The notes under the pieces: model-generated
The model's database searches: none
What the model saw: the letters and a program-made list of their open reading frames with translations, nothing else
Told to the model about the DNA's origin: nothing
NCBI RefSeq assembly: GCF_028368995.1
Contig: NZ_JAQNDL010000003.1
Location: 2,272,001-2,336,000 of the forward strand
Reading direction: 5' to 3'
Source: Nannocystis bainbridge
GTDB lineage: Bacteria; Myxococcota_A; Polyangia; Nannocystales; Nannocystaceae
Length of the DNA stretch: 64,000 nucleotides
Shown here: in pieces, positions 1 through 64,000 of the stretch
How positions within the stretch are numbered: position 1 is the first letter of the stretch
Layout of the letters: each line of letters starts with the position of its first letter
Translations under genes and position numbers: made by a program

Positions 1-1682
1 ACCTCGACCAGGTCGAAGCCCGCCTGCTCGGCCAGCTCGGCCGCCCGCCGGAATTGCTCGATCACCGCCGCCATGTCCTCCGCCGTCATCGGCCGCGGCG
101 CCGCGAACCCGGGCGCGTACGGCACCGGCGACGGGCCGAGCAATTCCCAGCCGTCTTCGAGCCCCGTGTCAGCGCCCTCCCACGGGTGCACCGCCGAGCC
201 CTTGCGCCCCGCGTGGCCCAGCTGCACCCCGATCTTCGCCGTCGAGTGGGTGTGCACGAACTCGACCACCCGGCGCCACGCGCTCGCGTGCGCCTCCGAC
301 CACAGCCCCGCGCAGCCGCGGGTGATCCGGCCCTCGGGCGCCACATTGGTCATTTCGGTCATCACCAGCCCGGCCCCGCCGACGGCGCAGCCGCCGAGGT
401 GGACCAGGTGCCATTCGTTCGGCAGCCCGTCCTCCGCCGAATACTGGCACATCGGCGACACCACCACCCGGTTCTGCAGCGTCAGCGCGCGCAATCGCAG
501 CGGCGTGAACATCGGCGGCGGCGGTGGGTCGTGCGATTCGAGGCCTGAAGTCCCGGCGAACCATCGGTCGAGCCCGCCGACGTACTCGCGGTCGCGCACG
601 CGCAGGTTCTCGTACGTCACCCGCTTCGAGCGCGTCATCATGCTGAGCACGAACTGCTGCGGCGGCAGGTCCTTGTAGCGGCGGACCTCCTCGAACCACG
701 TCTGGCTGACCCTGGCCGCGCGCTGCAGCTTGGCCACGTCGAGCCAGCGGGCCTCGTGGTAGGCCGCCAGCGCCGCCGGCACCGACGACTCGCACAGCAG
801 CGCCTCGCACAGCGAGATCGAGTCCTCCATCGCCAGCTTGGTCCCCGAGCCGATCGAGAAGTGCGCCGTGTGAGCGGCGTCGCCGATCAGCACCACGTTG
901 CCCGACCACCAGCGGCCGCACTTGACCTCGCGGAACGACAGCCAGCTCGACTTGTTGCTCATCAGCCGGTGGCCAGCCAGCTCCTCGGCGAACAGCCGCT
1001 CGCAGTAGGCCACGCTGTCGTCGGGCGTCATCGCGTCGAGCCCGGCGCGGCGCCACGTCTCGGCGTCGGTCTCGACGATGAACGTGCTGGTGTCGCGGTC
1101 GAACGGATAGGCGTGGACCATGAACAGCCCGTGCTCGTTCTCGCGGACGTAGAACGTGAACGCCGTCAGGTGCTTGGTCGTGCCGAGCCAGATGTACTTG
1201 GCCTTGCCCTCGACGATCGTCGGCTCGATCACCTCGGCCAGCTGCGCCCGCACCTTGCTGTTGATCCCGTCGGCCGCCACCACCAGGTCGGCGCCCGCGG
1301 CGTGCGGCGACGCCAGCCCGTCGTGCTCCGTCTCGAACGCGATCGTCACGCCCAGGGCGAGCGCCCGGTCTTGCAGGATCTCGAGCAGGCGCACCCGCGC
1401 GATCCCGCAGAACCCGTGGCCGCCCGATCGAATCACCTGTCCTTTGATGCAGGTGTCGATATCGTCCCAGTGGATGAACGCGTCGGTGATCGCCGCGTAC
1501 GTCTCCGGATCGGCACGGCGGAAATTGCCGAGCGTGCCGTCGGAGAACACCACACCCCAGCCGAACGTGTCCTTGCGCCGGTTGCGCTCGACGACCACGA
1601 CATCGCAGTCGGGTCGCGCCTTTTTCATGAGCACGCTGAAATACAGGCCAGCCGGGCCACCGCCGAGGACCGCGATCTTCAC
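1..1682 (-). CDS. Bifunctional salicylyl-CoA 5-hydroxylase-like FAD monooxygenase / OYE-type NADH:flavin oxidoreductase (runs off the window start)
   Basis: Read by hand from GTG at 1682: MKIAVLGGGPAGLYFSVLMKK...TFGWGVVFSD, then LIGDAAHTAHFSIGSGTKLAMED, then an OYE domain (NRVVVSPMCQYSA, QLGHAGRKGS). Absent from the ORF track because no stop lies in the window. Confidence 0.85.
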   Translation of the reverse strand, partial: MKIAVLGGGPAGLYFSVLMKKARPDCDVVVVERNRRKDTFGWGVVFSDGTLGNFRRADPETYAAITDAFIHWDDIDTCIKGQVIRSGGHGFCGIARVRLLEILQDRALALGVTIAFETEHDGLASPHAAGADLVVAADGINSKVRAQLAEVIEPTIVEGKAKYIWLGTTKHLTAFTFYVRENEHGLFMVHAYPFDRDTSTFIVETDAETWRRAGLDAMTPDDSVAYCERLFAEELAGHRLMSNKSSWLSFREVKCGRWWSGNVVLIGDAAHTAHFSIGSGTKLAMEDSISLCEALLCESSVPAALAAYHEARWLDVAKLQRAARVSQTWFEEVRRYKDLPPQQFVLSMMTRSKRVTYENLRVRDREYVGGLDRWFAGTSGLESHDPPPPPMFTPLRLRALTLQNRVVVSPMCQYSAEDGLPNEWHLVHLGGCAVGGAGLVMTEMTNVAPEGRITRGCAGLWSEAHASAWRRVVEFVHTHSTAKIGVQLGHAGRKGSAVHPWEGADTGLEDGWELLGPSPVPYAPGFAAPRPMTAEDMAAVIEQFRRAAELAEQAGFDLVE

Positions 1683-1797
1683 CGCGCAATGCTAACCCGC
1701 CGCTCGGCGGCCGCCCAAGTGAGAAGCCTCGCGGTGCGACGAGCCAACGACGTCGCGTCCGCGCCGGGTCGGGTGCCGCCGTGTATGCTCACGCGGC

Positions 1798-4764
1798 ATG
1801 TCAGCAACGACCGGCCCGCGCGACGGCCTCCTGCTGCTCGCGGCGTTCGCCTCGGGCGCGGCGGCCCTCGCCTACGAGATGCTGTGGACGCGCATGTTGG
1901 CGCTGTCGCTCGGCAGCGAGACCGTCGGCGTGCTCGCGGCGCTGGCCGGCTACTTCGCCGGGCTCGCGCTCGGGGCCGGGCTGCTGCACGACCGGACCCA
2001 CCGCGCCGCCGACCCGGTGCGCCTGTTCGTCCTGCTCGAGCTGGTCGCCGCCGGCTTCGCCGTGGCCTCGCCGCACCTCCTGCAGTGGCTCGCGCGCGTG
2101 CTGCCGGGCTGGCTCGGGCCCGTCGCTGCCGCCGGTGGGGCCGCGGCGCTGGCCGCCTCCACGGCGGTCGCCGCCGCCGTGCTCGCCCTCGGCGCCGCCC
2201 CGCTCGGCGCCTCGCTGGCGGCCCTGGTCGAGGCCCGCCGCCGCACCTGTCCCTCGGACCAGGACGGCCGCGGCCTCGGCCGGATCTACGGCGCCAACAC
2301 CCTCGGCGCCGCCCTCGCCGCCCTCGTCAGCGTCCACCTGGTGTTCCCCGCCCTCGGCTACGGCCTCGGCGCCGCCCTCGCCGCCCTCGCCGGCGCCGGC
2401 GCTGCCCTCGCCGCCCGGGCCTGGGGCGCCCGCGCTTCAGGACATGTCCCGCCGAGCATGTCCCCCGCGACAGTTTTGAAAGGACATGTCCCCGGAGACA
2501 TGTCCTCCGCGCCAGCCTCGCCGGCCGCCGAGATTGCGCCCGCCTCTCGGGACGCTGGCGCCGACGTCAATCCTCGAGTCACCGACGCGGGCGCCGACGT
2601 CGGTTCTCGCGTCACCATCGACGTCCCACCTGCCGCTCGAGACACCTCCGCGTCTCGCTTCACCTCGCCCTCCTCTCGGCACACCACCCCCGCCCCGCCT
2701 TCCGTCATCGACGCCTCGCGCGACCCCGACCCCGACCTGCTGCGCGAGCCGTGGCTGCTCGGCCTCGTGTCCTTCGGGACAGGTCTGACCGGCATCGGCC
2801 TCCAGGTCGTCGGCATCCGGGTGCTCGGCCAGCACCTCGAGAACACCATCTACACCTTCGCCCACATCCTCGCCGCCTACCTGCTGGCGACCGGCCTCGG
2901 CGCGCTCGTCTACCAGCGCTTCGCCGCGCGGGCGGTCGCCGGCCGGCCCGGCGGCGTCATCGCGGCGCTGCTGTGGCTGCTCGGCATCCTCGTCGTCCCG
3001 GCGGCCATGGTCCTCGCGCAGGGGCCCGCGCTGTTGCAGGCGCTCGCGCCCGAGGCGGCCGGGCTCGCGCGCGCCGGCCTGGCCGAGCTCGCGGTCGCGG
3101 CCCTGGTGTTCGCGCCGACCGCCGTGGTCCTCGGCGCCCTGCTCAGCCACGTCATCGGCCTGGTCGCGGCCACCGGTCGCGGCGTCGGCCGGACCTACGC
3201 CTACAACGCGCTCGGCTGCGCCGCCGCCCCGTTCGTGTTCGGCCTCGTCGCCATCCCGCGGCTCGGCTACGCCGACGCCTTTTACGCCGTGCTCTACGCC
3301 TACCTGGCGCTGTTCGCCGTGTTCGGGTGGTTCCGCCGGTTCTCGCCGATCATGCTCATCGGCGGCGTCCTCGCCGGCGTGGCCTTCACCGCCGCCGGCC
3401 CGCGCTCGCTGGCCCTCGTCAGCGACAGCGACGGGTGGGTCCGCCGCGAAGAGCGCCAGACCCTGCACGGCCTCGTCGCCGTCAGCGAGCGCCCCGGCCC
3501 CGGCGGCGCCCCGCTGCGCCGGCTGCAGATAGGCAAGCGCTTCCGCATGGGCGGCGCCGCCGGCTTCGGCGAGCAGCGCATGGGCCAGCTCTGTTCGCTC
3601 CTGTCCCATGCGTCAGGTCCCGAAGGACCGATCGCAAAGGCCCTGTACCTCGGCCTGGGTACCGGCTCGACCATGGGCGGCGCGCTGGCGGTCCCGCACG
3701 CCGCGGCCGAGGGCGTCGAGCTGGTGCCGGAGATCGTCGAGCTGCTGCCGCACTTCGCCGACATCAACCACGACCTGGCAAAGCGCCCCGAAGCCACCCT
3801 GCTCGCCGCCGACGCCCGCCGCTACCTCGCCGCCGCGCCCGACCGCTACGACCTGATCGTCGCCGACCTGTTCCACCCCGGCCAGGCCGGCGCCAGCAGC
3901 CTGTTCGCGCGCGAGCACTTCGCCGCCGCCGCCAGCCACCTGCGCCCCGGCGGCCTGATGTGCCAGTGGCTGCCGCTCTACCAGCTCGACGAGGCCGACG
4001 TGCGCACGATCGTCCGCACCTTCCTCGACGTGTTCCCCGAGTCCTACGGCTTCCTGGGCATCTACAACGCCCAGAACCCCGCGCTCGCGCTCGTCGGCCG
4101 CGCCCCCGACCCGGCCGCGGCCCAGCTCCACCTCGACGTCGCGCGCCTGCAGGCCGACACCGCCAAGCTGCAGAACATCGTCGACCCGCGCGACCTGCTG
4201 GCCTCCTACGTGATGGGCCCCGGCGAGCTGACCGCGTGGGCCGGCGACGGCCCGCGCAACACCGACCTCGCGCCCGAGATCGCGTTCCAGGCCGCGCGCG
4301 TGGCCTACCGCGACGACCGCAGCCTCGGCGCCCACAACCTCGGGGCGGTGCTCCAGCGCGCCGCCCCGGCCCCGGCCGCCCTCCTGACAGGCAGCGGCGC
4401 CGAGGCCCTCGCCGCCGCCAGCGCGCCGTTCACCGCCGCCGCCCGCCACTACCTGACCGGCGAGATCGCCCGCGGCGACCTCGCTGACCTTTCGGGGATG
4501 TCCTGGGAGACAGCCGAGAACTTCGTCCGCGCCTATGAGGCCGACCCCGAGTTCGCGCCCGCCCGCGGCGCCCTCTACACCATCGCGCGCAAGAACTCGG
4601 CCCTGGCCGCGAAGCTCCTCCCGCGCATGCTGGCCCGCACCCCCGACGAACCCCGCGTCTACGAGGCCTTTTTAAATCACCTGCGCCTGACCGGCGATCA
4701 GACCGCCTACCAGCAATTGCGCGACGAGGCCGCCGCCAAGTTCCCGGACGCCACCCTGCCGTGA
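1798..4764 (+). CDS. Fused membrane domain / spermidine synthase-like SAM-binding protein
   Basis: SGAAALAYEMLWTR and YGANTLGA membrane repeats; LYLGLGTG, VELVPEI, DARRYL, YDLIVADLFHP, QWLPLYQ. Has a low-complexity insert of about 100 aa at roughly 2431-2730. Confidence 0.85.
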   Translation: MSATTGPRDGLLLLAAFASGAAALAYEMLWTRMLALSLGSETVGVLAALAGYFAGLALGAGLLHDRTHRAADPVRLFVLLELVAAGFAVASPHLLQWLARVLPGWLGPVAAAGGAAALAASTAVAAAVLALGAAPLGASLAALVEARRRTCPSDQDGRGLGRIYGANTLGAALAALVSVHLVFPALGYGLGAALAALAGAGAALAARAWGARASGHVPPSMSPATVLKGHVPGDMSSAPASPAAEIAPASRDAGADVNPRVTDAGADVGSRVTIDVPPAARDTSASRFTSPSSRHTTPAPPSVIDASRDPDPDLLREPWLLGLVSFGTGLTGIGLQVVGIRVLGQHLENTIYTFAHILAAYLLATGLGALVYQRFAARAVAGRPGGVIAALLWLLGILVVPAAMVLAQGPALLQALAPEAAGLARAGLAELAVAALVFAPTAVVLGALLSHVIGLVAATGRGVGRTYAYNALGCAAAPFVFGLVAIPRLGYADAFYAVLYAYLALFAVFGWFRRFSPIMLIGGVLAGVAFTAAGPRSLALVSDSDGWVRREERQTLHGLVAVSERPGPGGAPLRRLQIGKRFRMGGAAGFGEQRMGQLCSLLSHASGPEGPIAKALYLGLGTGSTMGGALAVPHAAAEGVELVPEIVELLPHFADINHDLAKRPEATLLAADARRYLAAAPDRYDLIVADLFHPGQAGASSLFAREHFAAAASHLRPGGLMCQWLPLYQLDEADVRTIVRTFLDVFPESYGFLGIYNAQNPALALVGRAPDPAAAQLHLDVARLQADTAKLQNIVDPRDLLASYVMGPGELTAWAGDGPRNTDLAPEIAFQAARVAYRDDRSLGAHNLGAVLQRAAPAPAALLTGSGAEALAAASAPFTAAARHYLTGEIARGDLADLSGMSWETAENFVRAYEADPEFAPARGALYTIARKNSALAAKLLPRMLARTPDEPRVYEAFLNHLRLTGDQTAYQQLRDEAAAKFPDATLP
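2431..2514. repeat. Six head-to-tail 14-bp TGTC-N6-GACA-like units, in frame within the CDS
   Basis: Units cgcgcttcaggaca, tgtcccgccgagca, tgtcccccgcgaca, gttttgaaaggaca, tgtccccggagaca, tgtcctccgcgcca. Confidence 0.85.
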
Positions 4765-4771
4765 ATGCCGC

Positions 4772-4978
4772 GAGCTGTCCCGAGGGACAGCTTGTCACCG
4801 ACCTGCGCGCGGCTGTCTCGAGGGACAGCCACTCGCCGCAAGCGAGCTGTCCACGGGACATGTTGTCGCCACCCTGCCCGGAGCTGTCCCGAGGGACATA
4901 TTATTGCCGACCTGTACGCGGCTGTCTCGAGGGACAGCCCTTCGCCGACCTTCGCGCGGCTGTCCCTCGGGACAGCCG
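4772..4978. repeat. Intergenic array of six GCTGTC-N6-GACA palindromes, period about 38 bp
   Basis: TGTC starts at 4776, 4814, 4848 (N5 variant), 4885, 4923, 4961; the linkers are related to each other (cgacctgcgcgcg, cgacctgtacgcg, cgaccttcgcgcg). Confidence 0.9.
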
Positions 4979-4991
4979 CCAAATTCTCAGC

Positions 4992-6032
4992 TCACAGCCG
5001 CGACGCGTCGTAGCGCGGGCTCGCCAGCGACCACTCGATGTTGCCGCGCTGCCACTCGAGCAGCCCCTGCAGATACGTGTGCGCCTCGTGCCCCTCCGGG
5101 TACGCCGCCCCGGCCTCGCGCACGCTCGCCGCCAGCGCTTGCGCCTCGGCGTTGACCAGCTCCGTCGCCTCGCGGAGGGCCGACTCGAGCGAGCAGCCGC
5201 GCTCGCACATCAGCACGTGGACCAGGTTGTTGGGGTTCTTGTGGCGCAGCACCTCTTTGGGGAACGACACGATGTCGTTGAAGTAGCCGACCGTGCGGCT
5301 CGCCGCCCGGCGGGCTCGCACCATCGCCGGGCTGTCGCGCACTGTCGGCGCCAGGTGCAGCGCCCCCGCCAGCTCGATCAGGTCGAGCGCCGTCAGCACC
5401 CCGCTGTCGTGCTCGCGCTGGCTCAGGTACTCGCGCAGCGGCGGCGTGCGCGACGTGCCCCAGTTGCGCACCGCCGGCAGCACCCCGAGCGACATGTGAT
5501 CGGCGGTCACGCACCACAGCCGATCGAGCCAGGCCCCGCCGATCTGCGCCAGCGCCCCGCGGCGGAACTCGAGCAGCAGGCGGTCGAGCGGCTCGGCCTC
5601 GCCCGTCGGCTGACGCGCTCCTGACAGCAGCGCCAGCGCGTGATCGATCTGTCGCCGCACCCGGCTCTGGTCGTCGCGGCTGCGCAGCTCCTCGTCGTGC
5701 ATGTCGTCGAAGAAGAACAACCAGTTGCACCACGTCGCGCACAGCACCCCGCGCTCGACCGTGGCCGTCGGATACACGTGGCGACCCAGCGAGTTGAAGG
5801 CGTCGAAGCGGGCCCGGTTGCCCGCGTGGACCAGCCCGACCGCCTCTGCCAGCGCCAGCGCCCCGGCCTCGATCTCGTCCGCGCGCGGGTTCTGGCGCCG
5901 CGGCGCCAGGGTCACGAAATCGTCGATCGCCAGGCCGACCGGCTGCGCGCGCACGTCGGGCGCCAGCGGTTCGGGGCGAGAGATCACGAGCACATCGTTC
6001 ATCGCGTCCGATACGGGCGAGAGAGTCGTCAT
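4992..6032 (-). CDS. Class I terpene synthase (start uncertain)
   Basis: FFFDDMHDE (DDxxD), NDIVSFPKE (NSE triad), WSLASPRY (WxxxxxRY). Confidence 0.9.
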   Translation of the reverse strand: MTTLSPVSDAMNDVLVISRPEPLAPDVRAQPVGLAIDDFVTLAPRRQNPRADEIEAGALALAEAVGLVHAGNRARFDAFNSLGRHVYPTATVERGVLCATWCNWLFFFDDMHDEELRSRDDQSRVRRQIDHALALLSGARQPTGEAEPLDRLLLEFRRGALAQIGGAWLDRLWCVTADHMSLGVLPAVRNWGTSRTPPLREYLSQREHDSGVLTALDLIELAGALHLAPTVRDSPAMVRARRAASRTVGYFNDIVSFPKEVLRHKNPNNLVHVLMCERGCSLESALREATELVNAEAQALAASVREAGAAYPEGHEAHTYLQGLLEWQRGNIEWSLASPRYDASRL

Positions 6033-6297
6033 GGGGGGGTAGGTCTTGTTGTCCGAGGGTCGCTGAGCCGGCAACTACATCCGCCGTGCTCACCGCGCCG
6101 GAGGCGGGGCGGCGCGCATCATGAGCGGCGCGGGGCGCCCGAATGGATCTCGGCGTCGTGAGGCTGAATTCGGGCGCCGCTCGCCGACTGCGCGTCGGAC
6201 GCCAAGCCGCTTCGCAACCGGCGCACGCGGCGGCGGGTCCGCGGCGCCGCCCGCTGCGGGGCGGCGTGCGTGGCAGCCGGTCGATGCATCTTCGCCG

Positions 6298-7446
6298 CTA
6301 CTTCTTCGCCGCCGCCGCCGTCGTCGTCGGCTTGCGCTGGCTCATCTGCACGATGCAGAACTTGAGCGCGTCGCGGAGCTTGGCGAACACTGCCACGCGC
6401 GCGAGGTCGACCCCGAGCGCGACGATCGTCTGGGCGATGGTCGGATGGATGCCGGTCAAGATGCCCTCGGCGCCGAGCAGACGGATCGCCTGGATCATCC
6501 CGATCAGGTGGCCGGCCGTGCCGGTGTCGACGACCTCGACCCCGGTGAGGTCGAGGATCGCGTAGCGGGCCCGCGTGGTCGCCACCGAAGTCAGCAGGTT
6601 GTCCATGATCTCCGCCGTGCGGACGCTGTCGACCAGGCCGATGATCGGCAGCGTCAGCACCCCGTCCCACACCTCGATGATCGGCGTCGAAAGCTCGCGG
6701 ATCACCTCTTGCTGGCGCTCGATCAGCTCGAGCTTGGTGCGCAGCTCGATCTCGCTGCGGCGCGCCTCGGTCACGTCGAGCGTGATGCCCACCACCGCCG
6801 CGTCGGCGGCGTTCTCTTGCATCGGGATGTACCAGGTCTGCCAGTGCATCCCGTGCACCTCGGCCGGCAGCGCCGAGATCGCCTCGCCCTTCAGGGCCCG
6901 GCGCACGCCGTCGAGGTCACCGCCCTCGCGATAGGCCTCGAAGATGTTCTGGCCGACGAACTGATGCGGCTGCATCCCCGTCGCGCGCACGCCCTTGCCG
7001 TCCTGATACAGGAACGTGCCCTGGCCATCGACCGCCCACAGCGCGATGTCGAGGTGCTCCTTGATCGCCTGCAGCATCGCCGACTCGAGCACCGCGCGGC
7101 GCTCGACGGTGACGCGGGACGTCGCGTCGTGGCCGAACAGCCTCGCCCCCCGCGGCGAGCCGTCCTCACCGCGGTCGACTTGCCACCACGCCTCGAACAG
7201 CAGCGGCTGGTCCCCCGCGCCGCGCAGCTCCCAGACGCGCGATTCCGCGCCGTTTTCGAAGAGGGACGTCCATTTGTCCGCCGCCCCGTGCAGCGGCAGC
7301 AGCTCCTCGAGCTTGCGCCCGAGCGCCGCCTCCTGCGAGGTCTTGAAGGTCTGCTCCGCCCGCCGATTCCAGCCGGACACGCGAAGTGCCGGGTCGACGT
7401 CGATGACGACGAGGGGCGCGTCCTGCAGCAAGGTCCGTTCGTCCAC
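6298..7446 (-). CDS. PAS-PAS-STAS (RsbR-like) protein
   Basis: WNRRAEQTF PAS; IRELSTPIIEVWDGVLTLPIIG...ILDLTGVEVVDT...TGIHPTIAQTIV STAS. GTG start at 7446 inferred. Confidence 0.9.
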   Translation of the reverse strand: MDERTLLQDAPLVVIDVDPALRVSGWNRRAEQTFKTSQEAALGRKLEELLPLHGAADKWTSLFENGAESRVWELRGAGDQPLLFEAWWQVDRGEDGSPRGARLFGHDATSRVTVERRAVLESAMLQAIKEHLDIALWAVDGQGTFLYQDGKGVRATGMQPHQFVGQNIFEAYREGGDLDGVRRALKGEAISALPAEVHGMHWQTWYIPMQENAADAAVVGITLDVTEARRSEIELRTKLELIERQQEVIRELSTPIIEVWDGVLTLPIIGLVDSVRTAEIMDNLLTSVATTRARYAILDLTGVEVVDTGTAGHLIGMIQAIRLLGAEGILTGIHPTIAQTIVALGVDLARVAVFAKLRDALKFCIVQMSQRKPTTTAAAAKK

Positions 7447-7545
7447 GCATCCTTTGTACCGTGTCCGCGGACAGCTGTCCGCATCTTCTCGTGCGGACCG
7501 CACGCGCGATCTTGAACCTGCCCCGGAGCCGCGCGCTATCGCCGA

Positions 7546-8655
7546 TCAGGCTCTGTGAGCGGCGCGGAGGCAGTGTTTGAGGGCGTCGCGCAGCTTGGCG
7601 TGCACCGTGACGTGCGACAGGTCGACGCCGAGCGCGACGATTGTTTGAGCGATCGACGGGTGGATGCCGGTGAGGATCCCTTCCGCCCCGAGCAGCCGGA
7701 GCGCCTGGATCATCTTGATAAGGTGACTTGCAGTGCCGGTATCGACGACCTCGACGCCGGTGAGGTCGAGGATCGCGAAGCGGGCTCGCGTCTGCGTCAC
7801 GGCTTGCAGCAGGCTGTCCATGATCTCGGCCGTGCGCGCCGTGTCGACGAGGCCGACGATCGGCATCGTCAGCACCCCGTCCCACACCTCGATGATCGGC
7901 GTGGCGAGCTCGCGGATCACCTGTTGTTGGCGCTCGATCAGCTCGATCTTGCGGCGCATCTCGAGCTCGACCCGCTTGGCCTCCGTGACGTTGAGCGTCA
8001 CCCCGATCAGCCGCGGCTCGCCTGGCTGCCCGGTCACCGGGATGTAATACGTGTCGAGGAACATCCCGTGGCTCTCCGCACCGTACGTGCGCGCCGGCTC
8101 GCCGGCCAGCGCCCGCTCGATCAACGGGTTGTTGCCGAGGTCCTTGTACATCTCGAGCATGTTGAGGCCGACGAACTGGTGCGGCGCGATCCCGGCGTCG
8201 CGGATCGCCTTGCCGTCCTGGTAGACGAACACCCCGTGCTCGTCGACCGCCCACACCGCGATGTCGAGGTTGTCCTTGATCGCCCTCAGCATCGTCGTCT
8301 CGAGCGCCGCGGTCCGCTCGGCCGTCACGCGGGCGCCGACGTCGTGGCCGTAGATGCGCACCCCGGGCGGGCGGCCCTCGCCGTCGCCGAGCGTCTGCGT
8401 CCACGCCTCGATGGACCAGCTCGCGTCGCCGCGGCGGACCGTCAGCACCCGCGGCGCCGCGTCGCTGTCCGCCAGCGACTCGCCCCAGCTCGCGCCGACC
8501 AGCGGCAGCAGCTCGGCCAGGCCGCGGCCGACGGCCTCCGATGGACCTGTCCCGAAGACCAGATGAGCGCGGCGGTTCCAGGCGGTGACGACGAGCCCGG
8601 CGTCCGCCTCGATCACGATCAGGGGGGCGCCCTCCAAACTGCTGGTATCGCTCAC
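7546..8655 (-). CDS. PAS-PAS-STAS (RsbR-like) protein, paralog of the neighbouring gene
   Basis: WNRRAHLVF; IRELATPIIEVWDGVLTMPIVG...LDLTGVEVVDT. Confidence 0.9.
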   Translation of the reverse strand: MSDTSSLEGAPLIVIEADAGLVVTAWNRRAHLVFGTGPSEAVGRGLAELLPLVGASWGESLADSDAAPRVLTVRRGDASWSIEAWTQTLGDGEGRPPGVRIYGHDVGARVTAERTAALETTMLRAIKDNLDIAVWAVDEHGVFVYQDGKAIRDAGIAPHQFVGLNMLEMYKDLGNNPLIERALAGEPARTYGAESHGMFLDTYYIPVTGQPGEPRLIGVTLNVTEAKRVELEMRRKIELIERQQQVIRELATPIIEVWDGVLTMPIVGLVDTARTAEIMDSLLQAVTQTRARFAILDLTGVEVVDTGTASHLIKMIQALRLLGAEGILTGIHPSIAQTIVALGVDLSHVTVHAKLRDALKHCLRAAHRA

Positions 8656-8802
8656 GGCACCCTGTGTATCGCAAGGCGAGGTCCGCTGTCCGCAGCGACG
8701 TGAATGGCGACCGCGCGCCGGCTCACGGCTCGCCCGTGAGCTGTCTCTTCGACCATGTCATCGGAACTCCCAGACCGGGCCGGAGATCCACTAAGCTGCG
8801 TC

Positions 8803-9696
8803 ATGCCTCGCCTTCGACCGCAGATCGGGCTCGCGATCGCGCTTGTGTGCCTGCCGCAGCCGGCTCACGCCGACAGCTTCCGGCCGCCCGAGGACAAGCT
8901 TCCGGTCGAGGTCACCATCGCCGTCGAAAACCTCGACGCGCACCCGGAGTACATCTTCGTGCTGTGGCCCGACGCCTGTCTGCGCAACGACGGCAACATG
9001 GGCACCTACACCGTGCTCAATTGGCAGGAGGACGACGGCCGGCCCGACCTCTTCGAGGAGGGCTGCTCCCGCCAGCGACTGTTCGCCTACCCGCGCGACA
9101 CCTACTCCGAGGACGAGGGCGTCCTGTCCGAGAACGCCCGCCAGCAGCTCGGCGACGACCCGCCGAGCGACCCGCGGGTGCTCGTGCAGACGATCACCGC
9201 CGAGGAGATATGGTGGGTGCCCGACGAGGTCGATGTCTCTGGCATCGAGGACGTGTACCGCGTCGGCATCGACAGCACCGGCCTCTCGCTGACCCCGACC
9301 CGCGTCCGCTTCAGGTTCTCCGGCGGAGCTATCTTCGAGCGCCTCTTTTACAAGGGCCGACGCCCACGGCTGCCGCGTGTCTCCGACACCCCGCCCAAGC
9401 CGCCGCCGGCGCCCGCCGCTCCCGCCGCCGAGCCCGCCCCCGCAGCCGCCGACACGCCGGCCCCCGACGCGAGCGCTACCCCCGACACGAAGGCCGAACC
9501 ACCGACCCCCGACGCGAAGGCCGAACCACCGGCCCCCGTGATCACGCCTGCGCCTCCCGCCTCGGAGCCGGAGCCGGCTACCTCCGAGGAGATCTCGCAA
9601 CGACCCTGGCTGCCTCCGCCGCTGATGTACGGCGGCGCCTGCCTGCTGGTCGCGATCGCGGCCGGGCTCGCGCTGCGGCGCCGCCCCGGCGCGTGA
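8803..9696 (+). CDS. Hypothetical exported protein with Pro/Ala linker and C-terminal membrane anchor
   Basis: Signal-like N-terminus ending AHA-D, Pro-rich stalk, hydrophobic tail followed by RRR. Confidence 0.7.
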   Translation: MPRLRPQIGLAIALVCLPQPAHADSFRPPEDKLPVEVTIAVENLDAHPEYIFVLWPDACLRNDGNMGTYTVLNWQEDDGRPDLFEEGCSRQRLFAYPRDTYSEDEGVLSENARQQLGDDPPSDPRVLVQTITAEEIWWVPDEVDVSGIEDVYRVGIDSTGLSLTPTRVRFRFSGGAIFERLFYKGRRPRLPRVSDTPPKPPPAPAAPAAEPAPAAADTPAPDASATPDTKAEPPTPDAKAEPPAPVITPAPPASEPEPATSEEISQRPWLPPPLMYGGACLLVAIAAGLALRRRPGA

Positions 9697-9729
9697 CCTT
9701 CGAGACATGTCCTTCGGGACAGCTTATTT

Positions 9730-10926
9730 TCACGTCACCCGCTCGACGCGGAACCGGCACACCGGATCGCCGCAGGCGATGCACGCCTCCTCGACCGCGT
9801 GGAACGCCCCGAACCGCTCGCTCAGCGGGCCCTCGCCGTAGACCAGCGCGAAGATCCCCGCCGCCGCACCCTTGTGCCCGTTGCACTGCGGCGCGGCGGT
9901 CCGGCCGACGTACTCGAGGGCGCCGAGCGCCTCGTAGCCGTTGACCGACTCGACGACCATCCACTGCCCCGGACAGAGCCCGGCGACGTGCCACTGGCCG
10001 TAGCCGAGCGCGTTGCAGAACGTCATGGTCGCGAACAGCACGTCGTCGGGCCCGCGCAGCATCGGCGCCACCAGCCCGTCCCACTCCGGCGAGTGGAGCA
10101 CCCCGTGATACGTGTTGAGCGCGCAGTACTCGGCCTCGGCCGCCAGCAGCCGCTCCGCCGGCGCCCCGCGGCCGACCCGTCGCATCTCCGCCAGGAAGCC
10201 GAGGCACACGCGATTGTAGAAGTCCGCGGGCATGCACGCGAGGTACACCCCGAACGCCGGCACCAGCCCGTCCTCGCCGCCCGCCACCGGCATCGCCGCC
10301 ACCGCCTCGACGATCGCCCGCTCGTCGACCGCCGGCGAGTGCAACCATTCGCCGCCGCGCGCCTGGAACACCAGCGGCCGCTTCACGTTGCGCGCGAGCG
10401 GCTCGGTCCGCCCGCCCGCGACCGCGAACCGACACGCCGGCGCGCCGAGGGCCATGCACTCGACCTCGCGCACCTCGACCAGCTCGCCCGCGACCGCGTG
10501 CACGGCCCCCTGCACGTAGCCCTCGGTGAAGCTGCAGACCCGCCGCTCGGGCCGCCCGAGCCCGGCGAACCAACCCTCGACGAAGTGCGACGCCGGGGCC
10601 AGGACCACGCCCTCGTGCACGCGCGACAGATCGATGCGCCCGAACCCGAGGTGCGCGTACAGCCGCTCGGCCACCGCCCAGCGGTTCGCCAGGCTGTCCC
10701 CCTCGCGCAGCGCCAGCCCGACGTGCTCGGCGAACACCGTCTCGGCGGCGCCGACGATCAGCCGCTTGCCCTCGACGAGGTCGGCCGACTCCACCGTCCG
10801 CTGCAGCCGTGCATTGTAATGGTGGCAATGCAGCAGCACCTCCTTGCCGGCGATCGTTCGCCGACCGCTCGCCGCGTCGTAGCGCAGGGCCAACCGCTCC
10901 GCGAGCGGAGAGATCTCCGAGACCAT
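9730..10926 (-). CDS. Tandem V4R (4-vinyl reductase-like) domain protein
   Basis: Two copies of the ExxCxAxGxxxCrF motif (EVECMALGAPACRF; EEACIACGDPVCRF); LGFGR and LGYGQ; HCHHYN. Confidence 0.8.
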   Translation of the reverse strand: MVSEISPLAERLALRYDAASGRRTIAGKEVLLHCHHYNARLQRTVESADLVEGKRLIVGAAETVFAEHVGLALREGDSLANRWAVAERLYAHLGFGRIDLSRVHEGVVLAPASHFVEGWFAGLGRPERRVCSFTEGYVQGAVHAVAGELVEVREVECMALGAPACRFAVAGGRTEPLARNVKRPLVFQARGGEWLHSPAVDERAIVEAVAAMPVAGGEDGLVPAFGVYLACMPADFYNRVCLGFLAEMRRVGRGAPAERLLAAEAEYCALNTYHGVLHSPEWDGLVAPMLRGPDDVLFATMTFCNALGYGQWHVAGLCPGQWMVVESVNGYEALGALEYVGRTAAPQCNGHKGAAAGIFALVYGEGPLSERFGAFHAVEEACIACGDPVCRFRVERVT

Positions 10927-11007
10927 GGCGCCTCCTGTCTCGCACTATGCCACGGTTGCCCGGGCGTTGCCCTGTCGGCCTGGCCCGCTCGCTCGTACCA
11001 TGAGGGC

Positions 11008-11739
11008 ATGGCTCGTCTGCTCGTCCTCGTCCACGGCGTCGTCGCCTACATCGTCTTCCTCGCCGTCTTCACGTACTTCGTCGGCTTCGTCGCCGACATC
11101 GGCGTGCCGCGGGCGATCGACGACGGCCCGGTGGTCCCGTGGCCGCGCGCGCTGGCGATCGACCTGGCGCTCATCGCCGGCTTCGCGGTGCAACACAGCG
11201 TGATGGCGCGACCGTGGTTCAAGCGCATGTGGACGGTGTTCGTCCCCGAGCCGGCCGAGCGCTCGACCTACGTGCTGCTGGCCGCGCTGCAGCTGGCGCT
11301 GACGATGGGGGCCTGGCACCCGCTGCCGGCCACGCTGTGGCAGCTCGGCGACGGCCGCCTCGCCGGCCTCGTCCACCTGGTCGCCGCGCTCGGCTGGGGG
11401 CTCGTCCTGGTGTCCACCTTCGCCATCGATCACTTCCACCTGTTCGGCCTGCGCCAGGCCGTCTGCCACTGGCTCGGTCGCCCGGCGCGCGAGCCGGAGT
11501 TCCGCGTGCGCGGCCCCTATCGCCTGGTGCGTCACCCGCTCATGCTCGGCTTCTTGCTCGCGTTCTGGGCCGCGCCGACGATGAGCGTCGGTCACCTCGT
11601 GTTCGCGCTGGCGATGACGCTCTACATCTTCGTCGCGCTCGAGCTCGAGGAGCGCGACCTCCGCGCGCAACACGGGGCGCACTACGCCGGCTACTCGACC
11701 AAGATCCCGCGCCTGAACCCCTTCGCGCGCCGCCGCTGA
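11008..11739 (+). CDS. mddA: Methanethiol S-methyltransferase-like membrane methyltransferase (ICMT/PEMT superfamily)
   Basis: FAVQHSVMARPWFK, ERSTYVL, IDHFHLFGLRQ, GPYRLVRHPLMLGFLLAFWAAP, LEERDL. Confidence 0.75.
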   Translation: MARLLVLVHGVVAYIVFLAVFTYFVGFVADIGVPRAIDDGPVVPWPRALAIDLALIAGFAVQHSVMARPWFKRMWTVFVPEPAERSTYVLLAALQLALTMGAWHPLPATLWQLGDGRLAGLVHLVAALGWGLVLVSTFAIDHFHLFGLRQAVCHWLGRPAREPEFRVRGPYRLVRHPLMLGFLLAFWAAPTMSVGHLVFALAMTLYIFVALELEERDLRAQHGAHYAGYSTKIPRLNPFARRR

Positions 11740-11785
11740 ACCCCTTCGCGCGCCGCCGCTGAACCCGTTCGCGCGCCGCCGCTGA
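11713..11785 (+). repeat. Three tandem 23-bp repeats spanning the mddA stop codon
   Basis: ctgaacc(c/g)ttcgcgcgccgccg repeated three times from 11713. Confidence 0.9.
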
Positions 11786-11838
11786 GCCACTTGCGCCGCG
11801 CGCACGCGTGGCCCCAAACTCGCGGCCTGGAGCCTCGC

Positions 11839-13479
<1,641 letters not shown>

Positions 13480-13726
13480 TCCGCTCGCATCCCGCAGCTA
13501 TCATCGTCGAGTGCGCCGGCGTATCGCCGACGGCACTCTCGCCTGCTCGCGGGACGACCTGCGCGGCTTCGTCGTTGCACCGACGCGGACCCCCACTCTG
13601 ATGAATCCGCGCATCCTCGTCGACCGGGCGTCGCGCGGGCCGAGGTCGTGCCGTGAGCGGGGGCATCAGCCCAATGCCCCGTCGGCGGCGCGCCCGGGCC
13701 CGCGCGACGCACGGTCGCGCTGGTGC

Positions 13727-14161
13727 TCACGCGCGGGCGCGGGCCAGCCGCGGGGCCGCCTGCTCGCTGGCGACCGGGCGCGCGTTCGGGTTCAGCACCC
13801 CGGCGAAGCTGTCGCGGTAGGCCCACGCCAGGTACGCCTCGAGCCCGACGATGAACGCCAGCAGCCCGTAACCACCTGGCGCGAGGGCCAGGTGGAACGC
13901 GACGATGTGCACGATCACCGGCGCCAGCAGCACCAGCGCGAACGGCACGAGCCGGCCCGACAGCAGCAGCGCGCCGCCGACCACCTCCGTGCCCTTGATC
14001 AGCGGGAACATGTAGCCGCTGGCGGCCAGCGCCCCGAGGAACTCGCCCGCGCGGGCCGGGACCGGCGGCGTCGGCATGAAGTTGAGGAAGCCGTTGAGGC
14101 CGAACACGAGGAACAGGAGGCCCAGGAGGGTGCGCGCGACGGTCGGGAGCAGGCGGGACAT
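13727..14161 (-). CDS. DoxX-family membrane protein
   Basis: ARTLLGLLFLVFGLNGFLNF...EVVGGALLL...FHL; divergent from a LysR gene. Confidence 0.8.
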   Translation of the reverse strand: MSRLLPTVARTLLGLLFLVFGLNGFLNFMPTPPVPARAGEFLGALAASGYMFPLIKGTEVVGGALLLSGRLVPFALVLLAPVIVHIVAFHLALAPGGYGLLAFIVGLEAYLAWAYRDSFAGVLNPNARPVASEQAAPRLARARA

Positions 14162-14227
14162 GCAGCCGAGCTTAGGCCTTGCGCCGGCCGCTACCAGATG
14201 GGATAGTCACAACTCATCGTTGCTCCC

Positions 14228-15151
14228 ATGACAACAATCGATCCGGTCAAGGTTGCCGCGTTCGTGCGCGTGGTCGAGGCGGAGAGCTTCACCGCCGCCG
14301 CGCAGCTGCTGGGCCTGCCCAAGTCGTCGGTCAGCCGCAGCGTCTCCCGCCTCGAGGAGGACCTCGGCGTGCGGCTGCTGCAGCGTACCACGCGGCGCCT
14401 GCACCTCACCGACGCCGGCAGCGCCTTCTATCAAAAGGCCCGCGGCGCCCTGTCGGCGCTCGAGGAGGCCGCGCTGACCGCCGCCGACCTCGGGCACGAG
14501 CCGCGCGGCACCGTGCGCATCACCGCCCCGGTCGACCTCGGCGAGTTCCTCGCCGAGCCGCTGACCCGGTTCGTGCGCGAGCACCCGCAGATCCAGGTCG
14601 ACCTGGTGCTGACGGCGCGGATCGTCGACATGGTCCGCGAGGGCTTCGACCTGGCCCTTCGGGCATCTCGCCTCAAGGACTCGAGCCTGATCGCGCGCAA
14701 GCTCGGCAGCTTCGCCGACGGCCTTTACGCCGCGCCGGGCTACCTCAAGCGCAGCGGCACGCCGACCAGCCTGGCCGAGCTGGCCCACCACGAGTGCGTG
14801 CTGTTCCGCGCCCGCGGCGGCCGCAGCACCTGGACGCTGCGCGGGCCCAAGGGCGAAGAGCACGTCGAGGTCACCGGCTCGATCAACGTCGACGACCTCT
14901 CCTTCGTCGTCCACGCCGCCGAGGCCGGGGCCGGCGTCGCCTACCTGCCGCACGTGATCGCGGCCCGCTCGGTCGCCGCCAAGCGCCTCGTGCGGGTCCT
15001 GCCCGAGCACTGCTGGACCCACGCCGACCTGTCGCTGGTCCTGCCCTCGGGCCGCCATGTCCCCACGCGCGTGGCCCTGCTGCGCGATTTCCTGGCCGAG
15101 TCGCTCAAGGCGACGCTCGGCGCCCACCGCCACACCAAGCCGTCGGCGTGA
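14228..15151 (+). CDS. LysR-family transcriptional regulator
   Basis: FVRVVEAESFTAAA...KSSVSRSVSRLEEDLGVRLLQRTTRRLHLTDAG; REGFDLALR. Confidence 0.95.
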   Translation: MTTIDPVKVAAFVRVVEAESFTAAAQLLGLPKSSVSRSVSRLEEDLGVRLLQRTTRRLHLTDAGSAFYQKARGALSALEEAALTAADLGHEPRGTVRITAPVDLGEFLAEPLTRFVREHPQIQVDLVLTARIVDMVREGFDLALRASRLKDSSLIARKLGSFADGLYAAPGYLKRSGTPTSLAELAHHECVLFRARGGRSTWTLRGPKGEEHVEVTGSINVDDLSFVVHAAEAGAGVAYLPHVIAARSVAAKRLVRVLPEHCWTHADLSLVLPSGRHVPTRVALLRDFLAESLKATLGAHRHTKPSA

Positions 15152-15165
15152 CGCGGAGCAAGACC

Positions 15166-16551
15166 ATGCGATGGGTGAGGCTCGGCCTGGCGACGCTCGC
15201 CACCGGTTGTTTTTATCACCCGACGGGCACCCCGGCCGCGGAGACGACTTCGACCACGACGTCGCCGACCACGGCCGTCGAGCCCGGCTCGTGCGGTGAT
15301 TTCGTCAAGGACGACGGCGAGGCGTGCGACGGCGGGCCGGCCGGCGACGGCGTGTGCACGCCGTCCTGCACGTACGACGTGTGCGGCGACGGTTACGTCG
15401 GCAAGGGCGAGGGCTGCGACGGCGGCGAGAATTGCGTCGACTGCGAGCTTGTCACCTGCGGCGACGGCATCATCGACCCGGGCGAGGCGTGCGACGACGG
15501 CGACGCCGACGACACCGACGATTGCCTCGCCACCTGCAAGAGCGCCGGCTGCGGCGACGGCTTCGTGCACGCCGGCGCCGAGCAGTGCGACGACGGCAAC
15601 GACCTCGACACCGACGCCTGCGTCACCGGTTGCAAGCAGGCGACCTGCGGCGACGGCTTCGTGCTCGAGGGCAGCGAGTTCTGCGACGACGGCAACGACC
15701 TCGACGACGACGACTGCCCCAACAGCTGCGCTGCGCCCGGGTGCGGCGACGGCGTCGTCTCGCCGGGCGAGGCGTGCGACGACGGCAACACCGACGAGAC
15801 CGACGCCTGCCTCAACACCTGCGGGCCCAACGTGTGCGGCGACGGCAAGCTGCACATGGGCGTCGAGGCGTGCGACGACGGCAACCTCGACCCGTTCGAC
15901 GCCTGCCGCGAGGACTGCACCTTCAACATCTGCGGCGACGGCTACCTCGACCCCGAGAGCGAGCTCTGCGACCACGGCCCGCGCAACGGCGACGACCCCG
16001 CCAAGGCCACGTGCCGCACCAATTGCACGCGCAGCGGCTTCCTCGTGTTCGTCAGCTCGCAGCTGCTCGCCCCGGGGGCCGACTTCGAAGCGATCTCCGG
16101 CGGCGACGAGCGCTGCGGCGAGCTGGCGGCCGCGGGCGAGCTCGACATCCGCGGCGGCCGGTGGAAGGCGTGGCTCGGCGACGGCAGCGTCGGCCCCGTC
16201 GAAAACTTTCACAAGAGCGCGATCCCCTATTACACCCTGCACGGCGGCGCGACCGCCAAGGTCGCCGACAACTGGAGCGACCTGGCCGACGGCACCCTCG
16301 ACAACCCGATCGACGTCACCGACCTCGATCAGCAGTTCGCCGCGGGCGTCGCCTGCGACCAATTGCGCGCGGTCTGGACCGGCGTCCGCAGCAACAACAC
16401 CTACGGGGGCAACTGCGCGAAGTGGAGCTGGAACGGCCCGGCCGTCCAGGCCCTCACCGGCGACCTGACCCGCAAGGACGCCGCCTGGACCGAAGCCTGC
16501 TCGCTCGGCTGCACCGAGACGGCGCGCCTCTATTGCTTCGAGCAGCCGTGA
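15166..16551 (+). CDS. Lipoprotein with myxococcal Cys-rich repeats (DUF4215-like) and C-terminal lectin-like/DUF1554-like domain
   Basis: Lipobox-like LATGC; about eight CGDG...EXCDDGN repeats; C-terminal VFVSS...KAWL...VWTG...LYCFEQ. Confidence 0.85.
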   Translation: MRWVRLGLATLATGCFYHPTGTPAAETTSTTTSPTTAVEPGSCGDFVKDDGEACDGGPAGDGVCTPSCTYDVCGDGYVGKGEGCDGGENCVDCELVTCGDGIIDPGEACDDGDADDTDDCLATCKSAGCGDGFVHAGAEQCDDGNDLDTDACVTGCKQATCGDGFVLEGSEFCDDGNDLDDDDCPNSCAAPGCGDGVVSPGEACDDGNTDETDACLNTCGPNVCGDGKLHMGVEACDDGNLDPFDACREDCTFNICGDGYLDPESELCDHGPRNGDDPAKATCRTNCTRSGFLVFVSSQLLAPGADFEAISGGDERCGELAAAGELDIRGGRWKAWLGDGSVGPVENFHKSAIPYYTLHGGATAKVADNWSDLADGTLDNPIDVTDLDQQFAAGVACDQLRAVWTGVRSNNTYGGNCAKWSWNGPAVQALTGDLTRKDAAWTEACSLGCTETARLYCFEQP

Positions 16552-16609
16552 GGCGGCGCCGTCGATCGGCGCGATGCACCTCGCGCGCGCGAGAGCCTGG
16601 GACGGACGG

Positions 16610-17746
16610 TCACTTCCGCGACCCGGCCATCGCGCGGATGCAGTGCGCGAGCGCCTCGCGGAGCGTCGCGCGGACGGTCAGCCCTGTCGTCTCGAGGCCG
16701 AGGTCCACGATCGTCTGGGCGATGTTCGGGTGGATGCCGGTGACCACGCTCTCGGAGCCGAGCAGGCGGACTGCGCCGACCAGGTCGAGGAGGTGGCCCG
16801 CGGTGCCGGTGTCGACCTCCTCGACGCCCGTGAGGTCGAGGATGGCGAAGCGGGCGCGGGTCTTGGTCACCGCCTGCAGCAGGTTGTCCATCAGCTCGGA
16901 CGCGCGGTTGCTGTCGATCGCGCCGATGATCGGCACAGTCAGCACCCGGTCCCACACCTCGATGATCGGCGTCGAAAGCTGCCGGATCATCTGTTGTTGC
17001 TGCTCGATCTGCAGCAGCTTCTCCCGCAGCGCCTTCTCGCCCTCGCGCTGCTCCGTCACGTTGAGCGACAGCGCCACGATCAGCTCGATCGCCCCGTCGT
17101 CGCCGCGCACCGGGATCATCCAATTTTCGAAGCTCGCCCCGTGCACCTCGGTCGAGGTGTGTTGCAGCGCCCCGTCCAGGGCGGCGTCGAGCGGCTCCGG
17201 CTCGAGGTTCTTGTAGAGCTCGCGGATGTTGCGCCCGACCAGGGCGTGCTGGGGCATGCCGATGCTCTCGAGCCCCTTGCCCCGGTGGTATGTACATAGC
17301 CCGTCGTGCTGCATCGTCCACACGATGATGTTCATGTTCTCGATGATCGCCCGCAGCATCGCCCCCTCGAGGCGGAGCGTCGTGTCGCGGGTGAACCGCT
17401 CGCTGATGTCCTGGCCGTAGCAGGCGGCGGAGACCACCGCGCCGGCGGCGTCGCGCTCGAGCTGGCAGGTCCATTCGCAATGGACCTGAACCCCGTCCTT
17501 GCGCGTGTGCGTGGCCGTCTGCGGGCCGTCCTCGGCGAGGCTGGCCCAGAAGTCGCCCTCGGTCGGCAGCAGCTGCTCGATCGCGGCCCCGAGCGCCTCG
17601 GCGGCCGGCACCGCGAACACCCGGGCGGCGGCGCCGTTCCACACAGTGATCCGCCGCTGGGCGTCGAGCTCGACGGCGATGAACGGCGCACCACGCAGAA
17701 GTCGGGCCTCCCGCGCCTCGGCGGCGGGATCGGAGGAGCTTGCCAT
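16610..17746 (-). CDS. PAS-PAS-STAS (RsbR-like) protein, third paralog
   Basis: WNGAAARVF; IRQLSTPIIEVWDRVLTVPIIG...LDLTGVEEVDT; ATG at 17746 chosen. Confidence 0.9.
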   Translation of the reverse strand: MASSSDPAAEAREARLLRGAPFIAVELDAQRRITVWNGAAARVFAVPAAEALGAAIEQLLPTEGDFWASLAEDGPQTATHTRKDGVQVHCEWTCQLERDAAGAVVSAACYGQDISERFTRDTTLRLEGAMLRAIIENMNIIVWTMQHDGLCTYHRGKGLESIGMPQHALVGRNIRELYKNLEPEPLDAALDGALQHTSTEVHGASFENWMIPVRGDDGAIELIVALSLNVTEQREGEKALREKLLQIEQQQQMIRQLSTPIIEVWDRVLTVPIIGAIDSNRASELMDNLLQAVTKTRARFAILDLTGVEEVDTGTAGHLLDLVGAVRLLGSESVVTGIHPNIAQTIVDLGLETTGLTVRATLREALAHCIRAMAGSRK

Positions 17747-17997
17747 TTCATGAGTCAAACACACGCGCGCGCCAACTGTCCACGCGCAAACCATGTGCGG
17801 ACGCCGTCCCGCGCGCCGAGCGAGCGGCCAGATCCGCGCGTCCTGGCGCGAGTGCGGGGTGCAATCATACGACCTGGAATGCGCGCACCGCCCGCCGCCT
17901 ATGTACATTCCCCCATCGCCCGCCGCCTGACGGTCTAATATAAAGAGCGCGCGGTCCGGGGACCGCGCGCTCACGATATCGCCGAAGTCGGCTTCGC

Positions 17998-19548
17998 CTA
18001 CTCGGTGGGCCGCTTGGTCGGCTGCGCGTCCGCGTCGAGCACGACCACGCCGCCGCCGCCGAACAGCTTCTCGGTGGCGATCGCGTCGAGGTCGCCGAGC
18101 ACCTTGCTCGCGTCACCGACGACCAGGACCACGAAGTCCTTGGCGCGCAGGTGCTTCTCGGCCGCCTTGCGGACCGCGGCGATGTCGACCGCGCGCAGGC
18201 GCTTTTGGTAGCCGTCGTACCAGTCGAGCGGCAGGCCGAAGAACTTCAGCTGGCGGAACGCCACCAGCGTCGAGGTCGGCGTGTCGAACTCGGCCGGCAG
18301 CGCCAGCAGGGCGCCTTCTTGCACGCGGAACAGCTCGTCCGCCTTGGCGTCGCTGGTGCGCATCGTAGCGAGCTCCTTGGCGATCTCGCGCAGCGACGGG
18401 CCGGTCGCGTCGGTGCGGACCTGGCTGCTGGCGGCGAACGTGCTGCCGGCGCGGCGATAGCCGAAGCCGGCGCGGCCGCCGTAGGTGTAGCCCTTGTCCT
18501 CGCGCAGGTTCATGTTGATCCGGCTGGAGAACGAGCCGCCGAGGATCTCCGCCATCATGTCGGTCGCCTCGTAGTCGGTCGCGTTGCGCTTGGGCCCCGC
18601 GTGGCCGACGTACACCGACGACTGCGGCGCGTCCTTGACGTGGACGAAGAACACCGAGCCGAGCCGCGGCTTGGCGGCCGCGACGGCGGTCTTGGCCGGC
18701 GCCTTGCCCTTCCACTCCGGCATGCGCGACGCCAGCTCTTGCTTGATCTCGTCCTGGGAGATCTGGCCGACCACCCACAGGCGAGCGCCGCCGGGCTTCA
18801 GCTTGCCGACGACCTTGGCGCAGTCCTTGAGCTGGACCGCGTCGATCGTCTTGTCGGTCTCGAGCCGGCCGTACGGGTGATCGGCGCCCCACAGCAGCGG
18901 CGAGATCACGCGGCCGGCGATCGAGCCCGGGTTGCCCTTGGCCTGCGCGATCGAGGCCTTGCGGCGGTCCTTGAGCCGCTGGAAGTCGGCCTCGCGCATG
19001 CCCGGGTCGCGCAGCATCTCGGCCAGCAGGTCGAGCGCGGCCGGCAGCTCGCGCTTGAGCGAGCGGACGTTGAGGTTCGACGTGTCGGAGCCGGCGCCGG
19101 CGCTGACGCTGACCGCGTGGTCGGCCTGCTTCTCCTCCCACGCGACCTTGTCGAGGTTCTTGGTGCCCTCGTCGAGCAGGTCGAGGCAGATCGAGTGCAG
19201 GCCGATCTGGTTCTTGGGGTCGCTGACGCTGCCGAAATCGAACTCGAAGTTCATGTACACCGTCGGCAGCTTGTCGTTGCGGACGAGGTAGACCTCGAGG
19301 CCGTTGTCGAGCTTGAAGGTCTCGACCTGCGGCAGCTTGAGCTCGGCGACCTGGCCCGGGGTCGGGCGGGTGGCGCGGTACGGCTCGTCGGGCCAGTCGG
19401 CCGGCGGCGGCGCGGCCTCGGTCTGGGACGGCGCGGTCGCTACCGGCGTCGTCGGCTGCTCGGCGGGCGGCTGGCTGGCGGGCTGGGGTTTGCACGCGGC
19501 GACGGCGGCCGACAGTGCGAGGAGGCTCAGCGTAATCGTGGTCTTCAT
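17998..19548 (-). CDS. M16 peptidase, non-catalytic subunit (lipoprotein)
   Basis: Lipobox VAAC; LDNGLEVY; ILGGSFSSRINMNLREDKGYTYG; no HXXEH. Confidence 0.9.
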   Translation of the reverse strand: MKTTITLSLLALSAAVAACKPQPASQPPAEQPTTPVATAPSQTEAAPPPADWPDEPYRATRPTPGQVAELKLPQVETFKLDNGLEVYLVRNDKLPTVYMNFEFDFGSVSDPKNQIGLHSICLDLLDEGTKNLDKVAWEEKQADHAVSVSAGAGSDTSNLNVRSLKRELPAALDLLAEMLRDPGMREADFQRLKDRRKASIAQAKGNPGSIAGRVISPLLWGADHPYGRLETDKTIDAVQLKDCAKVVGKLKPGGARLWVVGQISQDEIKQELASRMPEWKGKAPAKTAVAAAKPRLGSVFFVHVKDAPQSSVYVGHAGPKRNATDYEATDMMAEILGGSFSSRINMNLREDKGYTYGGRAGFGYRRAGSTFAASSQVRTDATGPSLREIAKELATMRTSDAKADELFRVQEGALLALPAEFDTPTSTLVAFRQLKFFGLPLDWYDGYQKRLRAVDIAAVRKAAEKHLRAKDFVVLVVGDASKVLGDLDAIATEKLFGGGGVVVLDADAQPTKRPTE

Positions 19549-19549
19549 G

Positions 19550-21109
19550 TCAGCCCTCCTTCGCGGCGGCGGCGGCGTCCGCCGGCTTGTCCGTGGCTGC
19601 GGGCTTCTTCGGCTTCGGCGCCGGCTTGGCCCCCGCGTCGGCCCCGGCGGCGTCCGGCTTGGCGGCGGCCGGCTTCTTCGCGGCTGTCCCTTCGGACTTG
19701 ACCGAAGCGCCAGGTCCCTTCGGACCTGTCCCTTCGGGCGGGCCCGCGGCCGGCGCGGCCGGCTTCGAAAGGATCTCCGCGTGCGGCTTGACCAGCCACT
19801 GGTTCGCCACCTCGCGCACCCGCTGCGGCGTGACCGCGCGCAGCCGCTGCAGGTAGGTGTTGGCGTAGCCGGGGTCGCGGGCGTAGTGGTTGAAGTACTG
19901 CAGCCGCTCGACGCGGCCCATCACGTCCTCGAGGCCCCACACGAACGCCGACTCGGTGCCGATGACGACGCGCTTGAGCTCGGCGTCGCTGACCGGCTCG
20001 CGGAGGACCCGCTCGAGCTCGCGGCGGATCGTCAGCTCGGCCTTGACCGGGTCCTGGCCCGGCTTGAGGTCGACGATCACGTGGAACGTGCCGGAGTGCC
20101 CGGCGCCGCCCTGGTAGGCCGACACCGACTGGGCGCTCTTGTCCTCGAGCACCAGCGCCTTGTAGAGGCGACCCCAGCCGGGCGAGCCGAGCACGTCGGC
20201 CAGCACCTCGAGCTCGATGTCACCGCCGCCGAGGCGGGGCGGGCTGTGCCACGCGTAGTGGATGCGGTACAGGCGGGCGAACGGGTCGTCGAGCTCGCGG
20301 CGGACCGTCTGCGTCAGCGCCGGCGCGGCGACCTTCGGGTGGGCCGGCACCGGCAGCGTCGGGAAGCTGCCGAACCACTTCTGGACCAGCGCCTTGGCCT
20401 GCTCCGGCTCGAAGTCGCCGGCGATCGTCAGGGTCGCGTTGCTCGGCACGTACCACTTGCGGAAGAAGCCCTGCACGTCGGCGACGCTGGCGGCCTCGAG
20501 GTCCTCGTGGCGACCGATCGTCAGATAGCGGTACGGGTGGCCTTCGGGGTACAGCGCCTCGGCGACGGCGAACCGCTCGCGGCCGTAGGGCACGTTGTCG
20601 TAGCGCTGGCGCCGCTCGTTGCGGACCACGTCGCGCTGGTTGGCCAGGCTCTTCTCGTCGAGCAGGTCGAGCATGTAGCCCATGCGATCCGACTCGAGCC
20701 ACAGCGCCGTCTCGAGCTGGTGGCTGGGCACCACCTCGAAGTAATTGGTGCGATCCGAATTGGTGGTACCGTTGATTCCGGTGCCGCCGATCTCCTGCAG
20801 GATCTTGAAGTGCACGTCGTTGCCGATGTGCTTGGCGCCCTGGAACATCATGTGTTCGAACAGGTGGGCAAAGCCGCTCTTGCCGGGCGTCTCGTCGCCG
20901 CTGCCGACGTGGTACCAGAGATTGGCGACCACCAGCGGCGCAGCGGAGTCGCGGTGCAAGATCACCTCGAGGCCGTTGGGCAGGACGTAGCGTTCATAGG
21001 GGATGTCGACCCCTGGCGAATCCGCGGCGGGCTTCGCAGGCGCCGCCTGGACGGGGGCCGCAGCCGCAAGAAGCAGCGCGAGCGGCAAGAGCAGGTGCCG
21101 TGTGGCCAT
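19550..21109 (-). CDS. M16 zinc peptidase, catalytic subunit
   Basis: LPNGLEVIL, WYHVGS, GFAHLFEHMMFQG (HXXEH), LWLESDRMG. Confidence 0.95.
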   Translation of the reverse strand: MATRHLLLPLALLLAAAAPVQAAPAKPAADSPGVDIPYERYVLPNGLEVILHRDSAAPLVVANLWYHVGSGDETPGKSGFAHLFEHMMFQGAKHIGNDVHFKILQEIGGTGINGTTNSDRTNYFEVVPSHQLETALWLESDRMGYMLDLLDEKSLANQRDVVRNERRQRYDNVPYGRERFAVAEALYPEGHPYRYLTIGRHEDLEAASVADVQGFFRKWYVPSNATLTIAGDFEPEQAKALVQKWFGSFPTLPVPAHPKVAAPALTQTVRRELDDPFARLYRIHYAWHSPPRLGGGDIELEVLADVLGSPGWGRLYKALVLEDKSAQSVSAYQGGAGHSGTFHVIVDLKPGQDPVKAELTIRRELERVLREPVSDAELKRVVIGTESAFVWGLEDVMGRVERLQYFNHYARDPGYANTYLQRLRAVTPQRVREVANQWLVKPHAEILSKPAAPAAGPPEGTGPKGPGASVKSEGTAAKKPAAAKPDAAGADAGAKPAPKPKKPAATDKPADAAAAAKEG

Positions 21110-21342
21110 TTTTTCTCCTCATAAGCCTTTTCGCGCATCGCCCGGCCGACCGCAAGAGCAAACGCGGCTCACGGGCGGCGCGGCCGCGGCGACCTTCCTC
21201 GCGCCGGGCCGGCGAAACCACCGTGACGCCGGCGCTGCGGCAGCGGCCGATCTCGTGCCAGGCGCGGCGCCTCGCCAATCGTACGTTGTTACGCTCGCGG
21301 GTCGGACTCGGGCCGCCGGTCCGCGCGTAGTGGCTTTCCGAC

Positions 21343-21921
21343 ATGCGCCGTCGTCCCTTGCTCGCCGCAGCCTGCAGCTTCTTGGTCCCGACCCGCGCGC
21401 TGGCGCGGCCGCCCGCGGTCGACGTCGCGGCCAGCAACGCCGAGCTGTTCGCGCGCCTTCGCGCCCCCGGCGCCCCGCTGCGGGACTGGCAGTGGATCGT
21501 CGTGCATCACACCGCGGCCGAGTGGGCGACGCTCGAGGGCATCGACCGCTACCACCGCAAGCGCTTCGGCGACCCGCTCGGCGCCGAGTATCACTTCGTG
21601 ATCCACAACGGCAAGAAGCGGCCCGCGGGGCTCGTCGAGGCCGCGCGCTGGCGCTACCAGGAGCCCGCCGCCCACCTCTTCAAGCCCGAGAACGCCCCCG
21701 CCTCGATCGCCGTGTGCCTGATCGGCAACTTCGAGGAGCGGCCGCTGCCCGCGCCCATGCTCGGCGCCCTCGTCGACCTCACCGTCGCCCTCATGCGCGA
21801 CTGCTCCATCCCCGCAGAGCGCGTCAGCACCCACCGCGTCGTCGACGACAAGCTGACCCAGTGCCCTGGCAAGCAGTTCCCGCGGGCCGAGTATTTGCGG
21901 CGGATCGGCGCAGGGACATGA
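21343..21921 (+). CDS. N-acetylmuramoyl-L-alanine amidase (Amidase_2/PGRP-like)
   Basis: IVVHHTA, YHFVI, AH, SIAVCLIGNF, HR...TQCPG. Confidence 0.85.
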   Translation: MRRRPLLAAACSFLVPTRALARPPAVDVAASNAELFARLRAPGAPLRDWQWIVVHHTAAEWATLEGIDRYHRKRFGDPLGAEYHFVIHNGKKRPAGLVEAARWRYQEPAAHLFKPENAPASIAVCLIGNFEERPLPAPMLGALVDLTVALMRDCSIPAERVSTHRVVDDKLTQCPGKQFPRAEYLRRIGAGT

Positions 21922-21958
21922 CCCTTCGGACAGGTCACCGTCGAGCCGCGTTCGCCCC

Positions 21959-23368
21959 GTGATACAGTCCGCGGCGATGCTCGGATCGCTCCGCACCGCC
22001 CTCGTCCGCGCCACCGATCGCGCCGCCATTCGTATGACCGGCGGGGTGCGGCGGCCGGGCGAGCCGCCGATCGTGCGCGCGCGGCTGCCCTTCCTCGGCC
22101 ACGCGCTGGCGATGGGGCGCGACCTCACCGCCCTCCTGCGCGCGTGTCAGCGCCAGCACGGCGATGTCTTCACCCTGCTGGTCGCGGGTCAGCGCATGCA
22201 CTTCGTGCTCGACCCGCTGAGCTTCCCGCTGGTGCTCAAGGCGCAGGACAACCTGACCTTCCACGAGATCGGCCAGGAGATCGGCACACGCGCGTTCGGC
22301 TACACCTCGCCGCCGCCCGGCCGCGATTACGACGAGCTCGAGAGCTACTACGGCGAGCACCTCAAGAACGCCGCGCTCGGCCCGCTGACCGCGCGCATGG
22401 AGGAGCGGCTGCGGATCGCCTTCGACCGCTTCACCGGCGACGACTGGCGCGAGGAGGGGCTGTTCGACTTCAGCGCCCGGGTGATCTTCGCCGCCGGCAT
22501 GGAGACCCTTTACGGCGAGGGCATCGCCGACGACGCCGCCGTCCGCGACTTCCAGCGCATCGACAAGTGGTTCCCGCTGCTGGCTGCCGGCGCGCCCGCG
22601 GCCGCGTTCCCCGGCCTCCTGCGCGCGCGTGGACGGCTGCTCGTGCGCGTCGATCGCATGCGCCCCGACGCCAGCCCCTTCATCCGCGCCCGCGACCTCT
22701 TGTTGGGAAAGATCACCACCCCGCGCAATCGCCGGCACCTGCAGGCCGCGATGGTCTGGGCCTCGCAGGCCAACACCTTGCCGGCGGCATTCTGGGCTCT
22801 GGCCCATCTGCTCACCGATCCGCCCGGCCGCGCCGCCGTGGTCGCCGAGGTCGAGCAGCGCGGCTTCTCCGACCTCAAGCGCCTGCCCCAATTGTTCAGC
22901 AGCATCTGCGAGACGCTGCGGCTGTGCAGCGAATCCTTGACGATCCGGCTGGTCCACCGCGACTGCGAGCTGACTCTGGCCGACGGCAGCAGCATCACCC
23001 TGCGCGCCGGCGACCGGGTCGCGCTGTGCCCGCAAGTGGCCCACCGCGATCCGGAGATCTTCGCCGACCCGGAGCGCTTCCAATTCGACCGTTTCCTGTC
23101 CGACACCGGCGGCCCGCGGCAATTTTTGAAGGGTGGCCAGCGTGTACCGATCCCCCTGATGCCCTACGGCGGCGGCGTCAGCATGTGTCCTGGCCGCTTC
23201 CTCGCCAACAACGAGGTCATGCAATTCGCCGGGCTCGCGCTCACGCAACTCGACATCGAGCTGCTCGAGCAGGAGTTGCCCCCGGTCGACAAGACCCGCG
23301 CCGGCCTCGGCGTGCTGTCCCCGACCCGCGATGTGCGCTGCCGGATCCGCCGCCGCCCGCGCGCCTGA
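21959..23368 (+). CDS. Cytochrome P450 with CYP7/CYP8-like signatures
   Basis: RRPGEPP...PFLGHAL; I-helix WASQANTLPAAFW; ETLRL; DPERFQFDRF; heme motif MPYGGGVSMCPGRFLA. Confidence 0.9.
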   Translation: MIQSAAMLGSLRTALVRATDRAAIRMTGGVRRPGEPPIVRARLPFLGHALAMGRDLTALLRACQRQHGDVFTLLVAGQRMHFVLDPLSFPLVLKAQDNLTFHEIGQEIGTRAFGYTSPPPGRDYDELESYYGEHLKNAALGPLTARMEERLRIAFDRFTGDDWREEGLFDFSARVIFAAGMETLYGEGIADDAAVRDFQRIDKWFPLLAAGAPAAAFPGLLRARGRLLVRVDRMRPDASPFIRARDLLLGKITTPRNRRHLQAAMVWASQANTLPAAFWALAHLLTDPPGRAAVVAEVEQRGFSDLKRLPQLFSSICETLRLCSESLTIRLVHRDCELTLADGSSITLRAGDRVALCPQVAHRDPEIFADPERFQFDRFLSDTGGPRQFLKGGQRVPIPLMPYGGGVSMCPGRFLANNEVMQFAGLALTQLDIELLEQELPPVDKTRAGLGVLSPTRDVRCRIRRRPRA

Positions 23369-23571
23369 TCCTCATTTCTTGACCTCGATGGTTCGCGGCT
23401 TCATTTCTGCTGGCACGACCCGACCCGAGTTTTTTAAATCTGTCCTCAAGGACATCTCATGACAATCGCGCCGACTGAACGTCAGCGACCCTGACCGGGG
23501 CGAGGGGTTATTCGCCGGGCCAGGGTCTCGACAGGACTTTCAAGGCGGACGCTCTCGATCTGCCACGGCGA

Positions 23572-24165
23572 TCACGTGCCGGGCTTGGCGGCCAGGGCCG
23601 ACGGCGGCGGCTCAGTCTTGACGCGGGCGACCTGGGCGCAGTTGAGCTCGCAGGTGGCCTGGTCGGTGGCGCGCACGCTCTTGTGGTTGTGACACTGCTT
23701 GACGCACGTCTCGAGCTGCGTGAACACCTTGTCGGGCAGCGGCGACGAAGTCTGCGCTGCCATCGTCTTGCACGAGCTGTTGCACGCGGCGTCGTCGCTG
23801 CCCGAGCAGCGGCCGAGGCACTCGGTGGCCTGGGCGATCTCGTCGCGGTCTTCGGCGGTCACGGCGCCGCGGGCCTCTGCGCCGTAAGCCGTCTCGCAGT
23901 TGAGGCTGCAGGTCTTTTGGTCGGTCTTCGCATTCACGTCGTCGCACGAGGTAAGACACTCGGAGAGGCTGGAGAACGTGCGGCCGCTGCTGCTCGCCGC
24001 GGCGAAGTCGGGCGCCACGACCACCGGCGTGGTCGCCAGCTTGCGTTCGGGCGCGGCCCGATCCTTGGCCGTGGGGGCGGCCACGACCTCCTTCTTGAGG
24101 AACTCCTGCTGGTCGCAACCGACGGCCAGCGCGAGGACGATGAGGAGCTTGGTCGCGTGATTCAT
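23572..24165 (-). CDS. Hypothetical Cys-rich lipoprotein
   Basis: Lipobox LAVGC; repeated CxxxC...TD..TC.LNC units. Confidence 0.7.
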   Translation of the reverse strand: MNHATKLLIVLALAVGCDQQEFLKKEVVAAPTAKDRAAPERKLATTPVVVAPDFAAASSSGRTFSSLSECLTSCDDVNAKTDQKTCSLNCETAYGAEARGAVTAEDRDEIAQATECLGRCSGSDDAACNSSCKTMAAQTSSPLPDKVFTQLETCVKQCHNHKSVRATDQATCELNCAQVARVKTEPPPSALAAKPGT

Positions 24166-24695
24166 GGCGTTCGTTCCTTTCGAAGCCCTCCATCGACGGG
24201 GGGTGCTCAAACCCTGTGCGAGGCGGCGACTGTCGACCTGTGGCGGCCCTGCAACCCCACCACGACCACGAATCGCGCCCTGCCGATTGATCACACCAGC
24301 GAGCCGCGCAAATTGCGCATCGACGAATATCCCACTCTCTCGTCAATCACAGCAGATCGTACTCCCTGCGCCCGCGCCCGGCCGAGCCCGCCGCCCGCAT
24401 CGCATCCATGTCTCCCGGCACATGGCCTTTTCACCAGGTCACGACCAACTGCGACTGCCCTCAATCGCCGAGCGACCTGGACCGTGCGCGGGTCCTTCTG
24501 CGATCGCGCAATGACTCCAGGAGTCGACGTCGAACCGCGACCGGCAGCGCCTGATTCGATCGTGCATGCGCCGCCCGATACGCCGCCTCGGCGGCCACGC
24601 CGACGACGAGCCCGGCGCAGACTCGACGATCTCTCCGCCGTGCGGAGGGCTTCAGCCTTCGCCGCTGCGCCGACGCCCCGGAGCCGCGATTCGCC

Positions 24696-26141
24696 TCACC
24701 CGCCGCCGGGCGCGCCCGCGGCGGCCTTGCCCGCACCTGTCTTTGCGGACATCTGACTGCGCAGGTCGAGCAGCGCCGTGCGCAGGCCCTCCTCTACCAC
24801 CGGGTGGTAGAACGGCAGGCGCAGCGCCTGCTCGACCGTCAGCGAGCTCTGGATCGCCCACGCCAGCAGGTGCGCCAGGTGTTCGCCGGCGGGCCCCGCC
24901 AATTCGGCCCCGAGCAGCGCCCCGGTCGCGTCCGAGCCGTACACGCGCAGCAGCCCGTGGTTCTTGCCCATCACCCGCGCGCGGCCCTGGTCGCCGAAGT
25001 CGACCTGGCCGATCGAGCAGGTCGCCAGGTCGAGCGAATTGAACCGGCGGCCGACGAACGCCACCTGCGGGTCGGTGAACACGATCCCGAGCGGCGTGCG
25101 GCGCTCGCCCGGCAGCACCGTCGGGAACGACGCCGCGTTGCGCCCGGCGATCTGGCCGTCGTCGATCGCCTCGTGCAGCAGCGGGTGCAGCCCGGTCGCG
25201 TCGCCGGCCAGGAACACCGGCGCCTCGCCGCACTGCAGCGTGGTCGCGTCGAGCTCGCGCGGCCGGCCCTTGTCGTCGAGCTCGACGCCCGCGCGCTCCA
25301 GCTCGAGCCCTTTCAGCCGCGGCTCGCGGCCGGTCGCCGCCAGCACCATCGGCCATGTCCCTTCGGACACCTCGCCGTCCTCGCCGCGAAACCTGACCCA
25401 CACCCCGTCGACCCGCGCCTCGGCCGCCTCGAGCTTCGAGCGGGTGTGCAGCGTCATCTCGCGCGCCAGCCCGGACTTGGCCGCCGCCAGCACCGCCGGG
25501 TCGCGGATGCCGGCCACCTTGCCGTCGGCGCAAATCACCGTCACGCGCGCCCCGAGCCGCGCCAGCGCCTGCCCGAGCTCGACCCCGATCGGCCCCGCGC
25601 CGACCACCAGCAGGCGCTCGGGGATCGCCTCGAGCTCGAACACCTGGTCCGAGTCGATCACCCGCGGCGACTCCAGCTTCGCCAGCAGCGGCGGCACCTT
25701 CACCACCGACCCCGTCGCCACCACCACCGCCTTGCGCGCCTTGACCCGCAGGTCATCGCCGACCGCGAGCTCGTTCGTCGCCACGAAGCGGGCTCGACCG
25801 TCGATGAGCAGCCCGTTCGCGGCGAGCCGACGGACCTCCTTCAACTGATACTCGACGAAGCGGTCGCGCTCGCGGCGGACGCGGCCCATCACCTCGCCGG
25901 GGACCACGCGCGGCTCGCCCGCGTGCACGCCGAAGCGCTTGGCCTCGCGGACCGCGTGCGCCGCCTCGCCGGCCGCGATCAGCAGCTTCGAGGGCATGCA
26001 GCCGACCCGCGCGCACAGGGTCCCGAGCGGCCCCGGATCGATCGCCACCGCCTGCGCCCCCGCCTTCTCCGCCGCTCGCCGGGCGTTGAGCCCCGCCGTC
26101 CCCACGCCGATCACCGCGACATCGACCGTCTGCTCGCGCAT
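24696..26141 (-). CDS. Dihydrolipoyl dehydrogenase-like pyridine nucleotide-disulfide oxidoreductase
   Basis: VIGVGTAG, CARVGCMPSK redox disulfide, VGAGPIG, FYHPVVEE. Confidence 0.9.
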   Translation of the reverse strand: MREQTVDVAVIGVGTAGLNARRAAEKAGAQAVAIDPGPLGTLCARVGCMPSKLLIAAGEAAHAVREAKRFGVHAGEPRVVPGEVMGRVRRERDRFVEYQLKEVRRLAANGLLIDGRARFVATNELAVGDDLRVKARKAVVVATGSVVKVPPLLAKLESPRVIDSDQVFELEAIPERLLVVGAGPIGVELGQALARLGARVTVICADGKVAGIRDPAVLAAAKSGLAREMTLHTRSKLEAAEARVDGVWVRFRGEDGEVSEGTWPMVLAATGREPRLKGLELERAGVELDDKGRPRELDATTLQCGEAPVFLAGDATGLHPLLHEAIDDGQIAGRNAASFPTVLPGERRTPLGIVFTDPQVAFVGRRFNSLDLATCSIGQVDFGDQGRARVMGKNHGLLRVYGSDATGALLGAELAGPAGEHLAHLLAWAIQSSLTVEQALRLPFYHPVVEEGLRTALLDLRSQMSAKTGAGKAAAGAPGGG

Positions 26142-26199
26142 GGCGGAACTATAGCCAAGACTTGCCGCGGGGCGCGTCCGCGCGATTGTGCGCCACGGC

Positions 26200-27006
26200 T
26201 CAGCCCGGATGCACCCCGCGTCCGCCGGCGCGCCTGACCTTTTCGACCTGTGTCTTCGGACCTGTCTCTTGGATCATGTCGCTCAGCGGACACGCGCCGA
26301 GCCTGGCCAGGTCGGCCGCGGCCGCCTCGGCCCAGCCGCTGTTGGCGAGCGGCGACGCCGGGCTCGGATGAAGGATCTTGCCGATCTTGGCCCGCGCGCC
26401 GACGACCTTCTGCGCCCGCTTCTCGGCCCACGCGCCGATGCCGACGACCCATGTCGGCTCGAGCAGCTCGACCAGGCGCAGCAGGTGGCGGTCGCACGCG
26501 GCCTCGAGCGGCGCGCGCTCGCCCGCGGGCAGCTTGTCGGGCGTGAAGTTCTTGCCGCTCGCCTCGATGAAGGTCAGCGGGCAGTAATTGGCGACGTAAT
26601 GGCGGTTGAAGAACCGCTCCGCGGCGCCCCATCGCTGGGCCACCGCGCCCCACAGGCGCGAGCCGCTGACCTCCGCGCGCGTGCACGCGAACCCTTGCAC
26701 CGGCCGCTCCGGGTGCTCGTGAGCGGGCCGCGACACCGGCGCCTCGATCTTCAAGAAGTCGCGCACCGCCTTGACCTCGCCGAACGGCACCCCCGTCTGC
26801 GTCATCCCGAACGGCCCCGGGTTCATGCCGAGGAACACGATGTCCTTGCGCCCGCGCCCGTACGCGGCGATGTACGCGGCGTGAGGCGCCCACGCGTAGT
26901 CGAGCGGGTGATACACGTGGGTGATCGGCTCGGCGAACGAGAGGCTGCGCACCTCGTCCGCGAGCCTTCTGGCTGCGGCCTGCAGCTCGGCGGCGATCGT
27001 CGTCAT
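26200..27006 (-). CDS. SMUG1-family single-strand-selective uracil-DNA glycosylase
   Basis: GMNPGPFGMTQTGVPFG, EVSGSRLW, NYCPL, HPSPASP. Confidence 0.9.
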   Translation of the reverse strand: MTTIAAELQAAARRLADEVRSLSFAEPITHVYHPLDYAWAPHAAYIAAYGRGRKDIVFLGMNPGPFGMTQTGVPFGEVKAVRDFLKIEAPVSRPAHEHPERPVQGFACTRAEVSGSRLWGAVAQRWGAAERFFNRHYVANYCPLTFIEASGKNFTPDKLPAGERAPLEAACDRHLLRLVELLEPTWVVGIGAWAEKRAQKVVGARAKIGKILHPSPASPLANSGWAEAAAADLARLGACPLSDMIQETGPKTQVEKVRRAGGRGVHPG

Positions 27007-27939
27007 GACAGTGCCGCCATACGCCGAAACAGCGGTCCGCAGCAAGGGCCGAGCGTTCGCCATTTTTGTATGCTCGATCGCAAGAGTTTCACTGCGACGC
27101 AACGCTTTGAACCAAAGCCGCGACCCGCAAACCATGAAGTCCGTTGCATGCTGCTGCAACGACCCGCTGCGAACACGACCTCGGCCGTGACGCACGAGCG
27201 GCGCGGCCGCCATGCAGCGACACCGACCGGCGCTTCCTTCTCTTCGCGGATCCGCGTCGAGGCGTCCGGCCCATGCCCGGCTCGGCGCACGCCGTCGCGT
27301 CGCTCAGGTTCTTGCCGAGCCCGAGCTTGATCGCGAAATCTCCTCGCCAGCCCGGCGCTGCCCGGGTGAGCCGCTCGTGATCGATCTCCCGGCCTCCGCC
27401 CTGCTCAGGCATGTCGTCCCCGGCAGGCGCGCACGCACCGCCCCACCAATCCGTGCTGGTCGCATCGTTCAGCATCGCCAGGGCGGCGCTCCGAACCCAC
27501 GGACCCGCTCATCCGCGGCTTCGGTCCCGCGACCTGGCAGCGCGGTCATCTATACGTTCGATGCCTCGACACCTCCGCAGCGATACGACCTGGCACCGTA
27601 ACCTTTGAGCTTTTGTCGCGACACGGCCGCCCGCGAACGCGGACGCGAAGCGCCCAGGAGGCCGCCCGGGCCCTCCTGGCGGGCATCTGCGACATTTCCG
27701 CCGCGTCACGTGTCGCGCGTTATCGCCCGCCAATGGCGGCTGTTTCGCGCCGGCCGTCGGCTGCAGGGTGCTCACCCGACGGACCGGGCGGACCCGCCTC
27801 GCGGTTCGTACTACCAGCAATGACCCCCATTGGCGGCAGTCCAAGTCTGCGATCAACACCGGGTGCGCGGCCCGTTGCACCTGCATGGACCGGTTGCAGC
27901 GCGTTGCGCGGTCGCGCACCTCGCTGGTATCTTCATGGC

Positions 27940-30162
27940 ATGCGATGGTCCCCCCACCTCGTCGCCCTCCTGTTTGCGTCCGCGTGTGGTTTTGAAGAAG
28001 ACGGCTCGTCTGCCTCTCAGGGCGGCGGGAACGGCGATGGAACCACCACCACCACCACCACCGGCGAGCCGACCACCGGCGCCGAACTACCCCCGGGTTT
28101 TTGGCCTGGCGTCGCCTGCGCCCCTGCTGCCGAGGAGCAGGAGTCCGGGCCGAAGATCTATTTCGACCTCGACGCCGGCAAGCTCGCCGGCCGCGATTTT
28201 TTCCGCCTGCCGTTCCCGCTCGACGCGCGTCGGCGCGGCGGCGGCATCGACCTCACCGGCTTTCCGAGCCCGCCGCCCGAGCTCGACCCCGCCTTTGGCA
28301 ACGTCGTCGGCCGCTGGTTGACCATGCTGCGGTCCGACGCCGCCGGCTTCGCCGTCAACAGCGCCATCCTCTTTCGCAGCACCCACGGCCTCGGCTCGCC
28401 GCAGGGCATCTCGATCGTCAACATCGACCCGGGCCACCCCGACTACGGCAAGAAGCTCGAGGGCCTGTCGTACAGCGCCAAGAACGGCGACACCAGCGGC
28501 AACAACTATATCTGCCGCAACTGGCTCGCCGTCGAGACCATCGACGGCGTCCCGCTCGCGCCCGACACCACCTACGCGGTGCTGATCACCGACGACCTGC
28601 GCACCGTCGACGGCGAGCGGCTCAGCCCCGATGCTGACTTTTCGGCCATGCTCCAAGGGACAGCCCCGAGCAGCGGCGCGCGCAAGGCCGCGTGGGACAC
28701 CTTCGCCCCGCTGCGCCAGTTCCTCGGCAGCGCCGAGAACCAGGCCGGCGAGAACGTCCAGGCCGGCCGCCTGGTCGGCGGCAGCGTGTTCACCACCGCC
28801 GCCAACACCGAGGTCCTCGCCGGCGCCCGCGCGGCCGCGCGAGCCGCCCCGCTCTACGTCTCCGACCTCCACCTGTGCCAGGCCGCCGGCCCGAGCCCGT
28901 GCTCCGAGTTCGTCGGCCTGACCGCCGAGGAGCGAGCCGAGCGCGAGTGCGGCGCGCCGTCGCCCGATCATCTCGAGGTGCACGGCCGCGTGCGCCTGCC
29001 GATCTTCCAGGAGGGCATCCCGCCGTACGCCGAGATCGGCGGCCGCATCGACATCGAGGCCGGCGCGCCGGTCCAGCGCACCAGCGTCGACGCCTGCTTC
29101 AGCGTGACCCTCCCGGCCGGCCCGCCGCCCGAAGCCGGCTGGCCGGCGCTGGTCTACGCCCACGGCACCGGCGGCGGCTTCCGCAGCCCGCTGATCGACG
29201 GCACCGCCCGCGCCCTGGCCGGCCGCGGCTTCGCCACCATCGCCCTCGAGGGCGTGATGCACGGCGAGCGCCGCAACGACAGCGACGACGACGGCGAGGT
29301 CGAGGGCCTCGACGTCGATCAATTGGTGTTCAACGTCCGCAACCCCGAGTCCGCGCGCGACACGATCGTGCAGGGGGCGATCGATCAATTCACCGCGCTC
29401 CGCCTGGCGGAGGAGTGGCAAGACGAGACCCTGCTCGCCGGCCAGGTGCTGCGATTCGACGCGAGCGCGCTGTTCTTCATGGGCCACAGCCAGGGCGCCA
29501 ATTCAGGCGCGCTGTTCCTGCCGTTCGAGCCGCTGGTGCGCGCCGCGGTGCTGAGCGGCGGCGGGGCCAAGCTGCCGCGCACCCTGCTCGGCAAGGAGGA
29601 GCCCAAGGTCGAAAACCCGGTCAACGGCGACTGGCTGGCCCCGCGCGAGCTGCTGCAGCTGGCGTTCCAGGAGCGCCCCGACCGCCCGCTCGACACGCCG
29701 CACCCGATGCTCATCCTGCTCAACACCTACGTCAATCGCTCCGACGCCGACAACACCGCACCGCTGATTCGTCGCCGCCCGCTCGACGGCGTCCCGGCCA
29801 AGCACGTGCTCAATTACATCGGCCACGTCGACAGCTACAGCCCGCTGCGCGCCGCCGGCAACCTCGCCATGGGCATCGCCGCGCCGATCGGCGAGCACAA
29901 CCTGTTCCCGCCGCCCTGTGATGATTACACCGACGAGAACGAGCGCATCGCCTGCGGCTGGACCGCCGGCCAATGGCTGCCCGAGGTCGACCTCCCGGCC
30001 ACCGGCAACGCCAGCGGCGGCCAGCTCACCGCCGTCACCCGTATGCTGCCCGCGCCCGCCGGCAAGGACGGTCACTACGTCGCCTTCGAACCGGCCGAGA
30101 TGACCCGCATCGCCGACTTCTTCGAGTCCGCCCTCGGCGGCGAGGTCCCGACAGTAAAATGA
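27940..30162 (+). CDS. Lipoprotein with alpha/beta-hydrolase domain
   Basis: Lipobox ASAC, Thr-rich linker, FFRLPFP, YAHGTGG, nucleophile motif GHSQG, C-terminal DGH. Confidence 0.8.
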   Translation: MRWSPHLVALLFASACGFEEDGSSASQGGGNGDGTTTTTTTGEPTTGAELPPGFWPGVACAPAAEEQESGPKIYFDLDAGKLAGRDFFRLPFPLDARRRGGGIDLTGFPSPPPELDPAFGNVVGRWLTMLRSDAAGFAVNSAILFRSTHGLGSPQGISIVNIDPGHPDYGKKLEGLSYSAKNGDTSGNNYICRNWLAVETIDGVPLAPDTTYAVLITDDLRTVDGERLSPDADFSAMLQGTAPSSGARKAAWDTFAPLRQFLGSAENQAGENVQAGRLVGGSVFTTAANTEVLAGARAAARAAPLYVSDLHLCQAAGPSPCSEFVGLTAEERAERECGAPSPDHLEVHGRVRLPIFQEGIPPYAEIGGRIDIEAGAPVQRTSVDACFSVTLPAGPPPEAGWPALVYAHGTGGGFRSPLIDGTARALAGRGFATIALEGVMHGERRNDSDDDGEVEGLDVDQLVFNVRNPESARDTIVQGAIDQFTALRLAEEWQDETLLAGQVLRFDASALFFMGHSQGANSGALFLPFEPLVRAAVLSGGGAKLPRTLLGKEEPKVENPVNGDWLAPRELLQLAFQERPDRPLDTPHPMLILLNTYVNRSDADNTAPLIRRRPLDGVPAKHVLNYIGHVDSYSPLRAAGNLAMGIAAPIGEHNLFPPPCDDYTDENERIACGWTAGQWLPEVDLPATGNASGGQLTAVTRMLPAPAGKDGHYVAFEPAEMTRIADFFESALGGEVPTVK

Positions 30163-30239
30163 GCGATTCCGCGCGAAAATAACCTCACGCGCGTTAGTTT
30201 TTATACTTTTATTGTAAGTTTTGTCGTATTCTCGACGGC

Positions 30240-31229
30240 ATGGCTTCGACGCTTTGCCGCCGAGTCTTCTGCTTCACCCTCGCCTGCGCCTGCGGTCCCC
30301 AACCCGCCGACGAGACCACCGGCACCACCGATACGCCCGGCACCACCGATACGCCGGGCCTCACCACCGGCACGACGAGCACCACCGGCGACACCACCCT
30401 CGTCGAGACAACCTCGACGGTCACCGGCAATCCCACCACCGCGCATCCCACCACCACGAGTCCCACGCTCACGACGGACAGCGACGATTCGGGCGTGACC
30501 GGCGGCGACTTCGTCATCACCCCGGACGGCGGCGGCAGCATTTGTGACGATGCGGTACGCCTCTCGCAATGCGATCCGTGGAACCAGAATTGCCCCCGCG
30601 GTGAGAAGTGCTCGCCCTCGAACCGCGGCTGCGACGAGCTCGAGATGAACCGCTGCGACGAGCTCCCGCGCCAGCCCGTCCCGGTCGGCGGCGCCTGCAC
30701 CTCCGAGAATCATCCGCTCAGCGGCCGAAACGACTGTGACATCGGCGCCACCTGCTGGTTCGTCGATCCCGCAAGCCTGACCGGGACCTGCGTCAGCCTG
30801 TGCCACGGCTCGCCCGAAGCCCCCGACTGCACCCACGTGCCTGGCACCACCTGCGTGTTCGTCCACGACAACGATTACGCCCCGCTGTGCCTGCCGACCT
30901 GCGATCCGCTCGAGAAGACCTGTCCCGCAGGACATCATTGTCACCCGACCCCGCACGCCCCCGAGGCGTTCGCCTGCATCCCCGACACCTCGGCGCCGGT
31001 CGGCGCGGCCTTCGAACCGTGCAGCACTACCAACTGCGCCCCCGGCCTGCTCTGCGCCGAGCCCGAAGCCGCCGCCGTCGAATGTGCCCCCGACACCAAT
31101 TGCTGCACCCCCCTGTGCGACCTCGACGCCCCCGCCTGCCCCGGCGCCGGCCAGTCCTGCCTGCCCTACTACGAGATCGGCCAGGCCCCCGCCGGCCTCG
31201 AGAACGTCGGCCGCTGCGCCCTGCCGTGA
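30240..31229 (+). CDS. Cys-rich lipoprotein with Thr-rich linker
   Basis: LACAC lipobox; CDPWNQNCPRGEKC and CDPLEKTCPAG repeats; CCTPLCDL. Confidence 0.8.
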   Translation: MASTLCRRVFCFTLACACGPQPADETTGTTDTPGTTDTPGLTTGTTSTTGDTTLVETTSTVTGNPTTAHPTTTSPTLTTDSDDSGVTGGDFVITPDGGGSICDDAVRLSQCDPWNQNCPRGEKCSPSNRGCDELEMNRCDELPRQPVPVGGACTSENHPLSGRNDCDIGATCWFVDPASLTGTCVSLCHGSPEAPDCTHVPGTTCVFVHDNDYAPLCLPTCDPLEKTCPAGHHCHPTPHAPEAFACIPDTSAPVGAAFEPCSTTNCAPGLLCAEPEAAAVECAPDTNCCTPLCDLDAPACPGAGQSCLPYYEIGQAPAGLENVGRCALP

Positions 31230-31454
31230 TTCGCCCACCCATGATTCAGGCTCGCCGGCGCGAATGCCCACATCCCCGCGAGCCCACGCTACCGAGCTCC
31301 GGGCTCTCGGTCCCCACCGTCGGCGGGGCCCTCGACCTCCTCCCGCAATGAAGGGCCGCGCCCCGGCGCGCAGGTCCGCGCGTCCGGGTGGTGCGCAGGT
31401 TTTTCCGCACCGCGCGAAGTTGACTGCCGCCGGCCGCTGACCGACGATCGGTGG

Positions 31455-32264
31455 GTGCATGGCCTGCTCCGCCTCGTCCCCTGTCTCGCCCTGACCGCGT
31501 GCATCGAGCGCGCGCCTGCCTCGGAAGACAGCGACAGCGGCGGCTCGACCACGTCCCCCGTCAGCACCACCGCCGCAACCGACGACTCGGCCTCCGGCGG
31601 CACCGACGACTCGGCCTCCGGCGGCACCGACGACGCGGCCACCGACGGCGTGTCGGGCGCGCACGCGGGCCCCTGCAAGCCGATCGAGGGCAACGACTGT
31701 CCCACGGGACATGTCTGCTGTTCCGACGATCCGGCGACCGTTCAGGGCCTCCTCCCCAATTATTTTAAAATGGGCGTGGTCGACGACCAGATCGGCACCC
31801 CATTGTTCTCCGACGCCAACAACGACCGCAGCTACTGGGGTTATTGCATCGACACGAGCGAGTTCGTCAGCCCGCTCGGGAACGGCTGCCCGGTCCCGTG
31901 CAATCCGACCTGGACGTCGGAGCAGAACTCGACGATCTGCGGCGGCTCCCGGTGCTGCCCGTTCACCGCCGTCGACCCGGCCAAGGACTGCGTCGTCGAC
32001 CCCGATTCGGGGCGCTGGCGGACCGTGCGCGGCTCCGATTTCCTCAACGAGCTCACCGGCTGGGGCAACGGCCACGCCACCCACCAGGACCCGTTCCTCG
32101 AGAGCTGCGAGCTGCTCGCCGACGGTGACGAGGACGCCCGCGTCGACTGCATCCGCCAGCTCGGCGTCGCCGACCAGCGCGGCTACTGCTTCGCCCTCGA
32201 CTGCCCGTGCGTCGAGGACGTGTGCGACCAGAAGAACCCCGACTACGTCCCGCGCTGCGACTGA
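31455..32264 (+). CDS. Cys-rich lipoprotein
   Basis: LTAC lipobox; DDSASGGT tandem repeats; many Cys. Confidence 0.75.
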   Translation: MHGLLRLVPCLALTACIERAPASEDSDSGGSTTSPVSTTAATDDSASGGTDDSASGGTDDAATDGVSGAHAGPCKPIEGNDCPTGHVCCSDDPATVQGLLPNYFKMGVVDDQIGTPLFSDANNDRSYWGYCIDTSEFVSPLGNGCPVPCNPTWTSEQNSTICGGSRCCPFTAVDPAKDCVVDPDSGRWRTVRGSDFLNELTGWGNGHATHQDPFLESCELLADGDEDARVDCIRQLGVADQRGYCFALDCPCVEDVCDQKNPDYVPRCD

Positions 32265-33121
32265 CCCCCGCGCCAGCGCCACCACAGCGTCAGCAGCGAC
32301 GCCGACAGCAGCACGAACAGCGCGTACAGCAGCGGCAGCCACAGCATCCGCTCGTGCAGCGCCGCCGGGAAGCTGGCGAGGATGATCCCGAGCGCCAGCG
32401 GGCTGTTTTGGATCCCCGTCTCGAACGCGATCGCGCGCCGGGCCGCCTGCGACGTCTCGAGCAGCGCCGCTAGCAGGTAGCCGAGCACGAAGCCGAGCAC
32501 CCCGAGCCCGATCGCCGCCGCGTACATCGCCGGCGTCGTCTGGGCCAGCAGCGCCCCGTTGTGCACCAGGCCGGTCACGATCAGCAGCCCCAGCACCCCG
32601 ATCCCCGACAGGCTGCCGACCTTCTCGAGCACCGCCGCCGCGCGCGGCCAGCGGGCGCGGATCGCCATGCCCAGCGCCAGCGGCACCAGCATCACCGCCA
32701 GCGTCGTCGTGATGTTGCCGTACGGCACCTTGAGCGCCGCGTCGGTGAACGCGCTGGCGTAAAGCATCAACAGCAATGGCATCACTACCACCGCGACGAT
32801 CGTCGACAGCGCCGTCATGCTGATGCTGAGCGCCACGTCGGCGCGGGCGTAGTACGTGAAGAGGTTCGAGGTCGTGCCGCCGGGCGTGCAGCCGACGATG
32901 ATCAGGCTGATCGCCTGGTCGTTCGGCAGGTCGAGCGCCCTGGCCAGCGCGAACGCGATCAGCGGCATCCACCCGTACTGCGAGGCCAGACCGATCAGCG
33001 GCCCGCGCGGGCGCTTCAGCACCGCGCGGAAGTCGGCCACCGTCAACGACGCGCCCATCCCCATCATCAGGACGACGAGGAGCAGGGCCAGCAGCGCCTG
33101 TTCGAGGCCGGACAGCATCAC
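32243..33121 (-). CDS. Bile acid:sodium symporter (SBF/BASS) family transporter
   Basis: MMGMGASL, QYGWMP, GCTPGGTTSN, ETGIQN. Confidence 0.9.
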   Translation of the reverse strand: MMLSGLEQALLALLLVVLMMGMGASLTVADFRAVLKRPRGPLIGLASQYGWMPLIAFALARALDLPNDQAISLIIVGCTPGGTTSNLFTYYARADVALSISMTALSTIVAVVVMPLLLMLYASAFTDAALKVPYGNITTTLAVMLVPLALGMAIRARWPRAAAVLEKVGSLSGIGVLGLLIVTGLVHNGALLAQTTPAMYAAAIGLGVLGFVLGYLLAALLETSQAARRAIAFETGIQNSPLALGIILASFPAALHERMLWLPLLYALFVLLSASLLTLWWRWRGGQSQRGT

Positions 33122-33168
33122 CTCATGCTCGCACGCGGCCGGCCGGGCGGCAACCGGGCCGACCGGTG

Positions 33169-33975
33169 CTAACCTGTCTTTTCAGACATGTCCGAACGGC
33201 CCTGCGCGCGCACCGGCGGGCGCTCCTCGGTGAACAGCCGCAGCGCGAACTGACCGGCGGGGGTCGCCCGCGTGCGCGCGGCCCAGTCCGCGGCCGCGGG
33301 CGTCAGCCGGTCCAGCGGCAGCGGATAGCCGTAGCGCGGGGTCATCAGCGCCGGCCCCGAGAGCGCCGCGAACGTCAGGTCGGCCGCCGTGAAGCGGTCG
33401 CCGACCAGGAAGCGCCGGCCGTCCTGCAGCAGCGCCGCGACCTCGACGTAGATCTCGTCCAGCCGCGCCTGCGAGCGCGCCGTCGGCCCCGGGTACAGCC
33501 CCAACGCCCGCCGCATCAACGCCTGCATCGGCACCGTCAGCAAGCGACCGATCCGCCGCTCCCACGCCGGCCCGGTCGACGTGACCAGGTCGCGCGTCCG
33601 GCCGCGGTCGCCGAACATGTGGGCATAGGCAACCCGCCGCACGGCCGGCCCGAGCGACCGATCGAACAGCGTCACCAGCCGCTCGACCTCGGCGCGCAGC
33701 GCCGGCTCGGCGGGGAACAGCTTGCGCTCGCCCGGCAGGTGCTCGTCGGCGAAGCGGAGGATGTCGCTCGACTCGCCGAGCACACCACGCGGCGTCACCA
33801 GGGCCGGCACGGTGCGCTTGGCACCGGCGGCGCGGTTGGCCGCGAAGTGGAGGATCGGGACGTGGTCGTCCTCGACGTAGTCGAGGCCGGCGTGGTCGAG
33901 GGCCCAGCGGGCCTTCTCGCAGTAGTGGCTGAAGCCGATCGTGATCAGCCGCAGCGGCGCACCCGAGCGGCTCAC
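33169..33975 (-). CDS. Glutathione S-transferase-family protein
   Basis: FSHYCEKARWAL, TVPAL, ESSDI, FLVGDRFTAADLTFAAL; GTG start inferred. Confidence 0.85.
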   Translation of the reverse strand: MSRSGAPLRLITIGFSHYCEKARWALDHAGLDYVEDDHVPILHFAANRAAGAKRTVPALVTPRGVLGESSDILRFADEHLPGERKLFPAEPALRAEVERLVTLFDRSLGPAVRRVAYAHMFGDRGRTRDLVTSTGPAWERRIGRLLTVPMQALMRRALGLYPGPTARSQARLDEIYVEVAALLQDGRRFLVGDRFTAADLTFAALSGPALMTPRYGYPLPLDRLTPAAADWAARTRATPAGQFALRLFTEERPPVRAQGRSDMSEKTG

Positions 33976-34256
33976 GAAGCGGCGGTGAGCTTCTCGAGCT
34001 CCTTGTTCAGCGTCTCCTCGATCTTGCCCTTGAGGGGCGTGAGCATGAAGCCGAGGTCGAGGTTCACGTCGACCTTGCTCTCGCTGATGATCAGCTTGCC
34101 CTCGACGCCGGTCCCCTTGACGTTGAGGGTGCGATCGTCGGCCCACGAGGTCTTGGCCTGGTACTTCTCCTGGAGCTTGGCGCCGAGAGTGGCGATCCGT
34201 TCCTTGATCACGGCGGGCTCGAGGGAGTGATTGCGGGACAGGTTGATCTTCGGCAT
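33972..34256 (-). CDS. Polyhydroxyalkanoate system (PHA granule region) family small protein
   Basis: MPKINLSRNHSL...KYQAKTSW...GTGVEG...LGFMLTPLKGKIE. Confidence 0.75.
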   Translation of the reverse strand: MPKINLSRNHSLEPAVIKERIATLGAKLQEKYQAKTSWADDRTLNVKGTGVEGKLIISESKVDVNLDLGFMLTPLKGKIEETLNKELEKLTAAS

Positions 34257-34364
34257 CGGCGTGTCTTGATACCAAAAAGGCCGCGGTCCCTGCAAACCGG
34301 CGGCGGTGGGGGCGCCAGGGCGACCGCGGGCTTTCGTCACAAATTTGGCCCGCGGGGCGGCCCC

Positions 34365-35342
34365 GTGGAAGCTGCGGCCGTGCTCCAAAGCGTCAGCGCC
34401 ACCGAGACCGCTCTGCCTCCTTCGGACCTGCGAGTGCCCGCGGACCCGAAGGCAACCGCGCAGGCTCCGGCTGCGGCCCCTCAGTCGGGTCCGGCCCGGG
34501 CCACGAGCGCGCGCGCGGCTACGCCGGCGCAGAAGCCCCTGCCGGAGCCGACCTGGCGCTCGCCCGACAACCGAGCTCGGCTTTACAAGGGCGACTGCCT
34601 CGAGATCTTGGAGCGCGTCCCGGCCGACTCCGTCGACGTGATCTTCGCCGATCCCCCGTACTTCCTCTCGAACGGCGGCAGCACCTGCCGCGCGGGCAAG
34701 CGGACCAGCGTCGACAAGGGCGCGTGGGACAAGTCGAACGGCATCGAGGAGAACCACGCGTTCAACCATCGGTGGCTGAGCGCGTGTCAGCGGGCGCTCA
34801 AGCCCAACGGCACGATGTGGGTCTCGGGCACCAGCCACGTGATCTACTCGGTCGGCTACGCGATGCAGCAGCTCGGCTTCAAGATGCTCAACGAGATCGT
34901 GTGGGAGAAGCCGAACCCGCCGCCGAACCTGTCGTGCCGCTACTTCACGCACGCGACCGAGACGCTGCTGTGGGCGGCCAAGAGCCGCAAGAGCCGGCAC
35001 GTGTTCAACTACGACCGCATGCGCGAGATCAACGACGGCAAGCAGATGAAGTCGGTGTGGCGGTTTACCGCGCCCGGCCAGAAAGAGAAGCTGCTCGGCC
35101 GCCACCCGACGCAGAAGCCCGTGGCCCTGCTCGAGCGCCTGCTGCTCGCCTCCTGCCCCGAGGGCGCCCAGGTGCTCGATCCGTTCAACGGCTCCGGCAC
35201 CACCGGCGTCGCCGCCGTCAGCCTCGGCCACAGCTACATGGGCATCGACCTCGAGCAGGAATACATCGACCTGACCCAGGCCCGCCTGCTCGACGCCGTG
35301 CCCTCCCTGCGCGAGCGACCCGCCCTGCAAGTGGTGCGCTGA
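34365..35342 (+). CDS. Beta-class N6-A/N4-C DNA methyltransferase (DpnA-like), orphan; start uncertain
   Basis: GDCLE, IFADPPYFLSNGG, WEKPNPPPNLSCRYFTH, HPTQKP, DPFNGSGTT. Confidence 0.9.
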   Translation: MEAAAVLQSVSATETALPPSDLRVPADPKATAQAPAAAPQSGPARATSARAATPAQKPLPEPTWRSPDNRARLYKGDCLEILERVPADSVDVIFADPPYFLSNGGSTCRAGKRTSVDKGAWDKSNGIEENHAFNHRWLSACQRALKPNGTMWVSGTSHVIYSVGYAMQQLGFKMLNEIVWEKPNPPPNLSCRYFTHATETLLWAAKSRKSRHVFNYDRMREINDGKQMKSVWRFTAPGQKEKLLGRHPTQKPVALLERLLLASCPEGAQVLDPFNGSGTTGVAAVSLGHSYMGIDLEQEYIDLTQARLLDAVPSLRERPALQVVR

Positions 35343-35554
35343 ACGTTGTCGCCAGCGCGGGCGCCTCGTCTCGCACCGCGCGCGCCTGCCGAACCGACGA
35401 AGATCTCGGCATCGCGGCAGTGACTCGCGACGCAGCGACGATCTGGCCGTCGCCGCTCGGCCGCCCTGCGCGAGCCGATTAAACGCGAACGGCGGCGATC
35501 GCTCGCCGCCGCGGTCGCTCGCTGTCACGAGCGACCTGTCCCTTCGGACAGGCC

Positions 35555-36109
35555 TCAGACCTCGGTGATCTCGGCTTCCTTCTTGGCCAGGATCTCCTCG
35601 GTCTGCTTGATGAACTTGTCGTGCATCTCCTGGACCTTCTCGAGCGCCTTCTTGAGCTCGTCCTCGGTGATCTCGCGGCCCTTCTCGGCCTCCTTGAGGA
35701 ACTCGTTGGCCTCGCGGCGCGACTGGCGGATCGCCACCTTGGCCTCCTCGCCGAGGTCCTTGACCTGCTTGACCAGGCCCTTGCGGCGGTCGCCGGTGAG
35801 CGGCGGGATCGCCAGGCGGATCACCACGCCGTCGCTCTGCGGATTGATGCCGAGGTTGGCGGCGTTGATGGCGCGCTCGATCGGCCCGATCATGTTGCGG
35901 TCCCACGGCTTGACGACGAGCAGGCGGGCGTCGCCGATCGAGACGGTGGCGCACTGGTTGAGCGGCATCAGGGTGCCGTAGTTCTCGACGCGGATCTCGT
36001 CGAGCATGGCGGGGTTGGCCCGGCCGGCGCGGACCTTGGAGACCGCCTTGCGCAGGTGGTCGAGCGCCTTGTCCATACCGTCTTGGGCCAGTTCGAGTGC
36101 GTCGTTCAT
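35555..36109 (-). CDS. frr: Ribosome recycling factor
   Basis: RAGRANP, YG, NPQSDG, IPPLT, AKVAIR, KKEAEI; follows pyrH. Confidence 0.97.
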   Translation of the reverse strand: MNDALELAQDGMDKALDHLRKAVSKVRAGRANPAMLDEIRVENYGTLMPLNQCATVSIGDARLLVVKPWDRNMIGPIERAINAANLGINPQSDGVVIRLAIPPLTGDRRKGLVKQVKDLGEEAKVAIRQSRREANEFLKEAEKGREITEDELKKALEKVQEMHDKFIKQTEEILAKKEAEITEV

Positions 36110-36159
36110 GGTCGTGCTCCGTCGTGCGCAGTGGGTGAAGTGGTTCGTATTCGCGCGGG

Positions 36160-36882
36160 TTACTCCGCGCAGACCAGCGTGCCGAGCTCCTCGCCGCAGA
36201 CCACGCGGCGGATATTGTCCCGCCCGAGCATGTTGAAGACAAGGATGGGCAGGCTGTTCTCCTTGCACAAGGAGATCGCCGTGCTGTCCATGACGTTGAG
36301 GCCGCGGGCCAGCACGTCGAGGTAGGTCAAGCGGGTGTAGCGGACCGCGTCGCTGTGCTTGTGCGGGTCCTTGTCGTAGACCCCGTCGACCTTGGTCGCC
36401 TTCATCAGCACGTCGGCGTGGACCTCCATGGCCCGCAGCGCCGCCGCCGTGTCGGTGGTGAAGTAGGGGTTGCCGGTCCCGGCCGCGAAGATGACCACGC
36501 GGCCCTTCTCGAGGTGCCGGGTCGCGCGCCGGCGGATGTACGGCTCGGCGATCTCCTTCATCTCGATCGCCGACATCACCCGCGTGTACACCCCGCGCTG
36601 CTCGAGCGCGTCCTGCAGCGCCAGCGAGTTCATCACCGTCGCCAGCATGCCCATGTAGTCGGCGCTGGCGCGGTCCATGCCCGAGGCCGCGGCCGACAGC
36701 CCGCGGAAGATGTTGCCGCCGCCGATGACCAGCGCGACCTCGACGCCGAGGCCGACGACCTCTTTGACCTCTTCGGAGATCCCGCGCAGGACCTCGCCGT
36801 CGACGCCGTAGCCCTGCGTGCCCTGCAGGGCCTCGCCGGACAGCTTGAGCAGGATCCTCTTGTAGCGGGGGGCAGCTGCCAT
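36160..36882 (-). CDS. pyrH: Uridylate kinase
   Basis: [36 protein letters not shown]. Confidence 0.98.
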
Positions 36883-36938
36883 GCGGACCGTCTCTCCGAC
36901 CCGCGGGGCCGGCTCTGGGGAATCATCGTGACGCACAT

Positions 36939-36971
36939 AGCGAGAGAGCGGGGGTCGCCCGCTCTCTCGCT
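36939..36971. terminator. Perfect 14-bp stem-loop between tsf and pyrH (terminator or mRNA-stabilising hairpin)
   Basis: AGCGAGAGAGCGGG-ggtcg-CCCGCTCTCTCGCT; no U tract. Confidence 0.55.
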
Positions 36972-36978
36972 CGCGTCT

Positions 36979-37632
<654 letters not shown>

Positions 37633-37635
37633 GGC

Positions 37636-38547
37636 TCAGTCCTCTTTGGTGACGGTCTCTTCGTCCGGGGTGGCCGCGGCCTCGGGGGCCGGCAGCTGGG
37701 TGCGGCGCGACACGACCTCGACGCGCGGGCCGTCGCCGCCGGTGGTCACGCGGATCGTCTCGGGGGCCTGGTGACCCTCGGGCTCGTTGACCGCGCGCGA
37801 CTTGCCGAGGCGCGCGCCCTCGAGGCAGGCGTCCGCCATCTTGCTGCAGAACAGCTTGATCGCGCGGATGGCGTCGTCGTTGCCGGGGATGACGTGCTGG
37901 ATGAGCCGCGGGTCGGCGTTGGTGTCGGCCACCGCGACCACCGGGATGCCGAGGCGGTTGGCCTCGACCACGGCGATGTGCTCCTTGACCGGGTCGATGA
38001 CGAACACCGCGCCGGGCAGCTTCGGCATGTCCTTGATGCCGCCGAGGTTGCGCTCGAGCTTGCCGCGCTTGCGCTCGAACATCAGCGCTTCCTTCTTGGT
38101 GATCGCCTCGTACGTGCCGTCCTGGCTCATACGCTCGATGTTGCGCAGCTTGTCGACCGACTGGCGCACCGTCGTCCAGTTCGTCAGCGTGCCGCCGAGC
38201 CAGCGGCTGCAGACGAAGAACTGGTTGGCGCGGAAGGCCTCATGGCTCATGACGTCCGAGGCCTGCTTCTTGGTGCCGACGAACAGGACCGGCTTGCCCT
38301 CGGCGGCGATGCCGCGAATGAACGCGTACGCCCGCCGGAACATGACCGCGGTCTGCTGCAGGTCGATGATGTGGATGCCGTTGCGGGCCCCGTAGATGTA
38401 GGGCTTCATGCGCGGGTTCCAGCGCTCGGTCCGGTGACCGAAGTGGACGCCCGCTTCAAGGAGCTGGCGCACGGTGATGATCCGCTGACCGTCCGACATT
38501 TCGAGCGACTGCTGCAGGTCGCTCTGGGAGACATCTTGGTTGCTCAT
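37636..38547 (-). CDS. rpsB: 30S ribosomal protein S2
   Basis: [32 protein letters not shown]. Confidence 0.98.
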
Positions 38548-38680
38548 CGCTTCTTCTTTCTTGGCGTTGGGCCGCTGCCCCGATCGTCGGACCCCGAACA
38601 CCGCACCCTGCGGTGACGCCACGGGGCCCTCCCGAGGCATGTGTGTTGGTTGGGCGGGCCGTTTAGCACGCACCCCGGCC
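38548..38680 (-). promoter_or_regulatory. Putative rpsB promoter and structured 5' leader
   Basis: Minus strand reads TGCTAAAC followed by a GC-rich discriminator and ACACAC, about 120 nt before rpsB; position resembles known S2 leaders. Confidence 0.35.
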
Positions 38681-38940
38681 ACCGGGCAAGGCGCCGCCGG
38701 TCCCGCCTCCCCGGCGTCCTCACACCCGGACACGCACCTGCAGCGGCCACCGCGAAGCCCCCGGGCCGCCCCGGGCCGCGCGCCCGAACACGTGAGCCTG
38801 CTCGTCTCGCCCCGCGACTCCATCACGCCGCCGTCCCGGTCCAAGCCTCCGAGGCGTCCAGGTCCGCGTCTCACGCGATCGGACAGCCCCGTCGCGGCCC
38901 TCCGGACCAATAGCGCCGAACGCGCAGCCACCCCTGTGAT

Positions 38941-39903
38941 ATGAGCGCCTTGTCGATGTCTCGCCGCCCGCTTCTCGCCCTCGCGTTCGCTCTCGGCGCC
39001 CTCGGCGGTTGCTTCCTCAGCGCCAACCCGCCGCCGTCGTTCCGCTACAACTGCAAGATCGACGGCGACTGCCAGGTGCTCACCTGCCGCGGCGACCTGA
39101 TCGCCATCCCCGACGCCGACGCCGCCGGGCTGCAGCTGGCCGAGGACTGCGACGAGGTGCTCGAGGCCGAAAAGAACAAGTTCTACGAGGCCCGCCAGGC
39201 CTGCCTCGACGGCCTGTGCGAGTACCCGTGCGAGCTCAGCACCGACGTCTGCCCGGCCGACAAGGGCCATAGACTCTGCTTCAACGGCACCTGCGCGACC
39301 GCCTGCGGCTACGACGACGAGCGCTTCCCCAACCCCGACGCCACCTGCTCGCAGTCCCAGAAGTGCGTCCTGTTCGGCGACGACATCGAGCTGGCGCTGA
39401 TCGAAGATCTGTTCGGCAGCAGCAGCGGCAGCGGCAGCAGCAACGGCGGCTTCGGCGGCGGCGGTAGCGGCAGCTCCAGCCTCGAGGACCTCATCGGCAC
39501 CGGCCTGTGCGGCATCCGCTGCGACGCCGAGGGCGCCCGCGCCTGTCCTCCGGGACAGTACTGCAGCGGCGCGATGTGCCTGCCCGACTGCGCCCACGAG
39601 AACGCCACCCCGTGCGCCGACTCGGCCCAGTGCTACGCGTTCGGCGGGTTCTCGACCTGCATCGTCAAGTGCGACCCAGCCGGCGAGAACACCTGCGAGA
39701 AGGGCGAGATCTGCGTCCAGGGCCTCGGCCTGTGCCTTTCGACCTGCCTCGGCGAGGACGCGACCACCTGCCGCGAAGGCCTCACCTGCAGCGAGGAACT
39801 GGCGATCTGCGTGCCCGAGGATCTGCCGGCCGACACCATCGGCACCGACACCGACGTCAGCGACACGGAAGCTCCCACCAGCGAAACCGAGACCAGCGGA
39901 TGA
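38941..39903 (+). CDS. Cys-rich lipoprotein
   Basis: LGGC lipobox; more than 30 Cys; Ser/Gly linker; Thr/Asp tail. Confidence 0.8.
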
Positions 39904-40616
39904 CCCACCGACCGCTCCACGGCCCCGCGGGCCACGACGTCCCCCGCCGACTGCTGGTCGCCGCGCTGGCGCTCACCACCGCCTGTGCCACGACCGCGGC
40001 CGACCTGCCGCAGCCCGATCGTCGACTGGCCTCGATCGGCAACCTCGGCACCCGCTCGAATTTCGAGATCCGCACGCTCTACGCCGCGCAAGATCCGTCC
40101 CCGCCGCCGGCGGAGGACCGCGCCGGCAAGCGCCGCCGCCCGGTCACGCCGATCCTGTTCTACCTCGGGATCTCGATGGCCGTGGCCGCCGGCGTCGGCA
40201 CGATCGCCACCAGCTTCGCCTCCTACGGCCTGCGTCGCAAGCTCGACGACGGCTACTTCGAGGACGGCTTCACCTACGACGACTACAACCGCACGGTCGA
40301 GAACGGCAACCGCCTCAGCAAGGCCAGCTGGGGCCTCGGCCTGACCGCGGTCGCGTTCGCGGCGATGGCCCTGATCGCCTACAGCGTCGACTGGTCGCGC
40401 TGCGGCCCGCTCGCGCCCAAGCGCCGCCGCGAGACCGCGCCGCGCGGCCGCTGCGAGGAGTTCCACCCCGACCACAAGCCGGCCGATGCGCCGCTGGTCG
40501 TCTCGGGCGAGGCCTCGCCCGCCGGCCCCGGCCTGGCCCCCGGGCCCGCCGCCGAGGGCGCCTCCGCCCAGCCCGGGCCCGCCACCGAGGGCCCCGCCCC
40601 GGCCCCCGGCAACTAG
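39900..40616 (+). CDS. Hypothetical membrane lipoprotein
   Basis: ATG overlaps the upstream stop (ATGA); LTTAC; two hydrophobic segments; Pro/Ala tail. Confidence 0.7.
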
Positions 40617-40627
40617 CGCCCGCGGCC

Positions 40628-42730
40628 ATGTCCTCCGCGCCAGCTGGTCCCGAGGACATGGCGAAGACGCCAGGTCCGAAAGGTCCTGTCGCTACGGACA
40701 TGCCCTCCGGGACAGGCGGGATGACGCCGCACGGACGTGACGACCTGTCCACCGGGACAGACGGCATGAGCTCGCGCGCCCGCGAGGCCGCCTCGCCCGA
40801 CCTGTCCTTCGGGACACCCGGCTCCCTGTCCCCGCGGGTCGCCGTGCTCGGCGTCCTCGCCCTGATCGCCCTCGTTCACGTGCCGCTGCTCGGCTTTCAG
40901 TTCGTCTACGACGACGGCTGGACCCTGGTCGCCAACGGGTTCTTGCGCGCGCCGGCCGACCTCGCGCTGCTGTTCTCGCCCGAGGCGATCGCCCGCCACG
41001 TCCCTGACGCCTTCCGGCCCGGCCTCGTCGTCTTCGACCTCCTCGGCTACCAGCTCATCGGCCTGTCCTCCGGCCTGCACCACGCCCTCTCGATCGCCCT
41101 CCACCTGGGCGTCTGCGCCGTCCTGGTCCGCTGGCTGCGCGTGCTCGGGGCCCCCTTCGACCTGGCCCTCGGGACAGCCGCGCTGTTCGGCCTGCTGGCG
41201 ATCCACGCCGAGGCCGTCGCCGTCGTCTCGTACCGCGAGGACCTCCTGGCCGCCCTGCTCGGCCTCGCCGCCGCCCTCGCCGCCTCGCGCCGCCGCCTCG
41301 CCCTCGCCGCCTTCCTGTCTCTCGGGGCATGTTCGATGAAGCTCAGCGCCGGCGCGATCCCGGCGCTGTGGCTGCTCGCCGAGGGCCTCTCGCCGTGGCG
41401 CCCGCGCCCGCCGGTGACCCACCTGCTGCGCGGCGCCCTCGCCCTCGCCCTCGGCGTCGCCGCCGTGATCGCCTACACCTTCGCCCTCTACGGCGCCCTC
41501 GACCCGTACGGCGCAGGCAACCTGCGCGTCTTCAGCCACCGCGTCGGCCTCGGCCCGGTGCTCGCCGCCTCGCTGCCGATCCACCTCGGCTACTTGCAGC
41601 AGATCCTGGTCCCGCTCGGCCTCTCGCCCGAATACACCGACCGCGCCGCCGGCCTCCGCGAGCCCGCGGTGCTGCTGGCCGGCGCCGCCCTGCTCGCGCT
41701 CGCCGGCTACGGCCTCGCCTGCGCCCGCCGTCGCCCGCTGGTGGCCCTGGCGATCCTCGGCGCCTTCGCCCTCGCCCTGCCGACCAGCAACCTGTTCCCG
41801 ATGCCCAACATGCGGGCCGACCGCTTCATGTACCTGCCGAGCGTGCCGGTCTGCCTCGGCCTGGCCGCGCTCTTGCTGACCGCCGGTCGCTGGCTGTCTC
41901 GACATGTCCCCGAGGACATGCGACTGTTCGCCCGCGTCGCCCCGCTGGCCGCCGTGGTGGTCGTCCAGGGCTCGGTGCGCGTGGCCACGGCCGCGGTCTA
42001 CCGCGACAACTCGCACCTGTGGGGCGTGGCCCACGTGCGCGCCCCCGACTCGGCCCGCGCCCTCGCGGTGCTCGGCGAGCTGGTGCTGCGCAACGTCCCT
42101 GCCGACGCCCCGCGCGAGGACAAGGCCCTGGCGTTCGCCCGCGCCGAGGCCCACTGCCGCAACGCCGAGCGCCACGACCCCCGCTACGAGCTGCCGCAGC
42201 TGTGCTTCGCCCGCCTCGCCGCCGCCCGCGAGGACTGGCCCGAGGCCTACCGCCGCTACCAGGCGGCCCTCGCCGTCAGCCCCGACCGCAACGCGGGGAT
42301 CTTCGCCGGCCTCGCCGAGGTGAGCCTCGACCTGCCCGCGACTTCCGAGACGACACGCACGGACCTGGCCCGCCGTCACCTCGCCGAGGGCCTGGCGAGC
42401 TACCCGTACAGCCCGGAGCTGCACGCGACCGCGGGGCGGATCTTCCATCGCCTCGCCGACCCGGAGCAGGCAACGCTCCATTATCAACGGTCCCTCGCGC
42501 TGGCCCCCGAGCGACCCGAAGCCCTGCTCGCGAACATCGAGCTGCTCCTCGACCTCGGACGTCCGACCGCCGCGACCGAGCTCCTGCTCCACGAAAAAAC
42601 CGCCTGGCTCGCCGCCGATCCCGACGATCGGACCGCGCTTGTCGCGCGGCACCGCGACGCCTTGCGGCTGTTCGAACCTTCATCGATACTCTCAGCCGAC
42701 CCCGTCGGAGTCCTCGCCCATGAGCCGTAA
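40628..42730 (+). CDS. TMTC-like GT-C glycosyltransferase with C-terminal TPRs (true start may be about 40766)
   Basis: FVYDD, FRP, HAEAVAVVSYREDL, ADRFMYLPS, then TPR-like helices. Confidence 0.8.
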   Translation: MSSAPAGPEDMAKTPGPKGPVATDMPSGTGGMTPHGRDDLSTGTDGMSSRAREAASPDLSFGTPGSLSPRVAVLGVLALIALVHVPLLGFQFVYDDGWTLVANGFLRAPADLALLFSPEAIARHVPDAFRPGLVVFDLLGYQLIGLSSGLHHALSIALHLGVCAVLVRWLRVLGAPFDLALGTAALFGLLAIHAEAVAVVSYREDLLAALLGLAAALAASRRRLALAAFLSLGACSMKLSAGAIPALWLLAEGLSPWRPRPPVTHLLRGALALALGVAAVIAYTFALYGALDPYGAGNLRVFSHRVGLGPVLAASLPIHLGYLQQILVPLGLSPEYTDRAAGLREPAVLLAGAALLALAGYGLACARRRPLVALAILGAFALALPTSNLFPMPNMRADRFMYLPSVPVCLGLAALLLTAGRWLSRHVPEDMRLFARVAPLAAVVVVQGSVRVATAAVYRDNSHLWGVAHVRAPDSARALAVLGELVLRNVPADAPREDKALAFARAEAHCRNAERHDPRYELPQLCFARLAAAREDWPEAYRRYQAALAVSPDRNAGIFAGLAEVSLDLPATSETTRTDLARRHLAEGLASYPYSPELHATAGRIFHRLADPEQATLHYQRSLALAPERPEALLANIELLLDLGRPTAATELLLHEKTAWLAADPDDRTALVARHRDALRLFEPSSILSADPVGVLAHEP

Positions 42731-42842
42731 GTTCTTCTCGTTCCTGCTCCTCACGGCCCTCATGATCGCCGCCGGCAGCATGGCCTGTCTGCAGACCGTC
42801 GAAGAGTTCGACAAGCAAGACGAGACCGACGGCGCCACCTGA
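42720..42842 (+). CDS. 40-aa small lipoprotein
   Basis: MSRKFFSFLLLTALMIAAGSMACLQTVEEFDKQDETDGAT; charged N-terminus, hydrophobic core, Cys; overlaps the upstream gene end. Confidence 0.6.
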   Translation: MSRKFFSFLLLTALMIAAGSMACLQTVEEFDKQDETDGAT

Positions 42843-43123
42843 GCCCCGTCTCCCTCGCATCGAGCCCCACCTGGCGCTCGGGACAGGTCGCCCTCCGCGA
42901 CCTCCCGCGCGCCAAATTGTTTTAAACCACTCCGTGAGCCGAGCCCGCGACTTGCGCGGCGTCCCCGGCATCGACCACGAGCTGGCCTCGGGGACAGTCA
43001 CCCCGAGCCCGCCGCGATCCCGGCGCAGACAGGTCCGCGTCGTCCAGGGCAAGTAGTGCCGCCTCGGCGAGGCCAGCGAGGCGCGAGCCTGCGAAGTGAC
43101 CTCCCACGCGTCCGGGCCCCTTG

Positions 43124-43129
43124 TATGTT
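43124..43129 (+). promoter_or_regulatory. -10 half of the circle-junction promoter (the -35 TTGACG lies at 44503-44508)
   Basis: Circularisation gives TTGACG-N18-TATGTT upstream of the predicted RNA. Confidence 0.65.
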
Positions 43130-43134
43130 CCTCG

Positions 43135-44506
<1,372 letters not shown>

Positions 44507-44701
44507 CGCCGCAACACAACTGCTCGCTCGCGTCGCCCGAGCGGGGCGAACCGATCGCGGTCGGCAGCATCGACCTGTCTCTTCGGACAGCTCGACATTT
44601 CCAAGTCAGCCCCGACGCCGCGGCGGCCAGGCCCACGGGAGCCCCTTGCTCCGCGTCCGCACGCCCGTCGGGCCTAGCCGTCGACGAGGCCCCGGGTCCC
44701 T

Positions 44702-45562
44702 TCACCAGCCGTGGGCCGCGAACAGCCCCGGACCCTGGACCGACACCACCTCGCGACGCTGCTCGTCGCGGTGGCAGTGGGCCGCGCAGCCGCAGGCGTC
44801 GAGGCGCATGCCGTGACGCTCGGCCAGGCCCTTGAGGCCCTCGACCATCCCGACGGTCGCCTGCGCCGTCAGGCGCCAGCCGGTGCTCGTCGGGGTCGCG
44901 TCGCGGCTCTGCGCGGCCGGGGGCACGCCGTAGCGGCGCAGCACCGAGCCCATGGTGTCGGCGTCGAGCACGCCCGAGAGCGCCTGGATGCGGGCGGGGG
45001 TCAGGCGGCCCGGCACGAAGTGGAGATCGCGCAGTTCGGCGGCGGCGATGTGGCGGAGCAGCGGCTCGAAGTCCGGGCCCAGCGGGCGGTCGTGGAGGCC
45101 CGCCATCAGCGGCCCCAGGTGGACCGAGACCGGCACGCCGAGGCGACGCAGGTACTGGGCCTGGAGCAAGAGAGCCGGCGCAGCTTCCGCGTCGGCGCCC
45201 AGCAGAGCGCGCTGAACCTCCACCTTTTGGTGCGCGATCTCGTACGCCACCGACGCCTGGCAGTCCTTGGCCCGCAGGACCAGCGAGCGGGCCAGGGTGG
45301 CCGGGCTGCGGAGGATCACCCGCCGCCCGTGGGCCGTCAGCCAGCGCAGCGCCGGCTCGGCCCAGCTGGCGTCCTCGCGCCTGGCCAGGCGCAGGGTCAC
45401 CACCGTCACGCGCTCGCCACGCGCCTCGAACTCGCCGAGCAGACCGGCCAGAGCCAGCTCCGGCGAGGCCGAGGGAACCGGAGCACCGGCACGGCTGCCG
45501 AGGATCACGTGCAGGCCGGTGCAGGACGACAGGACTTGCAGGGTGGTGAATCCGGAACTCAT
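44702..45562 (-). CDS. Hypothetical protein, weak resemblance to SplB-like radical SAM barrels but no CxxxCxxC
   Basis: LRRLGVPVSVHLGPLMAGLHD segment; C-terminal CGCAAHC and QGPGLF. Confidence 0.5.
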   Translation of the reverse strand: MSSGFTTLQVLSSCTGLHVILGSRAGAPVPSASPELALAGLLGEFEARGERVTVVTLRLARREDASWAEPALRWLTAHGRRVILRSPATLARSLVLRAKDCQASVAYEIAHQKVEVQRALLGADAEAAPALLLQAQYLRRLGVPVSVHLGPLMAGLHDRPLGPDFEPLLRHIAAAELRDLHFVPGRLTPARIQALSGVLDADTMGSVLRRYGVPPAAQSRDATPTSTGWRLTAQATVGMVEGLKGLAERHGMRLDACGCAAHCHRDEQRREVVSVQGPGLFAAHGW

Positions 45563-45847
45563 GGTCAGCTTGCTCGCTTGTTCAGTAAAGTGCGCCCGAC
45601 AAGCAGTGGGGTCAATGCAGCGCGTGATCTGGTTCAGATCAAGCGAGCGATATTTCCCAGCCGACTTCCAAGTATTTCACCCCCATCCAGAGCGATTCCG
45701 CCCCGCTTTGCGCGGCAACGAACCTCGGCCCCCCCGACGCGAGGCCGATCCGCTCCGTGCACGCGAGTCTCGAGACCCCGAGCGCCCGCAACAGTTCAGC
45801 GGGCCTCCCGACAGCCCGCTGCGATCAACACCAGCGAGGCGCCGGGC

Positions 45848-46459
45848 TCACTGGCAGACCAGCTCCGGCTCCTCGTCGCACAGCATCTGCAGGCTCTCGA
45901 GCCCGGGCAGGTACGCCGAGTCCTTGCACACGCAGACCTTCTGGCAGCACAGCTCGTCGGACACGAGCACCGTGCTGCAGGTGGCCCCCGTCATGCAGCC
46001 GGGGATCGGCGGGCAATCCGCCACCGCCTCGCAGCCCTGCGTACAGCGCTGGCCCTCCGCGAGCATCGCCTTCGAGACGGAGCAGATCCCCCCATCACAC
46101 GGCGCATCGGCGCCGCAGTCGGGGTCGGCTTCACACTGGTAGGCCTTGTCGATGACCAGCAGGCAGATCCCGCCATCACACGCCGGCTGGGGGCTGATCG
46201 CGGTGAAGTTGATGATGGGGCGACTGCCGACCAGCTCACAGACCGAGCCATAGGCGCCGCCCGGTAGCCCCGTCGTGTCGCCCGGGGCGGTCGTGGTGCT
46301 CGCGCCCTCGTCGGGCCCGGTCGTCGTGGCCACCGGCTCGCCGCTCGCGCCGCTGTCCGTGGTGGTGATCGTCGCGCCGACGAACTCCGGGGTCAGCGGG
46401 CAGCCCGCCACGATCAGCGCGACCGTGACGAGCAGCGAGCGGGTCAGGACGCGTGCCAT
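45848..46459 (-). CDS. Cys-rich lipoprotein
   Basis: MARVLTRSLLVTVALIVAGC lipobox; Thr-rich linker; Cys-rich C-terminus. Confidence 0.75.
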   Translation of the reverse strand: MARVLTRSLLVTVALIVAGCPLTPEFVGATITTTDSGASGEPVATTTGPDEGASTTTAPGDTTGLPGGAYGSVCELVGSRPIINFTAISPQPACDGGICLLVIDKAYQCEADPDCGADAPCDGGICSVSKAMLAEGQRCTQGCEAVADCPPIPGCMTGATCSTVLVSDELCCQKVCVCKDSAYLPGLESLQMLCDEEPELVCQ

Positions 46460-46701
46460 CGGTGCCCGCAGCATCCCCGGCCCGGAGCCGATCCGTCCGA
46501 AAAAATGGCCCTTTGAACCCCATGCCCGCCTCGCCAAAAAGCGCATCCAGCGCTCCGCCATCCAAACAGTCTCCACTCCGCGCCCTGAGCGCCGGCCCGT
46601 CACCCCTTTATTAAACCGCCTCGCGTTCGCGCGAGTTCGCGCAAGAGCGGCTTTCCACCATCTCGGGCCCCCCGTGTGGTAGAGGGGCGCAGCAGCACGC
46701 G

Positions 46702-48039
46702 ATGCCCGAAGCGAAGGCAAGCAGCCCCTCCGTCCCGACGCCGCGCCTTCAAGGGGCCATCTCCATCCGTGACGTCGACCCGGACGCGCTCAAGGTCGTC
46801 CGTAAGTTGGTCGCCGGGGGCCACGAGGCCTATCTCGTGGGCGGTTGTGTCCGCGACCTGTTCCTGAAGCGGCGCCCCAAGGACTTCGACGTGGCCACCA
46901 GCGCCACTCCGGAGGCCATCCGCAAGGCGTTCCGCAACTGTCGCATCATCGGCCGCCGGTTCAAGCTCGCGCACGTGTTCTTCGGCCCGAAGATCATCGA
47001 GACGAGCACCTTCCGCACCACGCCGATCACCGCCGAGGACGACCCGCTCATCACTCACGACAATGAGTGGGGCTCGGTCGAGGATGACGCGCGGCGGCGC
47101 GACTTCACCATCAACGGCCTCTTTTACGACACCGACGCCGACGCCATCGTCGACTTCGTCGACGGCCTGGCCGACCTCGAGCGCGGCGTCATCCGCACGA
47201 TCGGCGACCCGCTGCTGCGCTTCCAGGAGGATCCTGTGCGCATGCTGCGGGCGGTCAAGTTCGCCGCGCGGCTCGACTTCACCATCGAGGAGGCCACCTG
47301 GCGGGCCTTGCTCGACACCGTCGGTCACATCGGCAAGTGCTCGCGCGCTCGCGTGCTCGAGGAGATCTACAAGCTCCTGCGCGGCGGCGCGGCGCGGCGC
47401 AGCTTCGAGCTGTTGCTCGAGGCGCGGCTGATGACCGAGCTCATGCCGAGCTACGTCGACCTCTACCGCAAGCTCAGCCCGAACGGCCTCGCCGGTCCGG
47501 CCAGCAAGACCCGCGCGGGCGAGCCCTCGCGCGTCATGTGGAACCTGCTCGAGGCGCTCGACGAGTACACCAGCGCCACCAGCCAGATCGCCAGCAACGG
47601 CGTGCTCCTGGCCGTGCTGTTCGCCCCGCTGCTCGACGAGCAGTGGCACACCGCCAGCCGCCAGGGCCTCGACCGCCTGATCGACGACCTCATGGGCCCG
47701 GTGTGTGTCAGCCTCGGCGTCGCCCGCCGCGACCGCGAGCTCGCGCGGCAGATCCTCATGGCGCACCGGCGCATGGTCGAGTCGCTCAACCGCAAGAAGC
47801 GGCGGCCCTCGCTGGTCCAGCGCCAGTACTTCCACGAGGCGCTCGTGTTCCTCGGCCTCACCGTCAAGGCCCGCGGCGGCGACGGCAGCGAGCTCGGACA
47901 CTGGCAGCGGCTCGCCGCCGTCACCCAGCCGCTGCGCGTCGAGTCGGAGGGCGACTACGACAGCGGCCCGCGGCGCAAGCGGCGGCGGCGGACGCGGCCA
48001 GACGGTCGGCGTCACTCCGCCGAATCGGGCTCGCCGTGA
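46702..48039 (+). CDS. pcnB: Poly(A) polymerase I
   Basis: VGGCVRD, KDFDVAT, PAP signature IIGRRFKLAHV, RRDFTIN, EDPVRMLRA. Confidence 0.93.
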   Translation: MPEAKASSPSVPTPRLQGAISIRDVDPDALKVVRKLVAGGHEAYLVGGCVRDLFLKRRPKDFDVATSATPEAIRKAFRNCRIIGRRFKLAHVFFGPKIIETSTFRTTPITAEDDPLITHDNEWGSVEDDARRRDFTINGLFYDTDADAIVDFVDGLADLERGVIRTIGDPLLRFQEDPVRMLRAVKFAARLDFTIEEATWRALLDTVGHIGKCSRARVLEEIYKLLRGGAARRSFELLLEARLMTELMPSYVDLYRKLSPNGLAGPASKTRAGEPSRVMWNLLEALDEYTSATSQIASNGVLLAVLFAPLLDEQWHTASRQGLDRLIDDLMGPVCVSLGVARRDRELARQILMAHRRMVESLNRKKRRPSLVQRQYFHEALVFLGLTVKARGGDGSELGHWQRLAAVTQPLRVESEGDYDSGPRRKRRRRTRPDGRRHSAESGSP

Positions 48040-48890
48040 CGCGGCGCAGCAAGGGCCCCCTCGACCCCGAGGCCCTGCTGCGACTGGGCACCAGCGAGCA
48101 CTACGAAGACCCCGAGCTCTACGACTTCGAGTACCGGGACCACCGCCACGACGTCGCCTGGTACCGCGGCCTCGCCCGCGACCGCGGCCCGCGCCAGCGG
48201 GTCGTCGAGCTCGGCGCCGGCACCGGACGGATCAGCCTCCCGCTGTGTCACGACGGCCACGGCGTCGTCGCCGTCGACCGCATGCCCAGCATGCTCGACC
48301 ACCTGCGGCGCAAGGCCGCCGACCTCCCGAGCGACGTCGCCGCCCGCCTCGAACCTGTCCTCGGGGACATCACCGCGTTGCCGCTGCCCGACGCCAGCGC
48401 CGACCTCGTGTTCGCCCCCTTCAACGTGCTCATGCACCTCTATTCGTGGGAGGACCTGCTGCGCTGCTTCCGCGAGGCCGCGCGCGTGCTCGTGCCCGGC
48501 GGGCGGTTCGCCCTCGACGTCCTCCTGCCCGACCTCGAGTGGCTGACCTGGGACCCCGAGGAGCGCCACAGCGTCACCCACTTCACCCACCCGCGCACCG
48601 GCGCGCCGATGGTCTACTCGACCAATCACCGCTACGACCCGCACACCCAGGTGTGCCACGTCCGGATCTTCTACGACGACGCCCCCAAGCGCCCGCGCGC
48701 CTTCAAGCCGCCGCCCGAGCCGGTCCAGGTCGTCCACCTCGCCCACCGCCAGATCTTCCCCGAAGAGCTGCGCCACCTCGTCGCCGCCGCCGGCCTCGAG
48801 CTCGACAGCCTCGGCGGCAACTTCCGCGGCACCCGCCTCGTCCCCGGCGTCGACTCGCAGTGCGTCCTGTGTACCAAGAGACATGTCTGA
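48036..48890 (+). CDS. Class I SAM-dependent methyltransferase
   Basis: VELGAGTGR, AVD, GDITALP, LVPGGRF; GTG overlaps the pcnB stop. Confidence 0.9.
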   Translation: MTRRSKGPLDPEALLRLGTSEHYEDPELYDFEYRDHRHDVAWYRGLARDRGPRQRVVELGAGTGRISLPLCHDGHGVVAVDRMPSMLDHLRRKAADLPSDVAARLEPVLGDITALPLPDASADLVFAPFNVLMHLYSWEDLLRCFREAARVLVPGGRFALDVLLPDLEWLTWDPEERHSVTHFTHPRTGAPMVYSTNHRYDPHTQVCHVRIFYDDAPKRPRAFKPPPEPVQVVHLAHRQIFPEELRHLVAAAGLELDSLGGNFRGTRLVPGVDSQCVLCTKRHV

Positions 48891-49077
48891 AACGACATGC
48901 TCTTCGGGCCATCTCACTCGCTCGCGGCGCCCGTGAGCTCCAGGCTCGAGCTCCGTCCTCGCTCGCGCTCTCGGGCTCTCGGCTGCTGGCGCGCCGCCCG
49001 CCGAGCCTCGACTCGCTTTACGCGCCGGCCGATCGCTCTGGACCCTCCGCGCCTGCGCCCTCCGCGTCTGTGAGCCC

Positions 49078-49647
49078 ATGACTGCAGTCCGTCGCCTCTC
49101 CAACTTGCTCGGCGTCGACGACGCTCCGTTCGCGCGCGAGCATCGGGGCGACGTGGCGATCATCGGCACCATCTGCACCTCCGGCCGGCTCGACGGCGTC
49201 CTGCGCGGCAAGGTCCGGCGCGACGGTGCTGACGCCGCGCGGCGGATCGCCGCCATGCTCCTCGGCTCGCCGTTCGCCGAGGCGGTCCAGGCCGTCGTCC
49301 TGCAGGGCATCGCCCTCGCCGGCTTCAACGTCGTCGACCTCGACGCGCTGCACGAGGCGATCGCTCGCCCGATCCTCGTCGTCGCTCGCCGACCCCCCAA
49401 TCTCGCCAAGATCCGCGCAGCCCTGGAGCGGCTCCCCGGCGGCGCCCGCAAGTGGAACCTGATCCAGCGCGCTGGCGCGATGGAGCCGCTCGCCGGCGTA
49501 TGGTGTCAGCGCAAGGGCCTGAGCCCCGCCGAGGCTGCTCTCTTGCTCGAGCGCGGCCGCGTTCACGGGGCATTGCCCGAGCCGTTGCGGCTGGCTCACC
49601 TGATCGCCGGCGCATACGGGCGCGGGTACAGCAAGGGTCGGGCCTGA
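49078..49647 (+). CDS. DUF99-family (endonuclease V-like) protein
   Basis: LGVDDAPF, DGADA, GIALAGFNVVD, LPEPLRLAHLIA. Confidence 0.85.
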   Translation: MTAVRRLSNLLGVDDAPFAREHRGDVAIIGTICTSGRLDGVLRGKVRRDGADAARRIAAMLLGSPFAEAVQAVVLQGIALAGFNVVDLDALHEAIARPILVVARRPPNLAKIRAALERLPGGARKWNLIQRAGAMEPLAGVWCQRKGLSPAEAALLLERGRVHGALPEPLRLAHLIAGAYGRGYSKGRA

Positions 49648-49964
49648 ACGCCCCTTGCGGACCTGCCTGAAAAGACAGGTGCAAACATTCACTCCAGGAT
49701 CGTCCATAGGCCCTTTGAGCCCGGCGAATTCCTGCTCTGACGCATTTCATTCGCGACTGCCCGCGTGCTTGGCGACCGCAGCTCGGAGGCCGCCCGAGTC
49801 GTTGCAGCTCCCACGTTCCACGAAGCGCGATGCGTGGTCGGGGCTCGACTCGGCGACCACCCGAGCCGCGTGTGCGGCCTGACCTTGGCGACATGTCCGA
49901 CGAATCGTGCGCGCGGATCCATGCCCCTCGCAGTCGGCCCTGTCGCGATGCTAGCCTGATAAAC

Positions 49965-50411
49965 GTGCCGCCCAAGGTCATCTTCCTCGACATCGACGGC
50001 GTCATGAACAACCTCGGCACCCCAGGCGAGCCCGAGCGTCCGGGCCTCGGAGCGTGCTTCGATCCGCACAACGTCGCCGTGCTCAACCAGATCGTGCGGG
50101 CCACCGGCGCCGTCGTGGTGGTCTCGTCCTCGTGGCGACTGTCACTACCTCTCCACGAGCTGCGGGCCAGCTTCGCCGCCGCCGGCTGCGAGGCCCAGGT
50201 CGTCGGCATCACGCCCGACGTGGACGGCCCGCGCCGCGGTCGGGAGATCCGCGCCTGGCTGGACGCGCAGTCCGAGCCGCCGACCCGCTACGTCGCCATC
50301 GACGATCAGTTCGACATGCCCGAGCTCCCGGGTCATCTGGTCAAGACCAGCCGGTTCCACGGCCTCACCGCCCGCGAGCTCCCCCAGGTGCTCGCCCGGC
50401 TCGCCGACTGA
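49965..50411 (+). CDS. HAD-domain protein (RNA-repair-associated HAD type)
   Basis: FLDIDGV, VSSSWR, RGREIRAWL, YVAIDD, GLT. Confidence 0.8.
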   Translation: MPPKVIFLDIDGVMNNLGTPGEPERPGLGACFDPHNVAVLNQIVRATGAVVVVSSSWRLSLPLHELRASFAAAGCEAQVVGITPDVDGPRRGREIRAWLDAQSEPPTRYVAIDDQFDMPELPGHLVKTSRFHGLTARELPQVLARLAD

Positions 50412-50477
50412 GCAGCGCCGCGAAGTCGCGCCCTGGCCCGGCTGGTGCAGCGACCTTCGGCGCTCTATCCTCGGCCC

Positions 50478-50912
50478 GTGCTGCATTACCGCCAGGCCGA
50501 TCTCGCCGACATCCCGCGTCTACAGGTCATCCGCGCCGCCGTCCGCGAGAACATCCTCTCGAACCCCGCGCTTGTGACCGTCCCCGACTACGAGGAGCAC
50601 ATTCGCGGGCCCGGCCGCTCGTGGGTGGGCGAGGAGGACGGCGTCATCCTCGGCTTCTCCTCGGCGCACCCCGGGGGCCGATCGATCTGGGCCCTCTTCG
50701 TCGACCCTGCCCACGAGCGCCGCGGCATCGGCCGCGTGCTCCTCGACCACGCCGTCGCCTGGCTGTGGACCTTCTCAGAAGTCGACGCCGTGCAGCTCAC
50801 CACCGCCGTCGGCACCCGCGCCGACAATTTCTATCGCGCCGCCGGCTGGTCCGACACCGGCCGCTCCCGCAGCGGCGAGGTCATCTTCCGCCTGCCCCGC
50901 CCGGGCCGCTGA
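50478..50912 (+). CDS. GNAT-family acetyltransferase
   Basis: AVRENILS, IWALFVDPAHERRGIGRVLL, FYRAAGW. Confidence 0.9.
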   Translation: MLHYRQADLADIPRLQVIRAAVRENILSNPALVTVPDYEEHIRGPGRSWVGEEDGVILGFSSAHPGGRSIWALFVDPAHERRGIGRVLLDHAVAWLWTFSEVDAVQLTTAVGTRADNFYRAAGWSDTGRSRSGEVIFRLPRPGR

Positions 50913-50998
50913 ATGGACATAGCGAGGAGTTGACCGCCGAGCTCAGGGGCTGCCGCCGCGCCTCGGTCCACGCTGTCTCCGCGCCTCGTCCAGGTTTC

Positions 50999-51176
50999 GG
51001 TCTCAAGAGACATGTCCTTCGAGACATGTCTCTCGAACCATTTTCGAAACTGTCGCACTGTCCCGACACATGCGCGGCGCGCAGGCAGCCGTCGTCACCG
51101 CGGTCCCTGCTCTCTCCGCGCCTCGTTTAAAACCTGCCTCAAGGGGCATGTCCATCCAGACATGCCCCTTCGAACA
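50999..51176. repeat. Two phased 14-bp TG..CA arrays between convergent genes
   Basis: Three units at 50999-51040 and three at 51135-51176, each including one exact TGTC-N6-GACA. Confidence 0.85.
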
Positions 51177-51181
51177 TGCTT

Positions 51182-53683
51182 CTAGAGCGGCTTCGGCCCC
51201 GGGGCCCCGTCGAGCGCGTCGAGCAGCGAATCCCACTCCGCGTCCTCTGCTCCTGCCGCCGCCGGCGGTTCGACGCCCGGTCCTGGCGCTGCCGGTGCGG
51301 CCGCGGACACCACGGGCGGCGCCACGCTCGGCGCCTGCGCCACCGGCGGGGACAGCTTTCCTCCCGGCGGCATGAGCGGCGGCGCCACCAAGGGAGCGGC
51401 GGGGAAAGCCGGCGGCACCAGCGACCCGCCTGAAGCCGCCAGCGGCGCGCTGGCAGCCGAAGGCCGAGATCCCGGCAACGGCGCCCCGGCAGCGGGCCTC
51501 GGCGGCAGCAGCGGCGCCCCCGGAACCACCGGCACGGGCGGGGCCATCGACGCCCCCGCGAGCGGCGGCGCAGCGGGCCTCGACGCCGGCAACGTCGGCC
51601 CGCTCGCAGCCGGCGGGCTCTTCACCGGGACGGGCGGCAGCCCCAGCGGAGGCCGCCCGGCCGGGCTCCCGCCCACCGGCAGCCCCGCGACCGCCGGCGG
51701 CTTCGCCAGCGGCACCGAGAACGCCGGCGGCTTCACCCCTGCCGCGGCGACCGGCCCGGACGTCTCGGGCCGGCCGGCGATCGGCCCCGACTGCGCCGGC
51801 GCCCCGAGATGCCCGAACAACGCCCCCGCCGAAGGCGCTCCCGCCTTCGAGTCACTCGCGGCGCCCCTGTCCCGAGGGACATCCGCCCCGGCGACACCAG
51901 CCGTCAATCCGGCCCTGTCCCGAGGGACATCCGCCCCGGACAAACTACCCGTCAATCCGGCCCTGTCCCCAAGGACATCCGCCCCAGCGACACCAGCCGT
52001 CAATCCGGCCCTGTCCCCAAGGACATCCGGCCCAGCGACACCAGCCGCCGAACCGCCCCTGTCCCCAAGGACATCCGCCCCAGCGACACCAGCCGCCGAA
52101 CCGCCCCTGTCCCCAAGGACATCTGCCCCAGCGACACTCGCGTCCGGCCGCGCCTCGCCGACCCTGGAACCTGCCCCTTCGACCCTGTCCCCGAGGACAG
52201 CCACACTCGAACCAGCCGGAGCCGCCGCACGCCCCACGACCGTTTCGGCGCCGCCCTGCGGCTCACGAAGCGCCTCGCCGACCCCGCCCGCCCGCGCCAC
52301 CGGACCCCCGAGGCTCGCCGCCGGCGCCTCCACCCGCGCCGTCACACTCGTCTTCCCCGACCTGTCCGAAGAGACAGACCCGAGCTCCGGCTTGCCCGCC
52401 TGCCGCGTCGCGCTGCGCGGCGGCGTGCTCGTCACTCGCGCCGTCCCTCGCCGCTCGGCCTTCGCCGCGCGCCTGGCCGCCCGCCGCTCCTCCCGGCGGA
52501 CGTTTCGCTTCCCGCGCGGCTGCTCCGCCTCGCGCCCGTCCGGCCGCTCCGCCTCGTCCTCCGCCGCGCCGACCGGCAGCGCCAGCATCACCCCGCCCGC
52601 GACCGCCGGCTCGCCCCGCGACGGCGCCGCGACAGCCGCCTCACCGGGCTCGATCGGCCGCGGCGCGCTCGCGACCTTCGCCGCCGCCTGTCCATTCGGA
52701 CCTGCCCCCGAAGACATGTCCTTCGCGCCATCCGAGCGCCTCGCGGCCTGTCCCTTCAGACCTGCCCCGGAGGACATGTCCTTCACGACATCCTTGCGCT
52801 CGCCCGCCCGCGCCTCGAGCTTGCGGGCCCGCTTCTCGCTCGCCTTGACCGCCGGCCGCAGCATCCGCCGCGCCCGCTCGACCAGCGCCTCCGCCAGCCT
52901 GTCCGGCCCGGCCTCGAGCCCCGCCTCGGCCCCGCGCAGGGCCGACAGCGCCGGCTCCGAGGCCCCCGCGCGTTGCTCGAGCAGCGCCCGCGTCGCCAGC
53001 ACCCGCGGCGTCGCCCCCAGCGCCGCCTGGGCCGTGTCGAGCAGCGCCCGCACCTCGTCCGCGCGCGGCTTGCCGGCCAGCAGCTGCGCCGCGGCCAGGT
53101 GCAGCTGATCCCACGGCCCGAGCGCCTGGCGCTTCGCCTGCGCCTGCAGCAGGTCGCGCGCCTGCTCCGGCACGTCGGCGATCAGCAGCGCGTGCGCCTG
53201 CGCCGACACGATCCCCGCCGGCGGGTCGGCCATCGTCCCGGCCAGCCGCGCCGCCTCCGTCAGCGCTTTGGCCGACGCCCGCCCCTCGCCGCGCACCAGG
53301 TGCAGCCGGCCCTCCTGCATCGCCGTCCACGCGAACGGAGCGAACCACCGCACCCGCCGGCGCTCGCGCAGCGCGCCGAGCAGCCCTGGCGCCGTGCTCG
53401 GCGTCGCCGCCATCACCGCCCGCTCGAGCGGCCCGAGCAGCCCTTGCACGAACACCGGGAACAGCGCGAACCACAGCGCCGCCCCCGCCAGCAGCCCCCA
53501 GAACACCGGCCCGCGCGGCGCGAAGATCAGCCCCCCCGCGATGATCGCCATCGGCACGTAGATCCGCGCCGCCGCCGACGCGAGCGGCCGCTTCGAGCGG
53601 AGCCACGACGTGGCGGGCAGAGGAGCCCGCGCGGGCTCGGGCGGGGCGGCAGAGGTCGGGGCAAGATCGCTCACGGAGGCCAA
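51182..53683 (-). CDS. Hypothetical membrane protein with helical-repeat region and long low-complexity tail
   Basis: Two TM segments, Ala-rich helices, 16-aa repeats (GADVLGDRAG...), Pro-rich end. Confidence 0.65.
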   Translation of the reverse strand: MASVSDLAPTSAAPPEPARAPLPATSWLRSKRPLASAAARIYVPMAIIAGGLIFAPRGPVFWGLLAGAALWFALFPVFVQGLLGPLERAVMAATPSTAPGLLGALRERRRVRWFAPFAWTAMQEGRLHLVRGEGRASAKALTEAARLAGTMADPPAGIVSAQAHALLIADVPEQARDLLQAQAKRQALGPWDQLHLAAAQLLAGKPRADEVRALLDTAQAALGATPRVLATRALLEQRAGASEPALSALRGAEAGLEAGPDRLAEALVERARRMLRPAVKASEKRARKLEARAGERKDVVKDMSSGAGLKGQAARRSDGAKDMSSGAGPNGQAAAKVASAPRPIEPGEAAVAAPSRGEPAVAGGVMLALPVGAAEDEAERPDGREAEQPRGKRNVRREERRAARRAAKAERRGTARVTSTPPRSATRQAGKPELGSVSSDRSGKTSVTARVEAPAASLGGPVARAGGVGEALREPQGGAETVVGRAAAPAGSSVAVLGDRVEGAGSRVGEARPDASVAGADVLGDRGGSAAGVAGADVLGDRGGSAAGVAGPDVLGDRAGLTAGVAGADVLGDRAGLTGSLSGADVPRDRAGLTAGVAGADVPRDRGAASDSKAGAPSAGALFGHLGAPAQSGPIAGRPETSGPVAAAGVKPPAFSVPLAKPPAVAGLPVGGSPAGRPPLGLPPVPVKSPPAASGPTLPASRPAAPPLAGASMAPPVPVVPGAPLLPPRPAAGAPLPGSRPSAASAPLAASGGSLVPPAFPAAPLVAPPLMPPGGKLSPPVAQAPSVAPPVVSAAAPAAPGPGVEPPAAAGAEDAEWDSLLDALDGAPGPKPL
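51864..52137. repeat. Six 48-bp tandem repeats, each carrying an exact TGTC-N6-GACA
   Basis: Motif starts at 51868, 51916, 51964, 52012, 52060, 52108. Confidence 0.95.
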
Positions 53684-54033
53684 TTCCAGGGCGAACTTGC
53701 CCCAACACCCCCGGCGTACGCAAGCGCGCGTGTACCGTCCGTTTGCGCCATCCCATCCCCACGGCCGCGACTTCGGCCCCTGCGCCCCTGGCCGTCACTC
53801 GCTCGCGCCCACCGCCCCTGCACGCGCGAGCCCCCGCGCTCGCGCCCCCGGGCCTCGATCACCCGCGATCCATCACGACCGACCGCCACGCAGCGCCGCT
53901 CCACCGCCTCATGCCTCCCGCAGGGCCGCGGCCACACTCCTCACATTCTCGCTCTACCCACAATCCATCGTCCCGATCACCACTCTCGATTTCACGACAG
54001 CGAGCATTCGCCACGCTATCGGCCCGCGCCGAA

Positions 54034-54471
54034 TCACGGCGGCAAGCAAACCTCGCGCTTCTCGCTCCCGCCGCCCGACGAGCGACACACCGTGTTCGGG
54101 CCCGCGTGCATGAAGCAATACGCCATCGGCTCCGCGCCGAGGCGCGCGTCCTCCTCGCAGCTGATCCAGCACCGCTTCGACGTGTCGTTCGCCAGCGGCG
54201 TACAGACGTACGCCACCGCGAGCATGCACTCGCCCTCGACCGCGCAACAATCCGCGTCCGTCTCGCACGTGTGTGTGCAATAGCCGTAATCGAATTGGTC
54301 CTCGCAGAAGACCGTCCCGAGCTGCGAATGATCGAGCTCCGGGTAACAGTCCGCCGCCTCCGAGCACAGCGCCCCGGTCGGTTGTTCCATCGGCGGCGGC
54401 TCCTCGCAGGCGAACCCGAGGATCGCCGCCGTCAGCGTGCTCATGACCCATCGTAGTTTCGCGCTGCGCAT
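54034..54471 (-). CDS. Small Cys-rich lipoprotein
   Basis: LGFAC lipobox; GYCTHTCETDADCC. Confidence 0.7.
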   Translation of the reverse strand: MRSAKLRWVMSTLTAAILGFACEEPPPMEQPTGALCSEAADCYPELDHSQLGTVFCEDQFDYGYCTHTCETDADCCAVEGECMLAVAYVCTPLANDTSKRCWISCEEDARLGAEPMAYCFMHAGPNTVCRSSGGGSEKREVCLPP

Positions 54472-54716
54472 GCAGAAAACCCTGGGCAGGCTCGCCCGCC
54501 GTGCCAGGCCGCATCCGCGGACATTCCCGCCCCCGTCGCCCCGAGCGGCCGACGTGCCCGCAATCACCAGCGGCCTCATGCGATTTCGTCCGCCCCCACG
54601 GCCTCGCGCGGCGCTCCCGCGGATGTCGACGTCGTCATGAAAGAACGCTCGCATCGCGGGCAGTGTCGCCTCGATCCCCCGCGCCGCTGCCTTCGAGCGC
54701 GCGGTACCTTCGCCGC

Positions 54717-56480
54717 ATGCAGCAGCCCAAGCCCGGCCTCGCCCTCGCCCTCGTCATCGCGGCCTGCGGCGACGGCGGGGCCGTCATGACCGAAGGGACA
54801 GGTTCGGCCACCACTGGCGGCGAAGCCACCGGCGGCCCGACCGGCGCCTCGACCGGCAGCGAGGGCACCACCGGCGGTCCCACCGACGCCAGCAGCGCGA
54901 CCGCCGGCCCCACCACGGCTACCACCACGGGCCTCACCACCGGCGACCCCACCGACACCGGCGAACCGCCCCCGCCTCCGCCCGCCGGCACCTGCGAAGT
55001 CCCGGTCGAGCTCGCCGACACCGCTCGCCCGACCGCGGTCGTCGGCGACGGCACCCCTGCCAGCTGCACCGAGGCCGCGCTGATCGTCGCCGTCGCCGGC
55101 GGCGGCGTCGTCACCTTCGACTGCGGCGGCCCTGTCACCATCACCCTCGCCCAGCCGCTGAAGGTCACCGGCGACCTCGTCCTCGACGGCGACCACCAGG
55201 TCACCCTCTCGGGCGGCGGCGTCACGCGGATCCTCGACATGGACACCGGCAACTTCGAGGCGCAGGGCCCGAACCTCACCGTCCAGCGCCTGCGCTTCAT
55301 CGACGCCAAAGCCACCGGCACCGAGACCCCGCTCGGCACCGACGTCGACGGCGGCGGCGGAGCCATCTTCCACCTCGGCGGCAACGTCACCGCCATCGAC
55401 AGCACCTTCGAGAACAACGAGGCCGCCACCTGGGGCCCCGACGTCGCCGGCGGCGCCATCTACGGCATCGGCGTCGGCGCCACCACCATCGTCGGCTGCA
55501 CCTTTCACGACAACCGCGCGGCCAACGGCGGCGCCGTCGGGGCGCTGCACACCGCCCTCACGATCGTCAACTCCACCTTCACCGCCAACGAGGCCACCGG
55601 GCGCGGCGCCAACTACATCGACATGATGGGCCAGCAGGCCGGCAACGGCGGCAACGGCGGCGCGATCGTCATGGACGGCAGCGGCCGCGCGCTCGAGATC
55701 TGCGGCGCCACCGTGCAGGGCAACCGCGCCGGCGCCTTCGGGGCCGCGCTGTTCCGCACCGGCTACGAGGGCGAGTCCACGATCATCGATCGCAGCACCT
55801 TCGCCGACAATCAGATCCCCGACCACGACGACGACGCCTCGCCCAGCAGCGGCGCCCTCTACATTCAGGGCACCGCCGTCACCCTCACCAACTCGACCAT
55901 CTCCGGCAACAAGGCCCGCGGCTCCGCCGGCCTGTGGATCCTCGGCCACGGGGCCCAGCCCGCCGTCGCCGACCTCACCAACGTCACCATCACCGGCAAT
56001 TCGACCTGGCCGCAGCCCGAATTCACCATGCGCGGGATCGGTGCCGGCCTCACCATCGGCGACGACACCACCGGCACCCTCCTCAACTGTACGATCGCCG
56101 GCAACGCCGCCCAGTTCGGGTCTGGCATCCTGCGCGTCACCCCGCTCGTGGTCCGCAACACCATCATCAGCAACGACGCCGAGAATCAGTACACCCCGCT
56201 CAATTGCACCGGCTCGATGTTCGCCACTCCGCCGGGCACCGGCGAGCACAACATCCAGTGGCCGACCGGCCCCCAGGACGACATGGACTGCACGCCGGCG
56301 ATCTCCCGCGTCGACCCTCTGCTCGGCGCGCTGGCCGACAACGGCGGCCCGACGCAGACGCTCGCCCCGCTCGCCGGCAGCCCGGCCCTCGCGGCCGGCA
56401 GCGACTGCCCGCCCACCGACCAGCGCGGCGAACCCCGCGGCGACCCGTGCACCATCGGCGCCCTCGAATCAGCCCTGTGA
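54717..56480 (+). CDS. Lipoprotein with right-handed beta-helix (Pmp-like) repeats and choice-of-anchor-Q-like C-terminus
   Basis: IAAC lipobox; GGAI and FxxN repeats; DPLLGALADNGGPTQT...DQRG...IGALE. Confidence 0.85.
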   Translation: MQQPKPGLALALVIAACGDGGAVMTEGTGSATTGGEATGGPTGASTGSEGTTGGPTDASSATAGPTTATTTGLTTGDPTDTGEPPPPPPAGTCEVPVELADTARPTAVVGDGTPASCTEAALIVAVAGGGVVTFDCGGPVTITLAQPLKVTGDLVLDGDHQVTLSGGGVTRILDMDTGNFEAQGPNLTVQRLRFIDAKATGTETPLGTDVDGGGGAIFHLGGNVTAIDSTFENNEAATWGPDVAGGAIYGIGVGATTIVGCTFHDNRAANGGAVGALHTALTIVNSTFTANEATGRGANYIDMMGQQAGNGGNGGAIVMDGSGRALEICGATVQGNRAGAFGAALFRTGYEGESTIIDRSTFADNQIPDHDDDASPSSGALYIQGTAVTLTNSTISGNKARGSAGLWILGHGAQPAVADLTNVTITGNSTWPQPEFTMRGIGAGLTIGDDTTGTLLNCTIAGNAAQFGSGILRVTPLVVRNTIISNDAENQYTPLNCTGSMFATPPGTGEHNIQWPTGPQDDMDCTPAISRVDPLLGALADNGGPTQTLAPLAGSPALAAGSDCPPTDQRGEPRGDPCTIGALESAL

Positions 56481-56488
56481 GACTTGCA

Positions 56489-56585
56489 TGCGCCTTGGAA
56501 CATGTTCAATCGAACATGTCCAAAACGCCATGCCATCATTCCCAGCGCCGCGGGACATGTCCATTCAGACATGTCCCGCGCGCCA
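56489..56585. repeat. Phased 14-bp TG..CA array between convergent genes
   Basis: tgcgccttggaaca, tgttcaatcgaaca, tgtccaaaacgcca, tgccatcattccca, one 13-bp unit, tgtccattcagaca, tgtcccgcgcgcca. Confidence 0.85.
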
Positions 56586-56631
56586 GCTACGCATTCACCA
56601 GCGATGACCCGCGCGGATCATCGCCCCGCCG

Positions 56632-57153
56632 TCACAGCCGGACCAGCCCGGTGCGCAGCATGTACACGAAGCGGCGCCGCTGCTCCTCGGCCAGCAGCGC
56701 GTGGATCTTGCCCACGGCCACCTGCACCGCCTTCTGCACGCGTTCGGCCGAGCGCGTGCGTTCGGCCGCGATCGCCGACGCCGCGGCCTCGTCGAACGTC
56801 TCGGCCGCCAGCAGATCGGCGTAGCCGCCGCTGGTGCGGCGGAGGTCGAGCTCGGCTTGCGCGCGCTCGACCTTGAGCCCGTCGAGGATCACCGCCAGCT
56901 CGCTGACCTGTCGCTCGTCGAGCCCCAGCTTGTACGCCAGGAACCGCAGCGGCCGGCGCACGCCGAACGGACCGCCGCCCCAGAAGAAGCCCTCCGGGCC
57001 GCCGCCGGGCTCGCCACCATCGCCACCGGGGCCATCACTGTCGCCGCAGCGACCTCTACCAAACCCACCACAAACGGCGCCCTCATACCCGTAATGCCGA
57101 GACGGGGCCACCCGGCGCGCGAACCCGCGCCACGCAGAGAACCAGGGATGCAT
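56632..57153 (-). CDS. Spy/CpxP-like (LTXXQ) protein
   Basis: Gly-rich N-terminus; KLGLDERQ and ALLAEEQR motifs. Confidence 0.7.
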   Translation of the reverse strand: MHPWFSAWRGFARRVAPSRHYGYEGAVCGGFGRGRCGDSDGPGGDGGEPGGGPEGFFWGGGPFGVRRPLRFLAYKLGLDERQVSELAVILDGLKVERAQAELDLRRTSGGYADLLAAETFDEAAASAIAAERTRSAERVQKAVQVAVGKIHALLAEEQRRRFVYMLRTGLVRL

Positions 57154-57364
57154 GATTGTCGCTTTCTGCCGGGGCTCTCGCTCCCGGCGCTGTCCGGACC
57201 GCGCGGGCGAAAGCCTCGCGCGTCCTTCGAGTATTCGGTCCGGGCCTGCGGCTGTCAACCGCCGGTCGCCGGCGAACCGGCGAAGCGGGCGCCGGGCTCG
57301 CCGCGCGCGCCGGTCCCCGGGCTACGCGCAGGCGGCGAATCATCGCCCTCTCCGTTCGCCGGCC

Positions 57365-58363
57365 TCAGCCGGGCGCGCCGGGCTTGAACCACTCGAACTG
57401 ATTGGGCCACACGAAATTGTTGAACGCCACGCTGATGCTGACATCGAGCGCGCGCACGTGGTGCCACCAGCCGACCGGCAGGAACAGCGCCTCGCCTGGC
57501 AGCAGCACCAGGTCGAGCCCGCACTCCGCCAGCGCCGAGCCTGCCGCCTCCGGGTCGAGCGTGCTGTAGACCCCGCGCGCCGCCGCCAGCAGCTGCGGCT
57601 CGTCGGGCGCGTAAAGGCGGAAGCGTTTGCGGCCCACCACCTGGAAGAACAGGATGTTCGAGGTGTCGTGGTGCAGCGACGTCACCGTGCCCGCCGGTCC
57701 GAACCACAGCGCCCCGCAGCTGGCGCTGCGCGCCTCGTCGAAGTAACCCGCCGGCAGCACGATGTCCGCCAGCAGCCCCGCCAGCCCCGGTCGTGCCAGG
57801 TTGCGGTTGTTGGCGATCAGGTACAGGTCGTTCGTCTCGCCGGCCGCGAGCACACGATCGACGTAGTCGCCGAGCGTCGTCCGTCGCACGTGCTGCTTGA
57901 AGCGCACGTCCGGATCGTCGTCGCCCGCGCGACCGATCGACATCTCGATCTCCGCCGCCCCGAAGCGCGCCCGCAGGTCCGCCGGACTCCAGCGCGAGAA
58001 CGCCGGCCAGCGCGGCACCACGTCGTTCAAGATCACCGGCGTGCCCGTCGCCCAGTAATTTCTTAAAAACTCCGACGGCGAGGGCGCCGGGCGGCGCTCG
58101 ATCTGCGGCGCCGCGGCCCGCAGCGTCCGTCGCAGCCGATTCACCAGCGCCTCGCGCCGCAGCCCCGCCGCCACCGCTCGCGCGCCCGCCAGCTCGGCCG
58201 AGCCACGCGCTCGCGCCAGCGCCCCGGCGATCGTCGCTGCCGGCACCCCGCGCTCTGCCAGCGCCGCCCGGATCGCCGCCTCGTCCGCGCCGCGCAGCAG
58301 GTTCTCGACCAGCCACGCGCGGAACGCCGGCGCCAGCGTGGCCCGCCCGCGCCGCGCCGACAT
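57365..58363 (-). CDS. JmjC (cupin_8) 2OG/Fe(II) oxygenase
   Basis: PVIL...WPA, LWFGPAGTVTSLHHD (HxD), QVVGRKRF, PGEALFLPVGWWHHV. Confidence 0.9.
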   Translation of the reverse strand: MSARRGRATLAPAFRAWLVENLLRGADEAAIRAALAERGVPAATIAGALARARGSAELAGARAVAAGLRREALVNRLRRTLRAAAPQIERRPAPSPSEFLRNYWATGTPVILNDVVPRWPAFSRWSPADLRARFGAAEIEMSIGRAGDDDPDVRFKQHVRRTTLGDYVDRVLAAGETNDLYLIANNRNLARPGLAGLLADIVLPAGYFDEARSASCGALWFGPAGTVTSLHHDTSNILFFQVVGRKRFRLYAPDEPQLLAAARGVYSTLDPEAAGSALAECGLDLVLLPGEALFLPVGWWHHVRALDVSISVAFNNFVWPNQFEWFKPGAPG

Positions 58364-58369
58364 TTTTAC

Positions 58370-58439
58370 CGATCTCAGGGACATGCTCTAAAAACCATGC
58401 TCGTTAGCACATGTCCATGTGAACATGTCCTCGAGGACA
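58370..58439. repeat. Phased 14-bp array upstream of the JmjC gene
   Basis: cgatctcagggaca, tgctctaaaaacca, tgctcgttagcaca, tgtccatgtgaaca, tgtcctcgaggaca. Confidence 0.85.
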
Positions 58440-58484
58440 TCTGGTCCCGCCGCCCGGCGACGGTCCCGAGGCGTCCCCCGCCAT

Positions 58485-59000
58485 TCACGGTCCCGTCGTC
58501 TGCGGCGGCGGCATCGGCGGGATCGCCGTCGTCCCGTCTCCCGTCGTCGTGTCCGGCGGCGGCATCGGTGGGATCGCCGTCGTCCCGTCCCCCGTCGTGT
58601 CTGGTGGCGGCATCGGCGGGATCGCCGTCGTCGCCTCCCCCGTCGTCGTCTCGGGTGGCGGCATCGGCGGCACCGCCGTCGTCCCGATCGTCTCCTCGTC
58701 CTCGGTCGTCGGCTGCGGCATCGGCGGCACCGCCGTCGTGCTCTCGGTCGCCGACGCGCTCGTCGTGCCCTCGGTCGGCGTCGGCGGCACCATCGGCGGG
58801 ATCGCCGTCGTGAACATCGGCGTGATCGTCGGGTCGTAGCTCGTCGTCGACGGCGTCTGCGTCGTCTCGCTCGTCGCCTCGCTGGTCTTGTTCTCCATGC
58901 CGCAGGCGCTGCTGCCGAGCGTCACCGCGATCAGCGTCGTGCGCACCAGCGCCGGTCCTGGCGGCAGCGGCGTGAGCGAGGGAGGTTTGGGCGCGGTCAT
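58485..59000 (-). CDS. Thr/Pro-rich lipoprotein with six TTA(I/V)PPM repeats
   Basis: MTAPK...LIAVTLGSSAC, then TTAIPPMVPP, TTAVPPMPQP, TTAVPPMPPP and TTAIPPMPPP three times. Confidence 0.8.
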   Translation of the reverse strand: MTAPKPPSLTPLPPGPALVRTTLIAVTLGSSACGMENKTSEATSETTQTPSTTSYDPTITPMFTTAIPPMVPPTPTEGTTSASATESTTAVPPMPQPTTEDEETIGTTAVPPMPPPETTTGEATTAIPPMPPPDTTGDGTTAIPPMPPPDTTTGDGTTAIPPMPPPQTTGP

Positions 59001-59032
59001 CCTCTGCAGCGGACGATTTCCGCCGCGGCCTG

Positions 59033-59881
59033 TCAAGCCTCGCCGCGCCGCGCCGCCACGGCCGCCGCTGCAATCATGAGCCCGCCGCCGAGCGCCAGCC
59101 GCAGCAGGTCGGCCTGCTCCTGGAAGATCGTCAGCGCCACCAGCACCCCGAGCGGCACCTTCAGGTTGTTGGCCACCGCGAGCGCGCCCGCGCCGACCTG
59201 CACCGCCCCGCGGTTCCACAGATAAAAGCCCGCGCCCGTCGCCAGCACCCCGAGGTACGCGAACACCAGCCACTGCGTGCCTGACACCTTCGTCAGCGTC
59301 GCCCAGCCTCCGCTCAGGGTCGCCGCGATCACCGTCACCGCGATCCCGCCCAGGTACAGCAGCGCGATGACCTCGCGGTCGCGCAGATCGGTCCGCTCGC
59401 GCCGCAGCCGACGGTACGCCGCCTGCCCCCACGCGAAGCACAGGCTCGACAGCTGCACCAACACGAACCCGAGCCACGCCACCCCTGCGCCCTCGCGATG
59501 CTGGATCACCGCCGCGCCTGCCGCCGCCACCGCCGCCAGCCCGACATTGACCACATCGAACCGGCGCGCGTACGCGTCGCAGATCAGCGCCACGTACAGC
59601 GGCGTCAGCACCGTGTACAGCACCACCTCGTGGGCCGCCGCGAACTGGAACGCGGTGATGTAGCCGACGTACATCAGCCCGTACTGCACCGCCCCGATCG
59701 TCATCAACCGCGCGACGAGGCCGGGCCCCAGCCCGCGCACGCGCAGCAGCGGCAGGAACAGCGGCACCGCCAGCAGCAGCCGCATCGCCGCCACGAAGTT
59801 CGGATCGAGGCCGCCCAGGTGGCGCTTGATCAGCCCGAAGGAGAACGCCCAGAGCAGGGTCGCCGCGAGCAAGGAGCGCAT
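59033..59881 (-). CDS. EamA/DMT-family transporter
   Basis: LLWAFSFGLIK, RLLLA, YLGVLATGAGFYLWNRG; about ten TM segments. Confidence 0.9.
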   Translation of the reverse strand: MRSLLAATLLWAFSFGLIKRHLGGLDPNFVAAMRLLLAVPLFLPLLRVRGLGPGLVARLMTIGAVQYGLMYVGYITAFQFAAAHEVVLYTVLTPLYVALICDAYARRFDVVNVGLAAVAAAGAAVIQHREGAGVAWLGFVLVQLSSLCFAWGQAAYRRLRRERTDLRDREVIALLYLGGIAVTVIAATLSGGWATLTKVSGTQWLVFAYLGVLATGAGFYLWNRGAVQVGAGALAVANNLKVPLGVLVALTIFQEQADLLRLALGGGLMIAAAAVAARRGEA

Positions 59882-59979
59882 GGCCTGGCCGCCATCCCGC
59901 AGTTCGGGCGCGCATGCAAGCCCGGCCCACGCGCGCAATTGCACACGGCGACCGCTCTCTCACCGTGGCAGCATCACGC

Positions 59980-60543
59980 ATGGCCGCCACGGTCCCCGGC
60001 CTGCGCCTCAAGCCTGCGTGGATCTCCGCCGAGCGCGAGCGGGACCTCCTCGCCGCCATCGACGCCCTCCCGTGGGACGACGGCCTGCGCCGCCGCGTCC
60101 AGCACCACGGTTACCGCTACGCCTACCGCGGCCGCAAAGTCGAAGCCGCCGAGCCGCTCGGGCCGCTGCCTGCGTGGGCCGCCGAGCTGGCCGCGAGGCT
60201 GCACGCCGAAGCCGTCTTCACCTGTCCTCCGGACCAGGTCATCGTCAACGAGTACCTGCCTGGCCAGGGGATCTCCGCCCACATCGACTGCGTCCCCTGC
60301 TTCGGCCCGGTGGTCGCCTCTCTCAGCCTCGGCAGCGGCGCGACCATGGCGCTGTCGCATCCTGACACGGGCTCGCGGGCCGACGTGTGGCTCGCCCCGC
60401 GCAGCCTCCTGATCCTCGCCGACGACGCGCGCTACCGCTGGCGCCACGCCATCCCCGCGCGCCGGAGCGACCCCGATCGCGGCCCACGCGGCCGTCGCCT
60501 GTCGCTGACCTTCCGCACCGTCCTCCGCGATCTCCGCCGCTGA
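59980..60543 (+). CDS. AlkB-family 2OG/Fe(II) dioxygenase
   Basis: RRVQHHGYRY, VNEYLPGQGISAHID, SLSLGS, RYRWRHAI, RLSLTFR. Confidence 0.9.
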   Translation: MAATVPGLRLKPAWISAERERDLLAAIDALPWDDGLRRRVQHHGYRYAYRGRKVEAAEPLGPLPAWAAELAARLHAEAVFTCPPDQVIVNEYLPGQGISAHIDCVPCFGPVVASLSLGSGATMALSHPDTGSRADVWLAPRSLLILADDARYRWRHAIPARRSDPDRGPRGRRLSLTFRTVLRDLRR

Positions 60544-60591
60544 TCGCGGTCCCACGTCCGTTCCGGGGCTGCCGCGTTACACTCGACCATC

Positions 60592-62730
60592 GTGTCTGCC
60601 GCGCCCCGGACCCTCGCCGTCGCAGCCGTCCTCCTCGTCGGCGACCTCGTCGCCGGACCGGCCCGCGCCGACAACCTGCACATCGACGTCCAGGCGAACC
60701 CCGAGCGCAACTTCATCCCGGTGCAGGAGCTCTCCTACGAGGCGATCGTCGCCGGGGTCGACGGCTACAAGGTCGACCTGCGCCTGCGCATCGCGCTCCA
60801 CAACGCCAGCAAGCGCCGCCAGGACGCGGTCCTCAGCCTCGCCTTGCCCCGCGACGCCGAGCTCGTCGGCCTCGCCGTGGCGCGCGACGGCACCTGGAGC
60901 CCCGGTCGTCCTGCCGGCGTCGCCGTCGAGCCGGCCCACCGCGCCTCCGGCACCGTCTTCGCCCGCGCCCTCGCGCCTGCCGTCGCCGGCGACCTGCCGG
61001 CCGCCGAGGTCGTCGTCTTCAACCTCGACCCCGAGACCAGCATTCAGCTCGAGCTGCAGCTCAAGGCCCCGCCGCGGCTGCGGGCCGACCGCTGGGAGCT
61101 CGAGCTGCCGGGCCGCGGCGACGACCGCTGGGGCCTCGCGCCCGAGCGCCGCGTCATCGTCCAGGGCAGCCGCCCTGGCGAGACCGCCCGCTTCTGGCTC
61201 GACGACCGCGCCAGCGACGGCGCCGCCGTGCTCGTCTCGCACCCCGAGGAGCGGTCCGTCGTCTCCTGGCCTCATAAACATGTCTCGAAGGACAGGAGCA
61301 TCCTCGACGGCCACCTCGAGCTCGTGCCCGACCCGACCCCTCCGGGCGGCAAGGCCAGGAGCGGCCGCTTCCGCGCCTACCTGCGCCTCGGCGCCGCCCC
61401 GCCGCCGCGGCCCGACCACGTCGTCGTCGTGCTCGACCGCTCGCGCAGCACCGCCCCCGACCTCCACCGCGACGCCTTCGCCGCGATCGCCGGCCTGTTC
61501 GACGAGCTGCCGCCGAGCCTCACCTTCGACGCCATCAGCTTCGCCCGCACCGCCCGGCCCCTGCTCGAAGGCGGCGAGTTCCCTGGCGTGCGCGACCGCG
61601 GCGCCCGCGACCGCGTCGCCGCGGCCCTCGACGCCGGCGCCCGCGAACAGGGCACCGACCTCGCCGCCGCCCTCGCCCTCGCCGGCCGCCGGATCGCCGC
61701 TCGCGGGGCCCGCCGCCCGCTCGTCGTCGTCATCACCGACGGCATGCTGCCCGCCAGCATCGGCGCGCGCCAGATCGGGGATGTCTTTTCGGACAGCCTC
61801 GCCAACTCCGCCCGCCCCGAGCTGCTCTTCATCGTCGACGAGCCGATGCTGCTGCGCGGCGGCATCACCCCGCAGCACCCGATCGCCAGCGTCGCCACCG
61901 CGCTCGGGGCCCGCATCAGCCTCGAGTCGCTGGCCCAGCACGCCCGCCGCAGCGGCGGCGAACCGCCCGAGGGCCTCACCGAAGCCCTGCTGGCCGCCCC
62001 CGCCGTCCTCTCCGACCTCGAGCTGTCGCTGCCGCGCCGCGCCAGCCTCGACGAGCCGGCCCCTGGCGCCCTCGTCGCCGGCAACGTGCTCGTCGTCCGC
62101 GGCCGCTACACCGGCGCCCCGCCGAGCGTCGGCGTGCGCGGCAAGCTGGCCGGCGCGCGCACCAGCCGGACCTTGCGCGCCGTCACCACGCCGCCGCCGC
62201 CCGCCGCCCTGGTCGCCTCGTTCGGCGTCGCCGACCTCGAGCGCGCCGCCGCCGACGGCTTCACGCGCCCGCCGTGGTTCGGCCTCAATCAACAGCGCGT
62301 GGCCCGGCTCGGCATCACCTGGGCCGGCCGCGGCAACGGCGAAGAGCGCGGCTTCCTCGACGAGAAGATCTTCCGCAACTACCTCGGGATCCGCGTGTTC
62401 CCCCGCGCCCGCGCCTGTTTCAATAAGGGGCTCATGCGCGACCAGCAGCTCGGCGGCAAGGTCGTGTTCGAGATCGAGGTCGGCAAGGGCGAGGTGATGT
62501 TCGCCAGGGTCGACACCACCGGCCTCGCGCGCCGCGAGCCCGGCTTCGAGGCCTGCCTGCTCGAGGCCGCCTGGGCGCTCGAGATCCCCGCCGGCCGCCT
62601 CGACGACCAGATCTACCGCCTCCGCTACCCCGTGGTCTTCAACCCGCCGTCGGGCGGCCGCCCGGCCATGGAAGACGACCCGCTCGGCCCGGGCACCGTC
62701 GAGCTCCTGCTCGGCCTGCCGAACCGCTGA
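60592..62730 (+). CDS. Exported VIT-like / vWA-domain protein with TonB-C/AgmX-like C-terminal domain
   Basis: Signal peptide; MIDAS-like LDRSRS, GTDL, ITDG; RACF...GKVVFEIEV...CL...YPVVF. Confidence 0.7.
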   Translation: MSAAPRTLAVAAVLLVGDLVAGPARADNLHIDVQANPERNFIPVQELSYEAIVAGVDGYKVDLRLRIALHNASKRRQDAVLSLALPRDAELVGLAVARDGTWSPGRPAGVAVEPAHRASGTVFARALAPAVAGDLPAAEVVVFNLDPETSIQLELQLKAPPRLRADRWELELPGRGDDRWGLAPERRVIVQGSRPGETARFWLDDRASDGAAVLVSHPEERSVVSWPHKHVSKDRSILDGHLELVPDPTPPGGKARSGRFRAYLRLGAAPPPRPDHVVVVLDRSRSTAPDLHRDAFAAIAGLFDELPPSLTFDAISFARTARPLLEGGEFPGVRDRGARDRVAAALDAGAREQGTDLAAALALAGRRIAARGARRPLVVVITDGMLPASIGARQIGDVFSDSLANSARPELLFIVDEPMLLRGGITPQHPIASVATALGARISLESLAQHARRSGGEPPEGLTEALLAAPAVLSDLELSLPRRASLDEPAPGALVAGNVLVVRGRYTGAPPSVGVRGKLAGARTSRTLRAVTTPPPPAALVASFGVADLERAAADGFTRPPWFGLNQQRVARLGITWAGRGNGEERGFLDEKIFRNYLGIRVFPRARACFNKGLMRDQQLGGKVVFEIEVGKGEVMFARVDTTGLARREPGFEACLLEAAWALEIPAGRLDDQIYRLRYPVVFNPPSGGRPAMEDDPLGPGTVELLLGLPNR

Positions 62731-62738
62731 TCACGGGC

Positions 62739-62822
62739 TGTCCCGGAGAGCATGCCCTCCGGGACATGCTCTTCACGACATGACCGAACAGACATGCCTC
62801 GAAAGGCATGTCCATAAGCGCA
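62739..62822. repeat. Six-unit phased 14-bp TG-N10-CA array filling a convergent intergenic gap
   Basis: tgtcccggagagca, tgccctccgggaca, tgctcttcacgaca, tgaccgaacagaca, tgcctcgaaaggca, tgtccataagcgca. Confidence 0.92.
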
Positions 62823-64000
62823 TCACTCGCCCGCCCGCACCCCGAGCGCGCGCTCGAGGTCGCGGATCCGGATCTCCTGCAGCTCTTGCTCGATCCGCCC
62901 GCGCTCCTCGTGCAGCGAGTAGTCCGTCTCCGTCGCCGCCAGCCCCTCGATCATGCGCTCGATCGTGCGGGTCAGCCCGCCCGGCCCGAAGAACTGCCCG
63001 CCCTCCGCCTCCAGCCCCTCCGCCGTCTCGCGCAGGTTCACCGCCATCATCCCCAGGCTGTCCGCCGCCGCCAGCGTCATCTCTCTGCGCCGCCGCTGCT
63101 GTGCCGCCTCGACCTTGGCGATCTTCGCGTCGAGCCGCAGCCACTCCTTGAGCCGCGCCCTGTACCCCGGCGACTGCGGCACCTTCTCGAGCGCCCCCTG
63201 GGTCGCCGACGGGAACCGCCAGTACGGCTGGTTGCGCGACGGGTCCCAGCGCTCGCCCTCGTCCCCGGCGCGGCCCATGAAGATCCCCAGCGGCAGCGCG
63301 TGGTCCAGCATCAGCGTCGCCGCCGCGCCCGCGCTCGTCACGATCGGCCCGACCTGGGCCACCCGCGGCTGCCATTTGCGCGCCGATCCGCGCTCGACCT
63401 GCGGAGCAAACTTCGGGTCGGTCGAGATCGTCAGCGTCGAGCCGACCAGCGCCACATGGACATCGCGCCACGCCGGCACCGTCACCACGTGCCCGCCCCC
63501 CTTGCCGCGCTTGACCTTGAGCCCGGATCGACCGAGCGACGAGCCCGGGATCTTCGCCATCGTCACCGCGACCAGCGTCGCCGCCGTCGTCGCGCTCTTG
63601 AACCCGAGCGCGAGGTTGAACCCGAGCTCCGCCTTGTTGCCCGCGCGGGCCAGCGCCCGCGCGTCCGCGGTCGTCAGCGCGAAGCTCACCGCCCCGTCGA
63701 GCAGCTCGAGCGCCGTCCGCGGCTCGCCGCCGATCTCCCGCTGCAGCGTCGCGAACAGCGCGTCGACGCTCTGGCCGTCGGCCCGCAGCAGCACGTCGAG
63801 CGCCGCCAGCCCCTCGTTCACGTCGAGGTTGCCGCTGGTCCCCAGCAGCACCCGCTCGCTCGCCGCCGTGATCGCCAGCGGCGGCGTCGTCCCCGGCTGC
63901 AGCGCCTTCCGCAGCAGCGCCGTCTCCGGCGCCCGCGTCCGCGCCGTCCCCGTGATCGCCTCGGGCCCCAGCGACAGCCCCAGCGCGATCGGCCCCAGCG
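62823..64000 (-). CDS. Hypothetical protein (5' end outside the window)
   Basis: Open minus-strand frame with typical codon usage continuing past 63851 to the window end. Confidence 0.7.
   Translation of the reverse strand, partial: LGPIALGLSLGPEAITGTARTRAPETALLRKALQPGTTPPLAITAASERVLLGTSGNLDVNEGLAALDVLLRADGQSVDALFATLQREIGGEPRTALELLDGAVSFALTTADARALARAGNKAELGFNLALGFKSATTAATLVAVTMAKIPGSSLGRSGLKVKRGKGGGHVVTVPAWRDVHVALVGSTLTISTDPKFAPQVERGSARKWQPRVAQVGPIVTSAGAAATLMLDHALPLGIFMGRAGDEGERWDPSRNQPYWRFPSATQGALEKVPQSPGYRARLKEWLRLDAKIAKVEAAQQRRRREMTLAAADSLGMMAVNLRETAEGLEAEGGQFFGPGGLTRTIERMIEGLAATETDYSLHEERGRIEQELQEIRIRDLERALGVRAGE

What the first reader, a model, noticed from the sequence alone, without database searches (positions are those of the whole stretch)
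2431..62822. Pervasive 14-bp palindrome TGTC-N6-GACA, roughly 100-fold over-represented
Seen: about 41 exact copies by hand count, for example at 2459, 2487, 2768, 4499, 9708, 12312, 23441, 24738, 25356, 30921, 31698, 33175, 35537, 39544, 40746, 40803, 41905, 44576, 48356, 48884, 51013, 52363, 56558, 58426, 61281 and 61782, plus many one-mismatch copies. A rough base-composition estimate at about 72% GC gives about 0.4 expected per 64 kb; about 11 of the copies come from two tandem repeats. The spacer is almost always 6 nt and often extends the dyad (CC..GG). Sites fall in ORFs, over stop codons and between convergent genes rather than at promoters. I saw none inside the IS110 element or the rpsB-tsf-pyrH coding regions. 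Known analogues in behaviour, not sequence: HIP1, DNA uptake sequences, matS, Noc and SlmA sites, RacA ram sites (also 14-bp TG..CA). Inference: an undescribed chromosome-architecture or self-marking motif bound by an abundant dimeric protein.
Basis: partly seen in the sequence, partly recalled or inferred. Interest (0 to 1): 0.87.

Follow-up and report, generated by a model that had tools for sequence, protein, structure and literature searches.

The report
Hyper-abundant 14-bp palindrome marking gene ends
This large GC-rich Nannocystis-type myxobacterial genome carries thousands of copies of one short DNA palindrome, TGTC-six bases-GACA, mostly just after genes end and kept by selection, so it probably docks an unidentified paired DNA-binding protein.

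Summary
The window holds 42 exact TGTC-N6-GACA against 0.64 expected. The whole 11-Mb genome holds 3,663 against about 117 expected, and only at spacing 6. The excess survives a codon-shuffled null inside ORFs: 1,028 against 78.

The unit is a 14-16-bp dyad, (C/A)TGTCC-N4-GGACA(G/T). It stands alone or in head-to-tail arrays in exact 14-bp register. Density peaks 20-60 nt after stop codons. Sites per kb run 2: 1: 0.45 for convergent, tandem and divergent gaps.

I found no compensatory covariation, no transcript-strand asymmetry, no T-tract, no RAYT transposase and no Rfam match. Across four congeners the core is more conserved than the spacer, even at third codon positions (140/148 against 891/1095). 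The same gene ends keep a site.

The motif is enriched only in this genus and, more weakly, in two sister genera.

Best reading: a selected double-stranded DNA site for an unidentified symmetric protein, concentrated at transcription-unit ends. The protein and the function are inferred, not shown. I found no description of the motif in the papers searched.

The parts
2431..2514 (.). Degenerate array with exact units at 2459-2472 and 2487-2500, a one-mismatch unit at 2501-2514 and GGACATGTCC junctions.
   Evidence: It lies inside the stop-to-stop ORF 1723-4764(+) but contains an AT-rich stretch, so whether it is coding is uncertain.
2768..2781 (.). Single unit TGTCCTTCGGGACA inside ORF 1723-4764(+).
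   Evidence: It is not kept in G005 or G007.
4499..4512 (.). Single unit inside ORF 1723-4764(+), 252 nt before its stop.
   Evidence: It is identical in G005 and G007.
4769..4976 (.). A 38-bp tandem repeat (5.6 copies) that fills the convergent gap between ORF 1723-4764(+) and the terpene-synthase ORF 4992-6074(-). Exact units at 4776, 4814, 4885, 4923 and 4961.
   Evidence: The DNA does not align with other species, but the orthologous gene ends carry exact sites in G005 and G010.
9694..9721 (.). Two abutting units, a one-mismatch unit at 9694 and an exact unit at 9708, starting right at the stop of ORF 8740-9696(+); the exact unit begins 11 nt after that stop.
   Evidence: The orthologous gene end has an exact site in G005 and G007.
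12312..12325 (.). Single unit inside ORF 11740-13479(+).
   Evidence: It is identical in the three species aligned there.
23441..23454 (.). Single unit in the convergent gap, 72 nt after the stop of the P450 ORF 21959-23368(+) and 117 nt after the stop of ORF 23572-24342(-).
   Evidence: The orthologous ends carry one-mismatch units.
24738..24751 (.). Single unit inside ORF 24696-26273(-), 42 nt before its stop.
   Evidence: It is kept in 3 of the 4 species aligned.
25356..25369 (.). Single unit inside ORF 24696-26273(-).
   Evidence: It is identical in 4 of 4 species.
30921..30934 (.). Single unit inside ORF 30198-31229(+).
   Evidence: The core is kept in 3 of 4 species while the spacer changes.
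31698..31711 (.). Single unit inside ORF 31245-32264(+).
   Evidence: The core is kept in 4 of 4 species while the spacer changes.
33175..33188 (.). Single unit overlapping the last codons of the GST-domain ORF 33169-34275(-).
   Evidence: The core is kept in 3 species while the spacer is wholly different.
35523..35550 (.). Two abutting units, a one-mismatch unit at 35523 and an exact unit at 35537. The exact unit ends 5 nt after the stop of frr, the last gene of rpsB-tsf-pyrH-frr on the minus strand.
   Evidence: The orthologues carry TGCC...GACA one-mismatch units with varied spacers.
39544..39557 (.). Single unit inside ORF 39468-40616(+).
   Evidence: It is identical in 4 of 4 species.
40629..40816 (.). 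Loose cluster downstream of ORF 39468-40616(+). Exact units at 40687, 40746 and 40803; one-mismatch units at 40629 and 40701.
   Evidence: The orthologous gene end has exact sites in G005 and G007 and one-mismatch sites in G001 and G010.
41891..41918 (.). Two abutting units, a one-mismatch unit at 41891 and an exact unit at 41905.
   Evidence: The core is kept in 4 of 4 species. The gene context was not resolved.
43564..43577 (.). Unit TGTCGGGAAGGACA inside the IS110 transposase ORF. It lacks the C/G dyad extension and is probably a chance match.
   Evidence: The IS has three identical copies in the genome.
44576..44589 (.). Single unit about 48 nt outside the right end of the IS110 element, 112 nt after the stop of ORF 44702-45676(-).
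48356..48369 (.). Single unit inside ORF 48012-49505(-).
   Evidence: It is identical in 4 of 4 species.
48870..48897 (.). Two abutting units, a one-mismatch unit at 48870 and an exact unit at 48884.
   Evidence: The core is kept in 3 of 4 species.
50999..51026 (.). Two abutting units, a one-mismatch unit at 50999 and an exact unit at 51013, about 100 nt after the stop of the GNAT ORF 50445-50912(+).
   Evidence: In each species the orthologous convergent gap has its own arrays, and these do not align with one another.
51149..51162 (.). Unit 19 nt after the stop of ORF 51182-53794(-), followed by degenerate CATG-register units.
   Evidence: The core is kept in 3 species with different spacers, and the gene end carries an exact site in 4 of 4 species.
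51865..52199 (.). A 48-bp tandem repeat (5.7 copies, 51865-52137) plus one further unit. Exact units at 51868, 51916, 51964, 52012, 52060, 52108 and 52186, all inside the open frame 51182-53794(-).
   Evidence: Codon periodicity is weak here, the ORF has no Pfam hit, and the stretch does not align with other species.
52363..52376 (.). Single unit inside ORF 51182-53794(-).
52689..52790 (.). Two runs of three abutting units (52689/52703/52717 and 52749/52763/52777). Only the unit at 52777 is exact. They lie inside ORF 51182-53794(-).
56558..56585 (.). Two abutting units (56558 exact, 56572 with one mismatch) in the convergent gap, 77 nt and 60 nt after the two stops.
   Evidence: No site was found at the orthologous ends.
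58412..58439 (.). Two abutting units, a one-mismatch unit at 58412 and an exact unit at 58426, upstream of ORF 57365-58384(-).
   Evidence: They are degenerate in the other species.
61281..61294 (.). Single unit inside ORF 60544-62730(+).
   Evidence: The core is kept in 4 of 4 species.
61782..61795 (.). Single unit inside ORF 60544-62730(+).
   Evidence: It is identical in 4 of 4 species.

Best explanation
TGTC-N6-GACA, more fully (C/A)TGTCC-N4-GGACA(G/T), is a double-stranded DNA recognition site for a symmetric, probably homodimeric, sequence-specific DNA-binding protein. That protein would be peculiar to a small clade of Nannocystaceae: this genus, plus two sister genera at lower site density.

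Shown here: single sites occur everywhere, including inside genes, and are held by purifying selection. The site is most concentrated 10-100 nt after the stop codon of the last gene of a transcription unit. In this genus it has multiplied there into head-to-tail arrays in exact 14-bp register.

Inferred: adjacent dimers abut in those arrays and bind cooperatively. A palindromic site works equally for both directions, and its peak is between convergent genes. My best guess at function is therefore a protein-occupied boundary at transcription-unit ends: a bidirectional roadblock or insulator, or a docking point for supercoil management. The binding protein, the cooperativity and the boundary function are all inferences. 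The selection, the symmetry and the location are shown.
For: 1. Specificity. Only n=6 is enriched: 3,663 against about 117 expected genome-wide, and 1,028 against 78 +/- 8.6 under codon shuffling. TGTCC-N4-GGACA occurs 1,987 times against 3 for the reversed control. It is the only hyper-abundant 4-Nn-4 palindrome in 100-kb samples of three genomes of the genus.

2. It is read as sequence, not as structure. Mutual information between mirror positions is 0.005-0.04, and Watson-Crick pairs occur at 0.95-1.22 of expectation. T..G (102) against C..A (112) shows no transcript-strand bias among 862 sites in co-directional gaps. Spacers vary freely.

3. The unit stands alone. 1,171 of 3,663 sites have no neighbouring half-site, whereas 88% of GACATGTC junctions have an N6 partner. 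Isolated sites still exclude G/T at position 0 and A/C at position 15.

4. Selection. 53 of 75 aligned comparisons with four congeners keep the exact motif. Core identity is 0.935 against 0.809 for the spacer, and 0 of 2,000 random controls reach that difference. Third codon positions are identical at 140/148 in the core against 891/1095 around it.

5. Location. Convergent, tandem and divergent gaps hold 2.0, 0.95 and 0.44 sites per kb. In long convergent gaps density is 1.9-3.2 per kb within 60 nt of a stop and falls to about 0.5 per kb beyond 200 nt. 1,120 of 6,355 crude genes have an exact site within about 110 nt after the stop. rpsB-tsf-pyrH-frr has no site inside it and one site 5 nt after frr.

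6. The same gene ends keep a site across species, 11/31 against 3/138, even where the DNA no longer aligns.

7. Arrays are in exact register. Site spacings of 14, 28, 42 and 56 bp occur 144, 88, 61 and 36 times, and CATG recurs at a 14-bp period 3,736 times.

8. An independent precedent for the geometry. Three GACATGTC boxes at the same 14-bp period lie beside PadR-family repressor genes in 5 actinobacterial loci. The array contains ATGT-N8-ACAT, the canonical PadR operator (PMC3506622, passages read).
Against: No protein was identified. PadR (PF03551) has no match in this genome. LexA is single-copy across the family, and the region upstream of lexA in this genome lacks the motif. HsdS does not track the motif.

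About 700-1,000 sites lie inside real genes. A strong roadblock there would be harmful, so either single sites block weakly or the function is not transcriptional.

Arrays also create perfect palindromes of 8 bp or more: 48.6% of motif-bearing 3' regions have one, against 15.2% of the others. A hairpin or cruciform role is therefore not excluded on physical grounds.

The gene calls are my own crude GC3-based calls covering 75% of the genome, so the location figures are approximate. The conservation tests rest on one 64-kb window and four related, non-independent genomes. No RNA data were available.
Confidence: 0.5

Rival explanations
1. The motif is a hyper-abundant palindrome of the HIP1 or uptake-sequence type. 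It would be maintained by a molecular drive (biased repair, a methylation-linked process or preferential DNA uptake) or by a diffuse nucleoid role. On this view it accumulates at 3' ends only because those are the least constrained DNA.
For: Sites are enriched 13-fold inside ORFs against a codon-shuffled null. They are conserved in and between ORFs, as reported for HIP1 (PMC5861425, abstract read). They are depleted in atypical, probably foreign, regions. The motif is clade-specific. Sites are depleted within 60 nt of start codons in divergent gaps, which fits avoidance of promoters.
Against: Tolerance alone does not explain the sharp peak 20-60 nt after stops inside long convergent gaps. It also does not explain the strict 14-bp register of arrays or the persistence of a site at the same gene ends after the surrounding DNA has turned over. 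Uptake sequences, as I recall them, are ungapped and non-palindromic. The specificity subunit of Type I methyltransferases does not follow the motif across genera.
Confidence: 0.2
2. The motif acts as an RNA or single-stranded DNA hairpin, serving as a U-tract-less bidirectional terminator or a 3'-end stabiliser. Two adjacent GGACATGTCC junctions form a 10-bp stem with a tetraloop.
For: Sites lie just after stop codons and between convergent genes. Arrays give perfect stems of 8 bp or more in 493 of 1,014 motif-bearing 3' regions. Spacers such as TTCG are common.
Against: No mirror pair shows compensatory covariation. There is no G-U against C-A asymmetry with respect to the transcript (102 against 112) and no orientation bias of loops. 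A T-tract follows only 49 of 1,014 such regions. In the sister genera a single unit with a 5-7-bp stem sits at gene ends, which is too weak for a terminator. Hundreds of conserved sites lie inside genes. The window has no Rfam match.
Confidence: 0.13
3. The motif is a REP/REPIN-like or MITE-like selfish element, spread by a transposase into extragenic DNA.
For: It is an extragenic, 3'-biased, clustered, clade-specific palindrome whose intergenic copies turn over quickly. REPs are likewise abundant extragenic palindromes (PMC3116915, abstract read).
Against: No Y1/RAYT transposase is present; the positive control matched in 6 of 14 reference genomes. There is no shared sequence beyond 16 bp, and spacers are free, so there is no master copy. 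Hundreds of in-frame coding sites are conserved at synonymous positions, which insertion cannot produce. The IS110 copies do not target the motif.
Confidence: 0.07

Closest known systems
HIP1 (GCGATCGC) of cyanobacteria
   Same: It is a hyper-abundant, clade-specific palindrome found inside and between genes and conserved between genomes, so selection rather than neutral replenishment maintains it. Its function and partner are unknown (PMC5861425, abstract read).
   Different: HIP1 is an ungapped 8-mer, reported without gene-level function or placement. The present motif is a gapped 4-6-4 dyad with strict spacing, a strong peak after stop codons, and in-register tandem arrays.
REP / BIME / REPIN elements with RAYT transposases
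   Same: They are abundant extragenic palindromes, often clustered and often at 3' ends or between convergent genes (PMC3116915, abstract read). That E. coli REPs bind IHF and gyrase is my recollection.
   Different: This genome has no RAYT. Only 8-10 bases are conserved and spacers are free. There is no pairing covariation. Many copies lie inside genes and are conserved.
PadR-family operators (ATGT-N8-10-ACAT)
   Same: The geometry is identical: arrays contain ATGT-N8-ACAT. In 5 actinobacterial loci, three GACATGTC boxes at the same 14-bp period lie next to a PadR gene.
   Different: Those are single promoter operators with AT-rich spacers. Here there are thousands of sites at gene ends with GC-rich spacers, and no PadR gene was found in the genome.
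DNA uptake sequences (Neisseria DUS, Pasteurellaceae USS)
   Same: They are clade-specific and number in the thousands. They occur in genes where tolerated, are enriched near terminators and are scarce in foreign DNA. All of this is recalled, not tested.
   Different: Uptake sequences are ungapped and not dyad-symmetric, and they do not form in-register arrays. No uptake bias has been tested here.
Sequence-specific nucleoid sites (matS/MatP, NBS/Noc, SBS/SlmA, parS/ParB, ram/RacA) and the 3'-end-binding protein GapR
   Same: Short palindromes bound by dimers organise the chromosome. GapR gathers at the 3' ends of transcription units. Both points are recalled.
   Different: Those sites number tens per genome and map to chromosome macrodomains. 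GapR reads DNA shape, not a motif. The present motif has thousands of copies tied to individual gene ends.

Membership tests
REP/REPIN-RAYT system | A REP-associated tyrosine (Y1) transposase gene in the genome | tested here: not met
   PF01797 gave 0 matches in G000 (90.5% complete). The control matched in 6 of 14 reference genomes.
REP/REPIN-RAYT system | Copies confined to extragenic space and sharing a 20-40-bp conserved sequence | tested here: not met
   1,390 of 3,663 sites fall in crude ORFs, and 708 of 1,037 in-ORF sites have strong coding signal on both sides. Only the core and the adjacent positions are conserved.
Intrinsic (hairpin) terminator or RNA stem-loop | Pairing maintained by compensatory changes, with G-U tolerated on the transcribed strand | tested here: not met
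   Mutual information is 0.005-0.04, and T..G 102 against C..A 112 shows no strand bias.
Intrinsic (hairpin) terminator or RNA stem-loop | A U-tract after the stem | tested here: not met
   Only 49 of 1,014 motif-bearing 3' regions have a stem of 8 bp or more followed by at least 4 T in 8 nt. The oriented logo shows no T run.
HIP1-like hyper-abundant palindrome | Large over-representation against codon-aware expectation, and conservation of sites between genomes inside and outside ORFs | tested here: met
   1,028 against 78 +/- 8.6. The core-minus-spacer identity difference is 0.126, reached by 0 of 2,000 controls. Third codon positions are identical at 140/148 against 891/1095.
HIP1-like hyper-abundant palindrome | No gene-level placement | tested here: not met
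   There is a strong peak 0-100 nt after stops, and convergent gaps exceed tandem gaps, which exceed divergent gaps.
PadR operator | An inverted ATGT/ACAT repeat with an 8-10-nt spacer | tested here: met
   A at position 0 and T at position 15 occur in 58-59% of sites, and in 73-74% of sites in array context. The consensus is taken from PMC3506622.
PadR operator | A PadR-family protein encoded by the genome | tested here: not met
   PF03551 gave 0 matches (the control matched in 14 of 14 genomes) and tblastn gave E > 1.
DNA uptake sequence | Biased uptake of motif-bearing DNA by a competence receptor | not testable with these tools
   This needs transformation or uptake assays.
Binding site of a dimeric DNA-binding protein | Dyad symmetry, fixed spacing, independently conserved half-sites and a free spacer | tested here: met
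Binding site of a dimeric DNA-binding protein | A protein shown to bind it | not testable with these tools
   No candidate emerged from the PadR, LexA or HsdS checks.

The most novel reading that the evidence does not exclude
A sequence-encoded, protein-built boundary system for transcription units. A clade-specific dimeric DNA-binding protein would polymerise on in-register 14-bp arrays placed just after stop codons. There it would act as a bidirectional roadblock terminator or topological insulator between convergent genes in a 71% GC genome where classical U-tract terminators are scarce. Single intragenic sites would serve a weaker nucleoid role.
Probability: 0.2. Interest if true: 0.9.

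Novelty: new variant of a known kind. Interest (0 to 1): 0.72.

Why it matters
Hyper-abundant short palindromes such as HIP1, REP and uptake sequences are among the least understood features of bacterial genomes. This one is unusually tractable, for three reasons:
- Its strict dyad and spacing predict a dimeric reader.
- Its placement, and its conservation at the same gene ends, give a concrete function to test.

Nannocystis is also a producer of natural products, so rules for transcription-unit ends would help in engineering it.

Tried and rejected
- RAYT/Y1 transposase: none in the genome.
The isolated sites read CTGT-N8-ACAG, which I recall as the E. coli SOS-box geometry. LexA is mostly single-copy across the 41 family genomes (0-3 matches each), with no extra copy tracking the motif. 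The region upstream of lexA in G000 has no such site.
- Type I specificity subunit (PF01420): it is scattered across genera irrespective of the motif and missing from one motif-positive genome.
- A gene flanked on both sides by many units, by analogy with RAYT: no outlier.
- Small genes next to divergent gaps with two or more sites: only 10 such gaps, and the two small ORFs I translated did not look like DNA-binding proteins by eye and were not scanned against any library.
- IS110 targeting of the motif: the three identical copies have unrelated flanks.
- An analogous palindrome in three other genera (100 kb each): none. The CATG-N5-CATG hits were codon spacing and one local repeat.
- Rfam on the window: 0 matches.
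- Viral contigs: only 5 of 2.9 million hold even two junctions in register, and I did not follow them up.
- RNA evidence: no RNA holder was listed for window 44001-54000. The six listed runs hold 0.06-0.07 of the words.
- Literature: no paper on this motif in Nannocystis or other myxobacteria turned up in searches. Hits for the 8-mer were p53 sites and primers. HpoR of M. smegmatis binds GACA-N2-TGTCC, a different arrangement (passages read). Supplementary files were not consulted.

Full report
**Observation.** The window holds 42 exact TGTC-N6-GACA, against a mean of 0.64 in 100 dinucleotide-preserving shuffles (largest 3). With one mismatch allowed there are 87, against 17.55 +/- 4.1. The window is C2:2272001-2336000 of an 11.05-Mb, 71.5% GC assembly in five contigs. 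Genome-wide there are 3,663 exact sites, against about 117 expected from the frequencies of the two 4-mers. TGTC-Nn-GACA at every other n from 0 to 30 gives 29-189, except n=20 (984), which is two adjacent units. The reversed-pattern control gives 25. The stricter TGTCC-N4-GGACA gives 1,987 against 3. In the interiors of 5,561 crude ORFs, a null that permutes synonymous codons within each gene gives 78.1 +/- 8.6 at n=6, against 1,028 observed. The other spacings lie near their nulls, within about two-fold.

**Anatomy.** Position 5 is C (75%) and position 10 is G (72%). The flanks read C-(A/C) on the left and (T/G)-G on the right. Sites with no neighbouring half-site (1,171 of 3,663) still exclude G/T at position 0 and A/C at position 15, and they prefer C...G there. 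The full site is therefore a 16-bp dyad, (C/A)TGTCC-N4-GGACA(G/T).

The other 2,492 sites have a neighbouring half-site (at most one mismatch) abutting on at least one side. This creates the junction GACATGTC, with 2,237 copies, which is the most over-represented 8-mer among those with more than 300 copies. 88% of these junctions have an N6 partner with at most one mismatch on at least one side, so the dyad, not the junction, is the unit. Arrays keep exact register. Successive sites lie 14, 28, 42 and 56 bp apart 144, 88, 61 and 36 times, and CATG recurs at 14, 28 and 42 bp 3,736, 2,073 and 1,586 times, against 144 expected. The 3,663 sites form 2,800 clusters: 2,212 singles, 409 pairs, 118 triples, and larger ones up to 9. 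With one mismatch allowed there are 11,671 units genome-wide; I computed no genome-wide null for that figure.

**Sequence or structure.** Two adjacent junctions can form a 10-bp stem with a tetraloop, and 493 of 1,014 motif-bearing 3' regions hold a perfect stem of 8 bp or more, against 514 of 3,386 regions without the motif. Pairing does not appear to be the selected feature, however. Mutual information between mirror positions inside the unit is 0.007-0.02 and outside it 0.005-0.04, no higher than for non-mirror control pairs. Watson-Crick pairs occur at 0.95-1.22 of expectation. Among 862 sites in gaps between co-directional genes, oriented by the transcript, T..G (which could pair as G-U) occurs 102 times and C..A 112 times. 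Spacers show no consistent orientation, and no T-run follows. Only the central dinucleotide of the spacer shows dependence (MI 0.25-0.33). That fits either a shape preference or the genome's own word biases. The site thus behaves as double-stranded sequence read symmetrically.

**Location.** My gene calls are crude: long ORFs with high third-position GC, 6,355 genes covering 75% of the genome. 38% of sites fall in these ORFs. Counts in 20-nt bins after stop codons run 270, 375, 258, 197 and 145, and then decline. 1,120 of 6,355 genes have an exact site within about 110 nt of the stop. Convergent, tandem and divergent gaps carry a site in 42%, 21% and 13% of cases (2.0, 0.95 and 0.44 per kb). 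In tandem gaps the sites lean towards the upstream gene's stop. In convergent gaps of 400-1,500 bp, density is 1.9-3.2 per kb within 60 nt of a stop and about 0.5 per kb beyond 200 nt. In divergent gaps it is 0.07-0.33 per kb within 60 nt of the ORF starts.

In the window, 13 of the 42 sites lie within 150 nt after a stop and 24 lie in GC3-supported ORFs, nine of them in one repetitive ORF. The operon rpsB-tsf-pyrH-frr has no site inside it and one site 5 nt after frr. Of 1,037 in-ORF sites genome-wide, 708 have third-position GC of at least 0.85 on both sides, so most are truly coding. Density is over-dispersed. Deserts such as C1:1.10-1.30 Mb (8 sites in 200 kb) have lower GC and atypical skew, and carry 0.06-0.17 sites per gene against 0.5-0.7 elsewhere.

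**Conservation.** I took the syntenic 100 kb from four genomes of the same genus. 24 of the 42 window sites align in at least one of them, and 53 of 75 aligned comparisons keep the exact motif (random 14-mers: 0.46 +/- 0.09). Core identity is 0.935, spacer 0.809 and flanks 0.806. The core-minus-spacer difference of 0.126 is reached by 0 of 2,000 random controls. Several sites keep TGTC/GACA while the spacer is entirely replaced (33175, 31698, 51149). For 16 in-ORF sites, third codon positions are identical at 140/148 within the core against 891/1095 in the spacer and flanks (Fisher p = 1.3e-5). The genomes are kin, so this p-value overstates the case.

Intergenic arrays often do not align at all, yet each species has its own arrays beside the same stop codons. 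Gene ends that carry an exact site here carry one in the orthologue in 11 of 31 comparisons, and a one-mismatch site in a further 10. Gene ends without a site here carry one in 3 of 138 comparisons. All three belong to one gene end, whose G000 site lay just outside my scoring window.

**Phylogenetic range.** Named records with three junctions in register are mainly Nannocystis species and one Nannocystaceae MAG, so I take the genus to be Nannocystis. All 10 other genomes of the genus that I searched have paired junctions (1-147 copies; G000 has 223). One of 14 other genera in the family has 2, and 16 genomes of 13 other families have none.

The single dyad reaches further:
- This genus: four genomes, G000 among them, hold 548-3,663 sites against 25-37 for the control.
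- Genus g2: 623-705 against 21-109.
- Genus g4: 283-586 against 9-50.
- The other 14 genera of the family: 16-186 against 9-73.

The 5-4-5 form gives 149/2 and 295/2 in one genome each of g2 and g4. It gives 0-13 in 70 genomes of 26 other families and in six more from three other genera of this family. In g2 and g4, 8 of 16 loci inspected have the site within 60 nt after a stop, often as a single unit between convergent genes. Single sites at gene ends therefore look ancestral to a three-genus clade, and the arrays look like an expansion within this genus. Three other genera (100 kb each) have no comparable palindrome of their own.

**What reads it.** I could not find out. The array contains ATGT-N8-ACAT, the canonical PadR operator (PMC3506622, passages read). 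Outside Nannocystaceae, three GACATGTC boxes at the same 14-bp period occur in promoter-like DNA, and in 5 actinobacterial loci they lie beside a PadR gene. This shows that a winged-helix dimer can use exactly this register. But this genome has no PadR match. LexA is single-copy and has a different box, and HsdS does not track the motif. There is no RAYT, and the IS110 copies do not target the motif.

**Interpretation.** The shown facts are symmetry, strict spacing, independent half-sites, selection at synonymous positions, the peak after stops, persistence at the same gene ends, and in-register arrays. They fit a selected double-stranded DNA site for a symmetric protein concentrated at transcription-unit ends. 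I put this at about 0.5. The specific function (roadblock, insulator or supercoil management) is my inference, and the many intragenic sites weaken it.

The rivals are a HIP1-like or uptake-like drive with no role at gene ends (0.2), an RNA or single-stranded DNA hairpin (0.13), and a selfish REP-like element (0.07). I leave the remainder to explanations I have not thought of.

**Novelty.** I found no paper describing this motif. I did not see supplementary files, and subscription journals are not in the library. The closest known things are HIP1 (same evolutionary behaviour, different anatomy and placement) and REP/BIME (same placement, different anatomy, no transposase here). I therefore file it as a new variant of the hyper-abundant genomic palindromes.

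Noticed in passing
window 43115-44528: An IS110-family element (DEDD_Tnp_IS110 plus Transposase_20, ORF 43535-44506). Two further copies in the genome, on C3 and C1, are 100% identical over the part compared. The flanks of the three copies are unrelated.
   Followed up: yes
window 35555-38616, minus strand: The operon rpsB (37636-38616), tsf (36979-37632), pyrH (36160-36936) and frr (35555-36268). It has no motif inside it and one unit 5 nt after the frr stop.
   Followed up: yes
window 51182-53794, minus strand: A long open frame with no Pfam hit. It has clear codon periodicity only in 52350-53700, a 48-bp (16-codon) tandem repeat carrying the motif, and a C-terminal end conserved in other species. 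In G003 that C-terminal segment appears tandemly repeated.
   Followed up: partly
loci L009, L013, L014, L020, L041 (Actinomycetota); L006, L008, L024, L028, L030, L032, L035, L036, L039 (Rhodobacteraceae): Three GACATGTC boxes at a 14-bp period with AT-rich spacers, in promoter-like DNA. In the five actinobacterial loci a PadR-family gene lies alongside; in L041 it is read divergently, next to a carotenoid-oxygenase-like ORF. In the Rhodobacteraceae loci, several per genome, no PadR was seen within the 8 kb. This may be an undescribed regulon.
   Followed up: partly
G000 contigs C1, C2, C5 and the whole window: The plus strand is persistently C-rich. Mean GC skew is -0.06 to -0.08 per contig and -0.04 to -0.21 across most of the window. 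Genome-wide C is 0.370 and G is 0.345, which is unusually lopsided for a whole assembly.
   Followed up: no
G000 C1:1,100,000-1,300,000; C2:750,000-800,000; C2:1,850,000-1,900,000: Motif deserts with lower GC (0.68-0.70), near-zero skew and poor GC3 gene signal. They are probably horizontally acquired regions.
   Followed up: partly
window 15456-15942: A 96-bp (also 189-bp) tandem repeat encoding a Cys/Asp/Gly-rich unit within ORFs at 15393-16208.
   Followed up: no
G000 C2:1484190-1484484: A divergent gap filled by about seven copies of a roughly 48-bp repeat, each with an ACATGTCC-AAAG-GACAT-type unit. This is the densest promoter-side cluster I found.
   Followed up: no
window 4992-6074 (minus strand) and 21959-23368 (plus strand): A terpene synthase (Terpene_syn_C_2) and a cytochrome P450. 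Each is followed by motif units after its stop.
   Followed up: no

Follow-up and report, generated by a model that had tools for sequence, protein, structure and literature searches.

Exactly phased arrays of a 14-bp palindromic unit lie at gene ends in Nannocystis

The commonest recognisable gene-end feature in the genome of Nannocystis bainbridge is an array of short palindromic units that abut at an exact 14-bp period, and we tentatively read these arrays as protein-bound tiles acting as gene-end or transcription-unit boundary elements, an explanation that we regard as possible rather than probable. The element is restricted to the genus, and no published description of it was found in a full-text literature search, the coverage of which excludes subscription journals. 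It was noticed in a stretch of 64,000 nucleotides (G000:C2:2272001-2336000, hereafter the window, to which all positions without a contig prefix refer) of the N. bainbridge genome (G000; 11.05 Mb, 71% GC, 5 contigs), in which a reading made from the letters alone (the sequence-only reading) had claimed head-to-tail TG-N10-CA units with an exact period and variable cores. The period passed the autocorrelation test: within the window, CATG pairs number 20, 12 and 8 at spacings of 14, 28 and 42 bp vs 0-3 at other spacings, and genome-wide the peaks continue through 14, 28, 42, 56, 70 and 84 bp (3736, 2073, 1586, 751, 383 and 391 pairs, respectively), with 72 pairs at 13 bp and 79 at 16 bp. Across the whole genome, a 14-bp peak was absent for GATC, GTAC, TGCA, ACGT, AGCT, TCGA and CTAG.

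Arrays were called from seed units matching at least 9 of 10 positions, with in-phase extension through units matching at least 7 of 10. This gave 6635 arrays, with 3847 single units (many of which must be background), 1365 pairs and 604, 186, 319 and 204 arrays of three, four, five and six units; larger arrays of 7, 8, 9, 11 and 12 units number 75, 28, 5, 1 and 1. The typical multi-unit array has 2-8 units, with a maximum of 12, and the called arrays together hold 12,769 units in 11 Mb, a density of ~1 unit per kb. Calling at a phase of 12, 13, 15 or 16 bp left the chains nearly empty (30-202 pairs, at most 6 triples). The mean unit score is 8.3-8.8 inside arrays and 3.9-4.4 at the next in-phase position (overall, a drop from 8.4 to 4.0), vs a background of 3.4; array edges are thus sharp, and weaker units are tolerated only inside arrays. 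The size distribution dips at four units (186, between 604 at three and 319 at five), in convergent and tandem gaps alike.

Alignment of the 3736 units that have CATG on both sides gave the consensus TG[T/C]CC-N4-GG[A/G]CA (TGYCC-N4-GGRCA), a 14-bp palindrome in which 10 positions are constrained and the core is free, the most frequent unit occurring only 14 times among the 3736. The 4-nt spacer is strict. TGTCC-N4-GGACA has 1987 copies genome-wide, against 8, 16, 5 and 3 copies with spacers of 2, 3, 5 and 6 nt; the degenerate unit is matched perfectly 2828 times in the genome vs 23-93 times with other spacers, and at 9 of the 10 positions 5902 times vs 879-2649. Because a good unit is missing on both flanks in just 47 of the 1771 GGRCATGYCC junctions, the unit is the basic element and the junction is not. 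Cores are enriched in TTC/GAA, CGA/TCG and GATC, and mutual information within units shows strong dependencies only among neighbouring core positions; symmetric position pairs are absent from the 30 highest-ranking pairs, and variation in one half of a unit is nearly independent of that in the other. Around the 989 isolated perfect units, the flanks are symmetric (R-S-[C/A] facing [G/T]-S-Y across the unit) and carry no tag, and flank positions 0 and 15 form 508 Watson-Crick pairs where 495 are expected, that is, without covariation. T occupies position 3 in 92% of isolated units vs 57% of units within arrays, and isolated units are therefore stricter than array units, as would be expected if neighbours aid each other's binding. 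Genome-wide, the perfect 6-bp palindromes ACATGT and GCATGC are under-represented at junctions, compared with ACATGC and GCATGT, at an odds ratio of 0.46; this pattern at RCATGY may reflect avoidance of palindromes or restriction sites, or an alternation of unit types.

Within the window, the arrays (to which no strand is assigned) largely follow this anatomy. The six abutting TG-N10-CA units at 62739..62822 are exactly as first described; in order they read TGTCCCGGAGAGCA TGCCCTCCGGGACA TGCTCTTCACGACA TGACCGAACAGACA TGCCTCGAAAGGCA TGTCCATAAGCGCA, with scores of 9, 10, 8, 8, 8 and 9 of 10. They fill a convergent ORF gap, starting 8 nt past the TGA stop (62728..62730, + strand) of ORF 60592-62730, which has a weak VWA_2 match, and 0 nt separate the end of the array from the stop codon of the convergent ORF beginning at 62823 (62823..62825, - strand; tca on the + strand). 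The convergent-gap array at 56489..56585 (97 nt) does have the seven units first counted, one of which is 13 nt long, giving four units, the short unit with its 1-nt phase slip and two further units. Five units at 58370..58439 were likewise found as described, in a tandem gap. This array reaches the putative ATG of ORF 57365-58384(-), which at 58382-58384 falls inside one of its CATG junctions; if that start is correct, the array departs from the 3'-end rule by adjoining a start and not a stop. Six units stand at 2431..2514, within a called ORF, the fourth with a degenerate left half. For the remaining arrays, each first read as three units, the existence of the array held and the count or quality shifted: the one read at 12284 has four units (12270..12325); those at 50999..51026 (two units), 51135..51176, 52689..52730 and 52749..52790 (three units each) have 2-3 good units apiece; and the three units at 26235..26276, with CCTG junctions, and the three at 48870..48911 are degenerate, CCTG accounting for part of the junctions of these two arrays. 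Beyond these, two units lie at 9694..9721, the first opening with the TGA stop of ORF 8755-9696 (offset -3), four with CCTG/CAGG junctions at 19685..19740, three at 40673..40714, and a lone unit at 35537..35550, with 4 nt between it and a stop codon; its position and arms are conserved in 5/5 other species.

Two tandem repeats in the window, at 51865-52137 (period 48, 5.7 copies) and 4769-4976 (period 38, 5.6 copies), embed one perfect unit in each copy (TGTCCCCAAGGACA and TGTCCCGAGGGACA, respectively) at a spacing other than 14. A further set of 96-bp coding tandem repeats at 15456-15942 is Cys/Asp/Gly-rich (CGDG...CDDGN) and looks like the Myxococcus-type cysteine-rich repeat.

The location of the arrays relative to genes was assessed with a crude ORF caller based on GC3 patterns (6668 genes, 78% coverage), and the gap classes given here thus contain errors. 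Arrays of at least 5 units fall in convergent (330), tandem (184) and divergent (14) gaps and within called ORFs (104); most of the array-bearing "divergent" gaps are long and probably contain missed genes. The claim that arrays fill gaps between convergent genes was borne out, since 393 of the 735 convergent (53%), 223 of the 1488 tandem (15%) and 20 of the 488 divergent gaps (4%) with a length of 40-300 bp hold an array of at least 2 units. Where tandem gaps measure 300-600 bp, the stop and the array are a median 21 bp apart, and the array and the next start 319 bp; in convergent gaps of the same length, the distance to a stop is at most 10 bp for 50% of arrays vs 7% under uniform placement. 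Arrays are tied to stop codons at any gap length. An array of at least 2 units starts between -20 and +40 at 1122 of the 6668 gene ends, most often at offsets of -3 (109), +2 (92) and +3 (64) from the stop codon, with a usual range of -17 to +10 nt; at offset -3, the first unit opens with the stop codon itself. Stop-codon usage at these ends is the same as in the genome. Arrays of at least 3 units are present at ~13% of gene ends. For tRNA genes, the ends of which are exact, an array of at least 2 units within 150 bp was found downstream of just 7 of 102 and upstream of 0 of 102, which counts against a boundary function.

A canonical terminator, a hairpin with a T-tract, occurs within 120 nt past 142 of the 5114 array-less gene ends (2.8%; antisense control 48, 0.9%) and past 10 of the 867 ends with an array of at least 3 units (antisense control 16), and none was found at the arrays of the window. 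Hairpin plus T-tract terminators are thus very rare in this genome and do not coexist with arrays. An exception is one conserved GC-rich hairpin, GGCGGCGATCGCTCGCCGCC, that has an A/T tract beside it; it lies at 35480-35520 and in the orthologues L061-L065, just beyond the unit at 35537-35550, and looks like a canonical terminator of the - strand gene; because this conserved hairpin and T-tract comes after it, the unit there is not itself the terminator. Location and the missing canonical terminators agree with the proposal of a transcription roadblock or bidirectional terminator made in the sequence-only reading, and two other observations sit badly with it, namely arrays in the middle of genes and arrays that start at or before the stop codon.

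Among the 819 arrays of at least 4 units, 164 lie within called ORFs, and 76 of these 164 are mid-ORF (relative position 0.15-0.85), most with a same-frame GC3 of 0.9-1.0 on both sides, such that about a tenth of the longer arrays are in frame within genes. The hosts include two Ser/Thr kinase genes, in which the array lies 3' of the kinase domain. Since a strong roadblock at the 76 mid-gene arrays should do harm, these arrays strain the roadblock reading; an array at or before the stop, judging by the known downstream footprint of RNA polymerase, would stall the enzyme ahead of the stop codon. Mid-gene and stop-overlapping arrays together argue against a tight roadblock. The 7-unit array in C1:21677-25309(-) is preserved unit for unit in 5/5 other species, and the array in C2:2021920-2024277(-) has 8 units in N. 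bainbridge vs 5 in four other species, exactly three units (42 nt, 14 codons) having been duplicated in tandem. From this duplication, it follows that the step of array change is the whole unit, and in coding DNA the unit triplet. Alignment of orthologous loci, proposed in the sequence-only reading to see whether arrays change by whole units and with polarity, thus showed whole-unit change, this 3-unit gain included, and polarity was not seen. The orthologue of C2:2021920-2024277 in G007 (L047) contains one 13-nt unit, after which the frame is lost; either this gene is frameshifted or the sequence contains an error.

Between species, the motif stops at the border of the genus. A two-unit pattern that occurs 114 times in N. 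bainbridge was found 3-61 times in 9 of the 10 other Nannocystis genomes, the sole pattern-less one being 64% complete, and 0 times outside the genus, both in 30 related genomes (14 further genera of the family, plus 16 genomes from other families) and in 400 other genomes of the phylum spanning 254 other genera. A scan for tiles with other arms in further genera of the family, comprising 5-mer gapped palindromes and 4-mer palindrome periodicity only, covered 100 kb each of G024 and G019 and ~41 kb each of G022 and G013 and returned none. Orthologous loci in Nannocystis pusilla, N. punicea, N. exedens and Nannocystis sp. have 90% protein identity. Arrays turn over fast between species. The convergent gap orthologous to that of the 62739 array holds 4-5 units with unrelated cores in one species (G003) vs six in N. 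bainbridge; the gap of the 58370 array holds arrays in 4/4 comparable species with differing cores and unit numbers; and the 56489 array is absent from the orthologous gap in 2/2 species (G003 and G001). For the single unit at 35537, the arms and the left flank are kept in six species with the cores CTTC, TTCA, CTCG(G), CTCG, CACG and CGTG, one species having a 15-nt unit. In these alignments, the arms are held across species while the cores are free, in accordance with the conserved ends and varying middles described at the outset. A search for closer strains by metagenome scan with a 21-mer at a gene end returned only 2 chance matches in unrelated DNA.

Within the genome, a match of at least 7 of 8 inner bases between neighbouring cores occurs in 3.5% of direct and 2.3% of inverted comparisons vs 1.7% of random pairs, and neighbours are thus barely more alike than random, as had been claimed from the variable cores; the excess is greatest at a 3-unit lag (5.4%). 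Of 6134 two-unit 28-mers, 6069 are distinct, and the 35 that are common to more than one array all fall in segmental or assembly duplicates, near-identical to each other and placed at contig ends. Distinct units number 6114 vs ~6700 after shuffling arms and cores, so that duplicate units are about as common as in shuffles. Because they share no sequence outside segmental duplicates, the arrays are not copied and pasted. Multi-unit sharing as a sign of mobility was accordingly rejected, the shared stretches being segmental or assembly duplicates at contig ends and not rRNA operons. The duplicates concerned (G000:C1:4,516,000-4,535,000, C2:3,023,000-3,032,000 and C5:711,000-717,000) are several kb long, near-identical, in direct and inverted orientation, and differ by single-base indels; rRNA was looked for there and none was found, and recent segmental duplication or an assembly artefact is their probable origin.

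These data bear on the idea that units are added stepwise and with polarity by an integrase-like or templated (reverse-transcriptase or transposase) process, which the sequence-only reading had offered as its second inference and which we consider highly improbable. The units do end in TG...CA, a feature that recalls the termini of DDE transposons, and species do differ by whole units. However, the cores are mutually unrelated, no target-site-duplication pattern was found in adjacent cores, multi-unit sequence is not shared between arrays, and the one resolved gain is the 42-nt tandem duplication of neighbouring units described above, in which polarity was not seen. The machinery was likewise absent where it was looked for: the RAYT (Y1/HUH transposase) profile PF01797 has 0 matches in N. 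bainbridge (90.5% complete) and matches in 6 of 14 control genomes, and a search for multi-copy IS ending in TGYCC was negative (44 candidate pairs vs 25 in the control). Nor do the arrays consist of related copies accompanied by a parent IS with the same terminal inverted repeats, as MITE or IS-derived elements do.

A second explanation that acts without host function is a selfish or driven element, either a REP/RPE-like repeat or an uptake-like motif spread by biased uptake or gene conversion, which would accumulate where it is tolerated, that is, in 3' untranslated stretches, convergent gaps and protein linkers. The density of ~1 unit per kb, the restriction to one genus, the near-exclusion from divergent promoter gaps and the fast turnover between species would all suit such an element, as would the in-frame intragenic copies, which have reported counterparts in REPs and Rickettsia RPEs (PMC3733652). 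Copy-and-paste has left no signal here, unit duplicates being no commoner than shuffled and RAYT and TGYCC-ended IS being absent from the searches above, and tolerance alone fails to explain the anchoring within 10 bp of stops in long gaps and the exact 14-bp phase. We judge a driven element unlikely.

Known repeats illustrate both sides of this comparison. The closest kind is the REP/BIME, and REPs are described as high-copy short palindromes at 3' ends and in convergent gaps that are rare in divergent gaps (PMC3733652), clustered, sometimes intragenic, and species- or genus-specific, with termination, mRNA stability and protein binding as proposed roles (PMC3733652; PMC2817692; bioRxiv 10.64898/2026.03.23.713779). 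The extragenic 3'-end location and the scarcity in divergent gaps are shared by the Nannocystis arrays; length, tag, family consensus and RAYT association are not. REPs are imperfect palindromes of 20-40 bp with a full-length family consensus, whereas the Nannocystis unit has 14 bp and a free 4-nt core; REPs alternate in orientation with linkers between them, whereas the units here abut linker-free at an exact 14-bp period; and REPs are often tied to a RAYT gene, whereas this genome has no RAYT match and each array is unique in sequence. The GTAG or CGTC tetranucleotide reported as the end tag of REPs (PMC3733652) is missing from the Nannocystis units, the flanks of which are symmetric. RPEs and intragenic REPs are reported as palindromic repeats that may lie in frame within protein-coding genes (PMC3733652). 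RPEs are recognisable mutual copies, unlike the intragenic Nannocystis arrays, which are 14-bp tiles conserved across the genus. The length of an RPE is ~100 bp or more.

Uptake sequences resemble the motif in other respects. The DUS of Neisseria and the USS of Pasteurellaceae occur at ~1 copy per kb, are specific to a genus or family, lie in coding and non-coding DNA, are enriched downstream of genes and are held constant without copy-and-paste. Compared by density and distribution only, they match the Nannocystis motif in density, genus restriction, presence in coding and non-coding DNA, enrichment downstream of genes and lack of copy-and-paste; unlike the Nannocystis units, they are not palindromic and do not form in-phase tandem arrays. 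To our knowledge, no DNA-uptake specificity has been described for Nannocystis.

A third explanation places the function in RNA or single-stranded DNA, with the arms of neighbouring units (GGRCATGYCC-N4-GGRCATGYCC) pairing into hairpins with 10-bp stems that would shield mRNA 3' ends or act as terminators lacking a U-tract, and with a hairpin-binding factor fixing the arms. The 62739 array folds far better than its shuffles on both strands (z -4.6 and -4.3; 0/200 shuffles as good), and this strong predicted fold is what any array of palindromes would show. Pairing-type associations run in the Watson-Crick direction, with odds ratios of 1.36-1.57 within a unit (1.7-1.95 from pair-count tables) and 1.18-1.92 between unit 1 and unit 3, and T-G slightly exceeds C-A on the sense strand (956 vs 836, z ~2.8). 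The post-stop placement resembles that of REPs in 3' UTRs, and array-less convergent gaps carry generic stems, 21% of them having a perfect stem of at least 9 bp vs 1% of shuffles and 3% of divergent gaps. Against this, most units would make poor hairpins: the Watson-Crick share at pairs 3-12, 4-11 and 5-10 is 48%, 63% and 57% of the 3736 units, and 631 of the 3736 have a C-A mismatch at pair 3-12. Paired positions show no mutual information, flanks no covariation and loops no asymmetry (in tandem gaps, CGAA 87 and TTCG 95, without strand bias), a role of structure only would leave the fixed arm sequence unexplained, and a search of the window against Rfam gave 0 matches at the gathering score. 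Because the halves are nearly independent and strand asymmetry is almost nil, a symmetric reader of double-stranded DNA fits the unit alignments better than an RNA hairpin, and we hold the hairpin explanation to be unlikely, slightly more so than a driven element; the weak but consistent pairing association and the T-G excess leave room for a hairpin component. Intrinsic terminators, too, lie downstream of stop codons, and the Nannocystis palindromes could serve both directions; intrinsic terminators are a stable GC-rich hairpin with a U-tract, whereas the arrays have no T-tract, fixed arms and poor pairing in most units.

The reading that we favour, protein-bound tiles at gene ends, would work as follows. 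The array would be a tiling of a two-fold-symmetric 14-bp site in which the neighbouring unit supplies the outer flank R-S-[C/A], and the reader would probably be a sequence-specific dimeric factor, found only in Nannocystis, that binds double-stranded DNA. Adjacent dimers would sit side by side every 14 bp, three units spanning 42 bp or about four helical turns, and such cooperative side-by-side binding would make weak units usable inside arrays and keep the phase exact. One array would serve both genes of a convergent pair, and its function would most likely be that of a bidirectional boundary element in a genome with almost no hairpin-plus-U terminators. Evolution would proceed in place, with the arms held, the cores drifting and whole units gained or lost by slippage. 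Tiling of this kind has precedents in MetJ metboxes, omega-repressor heptads and BldC repeats, in which abutting units bind one dimer each, neighbours are in contact and the number of units varies. The abutting units, exact register and independent half-sites of MetJ- and omega-type tiles have equivalents here; those systems, however, have few promoter-proximal operators per genome, whereas Nannocystis has thousands of 3'-end arrays that are nearly excluded from promoter gaps. The sequence-only reading had already proposed a protein that binds cooperatively as a filament, and the strict spacer, the nearly independent half-sites, the flanks without covariation, the tolerance of weaker units only within arrays and the sharp edges are consistent with it; our candidate searches did not yield the protein. 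A PadR-type reader was rejected, PF03551 having 0 matches in N. bainbridge and matches in all 14 controls; the operator motif of PadR-type regulators is ATGT-N8-ACAT. Eight proteins encoded beside arrays in short divergent gaps were also rejected, as they are AraC, NUDIX, BON or without a match, and none recurs. In its most specific form, namely a Nannocystis-only protein that polymerises on post-stop tiles, sets the ends of transcription units in both directions and thereby replaces hairpin terminators, the proposal is unlikely. The probability left over by the tiles, the driven element, the hairpins and stepwise addition goes to explanations outside these four.

How high-GC bacteria without hairpin-plus-U terminators end transcription is an open question, and the arrays offer a sharply defined and easily mutated signal at about half of the short convergent gaps and, with at least 3 units, at ~13% of gene ends. 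If the reading as a polymerising protein is true, a genome-wide protein and its DNA tiles would do the job done elsewhere by RNA hairpin terminators. If the arrays are functionless, they are still unusual, as a case in which a short palindrome stays constant across thousands of unique sites, in exact tiling and without copy-and-paste, and would bear on the origin of REP-like and uptake-like motifs.
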